Shown here: positions 1-61,331 of the stretch, in pieces
Layout of the letters: every line of letters begins with the position of its first letter
Numbering within the stretch: position 1 is the stretch's first letter
NCBI GenBank assembly: GCA_008632985.1
Contig: QPGO01000311.1
Coordinates: 1-61,331 of the forward strand
Source: Psammoneis japonica
Lineage: Eukaryota
Reading direction: 5' to 3'
Length of the DNA stretch: 61,331 bases
Made by a program: the position numbers and the translations under genes
Notes under the pieces: model-generated
The model's input: the letters and a program-made list of their open reading frames with translations, nothing else
What the model was told of the DNA's origin: nothing
The model's database searches: none

Positions 1-73
1 CCATGACCAAAGCTTCTGGCCCAATTTTCCCATCCTTGTCATTGACTCCTGCAACAGTTGTGGACTGCATTTC

Positions 74-2579
74 TCAACGTGTGAGTGATTTGATGCAGGC
101 TCCAATGCCATCAACCTCTCCTTTGCCATGTCCAGGTGCTCCAATGGCACGGTCAAACACAATGTTGCACTTGTGCGCAAAGACAGACAACAAGTGCAGT
201 GCCAAAGCACATTGGCATTGTTTGGCACAACCATCAGTGTGATCCCAAATCACAAGCCACACCTCACACAGGCTGTGGTTTTTTAACCAGGTGACAAACT
301 TTTCCAAGTGAGCATTGGTGGTGGTGGCATCTTGCTTGGAAGAGTCAGAGAGATGCGCATGATGTGTTTTCTGAAGCTCGTTGTCAACCATTGCATCGCA
401 AACTCTTCCTTCAATTGACAATGTTTGGTTGTTGCCACAATGGTCACCCTGAACTTGGTTGTTGAACTCTGCCTTCTGACACTCAGAGTGGTCATGAGAC
501 ATGAACAGGCTGTTGGGTGTTGACTCAAATGCTTTGCGACGCATTTCCATGCAATGATTTTTCCCAAGAATGACCACGTGGGGAAGGTGGCAGTGGAGCT
601 TCTTTAAACTTGGAATGCAGTGCTCTTTCACAAAGACACCGACTGGTTTTCGGAACCTTGTCAACAAGGTCCTACGTTTCACCTTTGCATCCTTGTTCCC
701 ATCTGGATCTGCCTCACAAAACAGGACATGCTTCCATGTGCACACCATGCTTGGAACAACTTTTTACAGTCAAGTGACATTGAAACAAAACTTGGGGCAC
801 ACTGGGACTTTCATTCTGTTCCAACAATGGCATTGGATGGGATGGGCAATGCTCACATTCACCCAAAATGCATTTCCAATGAGGATGATCCTGACCATTG
901 ACATTGCCACAAATGATGGTTGCAACTGCATCTCGGGCTTTAGGATGAAGGTGATGGCCATTGGGGCCAAACGCTTCCTCTTGACAGACACGCATTGTTT
1001 CCTCCAATTTGCCAAAGGCACTGTCACAGTTCTCCAAGTTCTCAGGATCCTCACTCACAAGCTTCAACCGATTTTGCTCCACCTCCATCTCTTTTAAAAG
1101 CTTCCTTCGAAACCTGTTCAGTGCATCTTGTAGAAAATTGGCGTTGGTGCAATCGCTGCATTGACACATGCTGCATTGACTTGCATTCATTTTTCGACAC
1201 TGCTTGGGAATCAAAAATCGAAACATCATGTCACTGATGAGGGTCTTGCCATTGGCATCACGTGCATCTTCGAATCCGCCAACAGACACAGGCTTCAACA
1301 TGTCATTGCACAGCTCACGTGTGGACACATTGCGCAACCATTTGTTCACTCGTTTCTTGTTTCCATCTTCATCTTTAATGAGAATCATGTCTCATGTGTT
1401 GGGAGACTGCACTGTGTCAGGATGATTTGACAACCAGTGCACAAATGCCTTTCAGATCTCAGGGGAAACTTTGTGAGGACGCTGACAGGGTTGCACTGAA
1501 GACCACATGACATCGTCAGTGTTTGAAATCAATGCCTCTCTGGCAATCTTTCCCTTCTTCATTTGGCGACAAACAGTGCTCCGTTTCAGGCCAAGTGCCT
1601 TGGCACAGTCATGGGAAGACAATTTTTCCTCTTCAGCAGATTTTTCTGGTGAACCGGAGATTCCAGTTGCCAGAGCATGGACAAACGATTTTTTGTCGTC
1701 GGTGAGGTGTTGACCATTGCTGGTGTCATTGGCACGTGCCCACATTTTGCCCAACTGCTTGGTGATTTGCAAGGCTGCAGAATTTGTTTTCGGCAATGTC
1801 AAATTACAAGCCTGAAGAAATGGGGCCATTTTGGGAAAATGCAAAGCATGCACAAACGCACAGATTTGTTGTTCTTGAGTGGCAGCGCAAGACAACACTC
1901 CTTCTCTTGCTTTGACCGCTGCATGACAAAGTGCCTGTTGGGGATCTTTGTGGGTTGCTTTGAATGCATGAGGATTAAAAGTGGGGCAACCTTGGGAGGC
2001 GGTGAGGTTGACAGCAGTTCGGTTGGCCGAAGCGACAGAGGGAGTGACGGTGGCATTGTCAGAGTTGGAGTTGGAGGGAGTGGCGGCCGCTCCTGCAGTG
2101 TGCATTTGGGAGGGGCCTGGCTGTCTTGGCAAGGACAACCCTGGACAATGAGTGGGGTGTTCCTTGGAGGTGTTCAGGTTGAAAGCAGCCAGGTCGGTGG
2201 GAGCAACGGAGGGAGTGACGGTGGCATTGTCAGAGTCAGGGTTGGAGGGAGTGGCGGCTGCTCCTGCAGTGTGCATTTGGGAGGGGCCTGGCAGTCTTGG
2301 CAAGGACGACACTGGACAATGAGTGAGGTGTTCTGTGGAGGGGTTTGGGTTGAAAGCAGCCAGGTCAGTGGGAGCAATGGAGGGAGTGACGGAGGCAGCA
2401 GAGCTCAGGTTGTTCGGGTTGGAGGGAGTGGCTGCAGCTGCTTCAGCTGCTGCAACGACATGGGCGGAGACCATGGAGTGTGTTTCAAGTTCACGACGAG
2501 ACTTCTTGTTTTTGCTGTTGCCAGTCCCTGACTTGTGTCGACAGCCAACTCCATTTTGCTTCTTCCTCTTGTTGCCCAT
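74..2579 (-). pseudogene. Fragmented transposase (ORFs 1452-2579, 714-1388, 74-748)
   Basis: Motifs DHTDGCAKQCQC and DRAIGAPGHGKGEVDGIG resemble the DGCxxQY...HGKGxxDGxG core of eukaryotic DDE transposases. A Cys-rich segment (KCILGECEHC) is present. The reading frame is broken and expected Tyr residues appear as Cys/His. Confidence 0.7.
2040..2392. repeat. 171-bp in-frame tandem repeat (two full units plus the start of a third) in the transposase N-terminal region
   Basis: GGGAGTGACGG recurs at 2040, 2211 and 2382; the peptide repeat TPSVAPTDLAAFN...PGPSQMHTAGAAATPSN is visible in ORF 1452-2579. Confidence 0.95.
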
Positions 2580-3236
2580 GATGTGCTGGAAATTTGATTA
2601 AAAGTGTGCATCGAGAGGGCTGGTGGATGAGATGGATGGCAAGTCGAGAGGACACATTTTTTTGGCATGCTCAATCAAATTAACTGCACCGTGTCTGTAG
2701 AAATGAGGCATGTTCGGACGTCAGTTGAGTTGAAGAAGACCAAACACACGAGCTCCGAAAAATGAAAAAGTGAGTGATCACGAGCATTTTTCACGCAGAA
2801 TGGGACACCAGCCGAAAATCACATTTAGCACAATTGAGTCCTTCATTTTTGATCATTTCGAAAATCAAAAGGTGAGTGCACACCCAAAACACATGTAAAG
2901 TGTACACTTGCCCTTCGATTTGGCAAAAAACGGATTTTGAAAAAGTCATTTGCACCAAACCTAAAAATGGGCCAACGATGGGAATCGATCCCACGTGGAG
3001 CACCTGGAGCTGGAACAGGCCTGCTTGAACACACCTGGCATGCTTTTGTTCTCACAAATGCAAAAAACAACGAGTCTTTGGCTTGACAAAACAGGGAATG
3101 TGGGGAAATTTTGCAGAAGAGCACATGCAGAAATGTGTGCGTGCGACATGCATGACAAAAAATGTTCTCACAGCACATGCCAGCAAGCTCCTGCCTGGGG
3201 CTGGAGAGCAGTGCATGCAATGTGCGGCAGGGTGAT

Positions 3237-3269
3237 NNNNNNNNNNNNNNNNNNNNNNNNNNNNNNNNN
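3237..3269. other. Assembly gap (N run) next to a poly-C tract
   Basis: Ns in sequence. Confidence 1.
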
Positions 3270-5861
3270 CCCCCCCCCCAGCCCATTTCAAGTGCAATCA
3301 TCATCGGTGAGCAAAAGCTGCATGACAAACAACCACAACAAAACAACTTGAAACTGCTTCTCAAAAGACATTGAAAGTTGAAAGCCATCAAACACCACCA
3401 TGACAGACAGTCCCTTTGCAACAGAGAGGGGAGCAGGCTGCACTGGTCTGTTCATCAAAGCACTCCTTTTCTTTCTTCAACAGAGCCAAGTGAAAGCAAT
3501 GATGAGCAACCCAGATGGAAATGGCGACAGACCACCACTGACAAGAAAAGCTCTGACATGATCATTGTCAACTGCAATGACAACCCCAACACCAGCAGCA
3601 GCAACTGCAAATTCGTGTGAGCACTCAACAGTGATGGCAGTGGCAGCAGCATTGTGCTTCACTCCCAGACACAGTGACATGCAAGAGTGGGTGGATTTCT
3701 GCTCACACATCAAAGCTGCACCACCCAAGCATGTCAACAAATCTTTGGCTCACATGAGAAAAGTGGCCAGCACAATTCTTGAATGGTTGCATCTGGAATC
3801 ACAGAGCAATGATGGTTCCAGCAGCGGTCCTTGTGCACGGAATTGCTTCAAAGGTCTTCAACAGGCTGGCATGGCTTTTGTTGTCAATGAAGACACTCTG
3901 GATTGCTTTGATGCATCATGTGAAAAATGCAGGAGTTGGGTTGCCTGTGGTGTGCTCAGAAAAAACTGCATGGACAACCGTGGAGAGATTGTCATCCCTG
4001 GGAAACACATTTGGTGGGACCTCCATCAGTTTGTTTGGAAAGGAGGTGATGCTGTTTTGTCACCTGGCCATTGGAGCACAAGCACCAGCAAGGAGACATG
4101 TTGACAATTTCTCCCAATCACCAAGATCTGTGGGATGAACATGATGGCTCCTGCACAATGTTTCTCAGAATCCCGCACCCAGCCAATTCTGCAGCTCCAA
4201 GCAGATTGTTCCATGGCTTGCACATTTGTGGTCAATTTTTTTATGATCCACTGCCATCAAGCCATTCACCCAGAGGTGGCCCCACTTTTGAACACCTGGC
4301 CCAGTGTTGCAGGTGCAGCATGCAGCGTCCAAGAAAGCAACAAGACTCCCATGTTGGCAAAATTGGCTCAACTCATGCATCCAACAAAACTGGGTGCTCA
4401 TGGCAGATCCATTGGAAATGGCAAAGGAAGTTTGCCTGGCTGCCAACATGTGGCTTTTTTCTCTGATGACAATGAGATGGAGACAAAGACACAGCACATT
4501 TTGTGCTCAACCTTGGGTGCTGTCTGAGTCACAAGATTGCCCCCAAGCCAAAATGCAAGATCACATTTGAGGATTTTGGGTTTTCTTTCAAGGATGTCCT
4601 GTGTGGTCTCTTGAAAAAAAGAAACACTGGGATCAATGATGTGTTCCTTCCAGATGGAATCAATGTTGGAAGTCACTCAAATCCCAAAACTGTCTGTGAT
4701 TTGGTGAAGCACCAATGGGAACATGGAGCTCTGTGCTGTTGAATCCATGTGCACAAGGGTCACAACAAAATGGACTGATGTGTCAAAGGGCCAAAAATGC
4801 AGTTCACAAACAATTTTCCCTGCATCACCACACTTGGTGGTTCCCTCACTGGGTGCAAAAGCAGCAAGGGGGGCTTTTCTTTCTTGTGCAAGAGCCCTTT
4901 TGAGCGCAGCCACTCAAGAACTTCAGCCTCGAGTTGCTGAGAAAGATGAGTTGACATGGTGTTTGTGTTGCATGGCAAATGATGATGCAATCAAGATGCC
5001 CAATGGGACCATCTTTGACATGAATCCAGAAGATGTCTCATTGCTGCTGGAGGACTTGAGTGCACTTTCTGGGGGTTTCCCCCCGTGCCCCCACCACTTC
5101 ACATGAGGAATGCCAGAAGGAGGTGGAAATCCAAGAATTTTTCAAAGCCCTTTTGATGCCCAACTGGGAACCTGGGCAGGCTCATCACTTCCAATGCAGC
5201 AATCCTGAGTGGGCTCATTGCTCAGAAAGCACCCACGGGAATGGAAACAGCTCTCCACGGTGATGTGCAGACAACACCAGCAAATGCAAAGTGATCAAGG
5301 TTGTTGATGCCGCTGCATGTGAAGGTGAAGGAATCAAAGTTGAGTGTGAGTCCAAGGGTGGTGGAAAAGAATCAACATCAACCTGGTGTGGCAACTGAGC
5401 TGCCGTCATGGGGAGGGCACTCCCATCAGAGATTGACCTCTTGTGCCCACTGCGGTGACAGAGGGTGCGAGCATCCACCAGACACATTCACTGCAACCAT
5501 TGCATTGAGCTCTCATGCCCACTGTGTCGTCACTGTTCTGTGCAAATGCTCAATCTGCCGTGCTCTGCAACACAACTGTGCAAACTCAGATGGGACGCAC
5601 TGTGGTGTGATGTGCAAAAACAAGCGTCTCTCTTCAGAGAGGTCTGTCACGGATGAAGAGACACATTTCTCCATTGCTTTTGATCAACAAGGCAGAATGC
5701 AGGCTGGGAGCTGGGAACCCTGCTCTGCCTGCTTGTTCTGCCAGGTGCCGGTGCCGGCCGACACAGCCTCCACATCATGGTCTTGGTCTTGTCTCATGCA
5801 TCCAGCCTCCATCCATCCGCACGCACGACGCACGGAACACACCCCATCAAGACTCCTCCAG

Positions 5862-6092
5862 CCTCCAGCCAGCGCAGCGCAGCTGTTGGCTAAAAAATGT
5901 CTGCCCATCAGTGGTTTTGGGGGTTTTGCTTGTGCATTTTTCATTTTTACGTACGAAAAAGACGACTCTGTCTGTCCAGCGTTCACCGAATCTGGCAAAC
6001 CCCCCAAACGCACAGATTGACAGGCTCTTTCAGTACAAATTCTACGTACACAAGTTTCTCTGGCCAGCTGGCTGGAGAGGTCCCCCACATTG
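5862..6092. mobile_element. Degenerate tandem copy of the MITE at 6110-6322
   Basis: Aligns along its length with 6110-6322 (CCAGCCAGC...GGGGGTTTTGC...GTCCAGCGTTCACC...CAGCTGGCTGGAGA) but carries short insertions. Confidence 0.8.
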
Positions 6093-6109
6093 GAAGATCC
6101 ACATCACCA

Positions 6110-6322
6110 CATTGGGGGAAGTCTCCAGCCAGCTGCTGGCTGAAAAAAGTCTGCTCGTCAGTGCGTTTGGGGGTTTTGCAAGTACAATTTTTACGTACGC
6201 AAAAGAAGACGAGTCTGTCCAGCGTTCACCAAATCCCCTAACGCACAGATCGACAGACTTTTTCAGTACAATTTCTACACAAAATTCTTCAGCCAGCAGC
6301 TGGCTGGAGACTTCCCCCAACA
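6110..6322. mobile_element. MITE with ~33-bp terminal inverted repeats, probably Tc1/mariner type (TA target)
   Basis: TTGGGGGAAGTCTCCAGCCAGCTGCTGGCTGAA at the left end is the inverse of TTCAGCCAGCAGCTGGCTGGAGACTTCCCCCAA at the right end. A related copy lies at 39245-39457. Confidence 0.85.
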
Positions 6323-6424
6323 TCACACATCACCCATCAACATCACACAAACTAGTATCTAGAGTTTCCCTAAACCAATAAACGAAGGAAATCTCAACCG
6401 ACAAACGTCAATAATACCTGTACA

Positions 6425-7687
6425 ATGCATCTTGAAACTAGAAAGATGCAAGTGCTAGTGGTGGTGACGGTGTTGCTCGCATGCCGGCCATCGTGTGTTA
6501 CTTCCTTTGCCAGCACAACTCTGTCCGTCAAGGCTGGGTATAATAGTGTACAAAACTGCAAACAACAACAACAACAACAAGTCAACACCAAGCTTGACAG
6601 TGTCGTTTCAGATGCTACGGATGGAGGAGGGAAAAAATTTATGTACATGACCAAAGAACAAGATGAAGAACTACGAAGAAAAGGTGACGAAGAAGCAGAT
6701 CTCATGAAGTACAATCTGTCACCTCTCAAGGCCAACAAAGTTCGGGCCGTGGGTGGATCTGGAGGATTCGGCGGCGGTGGCGGCGGCAAACCGAATCTCA
6801 AAGCACAAGCCAAGGAGCATGCCAAAGTATTGAAACGAGATGGTGTCGTGAGAATTGACAATGTACTGAGTTCCAAGTTGGCAGATGAGCTGCGGGACTA
6901 CTTGATTGACTTGCGCCGACGAGGAACGGCAGATATCGAAGCGGGTGTCGTTCAAGATTCGCAGGAACGATTTGCGGATGTCTTGCTGAATCAGAATCGA
7001 TGTGATTTGAAAATTCCTTTAGGACCATCGGCTGTCAATAACGCATTGCATCACGTCATGAGCAAGACTTGTATTCCCCGATTGATTGAGCATGTCTTTG
7101 GTGCATACGGCGGGGGTGGAAACCAGGCCACATTGTATGAGTTGAATTGCTTCATGTCCAATTCAGGAGCAAGACGTCAATTGGTACATGCTGACAATGC
7201 GTGCGTTTCGCCCGAGACTGGATTGCACCCGGACGAGCCAATCATGTTGACATGCTTTATCGCTCTTCAGGATGTGGACGCATCCATGGGACCCACAGTT
7301 TGGATACCAGGGACACACAATGTGGAATCTCATGAGCTCTTTTATGAAACAAACAACCACTCAAATGAAAAGTCTACAAAGGATCGGTTGCTCCGAAACA
7401 GAAAGAAAGTGCTGGGTACGCTACCCAGGGGAGCTTGTGTTGTTTTCGATCCACGAACTCTGCACTGTGCCGGAGGAAACGTGTGCCAAGATCTCGACAA
7501 GACTAGAGCGCTCTTTTACATTTCTTTTAAAAATCCCAGAGTCGATTCACCAGGATGCCCATCCACTAGCGGCTATGGCATCGCCACGGCAGAAATGACA
7601 TTGAAACAATTGTGCAAAGAGCTGGACGCGCAACAAACTGGTAAAGGAGATACAACTCGACTAGACGCATTGGCTTGCTTTCCTTAA
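6425..7687 (+). CDS. Phytanoyl-CoA dioxygenase (PhyH)-family Fe(II)/2-oxoglutarate dioxygenase, probably plastid-targeted
   Basis: HxD motif QLVHAD, CFIALQDV..MGPTVWIPGTH, distal His in LHCAGGN and the RALFY Arg. The hydrophobic signal peptide is followed by VTS-FAST, resembling the diatom ASA-F cleavage motif. The start may be the Met at 6446. Confidence 0.85.
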   Translation: MHLETRKMQVLVVVTVLLACRPSCVTSFASTTLSVKAGYNSVQNCKQQQQQQVNTKLDSVVSDATDGGGKKFMYMTKEQDEELRRKGDEEADLMKYNLSPLKANKVRAVGGSGGFGGGGGGKPNLKAQAKEHAKVLKRDGVVRIDNVLSSKLADELRDYLIDLRRRGTADIEAGVVQDSQERFADVLLNQNRCDLKIPLGPSAVNNALHHVMSKTCIPRLIEHVFGAYGGGGNQATLYELNCFMSNSGARRQLVHADNACVSPETGLHPDEPIMLTCFIALQDVDASMGPTVWIPGTHNVESHELFYETNNHSNEKSTKDRLLRNRKKVLGTLPRGACVVFDPRTLHCAGGNVCQDLDKTRALFYISFKNPRVDSPGCPSTSGYGIATAEMTLKQLCKELDAQQTGKGDTTRLDALACFP

Positions 7688-7807
7688 AATTTAGATAATT
7701 TAAAAAACAATGCAACAATAATGATAATAAGTGCTTGCGAAGCTTTCGTTATGCCTAGCAATTATTGTAGTACCCATGCGGTTTCGGTGCCATAGGGATC
7801 GTCGCAT

Positions 7808-10800
7808 CTAGAGATTCGACCACATGAAGTGTAGCAGATAATTCATAAAGGCTTGTGCGGCGCGACTTCGAATACCATCACGCGTATTGCCATGCGCCTT
7901 TGAGAGAACTCTACAGTCAGCCAAGCTCCCTTCTTTATTGATTTGAAAGGCTAAGAATACGTCGTGAGCCTTGAAATAGAAAACGTAATGCGAAATCTTG
8001 TCTTTATCATCCGAAAACAGCCAACAAGGTTCAAACGGAGTTTGCTTGCTCATTGATACACAGCAAGAGGTCCAGTCAATGCAAGTATCATTGTTTTTGT
8101 CGATCAAAAGTGATCCTAGCCGCGGGTCGACTTTTGCCAGTGACTCGTGGTCTACCAATGCACAGAAATGCTCGTAAAGCGCCCGGTTCGAAATACGATT
8201 GTCATTTTTCAATTTACCAGAGAAATAACTCCACAGTTTATCTCGTCGGATTTTTTCCGCCACAGCCAAAAGCGCAGTCTTTGCTATTCGAGCGCTTTCA
8301 ATTCTTACCCAATCGTAAATGGGCAGAGCGTAAAGAGAGTCATCCCGCCGCACCTGATGCTCAAGACTCTCGCCGCCATTTGTACACAAAATTATCGCTT
8401 CCAAAGCTTGACTCTCTCCAGGAGCGTCGGTCAAAAAGCAGAATGCTAGAAAAAAGGAGAAACCGGCGACAAAAGTAAGTTTCGATTCCATCCCTTCAAC
8501 TCCACACAAACGACGGCATCAAACGTCAAACTCACACCGGGTCTTGAAGACACTCAGGGTCTCGTTATAACAAACCACATTTTCGTCGCACTGAAAGAAT
8601 CCGAAAGCACCAGCATTGGCTTTCAAGTGGCCAAGCAAAGTCGGAGCATCAAACAGCGATATCAAGTCGCTTTTGTAAGATGAAAGCACCAGCCTGGCTT
8701 TGAACAGCCTCCAACTGACTCCCGATGGTAACCTGCCAAAACGAAGCAAAGATTGAGCAACGGAAAATAAAATGGCTCATGGCAGACCTGGTCCATTTGA
8801 CGTACCGTCTCTGAATACCCGTCGTGAATCTTGACATTGTCTGACGCATCAAACATCCTATATCCGGCTGTATCTCTCTCTTACTCGCTAGATGTTCCAA
8901 GTAGGAAGCGACAAAAGAGAATACCTCGCCCCCAAGGTCCAAAGCTCCCTATCACCGAAGAAAAGAAACAGCAGTCGGCGAAGCCTGAATGAGATACTGT
9001 AGGATGGAAGAGACGAATCGCAAGACTGTCTTCAGCGGAAAACTTACGTTCTTTCCTGAAGCGTACGCATCTATGACATGAATTTGTCGTTCAACGCGTA
9101 CGCTGTCTCTTCTTCGTTTCGGCTTCTTGGAGTCGGTACACGGAAGGGTTACAACCCAGCTGTTTAACTGCACCACAGGTTTTCGAGGCCTTTCCCAGTC
9201 ACGATAGAATGTAGATATTGCTAAGACAAGAATATGGCGAAAGCTTCGTGATCTCCGGTGTTCATTCCAGAGATATACACATCTCGGCGAGGCTGGCGAC
9301 GGACTAAGCCCATCTTCAGTTGTTTTCGCACCTCGCAACTGTAAAGGTAGAAAGCCTTTATTCTCAATCAGGTTTCGAGCGATCGATTTACTAGCCATCT
9401 TCAAAATGTGAGGCGGCAATGGTAGCAGCTCACAAGCAGCACTCCTGTGAAACGTCGACTGCGTTAACACAAACTGCAGCATCGGAGAGGACAACTTGAA
9501 GCCATTGTCATTCCACCAACCGCTGCTGAGCAACTGAAGCAATACTTCTACTCTTGAAGACAGCGATGACGACGAAGAGCCCATAACCGCGTGACGGATT
9601 CTCTCGTAGTCATTGAAGAACTCTACAAGGGCGGGATCATCTTTCTTGATTTCTGGCTTCTGCTGAAGAGCTACATCAGCGGATCCTTTGGTTCTCGTAA
9701 GTTGCCCGGTTCTAGACCGTGACGTCTGGGCTTTTACATAATTCTTTTGACTTTTACCAACCGGCCCTGGACCTTGAGCACTGCCTCTGAAACGACTAGC
9801 ACTTGCCCGAAGTCGTGACGCAGCCATAGCTTGCATTGCTGCTCCTTCTACAGACTTCCCAATCAGCTTCGGTCGTCGTATAGGCTTTGGATGGATTGTT
9901 TTGGGTGCGTCTCTTGCACTGGCTGTGGTCTTCGTTTGTGTCGTATCCGAGGGAGCAGTCTCGACCTTCGTTTCGGGTTCGCCGTCGACAGAAGACGTTT
10001 TGGGCCGCTTTTCAATTAATCGTCCGATCGGAGGTGAGAGCGGACCTAAGCAACGAAGCTGAGTTTTCTGTAAAGTATGACTTTCAATATGACCATACGT
10101 TTCATCAATCTCTGTAATTCGTGACGTGACACTGTGCAAAAAGGAAAAGAAAGTAGATCAACAACCTAACTGACCCGACAAAATGGGAAGACGGGAAATA
10201 AATTACTTTCACTTACTGCTTCAGCCTTGACGGTTCCCAATTATACGTGAAAAGCAAGCGCCGCCCCCGGGAGACAACCAAGACGAATGCCAGTGAGCGC
10301 CAAAAGGCGGGAGGACGCGCCTTCTTCAAAGCCAGCATAGCCTCTGCAAAGGCCCCAGACTTTCTGTCATTCGATATACCTTCGCCAATGGTCACCTCCC
10401 GAAACAAAAGGGATTGTAATTGCGGGGGTGGGACACTCTCATTTTCCTGCAAATACCGGTGAAAACAGTAGAAGCAAATATAGATGGGACAGTCGATCTG
10501 CGCATCCCGTAGTGGCGTTGAGCGATTATGTTGAATTGGTCGCACATACGAGACACTGCCCTGCGTCTCCCTGATAAATCGCACAGGGACCGGATCTTGA
10601 TTTTCCAGCGTTCGCACAATTGTAAGCCCAGGTAGATCAATCAAAGACTCCCACGCAGCCTTCTTTTCGTTCAAGAGAGGAGGCAAGAGGCATTTCTCTA
10701 AGAGCTCAAGGGTCAGTTTAGCCAATGACGACGCCTGAATTATCCCGCTACGAACGAACCGCTGAATTGCCGGATGCGGAAGACTATAGGACGACTGCAG

Positions 10801-13800
10801 CACGCTTGTCAGCCAAGGGAGCCCGATAACGATTCCATCAAGTTTCGCATACGAATCGAGAGAAAGCCCTTCAACCAAAGGCTCTCCAAGGAGTGCTCGA
10901 GTGTCGCCAACAGCGTTTGTTAGCAATCCTGTTTGTGATTTTTCGATGTGGCGCTCAATTGACCAAGCTAAAAGAACTTGGTTCAAAGATCTGCAAAAAA
11001 AAAACGAATCGAAAACGGCTATTTGAACAACAGGCAATATACCGAACAGAGCAAGATAGCTTCGAAACCTTACAGCTCAATCCACCGATGAAGCAAAACT
11101 CGATCTAAAGCGGTGCTGACTATCCTAACAAGGACTCTCGAGGCATTCTGGCGGTTGCCGCCGTCTCTCCTTATACGAAGGTCGCCGGTTGCGACAGAGC
11201 AAGTGCCTGAATTACTCTGCTTCGAAATCTGGCCAACTTCTGACATTCTTTTGATTGTCGAACCATCAGAATCAATAAGAGAAACCTCAATGAGAGCAAT
11301 GCCGTTCCCAATTTGTCGGGCGTATCCGGATCCTCTCTCGGTCAGTGTTGAAACTGCCTGAAGGGTGGGATCAAGGGGTGATGGGGAATTATTAAAGAAG
11401 AAAGAGAATTCATCGGCATCAAAGTCTACAGCGCCCGTGTCGTTCTCATCAAAATTTGCGTGAGAACTGATGAGTTCAGAGGGAGTAATTTCGTGTTTTG
11501 GTGCCTCGTCTTCTGTCGCCTCATGCAAGAGGTGAAAAAATGTAGATCCACATAAATTTTGACGAAGGTAGACCAATACCATCAATGGGTCGTCCACGGA
11601 AGAAGGAAATTCGTATGCTCGCTCCCTGTGATCTTGCGCTGCGGTCCGGACATCGTTGAGGTCACCCCACTTTTCCTCGAAGCCCTTCACAAACTGCAAG
11701 TCTGCCGATTTCCAATTGAACAGCGGGTTCTTGGTCAGCACGGATGACAAAGCGTCGATTGCAATTGACACAATCTTCTTTTGTAACAGCCTCCGTAGCT
11801 GCTCAGTAACCGAGGGACCTGGTTGCTGCACGCCATACACGAGCAGATCAACGAAACTACCACCGTCCTCGACGGAGCTCTCGAGCTGCATGTAAAATAT
11901 TGCATCCGACTCATCCTTATAAACGAAAATGTCCGGGCGATTCGAAACTGCGAACCTGTCCAGTACTTCTCCTTCCAGCTTTTGTATCACTTTGCTTGCC
12001 GTGCATCGGTGATAGAGCTCGAAACGAGTCCGGAACTGAACAGGGCAGCAAAAATGCCCATCCGGGTGGCGTTGTGTTTCTTCCCGATATGATACTTCTT
12101 CCGCTCTAGCTTCAGAGATCAAAAACTTACTCACCGTTCGCGTACGATGGAGACTGGATGGGATCAAAATGTTGAGTTTTGAGTAGAGGTTGATTTTCAT
12201 ACTTTGCGACCGGACGATACCTTACCTTTGAAGCAAGAGTAGCTGATTTACTCGATGACACGTTTCAGTGATCGCTTCTCGTGTATGCATCAATACAGCC
12301 GAAGCTTCCCGCGCGCCCGAAGGATGATACACTTTAATAGAAATGCAACCCAACCGCATCTTGATAGACACTGAGCACCAAAATGACAACGTTGCGCCGT
12401 TGTCAGCTGACTCAAAAACATAAAATTCACTTTGGGATATAGTTTTCAGATGAAGTTTGGTGTTCCTTTGGAGCTCTGCACTCAGCAAGGAGAAGCTCTC
12501 GTCCACCTCAGCCTCGCTGCCAGCTGGGGCGGACGCATCGACCATCGCGTCCCTTCGGGGAACATAGAAATGGATCGTACAAACCGAAGAATCAATGTTG
12601 TGAGCTTTCCGTAGGCACGCTTTGACGGAATTGAGATCCGAGTCCGCTATGTCGAATCCCAAGTACCTGGACCGTTCCAGATATTCTTCAGCGACATATG
12701 CATTGAGACGGGAACGCAACTTCTCAACAAGAGAAAAATGAGAGCCAAAACGTGTGAATGATTCGACGGATGCCGGGATATCACTTCCCTGACTACGAAA
12801 CAACGAAACATGCGCAGCAAGCGTGGAGACATTTTCTACAGACGCGATTCTTCCCAAAGATGCATCTTCGCCATCCAATGTAAATTTCACAAAGAGTGGA
12901 GGCTGAACTGAAGGGGCGACACGCCTTTCGTTGGAATCCAATGACATGTGTCGACCTTGATTCCGATACGACCCTTCTTCTTCATACACTGACGCCGTGT
13001 CATTTTCTGACTCGTCATCAAATATGTCCAGATCCATGTTTCCGAGATCATCTGTAGCAACAAGCATCTGCTCAACGATATCTTCTCCGTGATAAAAGAG
13101 AAAGAAATCGACTCCTGGAATGCTACTGCACAATTCAGAGATGACCTGAAGGAGCCTTGACGTAGAGCTTTGGCCTTCCGCGAGTTCACCCTGCATCTCG
13201 TTACAAACAGACACCGACGTTGCTGGAACAAAATCGCAATACCCCAACAAAAACTGAAAATCATCGGGATGCAACGTCATACTAGTAGGTAGCGATTCGT
13301 TTCTCAATGCCAAATAAGCTGCCTTAGCGTAGTTCTCCCCATGCACTGCTTCGAGTCTATCTGCAAACTCTGATACGCAAAGGTATTCGCTGATGTGATC
13401 CACGCTATCGTCGTCAATGGAAGCATCGCCTGCATAGTATAGGTCACTTATCCCAATGGTAAAGAAACTCATATCTCGATAGCTATATGATTGGTCAACA
13501 CGGATAACCAGCGACAGATGCCCAATGCTCATCGTATCGCTGTCGTGTTTAATAACAAACCAAATGCCTGGTTCGACTCCATCAATCTTAACGTCGGAAC
13601 CAACAGAGAGCTTTTCGACAGACACACCGGCGGCAGGAGATAGAATCAGGTCTGTGGTTAATTCCACTAGTACATCGTTCGCTGAGCCACTGTCACCCTG
13701 AAAGCACCTTAGCTTTCTTGTTTGTCGACAAGAGTACACAAGAAGACGCCTCAAACTAGCCTCATGGTATTCAAGTGGAATGGTCGCATCGACCTCGTGA

Positions 13801-16800
13801 GAACGAGGCCCGCCAATTGCTCGGAGCAAATTTCTTCTGCTCGCCAAGGCAAGACAGCACTCCTTATCTTCGCTCCTCACTTTTTCCACCTGGGTTTGGA
13901 ACAAGACCGGTTGCACTTCCGCGCAGTGCTCAGATGTACCTGGTTTAAACGGAAAGAAGTTACCTCTAAGAGTGTCCATGTAGAAATTGATGAACACTTT
14001 ATCAGTGAGAATTTCAACCTGATACTGAACAAGATGAAGGTCCGACGGCGATGACACATCGTCAGCGGTCTCGCTTTGAACAAACTTCACGAAGAACGCC
14101 CGTGTGTCCGAAGAGTCAAGCAGCCAATACTTTCGGATCTCGGTCATTCGCTTTGTGAGCAACGGCAGGAAATCCGCGTCATGAACGACGGGTAGCTCCC
14201 ATTTGTCGTGATGATAGTGGTTTTCCAGAAACCTTTGTTTACGTGGCTGCTCCAAGTCAGGGATCGATTCATGTCGGTATGCCGCAAGATACTCGTCCAT
14301 CAGCACTGGTAGAACAATAACATTGTCCTTGCTGGAGATTGCGCTCTCCAGAGAGAGAAACATCGACAAACGCTCCATTGCGCAGACACCACCGAATGAT
14401 GCAAGTCTTAAGGTGAAAAGTCTGGATGTAGAGGCGGAAGGGACAACAGAAACAATGCAGTAGGAAGGCAAATCATTTTGAGTAGACCTGATTGCTTTGA
14501 AGTAGCGCTCCCGGTCAACAATAACGTGGGTTGACCAGTCCGACAGAGCCTCAAACAACTCCTTTTCGCCATTGTCGTGTTCAATGAACTCACTCAGAAG
14601 CCCTTCGTCAGGGCTTATCGGTATCTGGCCCACGCAGAGCACATCGACTTTGTCGATTTGAAAGTGACGGGACCACTGCATGGAACTAAGCGAATCTATC
14701 AACGGAAATAACGGGGAATTATCCGACCATTCCATCGAGCATAAATCTGACTGCAGATTGTCTTCTTCTCTGTACCACCTCAGAATCTTACACAATTTGG
14801 CTGACGCATGTCGGGGTATCGTCTTTGATCGGATGGCTTGATCACGCAAGCGAAACTCGTTCTTTGCCCGCTGAATGAATGAGCTATCCCCCGAAAGTTC
14901 GATTCTGACGTGGGCGGCGCCAACCATGAGACTATTAATGGCAGCTCTGTATGACAGTTCATAGTGCACCACAATTCCAAGTTCATCGATTGGATACGTG
15001 AACTGAACAGACACCCGGTCCGGTTCCTGAGTGTTTTGACCATACTGACGGGCACGATATCCTTCTTTAACTCTCATCAACACCAATCCCTTTACGCGAA
15101 CTGGGGAGAGATCATACGAAGAGAAGACGACTCGATTCGGTAACCTTCTCTTCCCAAGAGGATCTTGGCTTACTACTTTTCCCCTCCTACTACTAGGTAC
15201 GGTAGCGCCGTGTTTCTTTTGAGCCATTTCTCTCCGAAGGCGAATGTATCGAGGAGCTGCAAGTCTTCCCGACGCAAGGTTCAACAATGGGGAGAGCGGC
15301 GAGTTGGCAAAAAGAACATACCTTCCAAAAGAAAAGGATAGTTAGATATTTAAACTGGTAATATGTTACAAACGAGAGAAACGTGCGAAACTACGTACCA
15401 CTGTAAGGCATTTGGTTTGAGAGATCTTCTTCGAAACGAGAGGAAATGGTCGGAGTGTAGGGCCGAGGAGCTCGGCACCTGACCAACAGTGGTCTTCACT
15501 GTTTCTTCTAATAAAGACCATCCAGGAAGCAGCCACCGGAAGCACTGCAGAGCTCAAAAAGAGACTACAGGAATGACAAGTGTGATTTACCGTGAAGGAG
15601 ATACAGCATGGAGACAGCACTGTGATCAAACGCACTTACTTCACTGTCATCCGATATATGCAGAGGGAACGACCCGGGCCCGACCGGATCCCACGTCAAA
15701 AAGTTTGGTTGTGATGTAGCATACTCTTCATCGTTCTCATTATGCGACTGAAGGTCAACTGGTATATGGGAATTTGCGCTTGACAGGTCCAATACAAAAA
15801 GTGGTGTGTCACGTTCATTCTCGGTCATTCGGTCGAGAACAGTGCCACAGGAAACAGACCTACAGTCGGTAGCCACAACAATACAAGGTCTTCCCTGAAA
15901 AGGCAACAGCCCCAAGGCAACACGCCCTGCCTCTAGCAAGTCGTTCAACGAAGACGAAGATGTAGGGACTCGCCAAGAAGCCGGTGACACCCCGCCAGTG
16001 GACAGGCGCGAAGCAATTTCCGTCTCTACATCCGTCAGAGCCCAATGGGCAATTTGCTTGGATAAATGACGAGCGCTGTCTATATCAACAACCCTGTAAT
16101 CCCTCACAAGTACACTGATTTCGGGTTTGCCTGTATCGCGTGGGTAAACGGCAACGACCGTGACTGCGAGTTGCGGTTTCCACGCTCCGTTGTTTGTCTT
16201 GATGGGTTGTACCAGAGCCTGAAAGAATCGTTCTGCCATGCGCGGTAGCCGATCCAAAGCACAGTAAGCCCCGTCATCATCTCCATCTCCAAAGAGGGAT
16301 GTCAGAGTGGGAGACGCATCCAAGCAAAAGGCCACACGTGTCATTTCGTAAACAAACGAGACTCTGGTTTGCGGAGACAGTCGCAAGGGCAAATGTCGCG
16401 GCTCATAGCAAGGTATTTGCGAAGAAGCGTCAGTAGATACGTGAGCTTCTCGAAAGGTCTGTGCCTGTAAATTGAACTGCCGGATTCTTTTGTAGAAAGC
16501 GCGTCGCTTCTTGTTCGCCATCTGACCGATTGCCTGCACAGGAATGCATTCTAATAAACTGACGACTCCACAAACACCTCTCGAAGACCTCGCCCGGAAG
16601 ATTGCAGGCTCCTCGTCTTGGCTATGGTCTCCTTCCGTATTCGTCGGTGCTTGTATTGGAGCAGTAAGGGTTTCGATCAGGTCAAAGTGATACGCCACTC
16701 GTTCAGCAAGACCAAAATTGTTCCAATCAGCAAGGAGTATGGTCAAGGCAACAGCTTCTCCTGGAAGCGGTCCTGCCACCTGCGCTTCTGTCTTTGCACC

Positions 16801-16821
16801 AGATCGTTCAGTCATTTTCAT
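7808..16821 (-). CDS. SZT2: SZT2-like protein (KICSTOR complex scaffold), multi-exon
   Basis: Consecutive minus-strand ORFs can be joined by GT-AG introns (checked by eye near 8450-8535, 8735-8805, 8950-9048 and 10990-11073). Segments RVAFCLDASP, LMRVKEGY, DRFAVSNRPDIFVYKDESDAIFYMQL and LLVYGVQQPGPSVTEQLRRLLQKKI match my recollection of conserved SZT2 blocks. Confidence 0.85.
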
Positions 16822-16989
16822 ACGATAGTCAGACCCCCATTGGATGATTCGGTCTTCTTCATCGCTTATTTGTATTTCAAAGCAGAGCACAAGATCGGAG
16901 ATCGAGAAGACGACATCGTCCGATCTTTCGATTACAGTGTGACTTAGGCTGTTGTACTGTACCTTTGAAGCGCGAACGCGCGCGCGCGA

Positions 16990-17245
16990 CGCCCTCTCTC
17001 TAGCTACAGTAGCTAGCTCTCTCTCTCTCTCTCTCTCTACTCTCTAGAGAGTAGCTACTAGCTAGAGAGTAGAGACTACTAGCTAGAGAGTAGAGAGACT
17101 GACTCTCTCTGAGAGTAGACTGACTCTACTCTCTAGAATAGAGCTAGCTACTTAGAGAGAGAGAGACTATTCATAGAGCTAGGCCCTACAGTACTCGCTA
17201 CTCTAGAGGGCCCTCTACAGCTAGCTATCAGGTACCGGTAGTAGG
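16990..17245. repeat. TAG/CTA/AG-rich low-complexity patch upstream of SZT2
   Basis: CTCTCTAGCTACAGTAGCTAGCTCTCT...TAGAGAGTAGCTACTAGCTAGAGAG, preceded by a (CG)n run at ~16969-16988. Confidence 0.9.
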
Positions 17246-17602
17246 GCAATACTGAGCAAAGTGATGCAGTGCCCGAGAAGCACGGGCAGTGGCCCCCAAA
17301 TGGAGGGGTGCAAACGAAAGCATGTCGGCACCCTGGGCAATCATGCGCTTGTCCGCGACATGGACGAGGTGGAACACAAAACCAAACTTTGCTTCCAGAC
17401 GCTTGATATGGCTGTGTTTCCAAGCTCTCTCGAACTCCCTTTACATGGGGGGCCTCTCATCTCCTCAGCTACTTTAGTAGAGAGGAACGTGCCGGTCTCT
17501 CTGTCATTAGATCTAGAGTAATAGACCAGTGCCATCATACGTTGGCCCTACTACATCACTCTATCATAGCAGGAGAGCGGAGACGCCGATGTATGTTGAG
17601 CA

Positions 17603-20600
17603 CTAATGTGCAAGAAGGCCGACCTTCCGGACCGCTCCCCATTCAGAATAGTAATTCCTGGCCTGCTCTTCGTAGTATGCTGAGTCATCTAGAAGTTGCA
17701 ATTCTGAGAGATAGGTGGCATATCGCTCTGTTGCCAGTGCAGCATCCTGAACGAATCCGCCTCTCACAGCAGTTTTGATAGCTTTCTCATAGGATTCACG
17801 AGTCTTGGTTTCGTTGCTGCGCAGGGCCGTGTCTTCGGCCTCCAACAAGAGAACCAAATGGACCAGATTGCACCCGCCCTTGCCGACCCAATCACGTAAT
17901 GTTGCTTTGACTTTTCTGGCGGCTCTAGCGTACTTGCTTTGGCCCGTGGATTTCGCTGCGGCGTATAGACACAACCCTCTTCCGAACGGTTCAAACCCAA
18001 ATAAGAATCCAGGATAGGTTCTGGTCACTGCATCGCCCATTTCGAGCGCAATGTCAGCTCCCTGTCGGTAGTCTCTCATGTAGGCCATCAAGTGGCAAGT
18101 GTGAAGCTGCAATATCAGTTTGTGTGTTGGATACTTTTGTACATCAACCTCTGGATGAGAATCACGTTTGCCCAAAGGAACAATACCTCTTCCCAAAATA
18201 TTCGCATTCCAACACAATAGAAATGTAGGTTCAGACCTTCCAGCTGCCTGATGTAATTACAGAGGTCTTGTTCTACACTATCCAACGGGCTTCCTGAAAG
18301 AAAGTCACAAAGTATCCCCTGCCAAATTGCAACGCAGGCTCCTTCCTTGTTCCCCGAAAGCATTCCAAGACGATAGGATTCCAAGAAAATGCCGTGACAA
18401 CTTCTCAACGGCTTTGTCCAACAAAGCACAGTGCTGCACGCTTTGTGGAGTGTGCTGCATCTCGTGTAATTCGAATGAAGGCGCTCTTGAATGCACATTG
18501 CCTGCTCTGCGAGTTTTGTTGCCGTTTCCCAATCGCCGTTCTCATACATTAGTATGTTTGAAAAAGAACTAACGGCTGAAGCAGTGAATTCCGTCAACCC
18601 GTACAGTTTGGTCCAGCGAATACAACGGCAATAGAACAAGGCATAGAGCGCTTTGTTCTTGAGATTAAAGAGAAATGAAGCAGCTCGAACAATCAAAGTA
18701 ATCGCTTCTCGTTTCTGCGGATCATCCATGAATGGCAAATTGCTTATTTCCTCAGTAGTGAGCATATAGGATTTCAATGTTTCCTTCAGGTAGCTCCTCA
18801 CTTTGAGCTGTTGCACTGCTCTGTTTTTAGGAAACCTGCAACCCAGACGATCAAGAATAGATAACGCTTCGTCTACTGCCTCCTTGTAATGTCCATCCGA
18901 GAACAGTCGTTCAATTTCAATGTGCTGGACGCGTAGCTTGTCAAGGGTAGAGAGTTCTCCCTGTTGTATGACTTGTTGACAGTAAGTTTCTGATATCTCT
19001 CGGTTCCCCAAACTTTCTGCTGCCTCTGCTCCGATCGTAAACAATTTGACCGCGAGAGTGGGATACTTTCTCCAAATCGCGGACATGTCATTCTTTTCCT
19101 GCAATGCCTTGAGCCCCATCTCAACAAACTTTGCCGCTGTCCCGTAAGCCGCCAGGGCCTTTGCCTTGTCCGCTGCCTGATAATCGAGGAATGCGATTTC
19201 TACTGCGAACGATTCGTCAGCATCCTGTGTTCTTTGGTTAAGTAGGTCGGCAATCACGAAAAGCATGTCGTCAATCATCTCAGATGATAGAAATTGGTAG
19301 AGGCACTTTCCAATCGTGAATTGAAAGGACCGAACATGATCTTGCGGTAAGAGAGAGATGGCCGCTTCACGAACTTTATCATGTACAAATCTGAAGGAAC
19401 CGCCTGACGCAAACGGCTCTAAAAAGGACTCGTCCGAAGCAACTTTCAAAACGATGTCCAGTTTGGCAGAATGTGATAGATGCGATGGAACTTCTTCTTC
19501 TTTGAACCATGGTATAGTTTTAATATCGAGGTTGTCAACAACAAGTCCCAAAGTGTCGCGATCAAACGAATTTCCTAGACAAGAAGCAACCTGCAGAGTT
19601 TGAAGAAGCTCACCCGTGCCGTTCTTCGTATGCGCAGAGGATCGAAAGGCACTCATTTTTGTTTGCAGCAGCGATATTACGTTCTCTGTGGCTGCGGTTT
19701 CTTCCTCAACTTTGGCAGTGTTCCATTTCCAACGGAAACGCCCGATATCGAATTCGAGCAAACCCTGTGCACGGAGGTTCTCCACAAAGAGAATCACAAA
19801 ATAAATGTTCCCGGCTGTCCGATGGTGAATTATTCGAGCCAATTCATCAACGGACTCCTCCTTGCTGCTGCTGTGGTCCGAAATAGACAAGACACGACAC
19901 AGAATTTCTCCAATCGCTTCCTCGGACAGACTTCCAACCGACATCTCAGTCATGACGAACGGCGCCGAGTCGCCGTCCGACAAGCCCCGTGCTTCCAACA
20001 GTAATTTTCTTAAAGGGTGCGTCTCGTCATCCAATGGTACCTCATCTGATCGATACGTCCCCAATAGAACAAGCTTGGAATGATAACTTTGTTCAGATAA
20101 AAGACGTTTCATCAAATCCAAAGTGGCAGAATCAGCCCATTGTAGGTCATCCACCAAGATAACGATTGGTCCAGAGACACGTAACGACAGTATCCTCTGC
20201 ACCGCGACAAATGCCTGCTCCAGTATTTCTTTGGACTGCGTGGTTTGTGATGATTCAGTTCTCATCAACGACTGCGTATCGACGGAGCCTACATCTCCAT
20301 CCTTCTCATCTTTCGTGCCCCCCTTTCTTTGAAAGAATGTGAAACGTCGGCGACTTTTTCTTTTCTCAGTTGCGTTGTCGGCGATACCAGTTGAGTCATT
20401 TGCAGATTTCGTTTCATCAACCACACCAAGACTGGTCGTAGAGTTCTGTTGCGCCTTTAGTGATGATTTCTCCTCTTCTTCTTTATCAACAGCAACAAGT
20501 TTGGGATCATGGTAGCGAGCAGGTCCAATTGAGGCGAGTCAATGATTTGCAACAACTCTTGCTTTAATGATCCGTCACTGCCGATGCGAGATTCTGGGCT

Positions 20601-21041
20601 TTGACCAATCAATTCTGCACACAGATTTTGAAATGATGTAATGAATGGTGCGTATGGTGTTGGATTCGATGGCTCATTCTTCCCCTGAATAAAGATTCCC
20701 TGCATGGCTTTTGTTGGCTCCATCAACTCCCGAGCCAGAGCCGACTTTCCAATGCCAGAAACGCCACTCAACACCACAAATTCATTCTTGGTCTTGTCGT
20801 TGTCAATATTGTTGACATTGAATCGTAATCTCGTTTGTAAAAGATCCGTTTCTTTTTGACGACCGACCAGATCCAACGTTCCAAAATCGAGATGAGAACT
20901 TTGAAAGGAATCGATTGTCGCATCTATTTTCGCCTTTTGTGCAACATTCTTGGAAGGTTCTACCAAAGTAACCTCTGGGACAATGCCTCTTATAGAACTG
21001 ATATTGGCACCCACAGTTGATGATGAATCACCGCCGTCCAT
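17603..21041 (-). pseudogene. STAND-like AAA ATPase with C-terminal helical/TPR region (family of bacterial kinase/ATPase/sensor proteins, expanded in diatoms); two apparent frameshifts
   Basis: Walker A GVSGIGKS, Walker B ILVDDLQWAD, RTAGN, ASCLG and FRFVHDKVREAA, plus C-terminal GFVQDAALATER and WGAVRKV. Frames switch near 20495 and 18175 with no room for introns, so this is either a pseudogene or has assembly errors. Confidence 0.8.
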
Positions 21042-21239
21042 CGTCTATTGTTTGTTTGACCGTTGCATGGACCGTGACCATGGCTAATGATGATCTGCAA
21101 TGATAATATGGAAATAACATGCCTCGCAACGACGCGATTTTGTTTATTTCTGTCTGTCAACAGCAGTCTGTACTTCGCCTCGCTCCGTTGGCACACGCGG
21201 TTTCGGGGAACAATTCAGGTTGGGTCTCTCATGTAAAGC

Positions 21240-22300
21240 ATGGACACATTCATGATGTAAAGGAGGTGGCAGCTGCATTTTCCATGTGGGTGTTGGTTGA
21301 TTTTAGCAATCAATGCAAACCTGCATCTCAATGCAGGGTTGGCAAACTGCAGTTTAGAGGAGTTGCCACACCCCATTCTCCCGTTTGGGGCTTCCACCTG
21401 CAACCAAAAGTTGCTTCATCAAGCCCCTCCCCCTGATTGTCCAATTTCATGAGTCTTCATTGGGGGGGGGGTTGTTTCACAATGCACTGTGGTCCTGGGC
21501 TGTGGCAGGCGGGTCATCCTCCGAGTGAGATGAGGGTTGAGGAAAGGAGCAGGGCGAACTTCCAGCCAGTTTCCAGCCAACAACAACAGACTGACAGAGC
21601 ATCAAAGCCCCTGCCCCATGCCCCAAAATTGTTGAGAAGGAGTTTTTAAAAAAAAAAGCAGAAAGACAAGCGCACAACTCTTCCGGCATGGGAAACAGTG
21701 GAATGTTTTGGAGGTGGTGTGCCAACCCCCGCGCACTTTGCCTGCAATGGCATCCCACTGGCAAGAGGAGCATGGGGTGCACTCAGCCAAAAGACATCTG
21801 CCTCTGAAAAGGGGAGCTGATGCCAGCAGCAAATTGACCCCACACCATCTTTGCTGTCTGCTGAGCACACAGGCACTCGTGGTGTTTGACAGAGAGAGGT
21901 GGGTGGGCCCTGCTGCTGAGCTTTGTGCAGCTCAAGCACAGGACCCACCTAAGACCAAGGAGAGAGACCCAAATCTTCAAGGCACAGGTGGATGATCAGC
22001 CACTTTGGCAGCTCTCAAACAAGGGACAGCAACCAGGTGGGGGGGGGGGGGCTCCTCTCTCCTGGCCTCTCTCCTCCCATTTTTTGTTTCTTGTTCTCAA
22101 GAGTTTTGAGGTGCTTGGCAACCTCCTTCAACGCATGTCACAACTTGGCAATCTCCACATGAGTGCACTGTGGGCTGACTTTACTTCCGAGCTTGCGTTC
22201 TTTGCCTTGTCCGTGAGAGTGGTTGCCGTCGATTGCAACAATTCAGATTCAGTGACAACCTCAAAACCCAAAACCCCCATGTTCGCCAGACAGACATCCT
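21240..22300. other. TpA-depleted domain 2 (unidentified repeat or pseudogene relic)
   Basis: TA is almost absent except in TTTA/TAAA contexts; normal composition resumes near 22310. Confidence 0.85.
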
Positions 22301-22443
22301 GCCAGCCCGCGGTATTTTTCATCCTTCATTCATGTATACGATAATTTCACTCGAAAGCTCTCGGATCACAACGAGCAAAAGGACAATGGTGTTTGGTGTT
22401 GCAAGTTGTGCCCTCACACAATAGCCGAACTGCAGCAGTAACG

Positions 22444-24427
22444 ATGGACCAGTACATTGATAGGAGCAAAAGTGCCTCCAGTCAGAAGCGTGGTACAAAG
22501 AGAAACCACGAACAACATCTAGCGACGATTGAACATACCCCGGATGGCAAGGAAGTGCTCGTTATTTATTCTTCAAGTGAAAACGAGGAGGATGACGTGC
22601 TTGTCATTGATGATTCCAGCGACGACGAGGATGATCGCAAACCTGCAGCAAAGGAAGTTGTCGACTTGGAAAGATCACAAGACACTGCGAGAGATGACGA
22701 ATCGAGAAGTGTTGATGAGACTCCAAGAGCGGCACTTCCTCGTTCTGCTGCTGCGTTGTCGACAGTACTTCCCCAGAAAGTCCCAAAAAAAGTAACTCCT
22801 CCCCCGGAGAGTCAGGATGAATCAGTAGTCTCTTCCACCAGAACTGCCGCTTCTTCTTCTGCTGCTGCTACTTCTGCAGTTGCCACTCTGTCGGCTGCCG
22901 CTGCTGCTTCTCCTGCTGCCACGTTGCCTACTTCTGCGGCTGCTGCTGCTGCTACTCTGGCACCCGATGCGGTTGCTCGTTTACCGTCGGCAAGTGACGC
23001 GGACATAGCGGCAGGTCCAGACGAGGCGGACGATGTAGATGATGTGTTTGAAGAAGAAGAGTTTGGCACTCTCTTGGCCGATTGTCGAGATGTAACCCTT
23101 GGCAGGTTGGAACAAGCAAACGACGCTGGCGCAAGCTTGATGACAGTGGATCAAGTGCAAGACTTGTTTCGAGGGTTTGAGCAAGACTTGGGAAAAACAT
23201 TGACCGACATTGAAATGGACAAGGCTGTCAAGGGAAGTGACGTGTCGAAGGATGACAGTACAGAACAAGAGCGAGCACTGTATGGAAGAGCCTTGCCTGC
23301 TCTCGTCATGGTAAGATGCCTATGCGTCTTCTTTTCATGCATTGTTGAAATAGCGATATGTTATCTCACCATGTTCATTGTCTCTCTTTTTGTTACGTAG
23401 AAACTAGAAACTATTTTCACATCACTAGAAGAATCTGATGTTTTTGGGGACGTTGGGCATGGACTTGGGACGGTCTGTACCCAAGTGGCGCTTGCACGAG
23501 GCTGTGAAGCCAGGGGCATTGAAATGAATGTAAGACTCGCTGCCGCGTCGTGTTGAAAACTTGACTTTATTCCTTTTTCTTATTTGTCTGCCTTTTGTGT
23601 TTTGCTCAGGCGGCACGCAATAACGTTGCCTGCGGAATCCTCAGCCATGTCAGGGACGTACTCCAGCAGCGGAGGAGCCAAGGCGAAAAGTTTCGACACG
23701 GCCTTGTCCGGTTTCGGTAAGTTGATAATGTGTTTTCTGTCACACTGTATCAACATGATCTCATTGGATATTGTAATTCTTCTTTTTCAAAAGGCACGGA
23801 AGGTTGGAAGATCCCGCCCACCGCATGTTCTTGACAGACCAGGTGAACCGTCTTTTCTGCAACAATTTTAATGATGTCTTTGGAGGGCGGGCAACAAACA
23901 CCATCAAGGCTACCCCGGACTACTACTTGGCCGGGATCTTTACTCAAATGTTGCCTGGGGCAGAGCTTGTGACGCTCCACCCAATACCAGGCTTGCCGCC
24001 GCCAATTTCTGAAATTAACTCGACTCGTAAAGACAGTGGCCTAAGGGAATACGAGTATGCTTCGTTCTATGAGATGGAGGAGTTTCTGATTGAGGGTGAG
24101 GAAGACGGCACGGAGTATCTGGATTTTCTGAACCCCAAAGAGTCGTTTCGCATGTACAAGTACACCAAAAAGACATACCAGGCAGAGTTTCTGTGCACGG
24201 TAAAATCTTGCGATTCCAACAAGAAGGGTGAGCCTATGCGCATTCAAGCATGGACCGAGGTGACGAAAACTGTCATGGTCAAAAAGAAGGGAAAGAAGAA
24301 TCACAAGTTTGATGAGGTGCGCATTGTGCCGGTGTCTGTGTGCCCTCACTGTAGCAAGACGAACCCGAGCTTGCGCAAGAGGGGTAAAGCCGTGACGTAT
24401 CGAGAGAGTAGTAGGAAAAGAAAATGA
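22444..24427 (+). CDS. DOT1-like (histone H3K79-type) SAM-dependent methyltransferase; exons 22444-23310, 23401-23529, 23610-23716, 23794-24427
   Basis: Splicing three GT-AG introns gives a continuous frame: ALYGRALP...ESDVFGDVGHGLGTVCTQVALARGCEARGIEMN...RHGRLED...RLFCNNFNDVF...MLPGAELVTL. This parallels the DOT1 motifs YGE, DVFxDLGSGxG, GxE, IFxNNF and GxRIVS. The N-terminus is acidic and Ala-rich. Confidence 0.75.
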
Positions 24428-24843
24428 GTTCGTGAATTGACACTTTAAAACCGTGGGACGGGGAGTGGGGTAGTGTGTGACGAGGCTCGATTAAAAGGGT
24501 GAAAACTTGCTGTAGTCGTCTGCATAATCTTGGTTAAACTGTTTTCACAGCTGCTGAAACCGTGAAGCGGCTCATCGCGTGTTTAGTACAAATTTGTTCC
24601 GGAGACATATCGTCGTTCATCGTAACGATTGCTTGACAATAACGATGAATCCGGGATAATCATATGACAAAAACTGTAGAAATTAAGTTTATAACAGGAT
24701 GCGATAATCAGCGCTATTGTATCGTTTGCTCTGGCGACGCATTTTGCGGCGGACCGAACGCCATGGTGCTCGTGCGTGGTGAAAGCACGGAGGGAGCTCG
24801 AAGGGGACCTCGAGTAGAACCGAACCTCTTGATACTTTTTTAA

Positions 24844-25311
24844 CCCTTCAACCACCGGACTCCCTTACGTCACAAATATAGTAAATGAAGTAATTTCAGA
24901 TATGGATAATATTAAGTTCGCGCGATTTTGTTTTGGAACGCGCATTCGCCGAAAATCCCGGGGAACCCTTTTTGAAATTTAGAAAGTTCAATGTCGACTT
25001 TTAACACCGGGTTTTTTGCAAGCTACATCTATGAATAGAGAGGAACTAAATGTCAACCTTTAACAATGGAGGTTATCATGAATTACTATCGCAAATAGAC
25101 CAACAATACCACACCCTTGGAGCAAATCTCCACCGGTGGAGATTTGCTCCCAATAAGTAAATGCACGTGGTATACTTTACGTAGACTCTACGCGACATGA
25201 CATTTTTATACTATGTTCATTATATGGGTATAAAGTTGCATGACACGTCACACATCCTTAAGTAGAGCAAATCTCCACCCGTGGAGATTTGCTCCCCTGG
25301 TGGTTGAAGGG
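24844..25311. mobile_element. piggyBac-type MITE, unmutated copy A
   Basis: TTAA target duplication at 24840-24843 and 25312-25315; TIR CCCTTCAACCACC / GGTGGTTGAAGGG; internal palindromes at 25119-25150 and 25265-25294. Confidence 0.92.
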
Positions 25312-25418
25312 TTAAGTTGAAACGGTAGAGAGACGACGATGGCAAGAGATTGACGTACAAGTTCAAAGTACAGTGACCGTGAATTATTAATTTGATAAAC
25401 GGAATAGCAAAGCAACAC

Positions 25419-26051
25419 ATGGCGGACCAAAAACTGAAAACTCCGGCGAAGTTAGACTCCTCGCTTGAGCTTCCTCCAAACGAGACAGAATCATCAACCA
25501 GCCTGGCGTCCAGCGAAAAAGCGGTACTTCACGACAACCCTGACTACATCGCTCCCAGCCAGCAGGACATTCTTCTCTTGGACGTTACCTCGAAGATCCT
25601 TCACAGCAAAATCAGTGCCGAATTGGGTGTAAATTACTTGTCGGCCGCCGCGGACCCTCAAAGCTCCCCTCTGTTTGGCCGCCTGTATGGCCTCAACAAA
25701 CGTCTCATGTTAAACGTGGTTACACGTCGTCGCAGCCGTCGTGGCGACAGAGGACCAGAGTATCCAAGCGCCAACATAATCTTCCTCTGTAACACCGGGT
25801 CACCAAACACATTCATTTGCGAAGAAGCCATGCGTGTCCTGCTCGGCAAGAAAGCCTGTGATGTTATGCCCGAGAACTTATTTGTCCAGATGGCTGACTT
25901 TCCCGCTGTGGAGGCACACCTATCTCCAAATCCTAGCCACTACGTCGATGTGAATGTCATTGGTATGGATCTTCTGTCGCAGTTGCAATTGACCGTCTTT
26001 GGAAGAGACCTCGAGTTCGAGCTGAAGAACATGGATCACACAGTGCCTTAA
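25419..26051 (+). CDS. Retropepsin-like (aspartic protease fold) protein with Asp->Asn at the expected catalytic position
   Basis: IIFLCNTGSPNTFI resembles FLxDTGSPxTxI; the downstream VNVIGMDLL resembles the ILGxDFL motif. Confidence 0.55.
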   Translation: MADQKLKTPAKLDSSLELPPNETESSTSLASSEKAVLHDNPDYIAPSQQDILLLDVTSKILHSKISAELGVNYLSAAADPQSSPLFGRLYGLNKRLMLNVVTRRRSRRGDRGPEYPSANIIFLCNTGSPNTFICEEAMRVLLGKKACDVMPENLFVQMADFPAVEAHLSPNPSHYVDVNVIGMDLLSQLQLTVFGRDLEFELKNMDHTVP

Positions 26052-26349
26052 ATGATGATAGCTAGGGCCCTACTCCAGTAGCCCCCTACTAGGAGTCACC
26101 CTCTATTAAGAAGTCCTTCGTGGCAATATTTTGGAAGTAAGCTTTCAGATTGATTGGAGTTAAAGGAAATATTTCTTGATATCACCAATGTTACCCCGGA
26201 TGATGGGACAATTTACCAGAGAATCCAACTTGCTGGTCCATCAAGACCCTGTCTATAGACAGTATGTGGATCCAACAGGGTGCATTAGGTCTAGACATGC
26301 TACTCAGTCATCTGTGGCAGAAGGTGGTGGGGCCACACCATTTCTCAAA

Positions 26350-26675
26350 CGCAGCGGCGGCTCTCGTTTTCGGTCGTTTGGGAATCCCGGCTTCTTTGTC
26401 TTGCGGTCTACATGATGGCGACGATTGCCGGCTATTTCATGACGACGGCCTTGGTATTTTATATCGTCGTCGGCATGATCGGCCTGGTTCAGGGTGGTAG
26501 TCGCTCGTTGTTTGGTGAATTGATTCCGAAGAGTCAGTCTGCGCAGCACTACGGCCTTTACAATATGCTGGGCAAGTTCGCCACGGTTCTGGGGCCGGTG
26601 GTCGCGGGTTTTGCGACATGGATGACAGGGGATCCGCGCCTTGCGATGTTGACGACATTGGTCTTTTCGTTGTAG
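26350..26675 (+). pseudogene. C-terminal fragment of an MFS transporter (UMF1/Atg22-like)
   Basis: AALVFGRLG in one frame, then GLVQGG-SRSLFGELIP..SAQHYGLYNMLGKFATVLGP..TGDPR; truncated at both ends. Confidence 0.7.
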
Positions 26676-27685
26676 GTGGAGAATTGTAGCTGCGGGACGA
26701 CGGCAGGCATGATGCACCGCGTGGATGGCATAGAAGGTTCTGTTCAGCACAATGTCAACGACTCTGGTATAGCCTTGGTCGAAGTCCATGGTGTACGTGT
26801 AGGCCTGACACCGGATCAGTTTCGAAAGGACTTTATACAAGCACCCAAGGAGAAGTCTTACATCTACAACCTCAATGACTGGCTTGTTTCGGCTCTTCAT
26901 CTGACACTCAAGGAGACGAAAGAGGAGTGCGAACCAACCTTTGCCAGCATTCCGCTATCCTCTCTCCGTTTTGTACCTAGCATTAGCATCGTACTTTCGC
27001 CATCCCGGAGTGATCTTCCACTCGATGGCTGCAATTACGTGGCACGAGAAAAGCGTCGGCTACCGTGAATAGATTGTCGGCAACCTACAAAACTACAATC
27101 TCTGAAAGGTGGTCCGTGATCCTCAATCGGTCAATTTTTCCATATTTGATGACAATGGGGCTGCGAACGCGGGTGGCCTCTCCAAACACAATTGCACCTG
27201 TCATGCTAGAAAAGAGGATTCCGAAAACACTCATGGGAATTCGTGAGCTTTGTCTAGAGGAATAATTTTCAGAGCAGCCGACACGGCAACAATGTCCCGC
27301 CATGTCGCTCTGCTGCTTTCGACCATGCTTTCAACAACGGGGAAAAGCTTGTGCGTGATTGAAGTTCTTGTTGCCGGTATGGTACGCAACGCAGCTTCTG
27401 AAGCACCAAATGTCTTCGATCCAATATGCACATGTCGGCGACTGGGAAGGAGGCCAGATTCAATAACCAAGTGCCGTTTGTCCTTTGTATTAGATAGTCG
27501 TCTGGATAAGGTGGTAGCCAAGTTTTGGGAAGTGATGGGTATGTATGGGAGAGCGTCGTGGTTCTTGGCAAAAGCTCACCATCCTCTCGAGCGATTCATC
27601 AAAACAACAATTAGACTGGGGGTCGATCAACAACCAATTCAAAGCTCCTGAACTCACGTCAATTGTGATTGCCACGAAGAACAGC

Positions 27686-29179
27686 TTATATTAGTTGGGG
27701 TAACGTCACAGCGATTGCGGAGTAAGGCTCTTCTGTCGTCGCACTCGCTGGTCTTTGCAGTGTCCACCGCAACGGGACTTTTTCGATAATGAGGCCCCGA
27801 ACCAAGTCATAAACATGCTGGCACGTGTCTGAGCCATCACACGCCATCAGTTTGGGAGCGGTTACACTCCCACAAAGAGCCTTCATTATTTCTTCGCTGG
27901 CGTCAACGGCAAAGTAACCCGACGTATTCTTGAGCGTGATGGTGGCCTGGCGGTACCGTGCCCTCTTTTCGCCGTTCTTGTCAACCAAAATGTACAACAG
28001 CTTAGATGCCGTCGGCCACTGATGTAGATAACCTGCTAGAGAAACATCCAAGTCCTTGATGTATATATCCTCGACTGCGGAGTCTATGATAACCTTGTTT
28101 TCATCAGTCGGAAGAATCATGGAGAGCGCCTCTTGTGTGTGAAATGTAGACGTCACACTCGGAGTATCCTCGTGTTGGGTTTGAAGCGGAAACAAGAGAC
28201 TGGTTGCAGTCGGAATAAGAACAACCTCATCGTTACGAGTGGCACTTTGCATGTCAGTGAGTCGCACGCATTGTCTTGCAGCAACTGCTTGTTGCAACAA
28301 TTCACCCCAGGACGGCTTGCAATCACAAAGAGCCATCATGTCACCATCTTCCTTGGCAGTATTTGCATCCGTAATCATGGCAACAATGGACGACTCTTTT
28401 CGTGGGCTCTTATTGCCTTGTGAGATTGTATTGCACGACAGGACACGAACAACAACGACACTTAACCGATCAGACGCGGTAGCTACTTCGGAAAGGGTAC
28501 GTAGTCTGACGGATTGCGAACGGCTGAGCAAAGGAGATCTCGGTTCTTGCCGGTTAAACCAATCAATGAGCGATTCGATTTGGAGTTTTGAGGTACAAAA
28601 GCTGTCTGGAACAGGCCTACTGTCCCTCCTGATGGCCTGCCCATTTCGAATGGAGCACAATCTCACCCACTGCGCGTCTGTTGTAGGAGGATGCTTCCAA
28701 GAATGTCGAAACTCACAGGCAACCTTCCACTGATTATTATTGCTTTCTGCTTTTTGTATCCTGAGCTTCTTTTTCGGTTGCTCCATTTGGCAGCTTTTTT
28801 TGTATAACACCAATTGATTGATACGCAACACGTCGCACCGAGCAACGTCCTGCTGCAAAAGGCTCTGTACGGCTCCTTTGAGTTTCACCCGTGCACAATT
28901 CGCCATGCTGTCTAGAGATGGATCAGAAATCAGCAAGGTTGCCGTGGATTGTGCTAGATTCACGGAAACATCCATGACGATCCCGACAAGATCGACCGGG
29001 ACTACGACATCGGGTTGGTCTCGAGCGAGTTTCATGGCGTCCGCAATGCTGGGTAATGTTTCTTCATCAGTTGCAGTTCCTTCTGTAGATGTGCCTGGTC
29101 GTTGATGCGGCCTTTTCTGAGCTGCGTTGCTTGCATAGCAAGCAGTATTTTTGGAAGACATTCGTACTTTCAATAACAA
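27686..29179 (-). CDS. Uncharacterised protein, possibly with a POT1/TEBP-alpha-like OB fold
   Basis: Intact 497-aa ORF. VDLVGIVMDV...TLLISDPSL...DVLRINQL...IESLIDWF follows the spacing of the POT1 OB1 domain, but the resemblance is weak. Confidence 0.5.
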   Translation of the reverse strand: MLLKVRMSSKNTACYASNAAQKRPHQRPGTSTEGTATDEETLPSIADAMKLARDQPDVVVPVDLVGIVMDVSVNLAQSTATLLISDPSLDSMANCARVKLKGAVQSLLQQDVARCDVLRINQLVLYKKSCQMEQPKKKLRIQKAESNNNQWKVACEFRHSWKHPPTTDAQWVRLCSIRNGQAIRRDSRPVPDSFCTSKLQIESLIDWFNRQEPRSPLLSRSQSVRLRTLSEVATASDRLSVVVVRVLSCNTISQGNKSPRKESSIVAMITDANTAKEDGDMMALCDCKPSWGELLQQAVAARQCVRLTDMQSATRNDEVVLIPTATSLLFPLQTQHEDTPSVTSTFHTQEALSMILPTDENKVIIDSAVEDIYIKDLDVSLAGYLHQWPTASKLLYILVDKNGEKRARYRQATITLKNTSGYFAVDASEEIMKALCGSVTAPKLMACDGSDTCQHVYDLVRGLIIEKVPLRWTLQRPASATTEEPYSAIAVTLPQLI

Positions 29180-29356
29180 CGCATCATCGCCGAAACCAAC
29201 TATGGATACATACTCCTCGATACCGTACCGTAGACTCTCCTCATGATGGAGTAGAAGATCGATGTGTTGGTGCGATGCGGCCAGAAAGAGACTGAGAGAA
29301 TGAAATCTCGGGAGTTCGGAGCTCGTACTGTTTGTCGCAAAAACACACGCTCACGA

Positions 29357-29664
29357 GCTCACGAGACTCTCCTCCATTCTCTCTCTAGCTACGGTAGTAG
29401 AGCTAAGAGAGTAGAGCTAGCTCTAGAGTAGAGGGTCCTCTACTCTCTAGATAGACAGAGATAGTGCGAAAAGTGAGAACACTACTCTAGGTACTACGAG
29501 AGGAAAGAAATTAGAAAACATTAGGCTCACGACTCCTCCATTCTGAGCTCTAGAGCTAGCTCTAGAGTAGAGGGCCAACTACTCTACAGTAGATAGGCAG
29601 AGATAGTGTGAAAAGTGAAAACACTAAAGGTATTACGAGAGGAAAGAAATTAGAAAGCCTTAGG
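29357..29664. repeat. Direct tandem duplication (29357-29524 and 29525-29664), TAG-rich
   Basis: Shared blocks GCTCACGA..CTCCTCCATTCT, GAGCTAGCTCTAGAGTAGAGGG, CAGAGATAGTG and TACGAGAGGAAAGAAATTAGAAA..TTAGG. Confidence 0.9.
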
Positions 29665-30414
29665 TATATATAACTAAAGGAAGCTTTTAGAAAACGTGTA
29701 AAAGCTGCTTGATGCTGTTGTCGCCGGTGTTGGCGATAAATGATGGTGCTGACTAACAACACTTACTTTGCACTGTATTACACGCCGTCAAACTCCAGTG
29801 CAATTGTTTGCTCGGCGCATCATATCCGAACTTGATTTTGTTGCGGACCACACTCTTGATGCTGGAACACATCTGGAGTCAGATCACCCCAGTTTCATTG
29901 ACGCAACCTACAGAGAAAGAAGGGCCGCGTTGACTTGAGTCGGCCAAGAATCATGAATGTCAGAAGCCAATTGCGCCGGTGGATTATTCCAGACGAGATT
30001 GCAACGTGGGCTGCCGAACAAGTCGACACGTGGTAACCAGAGAAGAAAAGATTTTCCACAACCTGGTTGTGGGTCTGTTTTCCGTCTAACCAGAAAGGCG
30101 AGCAGTTTCATAACCTTTACTCAAGACGATGCAGCGTTTTAGCCCAAAAAGAGTTTGCAAGTTTTACTTTACTACTCAGACTTCCTAGAGCAACGATGCA
30201 ACATTTGCTGATCCACACATGCTATTAGCATGCTTGCTTCTGAGGTCTTGGCAAAATGTTGGTGACAGGGAGAAGAAGTTGTCCAGGTACTGCTGAGAGA
30301 GTATTTCACCGTAACCGAAAAGGTCGTTCTGGAACTTCCACCACAAGGCATGCGTTTTGATGCGACTTGGGATGTCTGGGACAATGGCAACGCCTTGACT
30401 CTGGAACTTGCGTG

Positions 30415-31446
30415 CTATGGCTGTTGGCCAACACAGCGGGGAGACACAACGTGTGCTGGTTCCTGCTGGTGCAATTGCTTGGAGCTGCACGTTGTTCTCG
30501 GCAGCAAGGAGGAGGACGCAGACCAATCGCTATGGCTGCAGCTGGACGCGCAGACTTGACGCAGTCGTTCTTGAACCTTCTTCAATTTCAAAGAGTCTGC
30601 ATCAATGGATGCAACTCTAGCAAGATGCTGCAAATGATCATACCGACTTGCTGAAGGAAGACTGGAAACGGCATCCAACGCATTTGCCATCGACACCAAG
30701 GCAACAGACGATGGCTTCGATGTGTCTACACCGGCAATGAGTGAAAGCTCGGTTTGGAACCGAGCATACTCAAACACCACGCTAAGTTCTTCCTCCTTCA
30801 TCAGATCTCTTGGAAACAATCGTAGGAATTGATGGATATAAGAAAGTGCTGTTGGGGGGTTCAATCTCCATTCAAGAGCTTGAAGCATCAAGAGCTCCAT
30901 GTCCTTAATCTGCTGTTCCGAATAAACGCCGCGAGACAATGCAGAGACAACCCTCGGGTCCATTACCTCTGCTTCGTTCATCTTTACAGCAATGTACAAG
31001 GCTGTCATGGAGGCAAGCTGATATGTTCTCCGGTGCTCGAGTGAAGGCCGACCGACTTCTGTCATAAGGAATCGGTCGAGATGCGACATTGCAATGGTGA
31101 CAACTTCGCGACTGAACCGACAAACATCAGCAACATGAAAGGACCACTCTGCCATTTTCAGTCTACATTTGAAATCAACAGGCAGGTCCCAACCTTGTGC
31201 AACGCCCCCCGGGTCGACGGGGTTCGCATGATGTTGTGCTGCGTAAATGTCGGTTCGACAGTGGTAGGACGATTCTTCTTGTCGTCGCATGACCTCAATA
31301 GTGGACTCCACATCTTCATAGTACTCCATTGCTCCAACATTCGGCATTATTGGTGTAAAATGTATCATCGTTGACGGGTTTGAATTGACACGACTTCGGG
31401 TGTTGGTTTTATGTTGTGGCGAACACGGTTCGAATTTTTGACACAT
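30415..31446 (-). CDS. Cyclin, diatom-specific type (dsCYC-like)
   Basis: Cyclin box CRLKMAEWSFHVAD..SREVVTIAMSHLDRFL, YQLASMTALYIAVKMNE and MELLMLQALEWRLNPPT. The true start is probably a downstream Met. Confidence 0.92.
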   Translation of the reverse strand: MCQKFEPCSPQHKTNTRSRVNSNPSTMIHFTPIMPNVGAMEYYEDVESTIEVMRRQEESSYHCRTDIYAAQHHANPVDPGGVAQGWDLPVDFKCRLKMAEWSFHVADVCRFSREVVTIAMSHLDRFLMTEVGRPSLEHRRTYQLASMTALYIAVKMNEAEVMDPRVVSALSRGVYSEQQIKDMELLMLQALEWRLNPPTALSYIHQFLRLFPRDLMKEEELSVVFEYARFQTELSLIAGVDTSKPSSVALVSMANALDAVSSLPSASRYDHLQHLARVASIDADSLKLKKVQERLRQVCASSCSHSDWSASSSLLPRTTCSSKQLHQQEPAHVVSPRCVGQQP

Positions 31447-31749
31447 CAGATTTTTAGAGAGAATCGCTGCATAATCGGCGATATGAGAACCCCATATCCG
31501 CGATCACAACAATACTTATTCAACGGAAGGAAAGCACTATTTCAATGATACATCGTTGTCACACTTCAGATTGTACTGCAATTTCGTGCAAAAACTGACG
31601 AATGATAAGCTACAGGAATGTATTGCAATGATATAAATATGTACATATAAATTTTTATATTACAATGATACGTGGAACAGATTGCAGAGAACATTCTGCT
31701 TCCAACAAAACGCACGCTCCAATGTTCTCTCCACGACTTAAACCAAGAT

Positions 31750-33290
31750 CAACGCCCCCGGAAAAAACGAATTTGTGTTCTTCTTTCTACTTCTTTCTCA
31801 TTCCTGGCGGCTTGCAGTTTCTGGAAATGACAGTGGTGGGGTGGCCCTGATTGTTCACAACAAGGTTCTTGTGCTGTTCACTGAAAAGAGAACTGAGTGC
31901 AAACAACTCTGTTGCATCTGCCCAGCTTGGTGGCTGCTGCAACAGCGCTCCTTGCAGCCAAGAGCAAAAGCAGCTTGCTTCATCAAACCAATGGCCAATT
32001 TTTGGCTGCGCGGCAATGTTGCCAACCAAGCCCTGACAACAAGCGTGGCCACACAGCTGCGCTGAAAAAAAACACCTGTGCTGTGACCAAGATTGCAGCA
32101 GCGGACATTGCTCCACACACCAGCTTCGTCAACTTGTCTCACACACCACAGAGTTCTTTTTAACCCTTCAACCACTGAACTTGAGCAAATCTCTGTGGGT
32201 GGAGATTTGCTTGCTTGCATCACAAACACAGCAAATGGAGCAATTTAAGACATGCACAACATTTTGTTCGCACGATTTTGTTTTGGAGCGCGCATTTGCC
32301 GAAAATCTGAGGGAACCCTTTTTGCAATTTAGAAAGTTCAATTGAAAAAATTTGTGAACAGAGAGGAGCCAAATCTCAACCTTCAACAATGCAGGTTGTC
32401 ATGAATTGCCCCATCACAAACAGAGGAATGACACCACACCCTTGGAGCAAATCTCCGCCGGCGGACATTTGCCCCCAACAAGCAAGTGCACATGGCATGC
32501 TTCGCACAGATTGTGCATGATGTGATGTTTTCATGCTGTGTGCATTGCACTGTTGCAAAAGTGGAGATTTGCTCCCCTGGTGGTTGAAGGGTCAAAGTTT
32601 CTGAAAGTTTGCCATGTGCCGCCGCAGGTCAGGCGCCAGTTGGAGCAGAGATGTTGGTGTTTTCAAGAACTCCCAATGCTTGGGTCATGTGTGTAGAACT
32701 GAACAAATTCAACAACTGTTGTGACCATCACGGGACAGTTTGGTGACATTTTGGTGCTCTGGTGCACCAAAATTTTTGGCAGAAATTAAGTGACAAATGG
32801 CATGGCCTGATGAAATGGGGGGGCCAAGCAACAAGAGCAGAACATGACAAGCATTGGAATGCAGAGGAGTGTGAAAGTGAGACCAAAGCAGCAGCACAGC
32901 AGCAGGAAAAGTGGAGCAAAAGTTGCTCACAGCAGAGAAAACAGAAAAGCTGCTGTGGTGTGCACTGAGCACACTCCAGCGCAACAAGTGGAGGGTGCAA
33001 AGACACAGCGCCACCACGGGACTGGGTGGCCAGGTGCTTGCCACCCCTGCTCAAAAGCGCTGTCCACTGAACTGGACTCTGGGGCAGGAGAGACACTTTG
33101 CTCTTAAAAAAAAATGTTGGCACTCTGGCGGCACAGCCTCTTCTTTGACACTGCATCCCACCTGTGTTGTGCTGTGCAGAGACACGAAGCAGCTGACAGC
33201 GCAGCAGCCAGCAACACTCCTCATTGTCAATGTTGCTCAGCTGATTTGAGAGGTGCATGTCAACAGGTTGAAGGTTGATGCCCGCATTTT
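31750..33290. other. TpA-depleted domain 3, containing piggyBac MITE copy B
   Basis: TA is nearly absent; survivors are mostly in TTTA/TTAA/TAAA contexts. Confidence 0.9.
32164..32591. mobile_element. piggyBac-type MITE, hypermutated copy B
   Basis: TTAA|CCCTTCAACCAC...GGTGGTTGAAGGG|TCAA; collinear with 24844-25311. Confidence 0.92.
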
Positions 33291-33551
33291 AAATGTGCTG
33301 CATTTCGTCCCAGTTTACTGCTCTTTTTGCCCTCACTTCGTCATGCGCCGCCCGACAACAGACCAGACCGACCGGCACGCACGATGTACAGTGTTTGCGC
33401 GCGCACTGCCTGGTACGAGAGACTGGCGATCGACCGACGACCATCAGACATTTCGTTCGTTCGTGGCGTTTCGGCCCTTCACTCTTTACGGTACCCACTC
33501 GTCGCACCGCAACTTGAAACTACTTTTCTGCAATGCATCAATAAGAGGGTG

Positions 33552-34930
33552 ATGCATGCTTTGAAACACCTGTTACTTCATTTTTCGTTTTGTGGGATAT
33601 TCTATAGTATGTCTGCAGGTGCGGCGGCAACGAGGGCGAGTTTGTCGTTCCTGAAATGTCGGCATCATGTTCGTGCGACCGCCTTTCTTAGAAACGGCAT
33701 GTATGCAACCCGCTGCTTTGTGAGGACTCCCGCGGTTCAAGCCGATCAGGCGTCTGCTAATGGCAGTCGCCCCTTGTCGATGGATGACACACCGCTTGGT
33801 ACGGAAGAAGGCCAAGCCTTGTTGGACGGACTCGATGTCTACACGGTCCAATCAAGCGACGACGATCACCCCTTGACGGTTTATGGTATTCACAGTTTAG
33901 ATCCCCGACAAATTTCGGATACAGGCGAATACTCCTTGCGACCGATTTTGATGTTGCACGGAAGGACTTGGTCCTCGGTGCCGGTTTATCACTTGTTGGG
34001 TGGAAGCCATCAATGGCGGACACAGGAATCGCGGTCCCTCATGGAGGCCTTGTTGGAAATGGGTCTGCAACCGTACTGTATGGATTTTCGTGGATTTGGT
34101 GGAACCCCTCCCGACGAAACAGGCCAGGTGGAACCCAACCGTTGTGTACAGGATGCGGAGACCGTGTTGAAATGGATTGCAAAGCGACACGGACTGGACA
34201 TGGATCGGGCAGATGACACATATCATTTACTGCACAGCCAAGCTCCGGCATTGATGGGTTGGTCTCAAGGTGCGCTTGTAGCACAGTTGGTTGCTCAGAA
34301 AAGCCCACAATTGCTTTCCAAATTAGTCTTGTATGGATCCATTTATGATCCTCTGATTCGATATCCACGAGCCCCACTTTACAAGGCGAGAAACGTGACA
34401 GCTGACGGTGGTAAGGAAACTCCAAAACAAGTGATCAAGAATGATTTGGATAGTGCCATTGAAGATTTCACAGTCGAGGGAACCATTCCTCCAGAACCTG
34501 CGAGACTGTTTGCAGAGGCTGCTCTCTTGACCGACCCTATCAAAGCGAAGTGGAATCACTTGCATCAGTTTAACAATTGCGACCCAGCACGAGTTCATGT
34601 GCCCACACTTGTGGTAAGTTCTGGATTGACCGTGTCTCTAATGTCAACAGCATGCTATCGCATGGTGGTCTTCAATGCTTGTTTCTGTTTACTAGTAGTC
34701 TCACTCTTGTTTGTTTGTCCCAGATTGCTGGTGACCAGGATCCATATGCCCCGCTACACGTTCAGATGGAGTTGTTCTCGAATTTGGGACGTGGGGCTGA
34801 CCGAACATGGTCTATCTTGGCTGATGCTGATCATGCCGCGCATTTGTTGGATGGAAGAGCGCGCTTTACCAAGACTGTGACAAACTTTTGTCGAAACGGC
34901 AAACGCAGTGATCACGGACACTTTTATTAG
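33552..34930 (+). CDS. Alpha/beta-fold hydrolase; intron 34614-34723
   Basis: LMLHGRTW, DFRGFGGT, nucleophile elbow GWSQG, acid in GDQD and His in ADHAAH after splicing GTAAGT...CCCAG. Confidence 0.9.
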
Positions 34931-35059
34931 CCTAATACTTTAAAGATGTAATAGAACAGAAGTGGCTGCCAAGTACATATTATGTTGTTACTATGGCTGC
35001 TGCCGCTGTTGCATGTACGGATCACCCAATTCTTCAATGTACTGCCTTTTGGGTTGGAG

Positions 35060-36300
35060 GACTGCTCTCACCGAAAATGACTTGTTCTTACATGGAGGTG
35101 ATGAGCTTGAGGTGAAATTGACAAATGATCAAGAACAACAAAAGCAGCTTGTGTTTCAATCCCGTCTGACACCCACAGCCTGCCGTCATTGCGCACCAGG
35201 CCAAAACCGGTTTGTCTGAGCTGTGCTCATCCATCTCTTGAACATTCATGTGTCCATGTCCAAAACAAGTCTTTTGATTCATCATTTTGGAACCACTCCC
35301 CCCACTCCTTCTTGCAATCGAACCCCTGCTGTCTGCAGCAGCTTTCTCAATGAACACACACACAGATTCTCAGTGTGACTTTAGAGGGAGCTTCTTGATT
35401 TTCTTCTAAGAGGGCACAAACATCAGCAAGGGATGCACCATCATTGAGCTCATGGAGTTTCTTTTCTGAGTTAGAGCCTCAAAAATTGTGGTCTGCTTTG
35501 ACGGCAATGGGCTCATCTGCGCTTGAGAGGTCCACATGCAAAAATCAGTGCAACGAGAAATCATCAAATGGGTTTGCTTTTTCAACTCCAGAAAACATGT
35601 TGGTTCTGCCTCACTGTGCCCTCAGCTAAATGGCAGAGCTGTGTTGTGACAAACTTGGTTGAGGCAGTCTCTTCTGCTGGTGGTTTGCTCTTTTGCTCCT
35701 GTGCTGCTGCCCCTTTTTCTGTCGGGTGCGCCTGCTCTTTCACTCTTTCAAGAGCTCAAACAATCTCTTTGAGAGTTTTGCAAGCCTGACAAGACAATTG
35801 CCTTCCTCAGCAGACACTGTGTCCTTCTCAAGATCTTCCAAACTTGTGGCAGCTGCAGCAAGCTGCTTCTCAATGCCCGCCCTCTCTGCTCTTTCTCTCC
35901 TGCCCCCCCCCCCCNNNNNNNNNNNNNNNNNNNNNNNNNNNNNNNNNNNNNNNNNNNNNNNNNNNNNNNNNNNNNNNNNNNNNNNNNNNNNNNNNNNNNN
36001 NNNNNNNNNNNNNNNNNNNNNNNNNNNNNNNNNNNNNNNNNNNNNNNNNNNNNNNNNNNNNNNNNNNNNNNNNNACCTCGTTCTCGCCCCGTGCCTCTCC
36101 TCGCTCAGCCGGAGTGGCTGCTGGTCCTCATGGTCCTCCATTTCCTTGTGAGGGACAGAGCTCTTCTCAACATTGAGTGGGTCTTTCTCAAGCACGCTAA
36201 TCTCCTTGTGAGGATCCTTGGTTTCCTCAAGAGCTGCTGCAATTCCGGGAGTGATCCTGCCTGCCTCAGCTCTCCATCTCGCTCGCTCGCTCGCTCACCA
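35060..36300. other. TpA-depleted domain 4 with assembly gap (35915-36074)
   Basis: Very few TA; degenerate coiled-coil-like ORF on the minus strand; N run after poly-C. Confidence 0.85.
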
Positions 36301-36512
36301 AATCCTCACAGCGTCTGTCGACCGACCGTCAGGCCGCACGAACTTGCCTTCGTTGCTTGATGGTAGTTGATGGTTGATGGGGCTGACCATGGCCGACCAT
36401 GGCGCATGCCGGTAGAACCGCAGCATCCGAACTGCCTGCACTTTCTCTCTACTCTGTGTGCCAGTAGTCTGGAATACCAACATCACCGGTCCCTTCTCAG
36501 AACGGCGCGAAA

Positions 36513-37232
36513 ATGGAGAAAGAAGAAAATGGCATCGAGACCAAGAGTTCGTTTCTGAAACAAAAGACGGCTGCGTTTGAGCAAGCTGCAGCTCATGCCA
36601 TGGACCCTGAAAGAATGGCAAGCAAGATATCATCCAAGAGTGACCGCAAAAAGTACGATTTTGCCACGGGCTTGCAACACGATTTGATCCATACTCGCGC
36701 TGCGCTTCGCGATTGCAGCGTTGAAAACAAGTGTACGTTTGGAGCGCTCTTTGCTCACACAGAGGGGCAGATTGCCAATCTGAACCGTGTTTTGCAGAAT
36801 TTGAAAGAGGCCGATGAGATTTCATTTGAGCCAGAGTGCTTCTTTGCGGGAATGCACAATGATGAAGTGATTCGATTGCTCGACAAGTTCTGGGGAGGAG
36901 AGTACAATGTGGACGAGAAGAATGTGTTTCGTGACCAGAACTCTGCTGATATCCTCCCTCCAAGGAGTGAGCGAAAGGGACGCAGCTACATTGTCGAAGA
37001 TTTATGCACCAGTGGAGTCCACAATTGTGCGGCGTGTGGAGGGAATGTGCGAGATCAAGATCGCATGACGGTTCGTGCTCAGGTCTACCATCTTAAATGC
37101 ATCACTTGTTCCGTTTGCGGGTCCGGCCTCCAGCATAAAGCTGACTACATAACTTTTGATGGACAAATTTGTTGCAGCTCCGACTGCATTCGTCGATACG
37201 ATGGGGCCCACGTGAAGCAGGCGCGAAGCTAA
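36513..37232 (+). CDS. Costars-domain plus LIM-domain protein
   Basis: CTFGALF...LNRVLQNLKEADEISFEPECFFAGMHNDEVIRLL resembles the Costars domain. CAAC-x16-HLKC-x2-CSVC...CSSDC has LIM zinc-ligand spacing. Confidence 0.75.
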   Translation: MEKEENGIETKSSFLKQKTAAFEQAAAHAMDPERMASKISSKSDRKKYDFATGLQHDLIHTRAALRDCSVENKCTFGALFAHTEGQIANLNRVLQNLKEADEISFEPECFFAGMHNDEVIRLLDKFWGGEYNVDEKNVFRDQNSADILPPRSERKGRSYIVEDLCTSGVHNCAACGGNVRDQDRMTVRAQVYHLKCITCSVCGSGLQHKADYITFDGQICCSSDCIRRYDGAHVKQARS

Positions 37233-38369
37233 CAAGTGTATCTCATTGCTTCCGAACTTTATCAACGCCCGAGAATTACTTTTGTAGCTCTCCTGGGACC
37301 CAAGCCCAGCGATCAAAATCCCTGCAGTCTCCTCCCATGACTTCTTTCATACTTGAGGCCTCGTTGTTGGCAGGGATGAAGCTCCCTACTTTGAGAGCTT
37401 CACATTATGGGTTCTTCCGGGTGTACGAGTATTTCCGCATCGGTTTGTCATGCTGGTCGCGTTTCCTTCACACTGGTACAAATTTCAGGGGTTTGTTGTG
37501 AAAGTAGTTTTTGAGTTGCTCCTATATTACGCCACGATGAGAAGACCTCTTTGCATCATGGATGTGATGTCACTCAAGAGACTTCTGGTCCTGTGTTGTC
37601 TATACTCTAAAAGCCGCGGAGATAATTACTGTATCCTTCCCGCCCCACTCATGTCGTAGGAAAAGCCGGGGCGCAAAACGCAGCGGTAAAGACTAACGGT
37701 TGCCTCGATAGAAAAGAGAGTGTTGCGGGAGTATAGTGAACAAATGCGAACGAAATTCATTTTAGACGACTACATTGAGTGGAACACTGCAACGTTGGAA
37801 AAAAATTCTTCCACCCGCCTACGCTCTAGAAAACGTTGATTCATCAGGGAAAAAGGTGCCCAGTGGACACGCGACAAAAACGTACAAGATGCAAGACTAC
37901 ACTACTCGGCTCTCCCAAGCTCTTGTATTTATGAGTCGGCGTGTCGATGGTCACTACAAGAGGAATCTAGGAAAGAAAAAGAGGGGATGGGCGGCGATTG
38001 ACTTGTTGACTGATTCCTACGGATGGAGTGATGAATATTGGCATGTTTGCGGCGGGACTTAAGGCGTGAGCTCCTTATGGAGAAGGAATATAAGCAAGGT
38101 TGGGAGACAGAGGCAAGGTGCTACGAATAGAAGCCAATATCTACTCTTAAGTGTCTACAACAAGAAGAAGTACAAGGTGACTGGAAGGGTATAATCCAAT
38201 CCGATGTACACACAGTTCTCGCTCGACTCATTCTTCGAGGAAGGCTCCTTCTCTGGTTTTTGCTTTTGGTGCAAGCTTTCTTGAGCGACGCAGAACTACA
38301 GTCGCGCGTGGAATGAATCGATGAACATACAAAGCACTCGGGACAAGCACATGGAATCCAATTCATCTC

Positions 38370-39187
38370 TTATAGGACAGTTTCCTCCTCGATTGATGGC
38401 TCGATGATTCCAAGATACTTCTTGTATCCCGCAATGCGCCTCGAGAGCGTTTCACACTGACGGTGTACTACATCTCCCGCCTCCATGGAAAGATCAATGG
38501 CTTGTTGCTCAATCACCTTGGGCCATTTGTGCCAATGGTCATTATCCACGAAGAGCAGTGCTTGCATGGCATCCATGGTTTCCTCTTGCGGAATCGCTGC
38601 TACAAACTTAATGCCACGACGGATTTGAATGGCGTGACGAGCCGAAGCCAAGGTGGCTTCACGTTGCTTGGCGTCTTGAGCCGCCGCGGCCTTGAGGCGG
38701 GAAACCTTGTCGCGTTTTCCCAAGAGCTCACTGTGTTGGAATTGAACCTAAGGTGACAAATGAAAAGGACGTCGTTAGCACATCGACACAATCAAAAGCA
38801 AGAATTGTAATTCGAAAAAAGTGTAGAGATGGAAGCTTCTCTCACGGCATCTCCACGTAGAAACAAGCGCTAATTCTACGCACGCACCTCCTGAGACAAC
38901 CGTTCCACACGGGCTTGCAGCTCTGCAATCTCGTTGGGATTGGATTGCTGCTGCAGCTTTTGTAGAGCTTGTTGAATCGAAAGTGCGTTCTTTTCCATTG
39001 CATCTCGTTCTTGTTGAATCAAGGACAGACGTTCCATGGCGAGTTGTTTTTTGCGGTGCTCTTCATCGCGGTTGCGACGGAGATTGGCCAAAATGCCGTG
39101 GAGCTTTTCGACAATGTCCTCCTTTTGCTGAGACGTTGTCTGCGCAGTGGTGAGAGGAGCCGAACAGAGAACGCTGCTTGTCTTCAT
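38370..39187 (-). CDS. Uncharacterised coiled-coil protein; exons 39187-38888 and 38747-38370
   Basis: The intron GTGCGT...CCTTAG joins ORFs 38876-39235 and 38370-38723 in frame; heptad-like E/Q/L/K-rich sequence. Confidence 0.7.
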
Positions 39188-39244
39188 GGTTGCTTGCTTG
39201 TTGCTTTTGATGTTGTGAGCAACATCCAACAACACGAAGCGCCA

Positions 39245-39457
39245 TGTTGGGGGACGTCTTCGGAAGTGAGACTGTCGAAGAAAGTTGCGTAGAATTTGTG
39301 CTAAAACAGTCTGTCAATCAGTGCGATTGGGTGTTTGGGACCTCTGGACAGATCACACGTGTTTTCTTGTGCGTGCAAATTGCACTGGAAAAAACCCCAA
39401 ATGCACTGGCGATCAGACCGCCTTTGACGATCTCACTTCCAAAGACGCCCCCCAATG
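39245..39457. mobile_element. MITE related to 6110-6322, in opposite orientation
   Basis: TIR TGTTGGGGGACGTCTTCGGAAGTGAGA / TCTCACTTCCAAAGACGCCCCCCAATG; the interior aligns with the reverse complement of 6110-6322. Confidence 0.8.
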
Positions 39458-39599
39458 TGCGAACGAACGTAGAAGTGTCGTACGTGGAATTGTGCAGAAC
39501 TTGTGCAACGTCAAAAATTCAAACTCCTGGTGTTAATTTCATGTAGAATTGCACGCAAAAAATCCAGCACGCACCCTCACGATTACGAAACAGCGCCAA

Positions 39600-42480
39600 C
39601 AACCGCGACATCACCATGAGAATCAGCAACAACAGCATCTCGTCCAACTCAATGGGTTTGAACAGTTCCCTTTGGGATCAGACGCTGTCTGCATGATGAC
39701 AGGTGCATCACAAATGAAAGCGTTCCTCCAGTGGCAACAACAAACAACTGCTTTGCAACAAGAGCAAGAAGGAGCTTGATGCCCCAGCATGGCAGAACGC
39801 AGAACCGCAGCATGCCTGTCAACAGCAAGCGCCATGCCACCCCAACAAATGACAGTGCTGTCACACACAACAGTGCAGTGGCCCCAAAATCTCACGCGGA
39901 TCATGTGCGACAGCAGCACACCACGCTGAGACTCTGCTGCTTTGCAGCCAAAATCCTGTCACACACAACAGCCAGCGTGCATTTGCCAGAAGTGGCTCGT
40001 CCCAAACAGCAACACGATCCCAAGAAGGCAAAATCTGCTCAACAAGAAATGCAGGCCAGTGCCGCAGAAACGTTGTCCATCAAAGAAAACTTCTCAAACA
40101 ATCCCGTCGCTGGCAGCAACGGCACGCCGGAAGCTTGCTCTGCACTTGTCAATGATTCAGATCTGGATGCAAACTCTCTTGAGAATCACCATGATGACAA
40201 CAGCAAGGAGTTGTTCTGGCACTTTTGAACTCGCAAAACAACAACAAAAACAGCAATGTCTCTGTCGCTGTTGAGCAAGGAGGACAAAGACATGAACCTG
40301 GCAGAGTTGCAACAAGAATTGAAGTCCATGCAGTCGGCTCTGCAAGCAAGTCAAGACGAGAATGCATCACCGCAAGCCAAAAATGCACATCTTGTTGAAA
40401 TGTTCCTGTCAATGTCACAAAAGGAAAACAAGGTTCTTCACGAGCAGTGTCCGTCATGGCAAGACCAGTCAAATCGACACAAGCAAGAATTTGCAAGAAT
40501 GGCTCCAGAGCATGGAATTTCCATGGCAGAAACAACACCAACCACTGTTGTGCAGTCAGCAACTGATGCTGAGCCACTCACCATTGCCGCTGCCAAGATT
40601 GCTCCATCACCATGGTTGCACTGCAAAACTCCTCAAAAAGCACTCCAGCCACCAGACAACAATGTTGCTGCAAGCAAAACAAAAGATGGCACTGCAAAAC
40701 ATCCCCTTGTCTCATCCTTCATTTCACCTGTCCTCTTTCAGCCTGTGTGTTGTGTCATTTTTACGAGGTTTTGCATGGGAATTCAGAAAAATTTTGGTGG
40801 GGCTAAAGTCCCGGTGGGGCCAAAGTGGCATCTTTTGGATGCTGATCACTGACCACATCCACCCTTCTCCAACACTGCCCAGCCTTTCATCCAGTGTGCT
40901 TCTGCACAAAAGTCATCGCAACTGGCCCACTGAGAATGGACAGGTTTTTGGGGTCAGTGACATTTTCAGTTGCACTTGACATTGGGCATTGGAGTCAATT
41001 GTTGTTGTTGTTGAGCACAAAGCAAAATGGCTTTGCAGCAAAAAGTCTTCCAATCATCATGCTCAGTCTTTTCTCCATTTTGTGGTGACTTTCGGCACCA
41101 CTTAATTTGTCACACAGCAGCATTGCAATGAGAACGGTTGATCTGCCCCACTTGCAACAAAAACAATGATGAAAGCCTTTTAAAAAGAATCTGTGTTTTT
41201 CTCAACCCACACCATGAGCTTTGATCACAAGTGCGAGCATTGGTGGTGCGAGTGCGACAAGGCAGAACAATCGGAGAATGACTCTTTCTCGTGTGCAAGT
41301 GTCGATGATGACAAAAACAGCACTCAAGACAGCACCGAGTGCACAAATTTGCATGATGATGCCAATGAGTCAGAAGGAGAGGTTGGCTCCCCTCCTTAAA
41401 AAATTCCAACAACAACAGTTGCCCTGACATGGAGATTGCCACTGGCTGCTTCAACTGATTTGGAGGATGCAACAGACATGATGAACACAGACAATGACCA
41501 TTTGTGCAGAATTTTCTCCAGCATTGCTGCTGCCAGCACCACCAGCAATGGCACTGCCACCGTCCACACGAAGGATGGTGAAGGTTCTCAAACCCAGAAC
41601 AGGGCTGCCGATGGTGCCTTTGCTTGTGCCCCATTGGAGACTTGTCTCGGGAAAAGCACTGCTGGCAGCATGACAACTTTGTTGCTGATCTCCTGGAAGT
41701 CTGTGGAACAAAGCCTTTCAAAACCTTTTGTGCTGAACACAGTCTTGTGAGTCCTTCATTTCAGCTCAATCCCCACACTTGTGTGGGAAAAGCAGCCTCC
41801 TGTGATTGTTTTGCAAAAGCCTGCAAGAAATTGCCTGACTTGGCCTTGCCACAAGTTGCACTCCATGGAACTGATGAAAAGCATTTGGCAGACATTTTTA
41901 ACAGGACGGATTGGACTGAAAGAAATGCAGGAGGCAAGCCTGTGGAAGAATGGGGGAATGCTTTTCTGCAGATCCAAGCATCTCAACTGCCCACAGCAGA
42001 AACACATGCTCCTGGAGTGGATGAAAAGATGTTGGTCCATTTGGTCATTCATCTACTTTCCTGTCCTGCTTCCAAAACAAAAGATCCCGCTGTCCCCAGC
42101 TGCCCACCACCACATCCATCATGACGCTGTGCCTGCAATGGAGCATCAGATGCCACTTGGAGTGTTGTCATGCCGCCGTGTCGAAGCAGATGCTTTGAGG
42201 TGTGCCAACAACATGCACGCCAAACTCAAGGATCTTACGGCAAAGATTCTTCACATCGAGCACAGCAGGCCAGATCTTTCATGACGAGCTGTTCTTGGCC
42301 TCGGACATGTGCAAAAAGAATCAACAATGTTTGAGCAAAGTTTCCAAGGCGGATGTTGCTGCATTTCTTGCAAACCAAAACTGTGACGCCGACGTTGTCT
42401 CTTTCTGCTTTCCCGGACTGCCCGAGCCTCTTTTGGCTGCCAACGAAAATCAGATTGTCAACGTTGATGCACTCGAGAAA
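39600..42480. other. TpA-depleted domain 5 (pseudogene relics)
   Basis: TA is nearly absent and returns gradually after ~42480. Confidence 0.9.
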
Positions 42481-42558
42481 GATTTGTACCAGAGCAAGCT
42501 GGAACTTGCGCAACAACACAGTCGCAACCATCCGACAACGACTGATCGAGATGGTTGA
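41120..42558 (+). pseudogene. PARP catalytic-domain-like gene relic
   Basis: PQVALHGTDEKHLADIF, then after a frameshift GLD*KKCRRQACGRMGECFSADPSISTAHS...KMLVHLVI. This matches the PARP signature HGT...GLD...QAYG.GEYF...S..YS once TG/CA are reverted to TA or CG. Confidence 0.75.
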
Positions 42559-43093
42559 CCAAGTTTTAGCAGCAGAGGTACAGAGGTGCTCGGATTTGGG
42601 GGTTCTCGACTACCATCAGCTTTTCAATCCCCTTGATCCTGACTACATGGTTTTTCGTTCAAACTTCTAGCTCTATCCGCTCGTTCCCCTCAAAATTATG
42701 ATCGATTGTTGTTGTTTCGGTGTTGATTACTACGGCAAGGTATTCTACCATATAGCAAGCTTCTGCGAGGCGTTCCCACGCTTTTTCATCGCGGGGCCTT
42801 TATGCTTCACAACGATGCAACCGTACGAGTGTCCATTGATGACCTAATATAACGATGGACCTATTGATACTGTTGACGAACTGTAGAGTTGTGTAGTTTT
42901 GGCGTGGAGCTGATGCATCATACTGTTCATGATGCTTCCTGGTACCGATTTGGTTGATTGCTCTGCAACACCTCCTGCAACTTCACTTTCCAACAGACCT
43001 AATCATATATATTTGTAGAAAGCCAAGCCACGGTATTAGATGTAATGAATACAGAGGCAGTAGTGCGGCAGTAGACATTCTTTGGACAGCGCG

Positions 43094-44134
43094 TCATTCC
43101 GTTTTAGGGACGGCTGCGGCGGCTTTTACAGACTGAACGTGCCACTTTTCATGCTGATGGATGATGAAGGGTGACACACATGCCCTCATTTCATCGAGTC
43201 CACCCTCAAACACCCATAGTTTGAGTAGGCGTTGCGATAGGAAGGGGACTCCGTACAGACAGTAGCGCTCCGTCCGCGGATCGGCACCGTCTAACCACAC
43301 CCCTTTCGGTGACGCCATTTCGACAAAGTTGAACCAAGAGCTATGCTTGTGTTCAAAGGATGAGTCATGGAAGGAGGGCGAAGACAGTACTTTTGTGCTC
43401 ATTTCCGAAACGTTACTCAGTGTCCAACCTACTGGTTCGACTACCGGTACCGAGAGCTTGAACAGATGAACGCGTTTCTTCTTGCCCGTAGAATACCCAG
43501 ATGCAATGATCGTAGTGGTTTGCCAGTCATCGTGAAGTGATACAGATGGATCATATCCGATCAGACCCTTCAGCTGCGAAATATACAGCCTAGCCACCAT
43601 CACCTTTCGCACGCCATGGGTCTCTACAATGTCATACAATTCCTTGGCATTAACCTTCAACTGCCCACTTGGAAAAATGTTGTTGGCTCTGAGGATTTTG
43701 TCGAGTCCCTCATCATCTAGTGCGAGCGCTCGATAGACAGTCATACGACCCAGGTATTTGGCAAAGTTCCGAAAGGCAATTTTTGCCGAAGCAATTTCAC
43801 CCACATCGGCAACTGTGTTGCACCAATCCAAAAACTTCCGCCATCGTGTTGCCACGCCTGGCCAGTTTAAGGCACCCAAAAGATTGCTTAGGCCCGCTTT
43901 CTCAAAAGAGTCTATCATGAGTGCTGCCTCTTCCCCACCATAGTCACGCGTGAGCGATTCCAGGCTGGTGGAGAGAGGTCGACGCTGGATCATCCATTCG
44001 ATCTCCTGATCGGATACCTCATTGTCATTTTCATTATCGGAGTCTGAGTTACTTCTTTCTTGGACCACTCTCACGCTCCTGGGAACCTGTAACTTGTCCT
44101 CATTCCGGCTGTGTCCAAACGATCTGTTTCCCAT
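43094..44134 (-). CDS. Uncharacterised protein with possible R-S-E ADP-ribosyltransferase-like motifs
   Basis: Intact ORF of normal composition (the ORF track extends it to 44266). TVYRALAL, PSVSLH, HLFKLSVP and TERY occur in the order expected for an ART fold. Confidence 0.5.
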   Translation of the reverse strand: MGNRSFGHSRNEDKLQVPRSVRVVQERSNSDSDNENDNEVSDQEIEWMIQRRPLSTSLESLTRDYGGEEAALMIDSFEKAGLSNLLGALNWPGVATRWRKFLDWCNTVADVGEIASAKIAFRNFAKYLGRMTVYRALALDDEGLDKILRANNIFPSGQLKVNAKELYDIVETHGVRKVMVARLYISQLKGLIGYDPSVSLHDDWQTTTIIASGYSTGKKKRVHLFKLSVPVVEPVGWTLSNVSEMSTKVLSSPSFHDSSFEHKHSSWFNFVEMASPKGVWLDGADPRTERYCLYGVPFLSQRLLKLWVFEGGLDEMRACVSPFIIHQHEKWHVQSVKAAAAVPKTE

Positions 44135-45316
44135 GATAGAGTTTAACGATGCTGTTGTTTCGAGACAGCATTGTAGGGATCTATGTATGTTGTGACGATT
44201 TCCAGATTTATGCGATTCCGTCGTCCACGACTTGAGCACGGCGGATCTGTTACGCGCATCGCGCATCGAACGTGACTGGCGCTCGTGGATATCTGAAAAC
44301 GCTCATTCTCGAGAACCCCCCCATCCATTTTCGAGAATGCCTCTCTTCCATTTTCGAAAATGTGGAGCTTGCGCTCCCGAGCAATCCGGTCCACACAAAG
44401 TTTGTGTCGAACACCATGAACAATGCATCGTCTCAATCACATGGTGCGTTGTTCGAACGTGATGCACTTCATCGCATCAAGTTGAAAGCGGCCAGGCGAG
44501 CCTGACACGAACAACTTCCAAGATGCTGACACCAGAACAACTCCATCACATCGAATGCCTCCTCTCTCATTGTGAGTCTGGCAGTGCTCAGCTGGACTCA
44601 ACATGAAAGAATGGAGATGCAAGCACCGTGAATGGAGCCAAACATCAAAAAAATGTTTCATGACAGATTGATGATGTGTCGGAAAGAAGCCAAGGTTCTC
44701 CCGCTTTGACATCATGTTGCAAGCTCATGAGACCAAAGGTTGACACCGCCATTTTGCTGGTGCAACATTCTCCCATTGACATCATCATTCTGCCAGCACA
44801 ACATTCTCCCATTTGTCAGAAAATCACTTGTTGGAGTGACAATCAGAAGTGCAAAAAAAATGGGTCATGGCGAGGCAACGCAGAACCTCAGTTCTGATCT
44901 CTTGTGTTGCGCCAGGCAACAGGCCAACACATTTCTCACAGCAATTTGGCAATTCAGGATCCACCCACAGAGATGAAGTGAACTGTGGTTGAAAAGTGCG
45001 TGTGATTTGAGACAAAATAAAAAAAATGGCATGGCTTCTTCGGCACCACATTTGCGTGTGCGTGGACGAGACACTCAGTCGGCATGTTGCTTGCTCGCAG
45101 TGCTTGTGTTTGTGCACAAACCAAAGTCTGCAAAGCGATCATGTGGCTGATGGTGTGTTCCAGCTTTTCCAATTGCTTTGTCCTGAGATGACTCTCCCTT
45201 TGCTCTTTTGTGACATTTCTTGATGAGTTCTTGGGAAAGCTTCCAGTCAATCTGATGCATGGGATGTTGTGGTTTGAACAAATTCAGAACCATGACAAAG
45301 CAACTGGAATGATTTC

Positions 45317-45730
45317 GGTCAATGTCATGCAATGACCAGGCAGCAGAGGTCATGTCTGATCCAAGCTCCAAAGCCAGGTTGAGCACACTGTCTTGGCAGT
45401 GAGGAACGTCAGCTCTGCATGGCAATGACACCTGCAACGGTGTGCTTGGAACACATTTCGGTCAATGTCATGCAATGGCCAGGCAGCAGATGTCATGTCT
45501 GACCCAAGCTCCAAAGCCAGCACAACCACATTGTCTTGGCAGTGAGGAATGTCAGCTCTGCAAGACAATGAAACCTGCAACAGCACTTGGAGCACATTTT
45601 GGTCAATGTCACGCGATGACCAGGCGGCAGCGGAGGTCATGTCTGACCCAAGCTCCAAAACACCAGGTTGACCACATTGTCTTGGCAGTGAGGTCAGCTC
45701 TGCAAGGCAATGAAACCTGCAATGGCACTC
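45317..45730. repeat. ~142-bp tandem repeat, three copies
   Basis: GGTCAATGTCA..CAGGCAGCAG..GTCATGTCTGA.CCAAGCTCCAAA..GTCTTGGCAGTGAGG starts at 45317, 45460 and 45601. Confidence 0.92.
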
Positions 45731-46897
45731 AGGACACAACATGACAGTGGACAACATGTGTTTGTCATTGCTGCATGGACAGCCAACCAATGTTGTCAAT
45801 CAGCTTTTCCTTGGAGGAATTGTTGTCGAAGCAGGTTGCATTCACCTCTTCAAAAAATTGAAGCAACATCAAACATGTTTTTTTCCTTGAAAGCCTTTTC
45901 CTTCAACAACACCTTTGACAAACACACTTTGTCAAGACATGTCTTGACAGAGCATGTGAAAGCATTGCAACTGGGCATTTCAGCTGGGGCACTGGCAGAA
46001 GACAAAGATGACTCTGCAAGCTCGCCAGAGCAATCTGACAAAGGGGCAGAGGTTGAGGCCCTGCTGCAAGACCTGAGACATGGAAGACCCAGTGCAGTGG
46101 GACACGGGACTGCAACTGTGGCAATTCCTGCAAGCATGGTTGCTTCATTCTTGAGATGACCGTGAGTGGTTGTGCACATGAGGAGATGGGGACACCATGA
46201 GGGGGCATTCTTCTCTGGGTGTCCTGGAGAAAGAAGCTCTGGTCTTGTGACCAACAGGGCCAGAGCTTCTGGAGTGCAGTCATTCCAAACAAGAACTTGT
46301 GCTGCCAGAAGACACCGGGCAATGTCATGACTGGGAACGTCCATGCTGATGAGACCCAGTGACTGATCTTGCTCTTGCTGACAACCAGACACAGACCAAC
46401 AACTGTGCCAACTCCGTCTGAGATGCCAAGAGCTGGAGCAAGATCAGTGCCTTGACCTAGACTGAGAACAAGAGGAAGAGCAAGACCGATGCCTTGACAT
46501 CAACCAAGGGCAACAGGGATGTGTGCAGCAGCAAGACTGTGACCAGGACCTTGACTGGGACCTTGACCTGGAATTCAAGCAAGAAGCATGTGACAAAGAA
46601 CGTGACCTGGGTGTGCTGCAACAAAGTTGTGAACAACCCCTGGTGAGACAACTGCCGGCAGAGGGAGCAGGAGAAGCTTCCCTGGAAGACATGCTCTTTG
46701 TTGGGCAGCCCTTGCCCCTCGAATGCTGCGTTTGCTTCTTGTTGAATGACGACACAGAAGGCAGGGCGTGCACAGGCACCCACTGCACTGGCGCTGGTGC
46801 TGAGAGCAGCGCACATTGCAAAAACGTCACAGGATGTGCAGGCTGCAAGGGCATGGACAGAGCACAACATTGTGCCTGCATCAATGGTGATGGAGTG

Positions 46898-47185
46898 ACA
46901 GGCTGCAATGACGTGGAAGGAGCACAATGATTTGGCTGCAACAATCACAACGGAGCACCAGGCTGCAACAAGGTGGAAGGAGCACAATGTTGTGACTGCA
47001 ATGACGTGGAAGGAGCACAATGATTTGGCTGCAACAATGTCAATGGAGAGGCAGGCTGCAATGATGTGGAAGGAGCACAATGATTTGGCTGCAACAACGG
47101 CGATGGAGCAGCAGGCTGCAACAAGGCAGAAGGAGCACAATGATTGAGCTGCAACAATGGCAACAGAGCGGCAGGCTGCAACAGC
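46898..47185. repeat. Short coding-type tandem repeat (GGCTGCAA..GGAAGGAGCACAATGATTTGGCTGCAACAA; units of ~33-57 bp)
   Basis: About five recurrences of GAAGGAGCACAATG; reads GCNDVEGAQ*FGCNN in the frame of ORF 46523-46930. Confidence 0.85.
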
Positions 47186-49819
47186 ATGGACGGAGCAAGA
47201 TTGGATGGATTTCTTGATGGTGGAAATTGACCACTTGGATGAGAAAGGGAGGGGGACTGATCACTGCTTTGCAGAAGAGCCACTGTGCCACAATGCACAA
47301 CGTGATTCTTGAGGGACCAAGCAATTGGGTGATCTCCAAGAATGTCCACAATGTCCACAAGGAAGTGAACAATGAGGACAATGCATGGGAGTGTCTTTGT
47401 GGCAAAGAGGAGGACTTGTCTGTTGACTTGAGCAATGTGAGGAAGAGTGTGGTGAGATGTTTTGACCTCTTGTCCAAGGAGGAGCACCGCCATTGCCTCT
47501 CTCACAAGATGCATGGTGCAAGAAAGGGGGTGGATGAACAAATGAGGATGCTGTTGACACAGATGGGTGGTGCTGACAACAAGGCTGGCAATGGAGTGAG
47601 AAAACAAATGCAACCAAATGCAGCTGATGTTGCTTTCTCATTTGCACTTGATTCTCAGATGTGGGCATGACCATTGATTCTCAAAAAACAATGGCAACAC
47701 TGCTTTTAAAAATGACTGTTTTGAGGGATGCTGATTTTTAAGAATCCACATGTTTGAAATTCCATGCAACAGATCCTCAAAAATGTTGAACAAATGCTGA
47801 CACACTGTCTTGAGTGTTGACCATTGTCTGCCATTGGCAAATGGCCCACTGTTGCCACAAGCAAAAAACCGGTCTGTCCTCCACCTTTTGGCATCTGTGC
47901 AACAGTTGATTTTGTCTCCAAAATCGATTGGTTCTTCACTGTGCAGTGCTTCTTACATCTTCTGACATTGTCAATTGATGTGCTCCTGTGCCTGTGTTCA
48001 CCAGGTTCATGGTTCTAAACACAGTTGCTGCCATCACAAGAAGGGCCTTTTTCACTCCAAGAGGACAGACTGGTTGTCAGTGGAATTCTGCATGGCAATG
48101 TGCTGAGAAATTTACACAGTTTGTTTTTGCATCGGATGTCAAATGCCTCGCCATTGTCTCTCACATGAACGGCATCATGGCAAGTTCATGACACACACTC
48201 CAATCAAACAATGTGGGTGCACAAGCTCTCATTCATTGTTGTTTTGCCTTGTTGCTCGCATTCTGCATGCAGGCATTTGTCACGAATTAGAAATGCACAA
48301 CGTAAAAATCATCCATCAATGAGGACAATTGATGACAAAAAATCTGTGCAAATTCTCAAACCGCAGATCTTTTTAGAAAATGACGATGTGCCATCTTTGG
48401 CCCCCAATTGTGCCATGATGCAACACTCTTTTATCCTGCTGTTTTCACAAACAGATCTTTGTTGACCTTCTGACCGATGCCACAGCAGATGGGTTTTGCA
48501 TGTGAAATGATGGGAAGCCACTCTTAGAGTGGTTTTGTGTGCAGTTTTTTGCTTGTAGAGTCAATCACAAAATGAGACCCGGCACAAACAATTGAGACCT
48601 GCTTGGGGCATTGTGCAAAAATGTGCAGAATTTTCTGTTGGCCAAAAAAAGTCATGAGGTGGTGTTTGAAACAGCACAACAAGAGCACTCCATTGCTGCC
48701 ATTTTTGCCCACCCAGAAAAATTCTTGGCCCTTGCCGAGCACATCTGATCCAGCACTGAAATCACACACATTTCTGCATGGGTCTTAAATCACCACACCT
48801 GCCTGTCAACCTTGGCTTGTTGGACATTTTGGTTCATGCACTGAAACTCAAGAACTCTGCACAGATTTGAAAAAAGGAGAGGATTTTTTTGTGACGAGTT
48901 CAATGAGTTGTTTCATGTCCAGGCTTGATTTCATGAAATGCTGCACAGACATTGTGGCATCTGCACAGACCCAGATCTTAGGTGGGTCTCAGTGTGTGAT
49001 TGACTCTGACCCAGTGGTCCCAGTGGTGCACACAAGAACTCACAATTTTAGAACCTGTTGATGCTGTTCAACACATTTCTTCTTTGTTGTCCAATTCTCA
49101 GCCATTGCAGCAGCATTTGTTTGCTTCATCAGAGCCAATGCACTGTGATGCACAGACACCTGAAATGGGCATTGCAAATGGCACAATGGCGTCATTGCGA
49201 TTGATCAATTTTTGTGGCAAGCACAATGTTGGTCCCATGGTTGCTTGCAAAATTGCTGACTTCTTTGCATGTGCACCCATTTGTGAACATGAACTGAGAG
49301 TGCTCTTGTGAACCAGGGCAGTGATCCGTGGGATGCATTGTTTGGATGTGGCATGTTTGGCCCCACAGGAATGTAATGTGTTGGCTGAGCATGCAAATGT
49401 TTGAGTGATTGTGTGATGACAAACATCATTGGATGCATGACACGTCAATGAGAGATGGATGTCTGAATGCACTTGTCATCAGTTTTGCATTGATTGGTCA
49501 AGTGTCACCGAAAAACTCTACTTCTGACATCATGACGTTTTTTTGCTAAATGGCTCGAAATCTACTCAATCTACTTCTGCTTACCTGAAAACCACTTGTT
49601 AGTCAGAAAACGAGCTCCTGCTGCAAGAAAATCTGGGATGGTCATGCGCGACATCGCGCGAATAAGACTCTATGCAGAACAGGTTCTTCGTGCTTTTTCC
49701 ACCTTTGGGGGTGACGTGCAGACTGCACTAAGATTACCTGTAGAAATCCAGAAGACTTCAGTAAAAAATCTACTTCATTTTTTTCATAAAATGGCCAAAA
49801 TCTACTTTACCCACCCGTC

Positions 49820-51807
<1,988 letters not shown>

Positions 51808-52014
51808 TCATTGAACACACGCATCCTACCTCTGTCCACCAGCGCCACATCCACCACGTCCGGAAGTGCGGTAAGAACCACAGCTGTGCCAAGAGAGTCG
51901 AATGAAGAGTCCTCCGTACAGTGTGTTCCATAATCCGCCGGACTTGGCTACCAACAAGCTGGAATTTTAGAATGATGAATTGTAGAGTAATTACGTGGAC
52001 TGAAACCAACTGGT

Positions 52015-53730
52015 TCAACTACAGTACCGATTCCAAAGAAACTTAAATGTCGCACGCAACCCTTGAGCTTCCCCAATACCCTTTGTCTTGCCCATACCAT
52101 AAACATCCATATGAATCCAAGAAAGCTGCCGTGATGAGTCGCTGGCCTTGTTTCCAACAAATTGTTGCAGATAGAGTGCCGCTGTGATTGCGCCGCCCAA
52201 TCCATTGTCACTGGGAATATTGCGCAGATCCGCCACTTTGCTCTTGGTTATTCGTTCTTGGTATCCGTGCCACAGTGGCAACTGCCACATTGGATCTCTT
52301 GTCTCAATCGCTGCATTTATGAGTTGGTTTGCGAGTTCTGGCTCGTTGGCAAAGAAGGGAACAACTTCGGTTCCCATTGCCACTCGTGCGGCCCCGGTCA
52401 AGGTTGCAAAGTCTACAATCAAATCGGGGTTTTCAGCGCTTGCCAATTCCAAAGCATCTCCCAAAATCAATCGTCCTTCCGCATCTGTGTTGCCAACCTC
52501 TGTGGTTCTGCCAGAGACAGACGTCAATATATCGCCGGGTCGAAAGCTGGCACTGCCCATGGCGTTTTCTACTACCGGAATCCATACATCCATGACGAGA
52601 GGAGCCTCCATTTCCATCAAGCACGCCGCAAGTCCAAGCGCATGAGCCGCTCCACCCATGTCCTTTTTCATGTACAGCATGGAAGCACCTGGTTTTAGAT
52701 TTAAGCCACCCGTGTCAAAGGTAACGCCCTTGCCCACAATTGCAACGCGAGACGTGGCGTTTGGAGGTTGGTACGAGATTTTGATTAAACGCGGTTCATG
52801 GGCTGGTCTAGTACCAGCCGCTTCACCAACAGCATAAATCATACCACAACCATGGCCATCAGGAATGGATCCATTATACGACAAGAGATCCTTTCCTATA
52901 ATTGTTTCCATCTCTGCGTGATCATGAGTTTCCACCAAGCCTTCAGCACACTGTTGCATCGATTCGGGTGTCAAGTCCATGGCAGGCGTCGATATCAAAT
53001 CTCTCACAAGATACATCGCCCTTGCCAATGCTAGTGTTTCGCTTCTACCGGATGACTCTGGAAACAATAGACTGGCACAGTCTTGCTTTTCTTTGGTAGA
53101 ATCTGTCTTGTATCGCGTGAACTTGTAAGATTCCAACAGATACGACAACACCGCTTCTTCTAATTCGACTGGAGAGTCTTTTGGTAGAAAGAGCTTGTAG
53201 GTCTCATTGTTATTCCACTTGATCACTGTATTCGCCAGCAACGACATGCTGTTGCACGTTGATTTCAGACCTTGTGTATCTTCGTCCTCATGCTGAATTC
53301 GAACAAGAATAATCTTGTCTGCCGAGGCGTCTTCAATCCCAACGTGTTTTCTGAGCAACGATAAATTTATTGTAGGTGGAAGATGAATCACACCCTCTTG
53401 TTTCTTTAGCCATTCAACGAAATTGCCATCCTTAAGTTTTGAAAGAAGCGCATCCCATTGAGATGAAACCAACGGAACAACGACTCCTCCAACAAATCGT
53501 GATGTATCAGCTAGACGATGTTGCCACCGATTACGCTCCCGAATAAAATCATATGCATTGGTAGTGTCAGAATGTACAAAACGTTTCGTGACTTGTCGTT
53601 TCTGACCCAGGTGAGAAGAAAAAGATGTGGCTGAAGAAGCAACGCCGCGATGTTGTGGAATCAGCTTCAGCTCCTGTCGAGAAGCGATCAATCCAACAAA
53701 GGCTTGTCGCTCCAACAACGATCTGATCAT
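52015..53730 (-). CDS. Leucyl aminopeptidase, peptidase family M17, with an N-terminal transit-like peptide
   Basis: VGKGVTFDTGGLNLKP, MKKDMGGAA, NTDAEGRLIL, DFATLTGA and WIHMD. Confidence 0.96.
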   Translation of the reverse strand: MIRSLLERQAFVGLIASRQELKLIPQHRGVASSATSFSSHLGQKRQVTKRFVHSDTTNAYDFIRERNRWQHRLADTSRFVGGVVVPLVSSQWDALLSKLKDGNFVEWLKKQEGVIHLPPTINLSLLRKHVGIEDASADKIILVRIQHEDEDTQGLKSTCNSMSLLANTVIKWNNNETYKLFLPKDSPVELEEAVLSYLLESYKFTRYKTDSTKEKQDCASLLFPESSGRSETLALARAMYLVRDLISTPAMDLTPESMQQCAEGLVETHDHAEMETIIGKDLLSYNGSIPDGHGCGMIYAVGEAAGTRPAHEPRLIKISYQPPNATSRVAIVGKGVTFDTGGLNLKPGASMLYMKKDMGGAAHALGLAACLMEMEAPLVMDVWIPVVENAMGSASFRPGDILTSVSGRTTEVGNTDAEGRLILGDALELASAENPDLIVDFATLTGAARVAMGTEVVPFFANEPELANQLINAAIETRDPMWQLPLWHGYQERITKSKVADLRNIPSDNGLGGAITAALYLQQFVGNKASDSSRQLSWIHMDVYGMGKTKGIGEAQGLRATFKFLWNRYCS

Positions 53731-53959
53731 TTTACAAGAATTTCAAGGCAGTGTGATACAGACAGTAACCAGAAGAATCGTGTTGAGCGTCCTTTTCCAA
53801 GAACAGCAGCTACTAGTCTATGGTAGAGAGAGTGTGTGTGTGTATGAGGTCAAAAGGTACAATGTCATACAAAGATCGCGTTGCTGTTGCTCATGGGCCG
53901 TAGACCGCAGTACCAGTTCTACGTTGAGTGGACTGAGTGGATCAAAGATTTTCAGTGGC

Positions 53960-55050
53960 GACCATTTTACCGGTGTCAACATGTCGAGCATCACAAGGCT
54001 AGGCAGGAAAGAGGTGTTGAAGTGTCTCAAGCACAAGCGGGGGAAGCAGGTCTCTTGGGAGGTCAAACTGCACCTCACACCAACATGTGTCCCCGAAGAA
54101 GATGTCATCAGATTTCCTCTGAACCACAAGTTGGAGGGTGTCAGATTTTAAATTGTGACATCTGCGGACATGATGGTGTGAGATTGTGCAGTTTGACTGT
54201 CGCAAGAATCGATGTCCCCTCTTGATGATGTTTCGATGCATGCATGGTTTGCTGGTCTTGCAAAGAGATGTCATCATCATCCAGCTTCTAGCCTGTTCCA
54301 GCTCCAGGTGATGCACACAGGCTCGACTCCCATCGCTGGCCCATTTTTGCATTCAGCACAACAAACTCCTTCAAAATCAGGTTTTTGCCAAATCAAAGGG
54401 TGAGTGCACACTTTGCATGTGTTTTCTGGTGTGCACTCACCTTTCGACGTTCGAAAAGATCAAAATTGAAGAAGTTCGCTGCGCTGAACTGGCGCAGATG
54501 ATCGGCCTCTCGCATGATGGATTTCTCATCACCTGGGGCTGGAACAGGCCTTCTCCAAGTTGCGCTTTGTGTCAAGTCCCGGGAAAATCCGCTCATGAGC
54601 GGAAATTTCGTCGCCAGCTTTGGCTGCGGATGAGTGTGGTGGTTGTGCAGAAAACGAGGAAAGCTCTTGGAATTTTGGAGAAATTGTCCAAATCAAATTG
54701 ACAATGAGCAAAGTGAGCTCCAAGTTGGGTGTTGTTTGTGAAATGGGGGGTGAGGCAATGGCTGCCTCGTGAAGGTTCTGACTGCTGGGTGCTCCCAAGC
54801 AAGGCTGCCGGGGTTCACGGCAGCAAGCAGATGGCGCTCCACCCTCAGCAGCGGCGCTTGGTGTGATGCACAACAAATTCAAGACACGCTCTAGCCTGGG
54901 GTGTGGGGCTGCGGGGCGTGTTACACTCGGAGCGCGGTAAATTTGCCAGCCAATGAACACATGAATGATCGCCAAAGGCCTCAGTTGAAGCACGCGCACA
55001 TCATTTTGACTTTGGTCCTTCATAATCGGACAACACAACATGCTGTCAAA
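53960..55050. other. TpA-depleted domain 7
   Basis: Few TA between the M17 peptidase and SERF genes; contains a MITE. Confidence 0.8.
54290..54550. mobile_element. Non-autonomous derivative (MITE) of the transposon at 1-3021
   Basis: TIR (A)GCCTGTTCCAGCTCCAGGTGATG / CATCACCTGGGGCTGGAACAGGCC with a 4-bp flanking duplication TTCT; the interior aligns with the reverse complement of ~2830-3021. Confidence 0.88.
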
Positions 55051-55370
55051 AACAGTCCTACGTACACCGTCCTACATACATGTATGTATGCCGGTGTGAA
55101 TGCGCACGTCATACAACATAGATAAATACAGAAAATACACACATTTTTATGCATGGATGTAAGTATGATCACACTCCGACAGGCAGGCAAGTTTCCCGCC
55201 ACATCATCGCAACGCACAACGCACCGAGTTGAGAGCGAAAGCAATGCCGAAACTCCAAAGAAGTCGGCGACATTTTCAACGCACTTCTTCCACCTTAAAG
55301 CTCAAAAGGCATTCGCGTCGCTGCCCCTTTCTCTATCTAAAAAACTCTCTCTGTGAATCTATATTCTACA

Positions 55371-55763
55371 ATGTCACGAGGTGATAAACGTGAACGTGAT
55401 CGTGCCAAGAATCTTGCGAAACAACAAGCAAGAGCAAAGAGTCAAGCAAAGGTAGGTATTGTTGTGGATGATTTTGCCGTGCCCCCAGCATTGGTGTGCA
55501 AAGTCCTACCTGTTGCTTACATATTTTTTCGTCAACATCTCTACCGTACACAGGAAGGAACTCCAGCACAACGCAATGCAAACGACAGTGCAGCCTTGGC
55601 GGCCAAGATTGCCAAGAAACAAGCCATGAAGGCAGAACAAGAAGCTTCCCAACAAAATCAATCCAAAGGACCCGTGCCCATGAAGAAGAAAAAGAAAGAC
55701 AAGGATCCTGGTCTGGATGACTTGCTCGATGCTGGTCTGTCGGCTTCAAGAAAGAAAAAATAA
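55371..55763 (+). CDS. SERF / 4F5-like small basic protein; intron 55452-55553
   Basis: MSRGDKRERDRAKNLAKQ matches the SERF N-terminus (MxRGNQRExxRxKNxKK); GTAGGT...CACAG intron. Confidence 0.8.
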   Translation: MSRGDKRERDRAKNLAKQQARAKSQAKVGIVVDDFAVPPALVCKVLPVAYIFFRQHLYRTQEGTPAQRNANDSAALAAKIAKKQAMKAEQEASQQNQSKGPVPMKKKKKDKDPGLDDLLDAGLSASRKKK

Positions 55764-56860
55764 AAAGGCGCTGTTTGTGTACACGACGAGGCGAGGAAAT
55801 GTAGTTGTTCTTTATTGTGGAGATATATGGTGATATGTACTTATTATTCTCGACAAGAAGAACGCTTTTGGAGAAATGGTGCAATGCCTCGTTTCAGTGT
55901 AACTTTATTTGTGTCTCTGTATTTTTTATAGCTTAGAGGGAAACGCTATGAATGGTCTTGGGCGAAAACGGGACCGGCGTGTTTTATTACTTAAAAAAAA
56001 ACGATAGCATTGACGATCCTTTGATTCTGGGTTTAGTCCTTGCAGTGATTTGGCGTTTCGGGCAAACAAAAGGAGTAGCATCTTTGCTCAGGAAGTAGAG
56101 TGGAGTGCGTCAACTGGTCTATCCGGTAATACGATGCCTCTTCTTTATCGCAGTTGTCTTACGCCACAGGGAGAGAGTCAATTGTGTTGCTGGAACAATC
56201 TCTAGTACCATTCGCACATTCTGAACTCCGAGTGATCCCATCTTCACGCAACTTGTAGCTATGAGCAATACCTCGACGGCCAGCTACAGGTAGAGAAACT
56301 ATGAAAGGCAACTATGGAATCACTCATATTCAACATCCATGTTGCCTCGCTGGAGTAATTCTCTAGAGTGCGATTCCCTACTCTAGACTCTAACTCATTT
56401 TCTGCCGGTATTTAAGCCTACTGTTTCACGCGGCTCTCAACACCATAACTAAGGTACTCGTAAGCTACAGACACGTTGTGAGTGCTACCTCTAGAGGAGT
56501 CTCGAGATTGTGTCTCTATTTCCATGATAAGTTTCATTGCTACGTACTTACGTCGTAGTATTACTTATGCCATAATGGATTTTATCTCTAGCTAGTAGTA
56601 CAACTTTCCCGGAACTCTGAAATAGAGCCTATGCCCTACGAGTTCAGGCGCTCGATCTTACAGTACAATGAATAAGGTATGTTATGAAACTAGGGCTACT
56701 ATTGAGAGAACTCTAAGTCACAAATAATCGACATAAGAATCCACTAGAGTAGAAGAATTAGATGCGATTGTCTAGTTACTGTCAAAAGTACAGCGCAAGC
56801 GATGAAATATAATGTATCAATCACTGCGACAAACCATACACCCTGAATCAAATTAATAAT

Positions 56861-57385
56861 CTAAAAGCGCTTGACTTGACTGCGTGCTGTACGGTGTGCC
56901 TGCGCTTCATCCTCCTCATGCTCTTCATGGAGAATCTTATCCATTGTCTGTCCCGCTCCTGCTCCAACGTTCTCCACCTTTTGCAACTCTGCCGCCATTT
57001 GAAAGTCCGCCACTTCCTGAGGCCCCGCGCCCTTGAGAGAGGCGGTACCCACCGGAGCATGATATCCGCCCGTTGCCTTGAGAGCGTCCTTATCCGACGG
57101 CTTGCTCATCATACCGTGGTCCTTATCACGGACTGCCGCGAGACGAGTATGCGTACACGACCTGGTGGTACGGTTGATATTGGCAGCCACGGCAGCCTCG
57201 TGTTTCTTCTTGTGGGCATTGTACACGGCCGCGTTCTCCTCCTGCTGCAGAGCAATCGCCAACCGCATATCACGGTCTTCCTGAGACAAGTTCGGATCGT
57301 CCACGACAAAGCCGGGGCCGCTGCTTTTGCCAGAACCATCGCCCATGTGGACGTAGTCCGTATCGATCTTACTTTCTTCGCTCAT
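56861..57385 (-). CDS. Uncharacterised small protein with UIM-like helices
   Basis: Intact, codon-biased ORF; EDRDMRLAIALQQEE and ADFQMAAELQKVE. Confidence 0.65.
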   Translation of the reverse strand: MSEESKIDTDYVHMGDGSGKSSGPGFVVDDPNLSQEDRDMRLAIALQQEENAAVYNAHKKKHEAAVAANINRTTRSCTHTRLAAVRDKDHGMMSKPSDKDALKATGGYHAPVGTASLKGAGPQEVADFQMAAELQKVENVGAGAGQTMDKILHEEHEEDEAQAHRTARSQVKRF

Positions 57386-58046
57386 CGTCAAGAGTCTTTT
57401 TTCTTTCTGCAAAAGAGCGTTGTGCGTGAGCGAAAAGTGTGTGAGATTTCCAGCGAAAGCCGAAACGCATTGCTCTTTTGAACGAAAAAGCCGTTAAATA
57501 AATTATATATTCAATGAATAAAAAGAGTAAAATTGATCGTAATGATTGTATACACAGATCATACAAATTGGAAGAACAACTCGGCTCGTCCGACATGCCT
57601 CCACGATGCTCTTCGATCGACCGTTCAATCACCATGGTGCAACGACGACGAACAAAACGGAAACTCGGCCAATTTATTCCATTTTCGATCTCTTTGTTAT
57701 AATGCTGCGATATTGTAGTAGAGACACGCACGGTTGAACTGAGCCTGTGGAACAATGAACGCCATCGTCACTCACCGTCAACGTTTGATGCGCGAGACAC
57801 CGTTAAATCTTTACTGCCGTAGGATTCCTACGTGTTAATATACCAAGCAAAGGTGGCTTTCTTTTATTCATGTTCATAAATATTGCATTTAATCACATAA
57901 ACGGATAAATCATCCGATCATACGTCTATGTATAGGTCCATAAAATGTGCTAAGTCGACAGAGAGATCAAAGATGATTGGGAGCTCGCACCAAGGCTCGC
58001 ACCGACTTCATCCCCTCATTTTTTTTTGTTTTTCCGACAGTCCACC

Positions 58047-59615
58047 ATGGTCGACATTCAACCAACCACCACGAGACCACGGGCAGCGTACCAACGACGA
58101 TACCACTACAATAGAAACAAGAGGCTTATTCTTCTTTTAGTTTTGTCTTTGACTGGCCATGTTTCATCATTTGCACACGCATCATTCATTGCGAGTCCAT
58201 CGTCCATACCCACTAAGCACCATAAGCATATCCAACAACTTTTAAGTCTCAAGAAGCGAAGACTACAGCCACAAAAAAAGGAGATTCATCCACGACATCA
58301 CTCTTACCATACATCTCCATGTCGACTCAGCATGATGCTTCCAAAATTCCTCCTTCCAGCATCAGTCTGTGCTTCCAAAAACACCGCTTCGGCTGCCTTC
58401 ACATTGTTGGGATCGGCAGCGACTGGGTATTTTTGCGACGCACAATTGTTTCAAAACGGCAGTGGTATTCTCGTGACGCTTTTACTGGCATCCATCCTGT
58501 CAAACCTTGGCTTGGCTCCGTCCAATCATGGTTTGTACGATGCTTGTTGGACTACGTTTCTACCGGCATCGTTGGCTTTGCTACTACTATCAAACAAGAC
58601 AGCCAACAAGAAAACAAATAGCCAACAAAAAGAAGTAGACGGCGAAACTACAATACAAGAAATTCAAAGGGTCGCGGGTCCATTTTGGATGGGTTCCTTG
58701 GGCTCTATTTTAGGATGTTGTGCTGCGTTTGCTACCGTCAAGTTGCCGGAGGCCGCCATGGCTGCCGGATGTCTTTGTGCGTCCTACATTGGAGGTTCGG
58801 TCAACTTCTTTGCCACTGCCAATATAGTACAAAGTAGTGGTGCATCCGGTAACAGCATTTTGTTGAGCTCCATGGCTGCTGCCGATCTGGTCGTCATGGC
58901 TCTTTACTTTTTATTCCTAACGGGGTGTATGAACTCGGATACCTTGAATGGATGGTTTGCAAAACAAGATCGCAGTGCGGCAGAGAACCAGAACGTCCAA
59001 GATGGATTACAAGCAAAGGGCGACAACCGATGCATGACAACGCGACAAATGGTCTCTGCTGTGTCGTTTGCCGGAGTTTTGGCACTGGCAATTGTCGAAA
59101 TTGCCAAGCGATTGGAAAACACGGTTGCGGCTATTGTTCCCGGTACAGCCTGCGCCGTCATTGCGGTATTGTCCGTCGTCGTGCAACAATTCATGCCACA
59201 CGAAAACGTCTCTTGGCAAAATGTACAACGCGTGGCGGAACCCATGTCGGAGTTTTCCTTTCATTTGCTCTTTGCCGCCATTGGAACTTGTGCGAATCTG
59301 GTTGAATCGCTCAAGTACGGACCGGCTTGTCTGGTGTTTAGCTTGCTTGCGCTACTGGTACATGTTGGGTTTATATTTACTGGGTCTTTTGTTTTGAGTC
59401 GACTGATGCGCATCAAAATACAAATGAAACACGTCTTGGTCGCGAGCAATGCAGCCATTGGAGGACCTGCCACGGCTGCAACCTTTGCCGGAAGGTTCAA
59501 ACAAGAGGGGGGACGTGGGCTCGTCATGGCTGCGACTACGTGGGGTGTCGTTGGATACGCTGTAGGGACATCCATTGGTGTCACTCTGACTCGTGTATTA
59601 CAAGGAGCCATTTAG
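58047..59615 (+). CDS. DUF819-family membrane protein, probably organelle-targeted
   Basis: ASYIGGSVNFFA, VASNAAIGGPATAA and GVVGYAVGT, with multiple transmembrane segments. Confidence 0.88.
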   Translation: MVDIQPTTTRPRAAYQRRYHYNRNKRLILLLVLSLTGHVSSFAHASFIASPSSIPTKHHKHIQQLLSLKKRRLQPQKKEIHPRHHSYHTSPCRLSMMLPKFLLPASVCASKNTASAAFTLLGSAATGYFCDAQLFQNGSGILVTLLLASILSNLGLAPSNHGLYDACWTTFLPASLALLLLSNKTANKKTNSQQKEVDGETTIQEIQRVAGPFWMGSLGSILGCCAAFATVKLPEAAMAAGCLCASYIGGSVNFFATANIVQSSGASGNSILLSSMAAADLVVMALYFLFLTGCMNSDTLNGWFAKQDRSAAENQNVQDGLQAKGDNRCMTTRQMVSAVSFAGVLALAIVEIAKRLENTVAAIVPGTACAVIAVLSVVVQQFMPHENVSWQNVQRVAEPMSEFSFHLLFAAIGTCANLVESLKYGPACLVFSLLALLVHVGFIFTGSFVLSRLMRIKIQMKHVLVASNAAIGGPATAATFAGRFKQEGGRGLVMAATTWGVVGYAVGTSIGVTLTRVLQGAI

Positions 59616-60554
59616 TGTAGAGTTTGGACGCTTCTTCACGTCTAGCCGCGGTGGGGAACCCGAACCTTGATCTCAACTTGACACTGTTTCGCTTCAAGTA
59701 GAGCAAAATGCTCCTTTTTTTTTTCAATCCAAAGGATTGCCAATCCTTGGACACTTGCTCGATACTGCACGCAAATGGAGAAAACCATCTGTCGAGTGAA
59801 CATAGAGGACATGTCCCCAGTCATCCTTCCTCCTCAAACGGATTCCAACACGACTAGAGGAGCTCGAGCCAGAAACGATAACCCAAAGAAAGGTATCTCT
59901 AGTTGTTGCAATTGTTATTGTCTAGCACTCTCACTATCTAACTTGGCTCGAATACACAAGTTCGGCTTCAAGTTCTTTTTAACTCGAGATAGTCGTAAAG
60001 CCGGAGCTTATCATCTTTTCCGCGTACACTCGATGCTGTGATCACTCCACGAGACTTGGTTCTGTTACTGGTTTCTCATGTCCGTGACAAAGGCGGATAT
60101 GCCTTTTACCAGCTCGAACAAAACCCTTGTACCAGACGTGGGTCCAGAACCAATCGAGTACTTTCTCGTATGGAAGCAACTGAATAAAGCAAGGACTTGT
60201 TTCCTTATAACTGGCTGGTAACACCAAGAGAAAAACTAAAAGTGGTGTAGACACTGTTGTTTATGAAACTCTGTTTTTGTTACTGTTAATATTTTGATGT
60301 AACTCGAGAATCTTTGATCGCATCCTTGCTCCACAAGGAGTGTTTCCGAGGTTATACGTAAGCCGATATGCATTTAGATTTCAATTCGTAGTGCGTCGTT
60401 GGGAATACTTTTTTGCGTTGTACACTACAGCATGTAGTTTTCGTGTACGAGTAGCTGCGGATATAATGGTGTCATGTAGACATGAATGTTTTTCTCCTTG
60501 GTCACGGACTTGCTCATGGGACTCTGGTGTGCTGGTTGTCTTTTGAGGATATTG

Positions 60555-61331
60555 TTAAGGCACAGTAATTGTGACCGCATGTCCTCCTACTACGACGCCA
60601 TTTGCGGAAAACTGCACCTCACATTCAAATACCGTACCGGCTGGGGTCGTCTCAGTAACAAAATATGTTTCTTCAAAGGTTGCAGTTCCACCAGGCTCGA
60701 CAACAACACCAGAGCTTGGATCAAAGGTAACAATCAAGTCACCGCAACCTACCGCCACAGCAGAAATAGAACAGGGCAATTCCCCGATTGCTGTCAAGAT
60801 TGCGTCAGCTATGTTGCTACCGTCTGAGCTTAACGGTACTGTCGTTCCTCCAGTGGCAGACGCAAGGTTTGCAAGCTCACCGCCAACTCCGGGGGCTTCC
60901 AATCCAATTACACGGATGTTGTTTGCATTATTTAAGGCTGAAACAGTAGAAGCAAAATCATTTTGATAGAGTGGCCCATCATCGGGGACATGGAAGGTAG
61001 CATCGGTAGTAACAACAAGCAGCCGGGCAACGGTAAGGTCAGTTGACCACCCACAGTCTCCTTCGAACGTTGTCGGATCGACTTGTAGTCCCTGAGTAGC
61101 TCCTACGATTGCATCATACTGAGACTCTGGCAGATCACCACCTCCACTCGCAACTAAACCATTGATAGCATTCGTCCAGTCAGACATTTCGGAACTCAGA
61201 GGACTGAAAAGCTGATACGGGAAGGTGCCCTGAATAGGGTGGTCCTCATATCCGGCTACTCCAAAACGGGCACCAGAGGTGGATGCAGACACTTCATTGA
61301 AAATTTCTCCGGCTACGCTCCTCAGAGTTTC
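60555..61331 (-). CDS. von Willebrand factor A (integrin-beta-like VWA) domain protein, 5' end outside the window
   Basis: RFGVAGYEDHP, ASGGGDLPESQYDAI and GW...RLLVVTTDATFH, followed by a beta-rich C-terminal domain. Confidence 0.85.
   Translation of the reverse strand, partial: ETLRSVAGEIFNEVSASTSGARFGVAGYEDHPIQGTFPYQLFSPLSSEMSDWTNAINGLVASGGGDLPESQYDAIVGATQGLQVDPTTFEGDCGWSTDLTVARLLVVTTDATFHVPDDGPLYQNDFASTVSALNNANNIRVIGLEAPGVGGELANLASATGGTTVPLSSDGSNIADAILTAIGELPCSISAVAVGCGDLIVTFDPSSGVVVEPGGTATFEETYFVTETTPAGTVFECEVQFSANGVVVGGHAVTITVP

Follow-up and report, generated by a model that had tools for sequence, protein, structure and literature searches.

The question raised by this locus is why kilobase-scale blocks of it have lost almost every TA dinucleotide while the genes in between have not. 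The stretch analyzed (61,331 nucleotides, hereafter the window) had been described in an earlier note as carrying kilobase-scale domains that are TA-poor, CG-reduced and TG/CA-rich between normal genes, and this description was confirmed by sliding windows and by segmentation with a two-state HMM on TA/(TA+TG+CA). The one TA that had been counted in bases 1–600 is exactly one, at position 284. The HMM assigns 22,446 bp (36.6% of the window) to TA-depleted DNA, in seven blocks (eight segments, those flanking 49.5–49.8 kb being merged for the count of seven). TA makes up 83 of the 4806 TA+TG+CA sites (1.7%) in the eight segments, compared with approximately 22% elsewhere.

Domain 1 (2–5942; CG-HMM 2–5746), which runs off the start of the window, has 19 TA among 1308 sites and a CG observed/expected (o/e) ratio of 0.32; the minimum across 200 mononucleotide shuffles was 350 TA. 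Domain 2 (21267–22303; CG-HMM 21211–22176) has TA at 5 of 208 sites and a CG o/e of 0.22, and domain 3 (31799–33285; CG-HMM 31813–33279), which is multi-copy by depth, has 6 of 342 and 0.32. Domain 4 (35091–36891) contains a run of N (35915–36074), and its right edge moved to 36407 under slightly altered settings. In domain 5 (38881–42560; 17 of 786 sites), CG depletion was observed only over 39609–42171. Domains 6a (44294–49506; 17 of 1218 sites, CG o/e 0.29) and 6b (49812–51822; 3 of 466 sites, CG o/e 0.20) form a TA-free block within which lies a TA-normal island of 290 bp (49519–49808; TA at 16 of 54 sites); a perfect inverted repeat of 12 nt (49526–49537 and 49816–49827) brackets the island. 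Domain 7 (54004–54885; 2 of 175 sites) includes positions 54291–54471, which are 81% identical to 2841–3020 on the opposite strand. A weak TA-depleted segment of 394 bp (30330–30723) was also called and lies outside the eight.

The pooled dinucleotide composition revealed that only TA and CG drop in the domains and that only TG/CA gain. The o/e values were 0.07 (108) for TA, 0.38 (518) for CG, 1.74 for TG and 1.68 for CA, against 0.60, 0.96, 1.18 and 1.15 in the rest of the window, and the sum of the four dinucleotides was 0.2415 in the domains and 0.2403 outside. TG (2399) and CA (2413) were about equally numerous in the domains, G+C was 0.49 as compared with 0.475 outside, and TTAA and TTAG/CTAA were relatively spared. 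The TA boundaries are sharp, within tens of bp, and an independent HMM on CG returned nearly identical domains. CG o/e ranged from 0.20 to 0.63 across the domains, and TA loss exceeded CG loss in completeness in every one of them. Four margins (38881–39609, 42171–42560, 44294–44512 and 54438–54885) are depleted of TA and have normal CG, which argues that TA loss is not a simple follower of CpG decay. The loss of CG over the domains is probably a separate, methylation-linked process; methylation of diatom transposons is covered in the accessible part of a published account (PMC9998398).

As for the identity of the affected DNA, the claim in the earlier note that every identifiable relic is a transposon or a dead gene could be checked in part: a DDE-like ORF, now dead, was recognized, along with a pair of MITEs and some repeats present in many copies, but most of the TA-poor DNA is without recognizable homology. 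Judged by the depth of contigs that others assembled from DNA run X1 (approximately 60), most of it is also single-copy at 80% likeness or more, so that the label “transposon” is an assumed one for much of this DNA. A Pfam search with 117 frames from the domains, each running from stop to stop over 85 aa or more, gave no credible match, and the sole hit when 20 ORFs were searched along with these frames was CALCOCO1 (E = 0.0035), under its cut-off. Rfam and tRNA scans of the window returned zero hits. A further run, X2, holds a spliced contig and so behaves like RNA; most TA-poor bins are uncovered in it, which is not evidence of silence. The runs that were found belong to one sample. The window appears to derive from an intron-poor, diatom-like organism, a placement based on two named homologs, both from diatoms: an M17 peptidase matches Attheya sp. 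(62% over 43%), and a cyclin matches Ditylum brightwellii (43% over 34%). No protein match was above 62% identity; the protein-match collection searched presumably included the transcriptomes of Bigelowiella natans.

The dead ORF is located in domain 1 on the minus strand (5–2117; pieces 77–763, 717–1391 and 1455–2597, from tblastn of P0004–P0007), and its element runs off the start of the window. It is the frameshifted relic of a DDE/integrase-like mobile-element ORF of approximately 1100 aa, with homologs that are 36–43% identical. Its 835 aa contain no Tyr; the median Tyr content across 150 representatives of the family is 2.95%. At the 14 columns where at least two of four intact homologs have Tyr, the relic reads His (6), Cys (4), Leu (2), Gln (1) and Phe (1), and Tyr in none, whereas of 54 columns with conserved Phe, Trp, His or Cys it kept the residue in 32 (P = 3.5e-5, Fisher test). 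Among related metagenome loci, 25 of 26 have a TA o/e of 0.34–0.80, and one related metagenome contig, L016, is TA-poor as well. The family had no match in Pfam or in a PDB sequence search, and no relative of its ORF was found among viral contigs. An AF2 model of the family core (pLDDT 87.5) displays an RNase H-like integrase fold, which VIA-align superimposed on integrase cores with Z of 10–11.3 and an rmsd of approximately 3 Å over 140–155 residues; the IstA, Hermes and SETMAR transposases were also among the Foldseek matches (E ~1e-3). On this modeling, the family is predicted to possess an RNase H-like catalytic core, and in the family alignment the D/E columns E128 and D228, and D101, D150, D187 and D234, are invariant or nearly so.

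A MITE with CCC...GGG termini is present in two copies located 7 kb apart. The copy outside the domains (24844–25311, plus strand) is flanked by TTAA at 24840–24843 and 25312–25315 and has a TA o/e of 0.90 (37 TA) and a CG o/e of 1.04, while the copy in domain 3 (32164–32591, plus strand) has a TA o/e of 0.07 (2 TA), with TTAA as its left flank and TCAA as its right. The element displays the features of a piggyBac-like MITE: the duplicated target site is TTAA, and the termini, CCC...GGG, carry inverted repeats. The 37 TA of the normal copy correspond to 21 CA, 10 TG, 1 CG, 2 retained TA and 3 other dinucleotides in the TA-poor copy; a TG/CA to TA change was seen in 0 of 47, and of 45 differences of the A>G or T>C type, 33 fall within TA. 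By itself, the pair would also be compatible with a CA/TG to TA change in the “normal” copy.

The second MITE, of 209 bp with 34-nt terminal inverted repeats (85%), is a hypermutated copy at 39247–39455 of a high-copy element (summed depth in the thousands, vs. approximately 60). At positions 39300, 39333 and 39356 the window has TG/CA and most other copies have TA; the same was found in domain 6a at 48030, 48032, 48082, 48090 and 48102, and the other copies have CG at 48036, 48054, 48092 and 48104. This comparison of high-depth copies yielded at least eight TA places and four CG places among those listed of 566 that differ. Within the domains, four paralog pairs showed 13 CA-versus-TG double differences over 888 aligned bp, and two other pairs, one of them at a domain edge, showed none over 305 bp. 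In tandem paralogs, identical sites were resolved differently after duplication. Each domain is common to several unrelated elements.

The ancestral state is TA, as evidenced by the Tyr-free relic, its TA-normal relatives, the MITE pair and the presence of TA in most other high-depth copies; the polarity was thereby read from a single ORF relic, a single MITE pair and, among 566 differing places, the 12 high-copy ones that were listed. The changes occurred in situ, after insertion, since the flanking TTAA is mutated, the paralogs carry double differences, several elements share a domain, and TG and CA are about equal. They are confined to the domains and specific to TpA, given the constant sum of the four dinucleotides and the MITE differences that fall mostly within TA. 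There is also a context bias. In the MITE pair the outcomes tended toward TAY→TGY and RTA→RCA (P = 0.003 and 0.013), but an outcome rule of this kind was rejected, because it is contradicted by the Tyr codons of the relic, in which five of six His outcomes follow a pyrimidine. An estimate of TG-versus-CA outcome by tetranucleotide mass balance was set aside when the sums of several contexts failed to close. The accessible text of a review (PMC13109818) gives a YAC preference for TadA in the engineered ABE8e A48E variant; no weight was placed on a link between this preference and the domain context, as no consistent 3′-pyrimidine rule was found here.

We consider it highly probable that the blocks are inserted mobile DNA that afterward underwent TpA-specific A:T→G:C transitions in situ, together with ordinary CpG decay. 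The mutational reading of the earlier note, TpA→TpG/CpA on top of CpG decay with both converging on TG/CA, is thus upheld by the polarized evidence, the mass balance and the match with B. natans. The mobile DNA would have included the DDE/integrase-like element, MITEs and other repeats, many of them now unrecognizable. A process acting on DNA after insertion would then have converted almost all TA to TG or CA, ending within tens of bp of the adjoining genes, while CpG→TpG/CpA decay over nearly the same intervals would have brought CG and TA to the same products. The TpA process may be directed at silenced or foreign DNA and may disable it, since no Tyr codon survives and only one of the three kinds of stop codon does. 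“Silenced chromatin” and “genome defence” are suggested by one observation, the coincidence of the CpG-decay and TA-loss domains. The chemistry may be adenine deamination in 5′-TA-3′ on either strand, with an ADAT2/TadA-like enzyme as a candidate; thymine modification in TpA would be expected to leave an identical footprint.

Could the pattern have arisen otherwise? A sequencing or assembly artefact, or a chimera with foreign DNA, has a negligible chance of accounting for it, as separately built X1 contigs reproduce the TA-poor sequence at the depth of the genes (approximately 58–67), one of them (7506 nt) covering 39428–46932 with four letters different, and X1 contigs bridge the boundaries at 31799, 33285, 35091, 42560 and 44294. 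The pattern, moreover, respects element borders and codon positions. Nothing in favor of an artefact was found; X1 is possibly the assembly's own sample, and so this agreement between reads and assembled bases, which the earlier note had proposed as a check, rules out an assembly error without amounting to independent biology. A second proposed check concerned TE consensuses or active copies that are intrinsically TA-free. Inserted or horizontally acquired DNA might have arrived TA-free and CG-poor, and it is true that most of the TA-poor DNA lacks an identifiable ancestor and that contig L016 is itself TA-poor. However, this explanation is largely refuted, and we regard it as highly improbable, since the intact relatives of the relic have Tyr and normal TA, the relic has His or Cys at its Tyr columns, the sister MITE and most other copies at the listed sites hold TA, and a target-site TTAA has become TCAA. 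Selection against TA/UA through nuclease, stop-codon or restriction-like avoidance could be seen in the mild scarcity of TA everywhere (o/e 0.60 in genes), but the depletion is approximately 10 times stronger than in genes, it affects frameshifted, non-coding relics, and the gain in TG/CA exactly offsets the loss of TA; biased mutation is strongly preferred, and selection is extremely unlikely.

Two mutational alternatives differ in the agent they invoke. In the first, G:T mismatches from 5mC deamination would set off patch repair in which a Pol eta-like polymerase makes errors (WA→WG). This had been among the candidates of the earlier note and would fit the near coincidence of the TA-loss and CG-loss intervals. 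It is now disfavored as very unlikely, because the other half of the WA motif is untouched: AA/TT are undepleted (o/e 1.21/1.25 in the domains vs. 1.13 outside) and AG/CT are unchanged. The four margins with normal CG and the fuller loss of TA than of CG in all domains also speak against it. RNA-level editing, in which double-stranded transposon transcripts would be edited from A to I by an ADAR-like activity that prefers a 5′ U, then reverse transcribed and reinserted, shares the 5′-T preference, a resemblance to the ADAR neighbor preference raised in the Discussion of the B. natans preprint (10.64898/2026.01.13.699255), as far as its text was accessible. Yet MITEs with TIRs and an element of DDE type are among the affected sequences, mutation extends to the flanking target site, and whole multi-element domains are hit up to sharp common borders. 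TG and CA are about equal, the MITE pair showed no strand-coordinated runs of change (runs test P = 0.48), tandem paralogs diverged at the same sites after duplication, and in the B. natans lines, by the accessible account, mutation took place in position. This route is therefore very improbable as well.

The preferred reading, TpA-specific mutation of inserted DNA in place, has practical consequences. Long spurious ORFs arise in the domains through the erasure of TAA and TAG stops, and the pseudo-proteins they yield are without Tyr and rich in Cys and His. The domains also evade repeat detection, because independently mutated copies are 15–25% divergent. A second organism with the process would offer many natural before-and-after pairs from which the exact sequence preference could be worked out, and genomes with and without the footprint would make a comparative search for the responsible gene possible.

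The earlier note had regarded the process as undescribed, which no longer holds: integrated viral DNA in B. natans has been shown to undergo TpA→TpG/CpA hypermutation de novo (Mettrop et al., 2026, bioRxiv 10.64898/2026.01.13.699255). No earlier description, in diatoms or elsewhere, was found in the literature besides this preprint, which, from the parts accessible, would be the first eukaryotic case of targeted A:T→G:C DNA hypermutation. In its accessible text (10.64898/2026.01.13.699255), two viral regions of mutation-accumulation lines acquired 231 mutations, of which 230 were A→G or T→C, all those transitions lay within TpA at a rate of ~6e-7, and the de novo rate in a viral region rose approximately 1000-fold in some lines only. 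The same text reports 124 TpA-depleted clusters and an enrichment of DDE and RT domains in CDS poor in TpA, and proposes a candidate A-deaminase (ADAT2-like). Both organisms thus share regionally restricted A→G/T→C change at TpA that gives TpG/CpA, and clusters depleted of TpA and enriched in CpA+TpG beyond chance. By analogy, the footprint here may stem from the same enzyme-driven, regulated hypermutation. As far as the preprint could be consulted, the differences are that depletion is near saturation here (rho ~0.07 vs. 0.45 in the B. natans NCLDV region); that the recognizable targets here are transposons, with no viral relative found, and those in B. natans viral; that TTAA and TTAG/CTAA are relatively spared here, a point undiscussed in its accessible Results and Discussion; and that CpG decay is co-extensive here, while in B. 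natans the process came with no excess CpG mutation, so that the targeting logic may differ. The window's organism, intron-poor and diatom-like by its sequence, would be a second lineage with TpA hypermutation, and its occurrence in another organism, so distantly related, would mean that the process extends beyond one alga and beyond viral insertions. Tentatively, two or more SAR lineages (the chlorarachniophyte and a stramenopile resembling diatoms) may share a dedicated TpA-specific DNA-editing system. It would be an adenine deaminase, or an enzyme that modifies thymine, recruited to chromatin that is silenced or foreign; it would be independent of copy number, faster than CpG decay, sparing of TTAA/TTAR, and able to erase the Tyr codons and TAA/TAG stops of invading genes.

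Other systems resemble it in part. Decay of 5mC at CpG explains why CG is scarce and some of the rise in TG/CA in the same domains, but is unable to remove TA, the loss of which is fuller and reaches the CG-normal margins. AID/APOBEC and ADAR, which edit viruses and retroelements in animals, are likewise deaminase-type hypermutators of invading nucleic acids with a fixed neighbor preference; however, APOBEC alters C rather than A, and ADAR acts on RNA, whereas here the DNA flanks are mutated and strand-coordinated runs are absent. Repeat-induced point mutation (RIP) of ascomycete fungi also proceeds domain by domain, causing transitions at particular dinucleotides and inactivating mobile DNA where it lies; some evidence indicates that its effects reach gene borders. 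Unlike RIP, which makes TpA from CpA with AT enrichment, the process here destroys TpA and has not lowered G+C, and repeat dependence is not evident, since single-copy DNA (at 80% likeness or more) makes up much of what is affected. If the proposal is true, a counterpart of RIP would be widespread among protists.

The observation of TA-poor domains was confirmed. In 1-kb sliding windows, depleted stretches, with observed/expected ratios (o/e) of 0.00–0.15 for TA, 0.07–0.6 for CG and 1.6–2.0 for TG/CA, alternated with stretches in which TA o/e was 0.5–0.8 and CG about 1. A two-state HMM on the variable TA/(TA+TG+CA) localized TA depletion to segments 2–5942, 21267–22303, 31799–33285, 35091–36891, 38881–42560, 44294–49506, 49812–51822 and 54004–54885. 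These eight segments agree with the seven domains claimed in the earlier note once the pair around 49.5–49.8 kb is merged, and the near-absence of TA that it had described in bases 1–600 was borne out by a count of one TA there. Segment 2–5942 contains 19 TA, while the lowest count among 200 shuffles was 350. The pooled o/e values in the domains were 0.07 for TA (108 occurrences), 0.38 for CG (518), 1.74 for TG (2399) and 1.68 for CA (2413), compared with 0.60, 0.96, 1.18 and 1.15, respectively, in the remainder of the window. The four dinucleotides together make up a share of 0.2415 of all dinucleotides in the domains versus 0.2403 outside; equal sums are expected if TA and CG were simply turned into TG/CA. 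Domain boundaries are sharp to tens of bp, and many are 30–270 bp away from the adjacent ORFs. A weak ninth segment was observed at 30330–30723 (TA at 4 of 83 sites, CG o/e 0.73) in the 3' region of a cyclin ORF (30415–31446, minus strand), where the TA-poor stretch may be due to chance, composition or leakage; with this segment included, TA depletion covers 36.6% of the window (22,446 bp).

A second, independent HMM, on CG/(CG+TG+CA), yielded segments 2–5746, 21211–22176, 31813–33279, 34919–35874, 39609–42171, 44512–51818 and 53989–54438, which are the same domains. In every one of them TA has been lost more completely than CG, and margins that are TA-depleted and CG-normal were found beside genes at 38881–39609, 42171–42560, 44294–44512 and 54438–54885, the first of which contains a high-copy MITE of 209 bp with 34-nt inverted termini (39247–39455). 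The two processes have common targets and yet are separable, the TA process seemingly being the faster, and the CG-normal margins indicate that TA loss is not tied to CpG decay. TA loss may also extend into promoter-proximal DNA. Adjoining this MITE, in TA-depleted and CG-normal DNA, is a minus-strand ORF (38879–39240) of about 105 aa, coiled-coil-like, which is partly covered by contigs of a second, RNA-like sequencing run (X2), one of them with many differences; this ORF could be a live gene that spreading mutation has reached, or could belong to a paralog family. Given the CpG decay and the methylation reported for diatom transposons (PMC9998398), the domains would represent methylated heterochromatin.

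The assembled bases are supported by a public DNA sequencing run of the same organism (X1), which contains 93% of the sampled words and possibly derives from the same sample as the assembly, so that it does not serve as an independent biological replicate. Contigs built independently from X1 match the window at a depth of 58–67 with nearly no differences; a single contig of 7506 nt spans 39428–46932 with four letters differing, and the boundaries at 31799, 33285, 35091, 42560 and 44294 are all bridged, thereby excluding mis-assembly and chimerism. Within one TA-poor domain, the assembly and single-copy X1 contigs differ by CpG to CpA/TpG at 32010, 32060, 32634 and 33129, differences that could be allelic or a sign of CpG decay still under way there.

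The first domain contains the frameshifted relic of a protein of ~1100 aa (5–2117, minus strand; ORF pieces 77–763, 717–1391 and 1455–2597). Its intact relatives are metagenomic, with 36–43% identity, and the family is large, comprising 2832 representative clusters at a cutoff of E ≤ 1e-3 and 245 at one of E ≤ 1e-30; the family had no match among Pfam and PDB sequences and no relative in a viral contig collection. Family members are ~1100–1350 aa in length with a conserved motif region, DxTDGCAKQY...GAPGHGKxxVDG. A model of the conserved core (pLDDT 87.5) superimposed on retroviral integrase catalytic cores over 140–155 residues (Z 10–11.3, rmsd about 3 Å), and its Foldseek matches include the IstA, Hermes and SETMAR transposases; on the basis of this predicted structure the relic is read as a putative DDE/integrase-type mobile-element gene with an RNase H-like core.

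The relic is informative about the direction of change, as Tyr is encoded by TAY codons only. It has no Tyr in 835 residues and 8–14% Cys+His; the family median for Tyr is 2.95% (150 representatives). Tyr is present in two or more of the four intact homologs at 14 columns; there the relic has His (6), Cys (4), Leu (2), Gln (1) and Phe (1), and its retention of conserved Phe, Trp, His and Cys at 32 of 54 columns versus none of 14 for Tyr is significant (P=3.5e-5). Ordinary TA levels (o/e 0.34–0.80) were found in 25 of 26 metagenome loci related to the relic. A second comparison is provided by a MITE with CCC...GGG termini and TTAA flanks, features of piggyBac-like elements, that occurs as a TA-poor copy at 32164–32591 and as a sister copy in TA-normal DNA at 24844–25311. 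Among 37 aligned TA of the normal copy, 21 are CA and 10 TG in the TA-poor copy, with one CG, two kept and three other; conversely, the TA-poor copy has TA at none of the 47 sites that are TG/CA in the normal one, and 9 of 18 CG have become CA/TG. A palindrome of roughly 30 nt (GAGCAAATCTCCACC GGTGGAGATTTGCTC) recurs several times within the element, both close to the ends and centrally, and between the two MITE copies the TA-free palindrome arms are conserved and the TA-rich spacer is rewritten. Finally, among the best-supported 40 of 566 places at which the window and read contigs differ, the high-copy ones were informative: at 39300, 39333, 39356, 48030, 48032, 48082, 48090 and 48102 the window has TG/CA where most other copies have TA, and at 48036, 48054, 48092 and 48104 other copies have CG. 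These sequence comparisons identify TA as the ancestral state in the domains. The refuting condition named in the earlier note, TA-free consensuses or active copies, was thus not borne out in the relatives and copies to which it could be applied.

The claim that every identifiable relic in the domains is a transposon or dead gene could be verified in part only. The DDE-like ORF, the two MITEs and the multi-copy stretches 31668–33001, 39005–39671 and 47676–50343 (summed contig depth up to thousands versus about 60) agree with it, but the remaining TA-poor DNA is mostly single-copy at a likeness of at least 80% and has no recognisable identity; a Pfam search with 117 frames from the domains, each 85 aa or longer, gave no credible match. 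A TA-normal island of 290 bp (49519–49808; TA at 16 of 54 sites), not resolved by the CG segmentation, lies within an otherwise TA-free block of 7.5 kb, flanked by a perfect 12-nt inverted repeat (49526–49537 and 49816–49827) and a longer one of 80%; it could represent a recent insertion, one that came later than the hypermutation or escaped it.

RNA editing followed by retrotransposition could be considered as the source of TA loss, but several observations argue against it and for changes made to the DNA in situ. On its left the TA-poor MITE copy retains TTAA, and on its right it has TCAA; the target-site duplication was identical when made, so this change postdates insertion. Four paralogous pairs inside the domains displayed 13 CA-versus-TG columns in 888 aligned bp (two further pairs had none in 305 bp), each column implying an ancestral TA or CG that was resolved independently after duplication. 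Furthermore, TG and CA are equally frequent in the domains, runs of the same outcome were absent along the MITE (P=0.48), and unrelated elements have common sharp borders. Regarding specificity, only TA and CG are reduced in the domains; AG/CT is unchanged, as is AA/TT (1.21/1.25 versus 1.13 outside), and the WA to WG signature of the Pol eta-like polymerase put forward in the earlier note is for this reason a poor fit. When scaled to its strand-symmetrised frequency elsewhere in the window, surviving TA has a density of 0.54 in TTAA and 0.39 in TTAG/CTAA, at most 0.10 in all other contexts and 0 in ATAG/CTAT, such that TTAA, TTAG and CTAA account for 49 of the 108 surviving TA versus 170 of 1606 outside (P=3e-18); the two TA retained in the MITE pair are in TTAA and TTAG. 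A strand rule (TAY to TGY, RTA to RCA) fits the MITE pair and fails at the Tyr codons of the relic, and was dropped.

The genes of the window consist of long ORFs without interruption, the longest reaching 1021 aa, and about 6 kb of spliced contigs revealed one intron, a 110-nt GT..AG at 34613–34722 in an alpha/beta-hydrolase gene (33327–34880, plus strand), spliced in an X2 contig and read through by X1. Genes of Bigelowiella natans are intron-rich. For the M17 peptidase and the cyclin, no match exceeded 62% identity, and the only named eukaryotic matches were the diatoms Attheya sp. and Ditylum brightwellii. With moderate confidence, the window is thus assigned to a diatom-like organism distinct from B. 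natans. Directly adjoining the domain at 21267–22303, two adjacent minus-strand ORFs at 18115–21041, of 769 aa (AAA_16 end and TPR) and 194 aa (AAA_16 start), appear to be parts of a single STAND-type NTPase gene interrupted by an intron or frameshift.

Taken together, the Tyr columns, the MITE pair and the other copies support the core of the earlier proposal, a TpA to TpG/CpA hypermutation that is restricted to domains, affects mobile DNA and comes on top of CpG decay. The same pattern was seen in one of the metagenome loci related to the relic, a 1567-bp sequence from a sediment assembly (L016), in which TA o/e is 0.08 and CG 0.11 at 256–1567 versus 0.53 and 0.77 in the first 255 bp, with a sharp boundary where the homologous ORF begins (258); seven TA survive in it, five of them as NTAA. 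L016 thus carries the same footprint, and since its relation to the window copy is only distant (nucleotide match of 48 bp; protein identity to the relic family about 30%), it represents another locus or another genome.

The earlier note knew of no description of this process, but a full-text literature search found one (Mettrop et al., bioRxiv 10.64898/2026.01.13.699255), which measures essentially the same process in B. natans and makes no mention of diatoms. According to this 2026 preprint, 231 of 302 nuclear mutations in mutation-accumulation lines fell in one integrated NCLDV region and one virophage region, 230 of these 231 were A to G or T to C, all such transitions were in TpA, and they arose at about 6e-7 per site per generation, in some lines only; the genome has 124 clusters depleted in TpA and enriched in CpA+TpG, as well as 324 TpA-poor CDS in which DDE and reverse-transcriptase domains are overrepresented, and an ADAT2-like adenine deaminase was proposed (10.64898/2026.01.13.699255). 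By this comparison, the process is already known from another lineage and the window would add a further case, distinguished from the TpA hypermutation of B. natans by its transposon targets, its near-saturation, its coincidence with CpG decay and its sparing of TTAA/TTAR.

Follow-up and report, generated by a model that had tools for sequence, protein, structure and literature searches.

Copies of a short transposon family in the genome of the diatom Psammoneis japonica lose their TA dinucleotides after insertion, through A>G changes on either strand that turn TA into TG or CA within discrete domains crossing the ends of the elements into neighbouring DNA. Two copies lie in the window analysed here, the whole 61,331-nucleotide contig QPGO01000311.1 (C313 of a 91-Mb, 597-contig assembly); one, copy A, is nearly intact and the other, copy B, is almost fully converted. 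An earlier note had proposed that targeting follows chromatin domain or age rather than repeat identity. Comparison across the family supports this interpretation in part. Repeat identity does not decide, as proposed, but the ‘or’ has to give way, since depleted domains contain two copies that are intact: both the position of a copy and its residence time matter. We favour, with a probability of about 0.68, the reading that A and B are piggyBac-type MITE copies whose TA loss was set by presence in a putative silenced domain and by the time spent there, not by their identity.

Two MITE copies and their neighbourhoods

The window alternates between DNA with a TA observed/expected ratio of about 0.5 and blocks at about 0.05, the latter low in CG and high in CA and TG. 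Copy A, with both TTAA target duplications, spans 24840–25315 on the forward strand (TTAA 24840–24843, element 24844–25311, TTAA 25312–25315), lacks about 30 bp near its left end and falls within a segment, 22313–31788, that a two-state segmentation assigned to undepleted DNA. Its left terminal inverted repeat (24844–24856, forward strand, 13 bp, starting CCCT) pairs with one at 25299–25311 on the reverse strand, and the full intact copy L002 likewise has 13 matching terminal bases just inside the TTAA. An internal 30-bp palindrome of the family is found at 25120–25149, with a second copy at 25265–25295. A contains 39 TA and 20 CG in 476 bases and retains 34/37 family TA sites and 15/15 CG sites, so that the term ‘untouched’ used previously is close to correct without being absolute.

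The placement of A between two genes was confirmed. On its left is a spliced DOT1-like methyltransferase gene (22444–24427, forward strand, start codon predicted from the sequence) whose stop lies 413 bp upstream of A, whose exon at 23401–23529 matches Pfam DOT1 (PF08123, E 2.3e-5, over the cut-off) and whose GT..AG joints are present in the contigs of run X2. On its right is a 210-aa open reading frame (25419–26051, forward strand) with its ATG 104 bp downstream of A, covered from 25434 by an X2 contig that starts 119 bp from A. The retropepsin-like label of this frame is at lead level, the Pfam search having given no match and the Atlas having returned retropepsin hits at 0.87–0.88. Its best Atlas clusters (0.96) are unnamed eukaryotic proteins, and the frame has N-T-G-S at the place of the catalytic D-T-G motif of retropepsins. 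The intergenic gap that holds A is about 1 kb, with X2 contigs covering both neighbours. Two minor features were seen nearby. At position 26254, X1 and X2 each show one A more than the assembly, which probably has an indel at this point, close to an MFS/ATG22-like gene; and TA-rich palindromic repeats of the CTACTCT/AGAGTAG type, undepleted and in short intergenic gaps (17017–17218, 26060–26110 and 29411–29664), may be promoter elements.

Copy B (32160–32595, forward strand; TTAA 32160–32163, element up to 32591, TCAA 32592–32595) has lost 33/34 family TA sites, and its right target duplication has been mutated to TCAA. It holds 3 TA and 9 CG in 436 bases, and each of the three remaining TA is preceded by TT. 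Where 33 TA sites of A could be aligned to B, the latter has 20 CA, 10 TG, 1 CG, 1 TT and 1 TA; the 15 CG sites of A correspond to 6 CA, 2 TG, 1 GA and 6 CG. The description of the pair as the same MITE is right at the level of the family, but A and B belong to different subfamilies as judged by subfamily clusters and by 73% identity in local alignment.

As previously described, B lies inside a 1.5-kb depleted domain, placed by the segmentation at 31791–33289 and extending 369 bp to the left and 694 bp to the right of the element. The 6 TA of this domain compare with 96 after shuffling of its bases and with about 53 predicted from the background in genic DNA (Poisson P 5e-16). In genome searches at E<=0.001 the left flank (31560–32158) and the right flank (32600–33350) each had itself as the one match, and searches of this type were sensitive enough to detect 70–90% repeats in two other flanks. 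To the left of the domain is a cyclin gene (stop-to-stop frame 30415–31503, reverse strand; PF00134, E 2.6e-17; X2 contig 29698–31423) and to the right an alpha/beta hydrolase gene (stop-to-stop frame 33279–34880, forward strand; PF12146, E 1.9e-8), for which an X2 contig runs from 33496 and includes a GT..AG joint. Because GT..AG joints occur in X2 and none in X1, we read X2, which is listed as ‘DNA?’, as spliced RNA. The domain ends 368 bp (left) and 207 bp (right) before these contigs, and the gap between the two genes is about 2 kb. A position between genes, offered as what distinguishes A from B, is therefore common to both.

Run X1 differs from the assembly at four positions in the domain of B, all four of them CpG transitions lying outside the element (three beyond the element ends on unique DNA and one at 39 bp from the right end), compared with two differences in about 11 kb of undepleted DNA elsewhere (binomial P 0.002). 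This pattern suggests that the flanks of B are currently methylated. Further short inverted-repeat families also occur in depleted blocks of the window (2841–3020 with 54291–54471, and 5875–6323 with 39244–39418); the first of these adjoins MITE copy L034 elsewhere and gave about 40 scored matches.

The MITE family and its loss of TA after insertion

Loci of the family were collected with two DNA searches, in which 40 candidates were scored out of 115 and 40 out of 113, and with two patterns for the element ends, which gave 54 and 47 matches. Of the 80 loci found, 78 were aligned; dropping 8 short ones and collapsing 6 same-locus twins left 64 independent copies, a set that represents most, not all, of the family. 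The hallmarks of piggyBac/TTAA MITEs are a TTAA duplication and 12–19-bp terminal inverted repeats starting CC[C/T]T (PMC2872659). The family agrees with these in its TTAA duplication, its 13-bp repeats starting CCCT, its lack of a coding frame and its many short, similar-sized copies (PMC2872659). TTAA is present at 10/11 target duplications of intact copies, and L002 measures 506 bp with its duplications and has a longest ATG frame of 40 aa. The search for an autonomous partner gave 16 matches to PF13843, and none of the 12 loci fetched had MITE-type ends within 1.5 kb. In the piggyBac transposase frames L105, L104 (on C345 and C114) and L106, the depletion of TA tails off part of the way into the element (0.1 to 0.6), a further inward gradient. 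One copy of the MITE outside the window adjoins a silicon transporter gene (PF03842, E 3e-154), a gene that identifies the genome as that of a diatom.

The distribution of TA loss in the 64 loci is bimodal, with 7 copies at <=11%, 2 at 30–35% and 55 at >=71%. Both ends could be read in 45 saturated copies, and in 35 of these the target duplication on the left is unlike that on the right; the 100 target duplications of saturated copies include 31 TTGA, 29 TCAA and 24 TTAA; since the two duplications have mutated separately, the change at TA came after insertion. At each ancestral TA site some copies have CA and others TG, every copy having changed on its own.

The change is narrow in its chemistry. 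Transitions were found at 1717/3950 TA bases, compared with 50/3869 at AA, 38/2534 at CA and 16/2110 at GA (104/8513 together), which makes A>G more than 30 times commoner at TA than at AA, CA or GA. Transversions at TA bases numbered 54/3950 and C>T before A 8/2559; TA decreases while CA and TG increase. Depleted DNA has a GC content of 0.49 and normal DNA one of 0.48. CG decay accompanies the loss of TA, with 35 of the 37 TA-poor 500-bp bins being CG-poor compared with 8/81 others, and proceeds at 0.29 of its rate (TA being about 3.4 times faster). A model in which TA and CG are lost by one shared clock does not fit well (deviance 98 on 63 df, P 0.003), perhaps owing to heterogeneity among sites. 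Across the MITE copies there are about 400 TA hits per transversion per site. Such a process would matter for the dating of diatom repeats, as TA sites saturate before the first transversion.

Among the 768 TA remaining in depleted DNA, TTAA and CTAA/TTAG are enriched about 4-fold and ATAT and ATAC/GTAT are reduced to 0.04–0.11, so that RTAY is a hot and YTAR a cold context. Family site 171 (window ~24980 and ~32330), within TTTAG, was never CA or TG in the 46/46 saturated copies with a pyrimidine–purine step there. Several candidate signatures were rejected. If the preference resembled that in tRNA anticodon loops, TA preceded by a pyrimidine would be favoured; the opposite was found, YTAR being cold, and a TadA-like spill-over to CA is not seen, CA and AA both being near background. 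Polymerase-eta-type WA mutagenesis hits AA at a sizeable fraction of the TA rate and produces many transversions; here AA stands at 1.3% against 43% for TA, with the few transversions at TA given above.

Repeat identity, position and age

Near-identical sister copies have met opposite TA fates and repeat identity is therefore not decisive. L002 and L015 show 0 transversions in 491 columns but keep 33 and 3 of 37 TA, respectively; L006 and L021 show 2 transversions in 494 columns and keep 24 versus 4. A itself has three relatives at 95–96% identity, and this whole group of four was spared; the subfamily of A comprises four intact and three saturated copies. A second repeat family of about 400 bp (L097:8187–8588) shows the same split, the L063 copy with 2 transversions having lost 22/27 TA and the copies in L095 and L044 retaining 25/27.

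Position has left its trace inside single copies. From the depleted side inwards, TA hits by thirds are 7/9, 4/12 and 1/16 in L006, 7/9, 3/12 and 1/16 in L009, and 4/16, 0/12 and 0/9 in L071 (permutation P 1e-4, <1e-4 and 0.03, respectively, weighted by site mutability). These gradients come from three copies only, one of which (L009) is split by a nested insertion; saturated copies are hit at 92%, 81% and 91% by thirds and have no gradient. L071 and L087, a same-locus pair, show no TA- or CG-type difference over the 1670 bp of their normal flank, but 24 differences, 17 of them CG-type, over the 1992 bp of their depleted flank; within the element, their TA differences fall in the third adjoining the depleted flank. 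Another same-locus pair, L062/L065, has 33 TA-type differences in 1606 bp of upstream flank, possibly a moved domain edge. All four copies with two normal flanks are intact, and none of the 55 saturated copies has such flanks (Fisher P 5.5e-5). In regressions of TA loss the deviance was 900 for the null model, 797 with an age proxy, 513 with flank state and 489 with both (61–63 df; overdispersed). Flank depletion is a product of the same process, so that the regression and the Fisher test are partly circular.

Age alone, named in the earlier note as the outcome that would overturn its view, does not explain TA loss, since flank state reduces deviance more than the age proxy and since within a single copy, all of one age, loss varies with how far a site lies from the depleted flank. 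The domains were also described as large, which overstates some that measure only about 0.9–1.5 kb. Depletion spreads past elements by a median of 702 bp over 32 bounded sides, and in the stretch examined the depleted domains end about 80–370 bp before transcribed sequence. Certain observations run against position. B, though between genes, was converted, and L002 sits in a nest of young LTR elements and not between genes. Elsewhere, a 25-kb stretch of intermediate depletion (C402:3501–29964, TA 0.2–0.4) surrounds an intact island round copy L005 and is perhaps a domain caught midway.

Age matters also. L003 and L007 are TA-intact with both flanks depleted, which fits late arrivals, and the undepleted segment of L003 coincides in the segmentation with the element ends. 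The notion that TTAA targets are too scarce in depleted DNA for later insertion was rejected, with 1.0 versus 1.7 per kb. Two transversion clocks disagree. Private transversions within four subfamilies do not differ between 7 intact (18/3231) and 28 saturated (62/12758) copies, whereas transversions unique among all 64 copies are fewer in intact (6/3217) than in saturated ones (118/24494; Mann–Whitney P 0.027). Five of the six in intact copies belong to L003; the other six intact copies have 1 in 2723 sites against 6.7 expected at a subfamily-matched rate of 31/12686 (P ~0.01), and by this stricter clock most intact copies look young. A carries 4 private transversions, 2 of which are shared with the saturated copy L050, so that part of its apparent age reflects mosaic inheritance. 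Distance to the nearest relative averages 1.0% in intact and 1.7% in saturated copies (P 0.25). TA-rich intact copies are found in three to four subfamilies. Since a DNA transposon starts out with the sequence of its donor, these copies would need lineages that were spared while their sisters saturated.

The region of L002 is young and so provides no evidence against age: seven near-identical direct-repeat pairs around it have 2 transversions in 1993 columns, with 100 TA shared and 19 changed in one copy. These pairs were chosen from a full self-match list, and the ends and 4-bp duplication were checked for one. An old, spared transposon cluster at this locus was rejected, the apparent 5% transversion divergence coming mostly from one replaced block. 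The surrounding 139 kb (C196:1–138951; L097, L138–L143, L154–L161) has no fully depleted 2-kb window, the lowest being at 0.2, and young elements of Copia and Gypsy type, with about 10% TA loss, are densely nested over at least 52–116 kb of it. Our guess is that this nest is an insertion hot spot, possibly centromeric.

Alternative readings, known systems and a candidate mechanism

RIP makes C>T changes at CpA and gains TA, requires the pairing of homologous copies, and is marked by strand-coordinated mutation runs, premeiotic timing and dependence on RID/DNMT4. The diatom process differs in that it removes TA, closely similar copies escape it and no strand coordination is apparent. The systems are alike in that transposons are riddled by one dinucleotide-specific transition, spread into single-copy DNA is graded and genes are mostly spared (PMC2973834). 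The process is RIP-like in effect and not RIP by its chemistry. In Neurospora, RIP is reported to extend in a graded manner over at least 930 bp of adjacent single-copy DNA (PMC2973834), and spread into unique flanks alone thus does not exclude a pairing trigger. The proposal that the process acts regardless of homology, unlike RIP, is accordingly not established by the flanks (PMC2973834), although independence from homology is likely.

A pairing trigger acting on long or clustered repeats, with leakage to neighbours and with an isolated 500-bp element below a length or identity threshold, nonetheless appears quite improbable to us. The 369 and 694 bp around B and the median of 702 bp are within the reported leakage (PMC2973834), other repeats occur in many flanks, and a length threshold and leakage remain compatible with the escape of 95–96% identical copies. 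Against this, the MITE is the only repeat detected in the domain of B, so that either 500 bp suffices, in which case A, with its three close relatives, should have been hit, or homology is unneeded. The chemistry is reversed, and the 55 saturated copies show no overdispersion or neighbour correlation (P 0.20 and 0.34) indicative of strand-coordinated bursts, which repeated rounds could mask; moreover, the main target in Bigelowiella, discussed below, is single-copy (bioRxiv 10.64898/2026.01.13.699255). Residence time alone is a stronger contender, albeit still an unlikely one. Copies would be naive on arrival and, after a lag, be recognised anywhere and seed spread, so that A would be recent and would become like B. 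The scarcity of unique transversions in six of the seven intact copies, the intact state of L003 and L007 in depleted DNA, the undepleted segment of L003 that stops at the element ends, the youth of the L002 region and the conversion of B between genes and apparently unique flanks all agree with this. Erosion of partial copies inwards from a depleted flank and not from within does not, and intact copies fall in three subfamilies at relative distances like those of saturated ones, requiring repeatedly spared lineages. A lag before marking would itself be a chromatin-state effect. No empty-site joint for A was found in the X1 contigs, which cannot prove its absence.

Alternatively, silencing and mutation could start at any copy and selection could remove alleles whose domain reaches a promoter or 3' end, leaving unconverted copies in tight gaps. 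The closeness of A to a start codon (104 bp) and to an X2 contig (119 bp), and the ending of the domain of B 368 and 207 bp short of X2 contigs, would follow from such a filter. Of the four intact copies that have normal DNA on both sides, however, two (L002 and L005) adjoin retroelement sequence and not genes, and the erosion gradients inside copies are left unexplained; as the sole cause a filter seems very unlikely, while it can act alongside the domain and residence explanation. Finally, CpG decay, GC-biased conversion, a TA-poor master copy or assembly error could in principle mimic a special process, and the CG decay is real and co-localised. The more than 30-fold excess of A>G at TA and the near-constant GC content speak against this, the independent run X1 reads the flanks of B with only four differences, and the per-site split between CA and TG and the separate mutation of target duplications already refute it; we give this account almost no credence.

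TpA hypermutation has already been described by Mettrop et al. in Bigelowiella natans, where it affects NCLDV and virophage sequences that have become integrated (bioRxiv 10.64898/2026.01.13.699255). The rate is raised about 1000-fold, the process is active in only some lines and the preprint proposes an ADAT-like deaminase (bioRxiv 10.64898/2026.01.13.699255). Features in common are the change of TpA to TpG or CpA and its regional action on foreign-type DNA, silent in Bigelowiella and putatively so in the diatom; the target in Bigelowiella can be single-copy (bioRxiv 10.64898/2026.01.13.699255). In the diatom, transitions are confined to TpA (1717/3950 versus 104/8513) and the process is regional, with X2 contigs and Pfam genes in undepleted segments; single-copy DNA may be hit as well, the flanks of B being unique at the sensitivity of the search but lying within leakage distance of a repeat. 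The signature itself is thus not new. The Bigelowiella targets are viral inserts of 25–186 kb, measured for rate in lines, whereas the diatom target is a 500-bp DNA-transposon family with unique flanks, for which rate was deduced from copies (bioRxiv 10.64898/2026.01.13.699255). Relative to the account given in the preprint, the diatom process also has near-complete loss, coupled CpG decay, edges, inward gradients and the RTAY-hot, YTAR-cold context. The words ‘diatom’ and ‘context’ have 0 occurrences in the main text of the preprint (bioRxiv 10.64898/2026.01.13.699255), and a literature search, with most subscription journals outside its scope, found no publication that reports loss of TpA from diatom DNA. 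The preprint leaves the question of how hypermutation is directed to its targets (bioRxiv 10.64898/2026.01.13.699255). One MITE family offers matched natural experiments on this question (the same sequence with opposite fates, one-sided erosion and same-locus pairs), and these favour position and residence time over repeat identity.

Two further systems bear on the domains. Transposons of Phaeodactylum that lie in regions with repressive marks are methylated by DNMT5 (PMC9998398), and the diatom studied here has CG loss in the same domains as TA loss and C5-methyltransferase matches in its genome. Deamination of 5mC cannot, however, remove TA, the loss of which is about 3.4 times as fast as that of CG. 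Dinoflagellate transposons carry 5-hydroxymethyluracil made by TET/JBP and partly overlapping 5mC, a thymine modification on repeats that could serve as a model for a T-centred T>C route (bioRxiv 10.1101/2023.11.30.569493). Its motif is TG-rich, in contrast, and ‘TpA’ and ‘T-to-C’ occur 0 times in the text of that preprint (bioRxiv 10.1101/2023.11.30.569493).

Under our preferred reading of domain and residence time, the depleted domains would be silenced, CpG-methylated chromatin seeded by transposons, with B perhaps having seeded its own, and would spread over a few hundred bases until bounded by promoters, with a TpA-specific mutator acting inside. A would have escaped mainly because the 1-kb gap that holds it separates two expressed genes, with a start codon only 104 bp away, so that no domain formed or was tolerated there; A may also be a recent arrival. 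As to chemistry, our leading guess, which falls short of an even chance, is that silent chromatin recruits a DNA adenine deaminase of TadA/ADAT type with a preference for TpA; oxidation of thymine followed by mispairing with G seems less likely, other routes about equally so, and error-prone repair synthesis rather unlikely. More broadly, these data may point to a chromatin-guided DNA editor in diatoms, a homology-free, TpA-specific A>G (or T>C) mutator that is recruited by silencing marks, spreads to active promoters and makes silencing permanent through changes to the sequence, a tentative proposal that we hold to be somewhat more probably wrong than right. If true, this would constitute, together with Bigelowiella, a second and possibly old and widespread genome-defence system opposite to RIP in its chemistry, and MITE families would be a ready map of the editor's targeting rules. 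A natural, targeted, TpA-specific A>G process on chromosomal DNA would bear on genome defence and on the source of new editing enzymes.

Genome searches for candidate enzymes gave no match for Tet_JBP, in a search run without a positive control, and 9 matches for deaminases, which look to be of ordinary classes with none pointing to chromatin targeting. They also gave 27 C5-methyltransferase matches; those on C297, C301, C10, C28 and C109 include several that are clustered or contain stops, which may be transposon-borne or decayed copies. A 491-aa frame at L119:313–1785 (C79) joins a zinc deaminase domain to a DIOX_N/2OG-Fe(II) oxygenase and probably serves purine or pyrimidine metabolism.

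Follow-up and report, generated by a model that had tools for sequence, protein, structure and literature searches.

Hardly any natural case is known of targeted A:T-to-G:C hypermutation of DNA; only one report of such a system was found in the literature, a 2026 preprint on a single alga (Mettrop et al., bioRxiv 10.64898/2026.01.13.699255), the main text of which describes how integrated viral DNA of Bigelowiella natans is hypermutated at TpA. In the mutation-accumulation lines reported there, 231 of 302 nuclear single-nucleotide mutations fell within two integrated viral regions, 230 of these 231 were A>G or T>C, and all of the GC-biased ones were on TpA. The same text counts 124 TpA-depleted clusters in a genome of ~95 Mb and proposes an ADAT2 homologue as the DNA adenosine deaminase (10.64898/2026.01.13.699255). 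As presented in that text, the accumulation lines provide direct experimental proof of direction for the same signature as the one described here.

Other processes share parts of this signature. Fungal RIP is likewise genome-defence-like, introduces context-specific transitions that saturate the target dinucleotide, and can leak into adjoining DNA, but it makes TpA from CpA, is triggered by duplication, and affects all copies. ADAR and APOBEC3 enzymes perform clustered deamination with a neighbour preference (5' U in the case of ADAR, according to the text of 10.64898/2026.01.13.699255), the former on RNA and the latter on reverse-transcription intermediates. Methylated transposons undergo a domain-confined loss of CpG to TpG and CpA. 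At the locus analyzed here, by comparison, TpA is destroyed, one of two sibling copies of a transposon is untouched whereas single-copy DNA is affected, and the changed sequences are a DNA transposon and unique genomic DNA; CpG is lost in a domain-confined manner as well, at sites that are still polymorphic, but the far stronger loss of TpA is left unexplained by 5-methylcytosine deamination alone.

The locus lies in a 61,331-bp stretch of DNA, hereafter the window, and resembles the B. natans system, as far as the latter is described in the main text of the preprint, in several respects: the change is confined to TpA and gives TpG or CpA depending on the strand (31 of 35 TpA here), it occurs in regional clusters in which TpA depletion is mirrored by CpA and TpG enrichment, and single-copy DNA can be targeted. 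The differences concern the targets, which are integrated viral regions in B. natans and a DNA-transposon MITE with its unique flanks here, with no recognizable viral gene, and the C>T component, which was not seen in the B. natans experiment, whereas CpG is co-depleted here, possibly through a separate and slower process.

Two copies of a piggyBac-type MITE

The piggyBac signature consists of a TTAA target duplication and short terminal inverted repeats with CCC...GGG ends. Two elements of the window, copies A and B (Table 1), carry these features: the terminal inverted repeat of copy A is perfect over 13 nt (17 nt when TTAA is counted), the left terminal repeat of copy B matches at 12 of 13 positions, and both copies have CCC...GGG ends and no coding capacity, the ORFs of copy A being without a family match. 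When 1020 contig pieces of a public DNA run (X1) were placed on the region, the summed contig depth, which is not equal to copy number, was 734-2723 over the elements versus 58-61 on the flanks; the elevated depth and the contigs breaking inside the element indicate a multi-copy family. With their TTAA duplication, short CCC/GGG repeats, small size, lack of coding capacity, and multiple copies, A and B fit a piggyBac-superfamily MITE, differing from the general description of such elements in that no autonomous partner is present in the window and no transposase domain was found in its scanned ORFs. The family is represented in the window by A and B only, and a purine/pyrimidine-coded self-comparison revealed no hidden further copies there; exact scans of metagenome and viral contigs for a 29-mer common to A and B returned no locus.

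Table 1. Features of the 61,331-bp window.
Feature	Positions	Strand	Remarks
TA-poor, CpG-poor block	1-5890	.	18 TpA; rho TA 0.05, CG 0.32; ORFs without Pfam family
TA-poor, CpG-poor block	21356-22181	.	
Copy A left target duplication	24840-24843	.	TTAA
MITE copy A	24844-25311	.	468 bp; unmutated state; internal palindromes
Copy A right target duplication	25312-25315	.	TTAA
TA-poor, CpG-poor block with copy B and flanks	31789-33289	.	6 TpA in 1501 bp
Copy B left target duplication	32160-32163	.	still TTAA
MITE copy B	32164-32591	.	428 bp; hypermutated state; 2 TpA remain
Copy B right target duplication	32592-32595	.	now TCAA; TpA-to-CpA, post-insertion
TA-poor, CpG-poor block	35090-36197	.	N run at 35915-36074
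TA-poor, CpG-poor block	38964-42486	.	
Second, unrelated high-copy MITE	39249-39453	.	~205 bp; inverted arms 39247-39280 and 39422-39455; inside block
TA-poor, CpG-poor block with tandem arrays	44291-49373	.	
TA-poor, CpG-poor block	49976-51782	.	1 TpA in 1807 bp
TA-poor block	54290-54891	.	0 TpA in 602 bp

The coordinates of the two copies and the example strings of the original prediction (e.g., CTTTAAC->CTTCAAC and GGTTATC->GGTTGTC) were recovered exactly, and its account of the copy B target duplications, with TCAA on the right and TTAA on the left, agrees with what is read from the sequence. A MAFFT alignment of A and B comprises 413 positions with 89 differences, namely 66 transitions and 23 transversions; in the direction from A to B, the transitions are T>C (26), A>G (19), G>A (11), and C>T (10). 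The prediction that nearly every TA of A is CA or TG in B holds for 31 of 35 TpA by aligned dinucleotide count, the 21 CpA and 10 TpG outcomes supporting its further claim that both strands were affected; two TpA are kept, one is TT, and one is CG. CpA and TpG of A are kept in B at 16 of 23 and 19 of 24 sites, respectively. The count by dinucleotide context that had been suggested along with the prediction gave a clear TpA excess, with transitions at 32 of 70 A/T positions within TpA versus 11 of 178 other A/T positions (Fisher p = 3e-12). A second type of change, missed earlier, is present inside several of the example strings: the 17 CpG of A correspond in B to CpA (6), TpG (3), retained CpG (6), or other dinucleotides (2). 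Identity between A and B is 94.8% in purine/pyrimidine coding versus 73-81% at the nucleotide level. The pattern is far beyond chance, and the observation is confirmed as real. The copies are nevertheless cousins and not the strict before/after pair that had been proposed, as 23 transversions and several indels also separate them.

The two copies also differ in composition. Copy A has rho values of 0.91 for TA, 1.03 for CG, 1.04 for CA, and 1.01 for TG, the corresponding values for copy B being 0.06, 0.41, 1.72, and 1.84. Saturation is thus one-sided: B has lost 33 of the 35 TpA, and A has normal amounts of the four pyrimidine-purine steps.

Blocks depleted of TpA and CpG

Copy B belongs to one of eight sharply bounded blocks that occupy 20,340 of the 61,331 bp (33%) and have rho values of 0.00-0.08 for TpA, 0.17-0.63 for CpG, and 1.5-2.0 for CpA and TpG, with ordinary values in the remainder of the window (Table 1). 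Partly depleted regions that retain TpA also occur, for example at 33001-33500, 36001-37000, and 48000-49500. The block containing copy B (rho TA 0.06, CG 0.32, CA 1.74, TG 1.86) sits between a cyclin ORF (minus strand, upstream end at 31503) and a hydrolase ORF (plus strand, from 33279), and the upstream region of the hydrolase gene lies within it. In composition, the flanks of copy B (31789-32159 and 32596-33289) are like B itself, and they are located on contigs of single-copy depth (58-61) that terminate inside the MITE. The DNA neighboring copy A is, like A, compositionally neutral, and A matches the adjacent unique intergenic DNA. Per 1000 trinucleotides, with strands pooled, the blocks contain 70.7 fewer TAn+CGn and 70.0 more TGn+CAn than the remaining sequence of the window, so that they resemble ordinary DNA after a collapse of TA and CG into CA and TG. 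Using thresholds of rho TA <= 0.43 and mean rho CA/TG >= 1.52, from which the exact formula of the preprint may differ, 36 of 118 1-kb windows of the locus pass, compared with none of 1454 control windows. The control consists of 80 unrelated metagenome loci (783 kb) from an M17 peptidase alignment search, which have 38-47% identity and are not close relatives.

The long ORFs found within the blocks exist solely because TAA and TAG are absent. The blocks contain 106 listed ORFs of >= 90 aa, 5 of which overlap the N run and were excluded; a Pfam search of the other 101 yielded no family above the cut-off and no recognizable viral or transposon gene, the single weak match being to CALCOCO1 (E 0.0035, 16.7 bits versus a cut-off of 36). 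Searches with three proteins of the window gave best identities of 40-64%, and the organism-named hits (Attheya, Phaeodactylum, Synedra, Cylindrotheca, and Thalassiosira) were all diatoms, at 40-62%. The genes of the window are intron-poor, with an M17 peptidase encoded in one exon and a ~1,400-aa gene including a 3.1-kb exon, whereas B. natans was reportedly described as intron-rich in its genome paper of 2012. The available text of PMC6260743 and PMC6009652 gives no number for the intron density of nuclear genes in B. natans. A second run, X2, is RNA-like, with a GT..AG joint at 34612/34723, and its cover is absent over 21000-22333, 31672-33005, 35007-36340, and 39676-40999.

The extent of the blocks sets the locus apart from the B. 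natans genome as summarized in the main text of the preprint (10.64898/2026.01.13.699255): the density of clusters there predicts ~0.08 clusters per 61 kb, compared with three or four here, and the blocks make up 33% of a gene-dense window here versus 124 clusters in ~95 Mb. Together with the scarcity of introns and the protein identities, this makes it improbable that the window comes from B. natans, and another protist is the probable source. Conceivably, blocks of this kind might be produced by sequencing or assembly, if modified bases in certain domains were misread as transitions. Base modifications can give systematic transition errors on some sequencing platforms. We nevertheless consider such an artefact barely credible. 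Contigs of run X1, which may be the assembly's own sample and hence not fully independent, agree with the blocks to within 0-3 differences per 3-5 kb; the N-gap scaffolding of the window is untypical of a raw long-read assembly; the block boundaries are sharp; and many independent copies of two repeat families occur in both states.

Direction and sequence context of the change

According to the original prediction, TA is the ancestral state and the change took place after insertion, and both claims are upheld. The two halves of the copy B target duplication started out identical, so that the present TTAA/TCAA pair points to a T-to-C change at TpA after insertion, an argument that consists of one base. 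The single-copy flanks of B are equally TA-free, and this shared state of unique DNA indicates that the change occurred in place. Neutral composition of A argues for an ancestral TA, as do the direction measured in B. natans, on the account of the preprint's main text, and two observations from other repeats. First, repeat pairs within the TA-free blocks show CA-versus-TG discordance 3, 4, 9, 4, and 5 times, compared with the 0.19-0.51 expected from two independent transitions per site (p from 1e-3 to 3e-9; the strongest case is 9 versus 0.51 expected, p = 3e-9), two of the arrays overlapping and therefore not being independent of each other. Such discordance points to a TA or CG ancestor that was resolved independently in each copy. 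Second, among the listed variants of the second, unrelated MITE, the majority letter differs from that of the window at at least 7 positions, and 5 of those listed restore TA (39300, 39333, 39356, 39375, and 39383; majority 62-92% of depth) where TG or CA stands in the copy of the window. None of the listed variants lies inside A or B. A weak hint comes from the family of these two copies: a 30-letter consensus of loose contig ends at 25237 (8 contig ends, agreement 0.73), which spans 7 TpA sites of A and was compared by eye, disagrees with B in CA versus TG at 3 sites, agrees at 3, and retains TA at 1. The target duplication, the flanks, the CA/TG discordance, and the TA majority in the second family provide indirect but convergent evidence that the change probably ran from A:T to G:C. 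A family consensus is unsafe as a criterion of direction if most copies are mutated, and CA/TG discordance is the better one.

With two copies alone the comparison is formally symmetric, and the family could in principle have been TA-free from the outset, like B, with A gaining TpA through RIP-like C-to-T changes at CpA and TpG; the TpA/ApT ratio of A (0.88) and its (CpA+TpG)/(ApC+GpT) ratio (1.02) are close to the RIP index thresholds for Neurospora. We give this reversal very little credence. All four YR odds ratios of A are ~1, as in the neighboring unique intergenic DNA, and the CpG of A would also require CpA-to-CpG changes. The reversal is further contradicted by the TA-free unique flanks of B, by its TCAA/TTAA target duplication, by the CA/TG discordance of repeats within blocks, by the TA majority among the listed variants of the second MITE family, and by the opposite direction measured in B. 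natans (10.64898/2026.01.13.699255, main text). Fungal RIP was also considered by its own signature (TpA excess, CpA/TpG deficit, all copies) and rejected: the mutated state is TA-free and CA/TG-rich, and A is neutral.

Given an A:T-to-G:C change, its product might in theory have arisen at the RNA level, through ADAR-type editing of a hairpin or double-stranded transcript that was then fixed in DNA. The inverted repeats and palindromes of the MITE could fold, and ADARs favor a 5' U according to the Discussion of the preprint (10.64898/2026.01.13.699255). Such a route is highly improbable in our view, as a piggyBac-type MITE moves as DNA without an RNA-to-DNA step, the same change extends over kilobases of flanking and intergenic DNA that is single-copy and lacks inverted repeats, and the changes in B. 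natans are, in the main text of that preprint, heritable DNA mutations.

The change at the DNA level, which we favor, depends on the 3' neighbor. When each outcome in the A-B pair is read as deamination of A on one strand (A>G and T>C being inseparable by sequence), TAY targets were changed in 27 of 38 cases and TAR targets in 6 of 32 (p = 1e-5). The TpA that survive in the blocks fit the same preference: 39 of 62 (63%) lie in TTAA, CTAA, or CTAG, which have a 3' purine on both strands, versus 267 of 1667 (16%) outside, and 2 of 62 lie in ATAT, ATAC, or GTAC versus 499 of 1667 outside, the outside baseline being approximate since it includes coding DNA. Of all TpA contexts in the blocks, TTAA, the site targeted by piggyBac, resists the change most strongly, in keeping with the retention of one TTAA at copy B. 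An analysis of strand runs (processivity) of the CA/TG outcomes was dropped, as it is confounded by the 3'-neighbor effect (n = 31).

CpG is co-depleted in the blocks (rho 0.17-0.63), and 9 of the 17 CpG of A are CpA or TpG in B. Among the listed single-copy differences between the window and the contigs of run X1, 8 of 14 are CpG versus TpG/CpA inside blocks; CpG sites are polymorphic there, which suggests that CpG is still decaying at a slower pace, for instance through 5-methylcytosine deamination. Alternatively, a single deaminase active on both A and C could be responsible for the losses of TpA and CpG, with cytosine methylation uninvolved. Blocks and boundaries coincide for the two losses, and the main text of the preprint refers to ADAT2 enzymes with activity toward both of these bases in DNA (10.64898/2026.01.13.699255). 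We regard a single enzyme as unlikely, since 230 of 231 hypermutations in B. natans, as given in that text, are at A:T. In the blocks, furthermore, CpG loss is less complete than TpA loss (rho 0.17-0.63 versus 0.00-0.08), CpG is still polymorphic (8 of the 14 listed differences), suggesting a slower ongoing process, and the neighbor dependence is dissimilar (5' T for A versus 3' G for C).

Proposed mechanism and implications

Within the affected domain, nearly every TpA has become CpA or TpG, on either strand, and CpG has become TpG or CpA, in place. Our preferred account, with separate processes behind the two losses, is that A and B are two insertions of one piggyBac-type non-autonomous element and that a chromosomal domain of saturating context-specific transitions either received the insertion of B or came to include it; we consider this account, including the deaminase and CpG-decay steps suggested below, to be probably correct. 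The loss of TpA would result from DNA-level deamination of A in 5'-TA-3' (A-to-I), with TAY preferred over TAR, and a candidate enzyme, by analogy with B. natans, would be a polynucleotide adenosine deaminase of the TadA/ADAT2 kind, which may be directed to marked or silenced chromatin. CpG would be lost from these domains by a process of its own, which is slower and proceeds by deamination of 5-methylcytosine. The observed targets are one transposon (copy B) and single-copy flanks, together with blocks in which 101 ORFs have no Pfam family. Sibling copy A, 7 kb away, is untouched while the unique flanks of B are changed, which indicates regional targeting without homology dependence; the unmutated sibling argues against a RIP-like homology trigger. 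That the locus reflects a chromatin-domain-directed system of DNA adenine deamination in a protist other than B. natans, which erases TAY first and TTAA last, operates free of homology on single-copy and transposon targets, and is accompanied by CpG decay, is a tentative proposal that we judge somewhat less probable than its negation.

A process of this kind already has one description, in a preprint, and its scope would be widened by the features found here if the organism differs from B. natans. The coupled CpG decay, the preference for TAY over TAR, the non-viral single-copy targets, and the unmutated sibling copy go beyond the main text of that preprint, in which the terms 'CpG', 'MITE', 'piggyBac', 'context', and 'trinucleotide' do not occur, while its figures and supplements may bear on these points (10.64898/2026.01.13.699255).

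The locus adds a natural comparison pair that reveals direction, action in place, and action on both strands, as well as evidence that the process is regional and that homology is not its trigger, and it contributes two testable details, the TAY over TAR preference and the coupled CpG decay. Should the organism not be B. natans, the process would be phylogenetically broader than so far reported. If a chromatin-directed system is indeed at work in another protist, whole domains would collapse to pyrimidine-purine steps of CA and TG only, and TpA hypermutation, instead of being peculiar to a single chlorarachniophyte, would be a widespread genome-defence or heterochromatin-linked process across SAR. 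Both genome-defence biology and base-editing enzymology would have an interest in a DNA adenine deaminase that occurs naturally and acts in a defined context.

Genes in the window and the second sequencing run

Metagenome proteins match the gene of approximately 1,400 amino acids at 38% to 43% identity in three frame-shifted pieces (see table), a pattern that implies frameshifts or introns of very small size. The ORF that comes next (11070-12221) continues in an unchanged frame, with one stop between the two. The ORFs matching integrin-beta-type VWA and LIM plus Costars domains are unusual beside the diatom-like enzymes of the window, and may offer a clue to the affiliation of the organism. 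Within the alpha/beta-hydrolase gene, contigs of the second run, X2, omit 110 bases with GT..AG ends at 34612-34723, so that X2, although listed as "DNA?", shows the behaviour of RNA data.

Features located in the window
Feature	Coordinates	Strand	Description
Gene	12225-16761	minus	~1,400 aa; no Pfam family
Its frame-shifted pieces	16761-15520, 15514-15377, 15317-12225	minus	
ORF	60555-61331		Matches integrin-beta-type VWA at E 1.5e-5, narrowly passing the cut-off
ORF	36468-37232		LIM plus Costars match
Second MITE	39247-39455		~205 bp; 34-nt inverted arms, 85% complementary
CTAG/TAGAG-rich tandem repeat	17037-17096		Period 21
CTAG/TAGAG-rich tandem repeat	29412-29664		Period 139
Tandem array	2031-2397		Period 171; within TA-free block
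Tandem array	45312-45729		Period 143; within TA-free block
Tandem array	46842-47197		Periods 60/93/153; within TA-free block
Dispersed repeat	2823-3021, 54290-54489		Each copy within TA-free block

Possible allelic differences and sequences of other composition

Differences between the window and the contigs of the DNA run, at 21194-21772 and 32010-33129, are clustered in blocks and mostly oppose CpG to TpG or CpA. Contigs carrying the differences at 21194-21772 have depths of 29 to 39, approximately half, and may represent heterozygous alleles. The second MITE, unrelated to the piggyBac-type family of copies A and B, reaches a summed contig depth, which does not equal copy number, of 5489, where single-copy DNA has approximately 60. 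Positions 6003-6046 hold a 44-bp fragment of this MITE. Two intergenic stretches, 17037-17602 and 29412-29670, which contain the CTAG/TAGAG-rich tandem repeats, display a composition opposite to that of the TA-free blocks, with dinucleotide odds ratios (rho) of 1.36 for TpA and 0.51 for CpG at 17044-17602.

Repeats inside the TA-free blocks

The two dispersed repeat copies share 81% nucleotide identity versus 92.5% in purine/pyrimidine coding, in which 54351-54489 is also palindromic. Units of the three tandem arrays differ from one another by CA/TG discordances (CA in one copy, TG at the homologous site in another), which indicates that at least part of the hypermutation occurred later than the duplications.

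Follow-up and report, generated by a model that had tools for sequence, protein, structure and literature searches.

A dead PARP-like gene inside a TpA- and CpG-depleted domain, probably destroyed by context-bound hypermutation

Positions 41666-42558 of the window, by which we mean the whole analysed stretch of 61,331 nucleotides, very probably represent the remains of a gene for a PARP-like mono-ADP-ribosyl transferase of eukaryote type, perhaps beginning at an ATG at 41215, which lies dead within a domain hypermutated at TpA and CpG. The family membership of this copy, the substitutions at its conserved codons and the breaks in its reading frame are all evident from the sequence, and the locus is a genuine new case, and an instructive one, of a process that is itself already known from a recent description (bioRxiv 10.64898/2026.01.13.699255). 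We suggest that across a domain of 3 kb A:T to G:C transitions would have turned almost every TpA into TpG or CpA, and that over the domain's central 2 kb most CpG would likewise have become TpG or CpA through C:G to T:A transitions. The copy itself may be of either host-gene or foreign-cargo origin.

The gene is PARP-like by virtue of its relatives. A phmmer search with the raw read-through of 41908-42555 against 1.84 billion proteins gave 20 relatives at E<=1e-3 (best E 1e-13 and 4.7e-13), and PF00644 (PARP) is found in 15 of these, 14 of them above the gathering score (26.7 bits), upstream of the segment with similarity to the window. A family profile was built from 14 relatives; P0001 (4001 aa), although it had the best E-value, is devoid of a PARP domain and owes its match to repeats, and was left out. 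Of the 199 profile positions in PF00644 the relatives match 39-148, coverage of the model being limited to its first half, and they differ from PARP domain proteins in an extra C-terminal module for which no Pfam family exceeds the gathering score. The family profile in turn finds the chains of Tpt1, ZAP, PARP16, PARP14 and PARP15 (E 4e-4 to 8e-3); PARP14/15/16, the PARP-like domain of ZAP and Tpt1/KptA are akin to the relatives of the window gene, whereas the window copy itself is broken. The identification as a PARP-like gene made in the earlier note is borne out through these relatives, although the HMM search against Pfam PARP that it proposed finds nothing in the raw translation: neither the three plus-strand frames of 41120-42558 (E<=10), nor 38500-43000 (E<=1), nor the stop-to-stop frames (E<=0.01) gave a Pfam PARP match.

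The family joins a divergent PARP catalytic domain, with the motifs FHGT ... QAYGPGEYF ... YVVVP..EHQLPLG, to a conserved, helical C-terminal module. The Tyr residues of YGxGxYF are part of the PARP NAD-binding motif, and the His of LHGT in the window is the NAD-site His of the HGT/HGS motif. The third PARP catalytic position is Glu in the makers of poly-ADP-ribose; the relatives vary there, with H, D, E or N preceding YVVV, and the window is aligned with gaps at this point. On the 27 contigs that encode relatives the TA ratio is ordinary (0.36-0.87) and the CG ratios are mostly so, and the contigs of the full-architecture relatives (L002-L009, also L010) each hold a single long frame between short flanks, resembling transcripts of one gene. 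No metagenome locus was nearer to the window copy than P0002, two protein searches (phmmer, and a word-index search with the C-terminal region that had no hits) gave no closer relative, and look-ups in the Atlas returned generic PARP and M17 peptidase clusters only, with no usable lineage.

When the profile was run against the window in six frames, matches were confined to 41666-42540 and fell into four colinear pieces distributed over three frames (i-E 8.3e-13, 1.6e-7 and 6.4e-22; the remaining matches had i-E 6), with no second copy of the gene within the window. All four lie on the plus strand. Piece A (41666-41899, frame of 41120) covers profile positions 60-136 (hmmsearch i-E 8.3e-13), is also matched by tblastn with P0002, P0005, P0006 and P0013, and ends in LHGT at 41862-41873, aligned with the invariant FHGT of the relatives. 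Piece B (41899-42000, frame of 41122; profile positions 136-168) holds the motif block GLD..QAYGxGEYFS.DP.S.SY and contains two stops, TAA at 41899 and TGA at 41917. Piece C (42051-42266, frame of 41121; profile positions 174-244, i-E 1.6e-7) is the second half of the catalytic region, including AVPAMEHQMPLGVLSC, plus the next helix, and is 55% identical to residues 162-210 of P0002 (tblastn). Piece D (42271-42558, frame of 41122; profile positions 257-345) is the conserved C-terminal module, followed by TGA at 42556-42558; its CG content is normal, yet TA is nearly absent. An open frame at 41215-41396 (plus strand, frame of 41121) offers ATG 41215 as a putative start, for which homology is silent because the N-termini of the relatives are not conserved.

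The 57 letters quoted in the earlier note at about 41908 are found exactly at 41908-41964, where the frame of 41122 reads GLD, a stop and then KKCRRQACGRMGECF. LHGT does lie upstream of this block as the note had it, but in the frame of 41120, and a frame break of which the note says nothing therefore separates the two motifs; an intron is excluded at 41899, since the break there leaves no room for one. In place of one open reading frame there are three frame breaks and an in-frame TGA, and the window copy of the PARP-like gene is dead.

The substitutions at conserved codons carry the signature of the process. In eight Tyr-rich columns the window has Cys five times, His twice, Phe once and Tyr never, with seven of the eight codons being TGY or CAY, in agreement with the earlier proposal that conserved Tyr codons had changed. 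Among them are TGT at 41941, where 11 of 14 relatives have Tyr, and TGC at 41959, where all 14 do, and in both a single TA>TG change would account for the difference from a Tyr codon; CAC at 41992 in Piece B shows Tyr>His, and in Piece D conserved Tyr is TGC at 42310 and 42406. Conserved Tyr, including both of the NAD motif, has become Cys or His because all Tyr codons contain TA. Over 250 aligned columns the window retains one Tyr against a mean of 8.3 in the relatives (range 4-13), its codon preserving a TA at 42487, while Cys rises to 15 against 3.6 (2-5), His stands at 15 against 7.9 and Arg at 7 against 13.1. A column that is Arg in 14 of 14 relatives reads TGC (Cys) at 41926, where the second, CpG-directed process would have acted on an invariant CGC.

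The recovery of the gene by reversion that had been supposed is not borne out. Turning TG/CA back into TA/CG restores 13 of 61 conserved-column mismatches, compared with 1-7 for seven mock dinucleotide rules, a control that is not opportunity-matched given that no other dinucleotides are as common here as TG and CA; the other 48 fall outside what the process explains, and the three frame breaks persist. The TGA at 41917, which the earlier reading took for a former Arg codon, falls on a column that is Pro in 13 of 14 relatives.

The gene is embedded in a domain, 39585-42566, in which TA occurs nine times in 2982 nt (six times in the 1439 nt of 41120-42558), with normal TA density on either side. 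In successive 1-kb windows across 39001-42000 the observed/expected ratio of TA is 0.11, 0.03 and 0.06, with TG at 1.74-1.89 and CA at 1.52-1.64, compared with about 0.4-0.8 for TA in most undepleted 1-kb windows (range 0.39-1.09) and 0.42 for the whole window; the depletion is real and far beyond chance. About 26% of the window consists of low-TA segments. Nested within the TpA-free domain is a CpG-depleted core at 40130-42090 (27 CG in 1961 nt, 1.4 per 100), flanked by TA-free shoulders in which CG density is 4.4 per 100 (39585-40129) and 4.8 per 100 (42091-42566). Instead of the gradient proposed for the right edge there are two nested edges, CpG loss fading near 42090 and TpA loss ending abruptly at 42566; the TA reported to reappear at about 42480 is the single one at 42487, and the true return comes at 42567, 9 nt past the TGA at 42556-42558.

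At the left border lies a short high-copy repeat at 39248-39455 (summed word depth 5100-12431 against about 60-67 around it), bounded by loose ends at 39247/39248 and 39454/39455; on its side of the domain, at 39290-39584, seven TA are kept and CG is normal. Between the repeat and the PARP-like gene, a former coding frame runs on the plus strand over 39662-40849 with one stop in 396 codons (in bins 39700-40749, one stop against five and nine in the other two plus-strand frames), for which a word-index protein search gave no relatives and Pfam no family above cut-off. The window as a whole is gene-dense and rich in long uninterrupted frames, and seven of 14 long frames scanned are without a Pfam family.

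Two further places in the window bear the same marks. In an unrelated repeat pair (24864/32214), the undepleted copy has 35 TA, and at 30 of these places the depleted copy reads CA (20) or TG (10), with TG and CA mostly unchanged between the copies, a direction of change that is argued here without outgroup polarisation. These are the TA/CG to TG/CA changes seen in the PARP-like gene, in support of the TA->TG process suggested earlier; the copies differ further by indels and other substitutions. With one copy mutated and the other spared, homology alone is not the trigger. Moreover, a haem peroxidase gene on the minus strand (51550-51918), which is not a transposon gene, reaches from the edge into a further depleted domain, in line with the suggestion that the process reaches non-transposon genes.

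The closest known counterpart comes from the alga Bigelowiella natans, in which integrated viral DNA is hypermutated from TpA to TpG/CpA (Mettrop et al., bioRxiv 10.64898/2026.01.13.699255). This 2026 preprint is the single one that we found for the process, and its supplementary gene and Pfam tables may list PARP. According to its main text, two regions together gained 231 new mutations, of which 230 were A>G or T>C, all at TpA, and 124 clusters were found in the whole genome of about 95 Mb, with 3.3% TpA in the insert (bioRxiv 10.64898/2026.01.13.699255). The likeness lies in the restriction to TpA to TpG/CpA, in a loss of TpA balanced by the gain of CpA and TpG, and in sharply local clusters on the kb scale; under the cluster definition given there (a Rho of at most 0.43 for TpA and of at least 1.52 for CpA+TpG in three successive 1-kb windows), 39001-42000 would count as a cluster, with the TG and CA ratios taken separately. 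The present locus differs in its target, here a PARP-like gene with no viral hallmark seen as opposed to the viral inserts that the preprint describes, in its near-saturation (nine TA in 3 kb as against 3.3% TpA in the insert) and in its extent (about 26% of this window low in TA as against 124 clusters genome-wide). The CpG-poor core nested here is also a difference, the term CpG never appearing in the preprint's main text. The TpA changes would reflect a locus-targeted, probably adenine-deaminase-based DNA hypermutation as measured in the B. natans mutation-accumulation lines, and the loss of CpG could be due to methylated cytosines in that domain, silenced as a whole.

A second partial parallel is ADAR hyper-editing, in which A is converted to I in dsRNA with a preference for a 5' U (discussed in bioRxiv 10.64898/2026.01.13.699255). 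It shares the A to G changes with T/U preceding the edited A, but it acts on RNA; in the window the DNA itself carries the fixed change, and does so on either strand, with TG as well as CA raised.

The domain also resembles the product of a genome-defence-like system in that context-bound transitions riddle local DNA and kill genes, as in RIP. RIP of ascomycete fungi changes C>T at CpA, raises TpA, creates stop codons and hits both copies of a repeat. In contrast, TpA vanishes here, TAA and TAG are erased, CpA and TpG are in excess, and one copy of the repeat pair is spared.

The locus illustrates, codon by codon, the effect of TpA editing on a protein-coding gene: Tyr codons are lost, ATA, TTA, CTA and GTA are rewritten, and the stops TAA and TAG are erased. 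Dead genes can in consequence look open in all six frames and be missed by domain searches, and the annotation of such genomes would both overlook relics and call false long ORFs. Taken together, the nested CpG core, the abrupt border at the stop codon and the repeat copy that was spared point to targeting by locus, chromatin state or transcript and not by homology, and the target set may extend past the viral DNA stressed in the B. natans preprint.

How the gene came to be targeted could be explained in several ways. It is quite possible, though we would not favor it, that the PARP-like gene is foreign cargo (an integrated giant virus, virophage or transposon) that was hypermutated because it was foreign. 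This would fit with the association that the preprint draws between the process and integrated giant-virus/virophage DNA and transposon domains (bioRxiv 10.64898/2026.01.13.699255), and with a TA ratio of the window (0.42) near the 0.45 of its giant-virus insert; the high-copy repeat adjoining the domain, the gene density and long frames of the window, half of those scanned being without a Pfam family (7/14), and one nearest Atlas PARP cluster that is mostly Nucleocytoviricota, to be taken as a lead only, point the same way. However, Pfam gave no viral or transposon domain, either for the plus strand read through 38500-43000 or for 222 stop-to-stop frames (60 aa or longer) taken from the depleted domains as a whole. 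The sole matches of these frames were a peroxidase fragment, a weak coiled-coil and a chance phage-Fil, none of them transposon-related or a credible viral hallmark; this should be interpreted with caution, as a blank result is weak evidence where hypermutation hid the PARP domain itself from Pfam. A pattern scan of IMG/VR viral contigs gave no relatives of the family and none for two long neighbouring frames, and the transcript-like contigs of the full-architecture relatives likewise speak against a foreign source. The more specific view that this is a cellular gene in duplicate or TE-captured form is not supported, there being no second copy in the window, no closer relative in the two protein searches, a single 7.5-kb contig of ordinary depth and no transposon or viral domain seen in the depleted domain.

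Collateral damage, in which a single-copy host gene was engulfed as silencing or editing spread from the neighbouring repeat, appears rather unlikely to us. The high-copy repeat at 39248-39455 is suitably placed, the locus assembles into a single contig of 7.5 kb whose word depth is ordinary, the peroxidase is a second ordinary gene entered by a depleted domain from the edge, and only one copy of the repeat pair is mutated. Yet the repeat keeps its seven TA (39290-39584) and normal CG, and the strongest CpG loss lies 1-3 kb from it rather than adjoining it.

Beyond the hypermutation of a PARP-like gene that we favor overall, we venture, as an unlikely extension, that editing is aimed at single transcription units and not at viral or repeated DNA as such, forming the outer of two silencing layers. 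The core would be cytosine-methylated and slowly lose CpG, and around it a zone of TpA-specific DNA adenine editing would extend about 0.5 kb beyond the core on both sides, ending within 9 nt of the stop codon of the PARP-like gene. Single-copy host-type genes (the PARP-like gene, the peroxidase at 51550-51918) could therefore be destroyed while another repeat copy is spared. If this is true and the window is not Bigelowiella DNA, it would give a first indication that the process also occurs in a second organism.

A sequencing artefact, in which modified bases of a heterochromatic domain are misread and the true DNA retains TA and CG, is highly improbable. The changes are strictly context-bound transitions, and base-calling errors at modified bases can be of this kind. 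An independent k-mer assembly of the public run X1, possibly from the same sample as the window, nevertheless spans 39428-44000 in one 7506-nt contig (word depth 66.8) with four other letters and one inserted letter, none within 41666-42540, which makes an assembly slip unlikely for the letters or the frame breaks. The indels and other substitutions in the repeat pair also argue against misreading, as does the appearance of the same mutations in the Illumina-sequenced lines of the preprint. That we are dealing with a working gene of odd composition, TA-free by selection or rescued by recoding, is hardly conceivable, as its long open-looking frames are a consequence of the loss of TAA and TAG, its homologous pieces lie in three frames, its invariant Tyr and Arg residues are gone and its relatives elsewhere have ordinary TA content. 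A further run, X2, has no cover over 39608-42622, which proves nothing. As a mere hint of a raised mutation rate, all four single-letter differences between the window and X1 fall inside the domain, and three of them are CG in one and TG or CA in the other.

The PARP-like gene at 41666-42558 (+), with a possible start ATG at 41215, shows clearly, codon by codon, the effects of TpA to TpG/CpA hypermutation combined with CpG decay. It lies in a domain (39585-42566, 2982 nt) holding just 9 TA, counted from the position list, 6 of which fall in 41120-42558, the span that an earlier note had assigned to the gene. Across 39001-42000, successive 1-kb windows show TA observed/expected ratios of 0.11, 0.03 and 0.06 and CG ratios of 0.83, 0.36 and 0.25, with TG and CA at 1.5-1.9; undepleted 1-kb windows mostly have TA at ~0.4-0.8 (range 0.39-1.09) and CG at ~0.7-1.4. 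Past the TGA stop (42556-42558) TA is back after 9 nt, at 42567, and it is dense from there, with ~45 TA in the spacer to 43072. Counted per 100, CG amounts to 4.4 in 39585-40129, 1.4 in 40130-42090 and 4.8 in 42091-42566, and a CpG-poor core is thus nested in a wider TpA-free zone. The wider reach of TA loss compared with CG loss points to two processes that can be separated, or to a difference in age.

A family profile made from 14 relatives and used to search the complete window in six-frame translation matched at the PARP-like locus only (i-E 8.3e-13, 1.6e-7 and 6.4e-22; all else in the window, i-E 6). With the three plus-strand frames denoted by 41120, 41121 and 41122, the pieces are 41666-41899 in the frame of 41120 (profile positions 60-136), 41899-42000 in the frame of 41122 (136-168), 42051-42266 in the frame of 41121 (174-244) and 42271-42534 in the frame of 41122 (257-345); the same colinear pieces were recovered by tblastn with individual relatives. 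The letters quoted in the earlier note are real and are found at 41908-41964, where they translate as GLD*KKCRRQACGRMGECF in the frame of 41122, and the LHGT motif is present at 41862-41873. LHGT is in the frame of 41120, however, and a frame break therefore separates the two PARP motifs. This first break falls within or adjoins a T run at 41895-41899, as read from the sequence, and leaves no space for an intron. Counting TAA 41899 and TGA 41917, there are five breakages in the homologous part; the gene is real but dead.

The mark of the process is visible in residue composition, counted over the 250 profile columns occupied by the window: 1 Tyr, 15 Cys, 15 His and 7 Arg, against means in the relatives of 8.3 (4-13), 3.6 (2-5), 7.9 (4-11) and 13.1 (8-21), respectively. 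At the 8 columns with Tyr in at least 5 of the 14 relatives, the window has Cys (TGT/TGC) five times, His (CAC) twice, Phe (TTT) once and Tyr never. Both the GEYF Tyr and the KKR Arg, each present in 14/14 relatives, are TGC in the window, and the core of the earlier reading, a PARP-like gene struck by the TA/CG process, is upheld by these Tyr columns turned Cys or His and by this invariant Arg. The sole surviving Tyr codon holds the TA at 42487. Over the final 300 nt of the gene, CG is normal, yet Tyr has become Cys at the conserved Tyr columns 42310 and 42406, and likewise at the weaker Tyr column 42382. The TA-free state is no family trait, since the 27 contigs encoding relatives have ordinary TA ratios (0.36-0.87), their CG also being ordinary with few exceptions.

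The proposal that the gene could be recovered by reversion fared less well. Among the 130 columns at which half or more of the relatives agree, the window is identical at 69 and different at 61; reverting TG/CA to TA/CG regained the consensus at 13 of these 61 mismatches, as compared with 1-7 for seven mock dinucleotide rules whose opportunity numbers were unmatched. The remaining 48 mismatches and every frame break lie outside the reach of reversion, and TGA 41917, which had been read as Arg, stands in a column with Pro in 13/14 relatives.

Raw translations of the locus matched no Pfam PARP model. The raw read-through of 41908-42555, with TGA as X, served as a phmmer query against 1.84 billion representative proteins and found 20 proteins (P0001-P0020) at E<=1e-3, mostly via the less damaged C-terminal third, with P0008 and P0013 matched via residues 1-204. 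PF00644 (PARP) is carried by 15 of the 20, 14 of them exceeding the gathering score, and in all 15 it sits upstream of the part matching the window; it is absent from P0003, P0004, P0009, P0016 and the repeat protein P0001. The catalytic pattern of the family, ..VFHGT....IL..GLDPKKR.GQAYGPGEYFS.DP.VS.SYC...MLVF.VV.P...CP..YVVVP..EHQLPLG.., is followed by at least one copy of a C-terminal module, KAKIIQ.I...D.A.E.Y......L....K.EIS.Y.H...D...V.FYFP.LP.P, in which no Pfam family exceeds its gathering score (P0002-P0020; window 42271-42534). Several relatives, e.g., P0007, P0008, P0017 and P0019, have at least two copies of this module. Matches of the profile to solved structures (Tpt1/KptA, the ZAP PARP-like domain, PARP16, PARP14 and PARP15) are weak only, at E 4e-4 to 8e-3, and for this reason the family is placed as a divergent PARP-like transferase, probably mono-ADP-ribosyl. 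The suggestion of a cellular duplicate finds no backing, as neither protein search returned a closer relative of the window copy. A pattern scan of the viral contig collection gave no family relatives; those contigs with full-architecture relatives that were inspected (L002-L009, L010) consist of a single long frame with short flanks, which suits eukaryote transcripts and is also compatible with viruses.

Of the words sampled from 38000-44000, 95% are present in the public sequencing run X1, which may derive from the window's own sample. An X1 contig (7506 nt, word depth 66.8) spans 39428-44000 with 4 letters different and one inserted, none of the differences being inside 41666-42540; neither the TA-free letters nor the frame breaks can thus be put down to a slip of this one assembly. 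All 4 single-letter differences, over 4.5 kb, are inside the depleted domain, and at three (39542, 40205 and 41227) the X1 contig has CG and the window TG or CA, a slight indication that CpG decay may still be polymorphic there.

Low-TA segments total ~16 kb of the 61 kb. A repeat pair has one copy in undepleted DNA (24864-25221) and one in a depleted domain (32214-32546): the 35 TA of the former correspond to 20 CA, 10 TG and 1 TA in the latter, 8 of the 17 CG of the undepleted copy are CA or TG in the depleted one, and TG and CA are mostly unchanged. We argue, on the implausibility of a TA-less ancestor rather than on outgroup polarity, that the change took place in the depleted copy. As just one copy was struck, homology alone is no trigger.

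Upstream of the gene, 39662-40849 is open in the frame of 41120 but for one TGA, and in bins 39700-40749 this frame has 1 stop vs 5 and 9 in the other plus-strand frames; this was probably once a coding frame, and no relatives and no family were found for it. The domain is bordered on the left by a very high copy repeat (39248-39455, 208 nt; summed word depth 5100-12431 vs ~60 nearby) that keeps its TA and CG. Across the depleted domains, 222 stop-to-stop frames contained no transposon or viral Pfam domains. A haem peroxidase fragment (51550-51918, -), lying where the depleted domain 49976-51581 ends on the right, matches PF00141 with 35.6 bits (cut-off 27) over profile positions 15-108 of 237; the remainder of the model, expected deeper in TA-free DNA, is undetectable. 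Like the PARP-like gene, the peroxidase is no transposon gene, and it too decays into a hypermutated domain.

The hypermutation process itself is already in print: the main text of a preprint on Bigelowiella natans mutation-accumulation lines places 231 of 302 new mutations in integrated giant-virus and virophage regions, 230 of the 231 being A>G or T>C, every one at TpA, at ~6e-7 per site per generation (bioRxiv 10.64898/2026.01.13.699255). It counts 124 TpA-depleted clusters genome-wide, some with host-like domains, and proposes an ADAT2-like deaminase; the words CpG, PARP and pseudogene are absent from this main text, and no further description of the process was found in the literature. 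The overall TA ratio of the window, 0.42, is similar to the 0.45 that the preprint gives for a B. natans giant-virus insert. New from the present locus are a nested CpG core, a domain edge at the stop codon and a repeat copy that was spared, as well as a second ordinary gene, the peroxidase, entering another depleted domain.

CG loss trails TA loss also at the edges of domains 2963-5890, 44291-47706 and 54290-54891, though not at every domain edge; at the edges of these three and of 39585-42566, TA loss reaches 250-500 nt beyond CG loss, and 54290-54891 has zero TA with normal CG. The erasure of TAA and TAG leaves the depleted domains with stop-to-stop frames of 150-380 codons, on both strands and mutually overlapping, and gene callers would annotate false long ORFs there. 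The long intron-free frames of the window and its density of depleted domains sit poorly with what is known of the B. natans host genome. Both repeat copies (24864-25221 and 32214-32546) bear palindromic hairpins, GGAGCAAATCTCCAC .. its complement, with 10 window matches at <=3 mismatches vs 2.3 expected. An inverted repeat, 2780-3060 / 54250-54530, with one arm in each of two depleted domains, is identical at 156/198 aligned positions, and 27 of its 41 substitutions are transitions, including CA vs TG at the same step. The large depleted domain also holds a tandem array (46817-47197) of 5 copies, 61-76% alike, with a period of ~60 nt.
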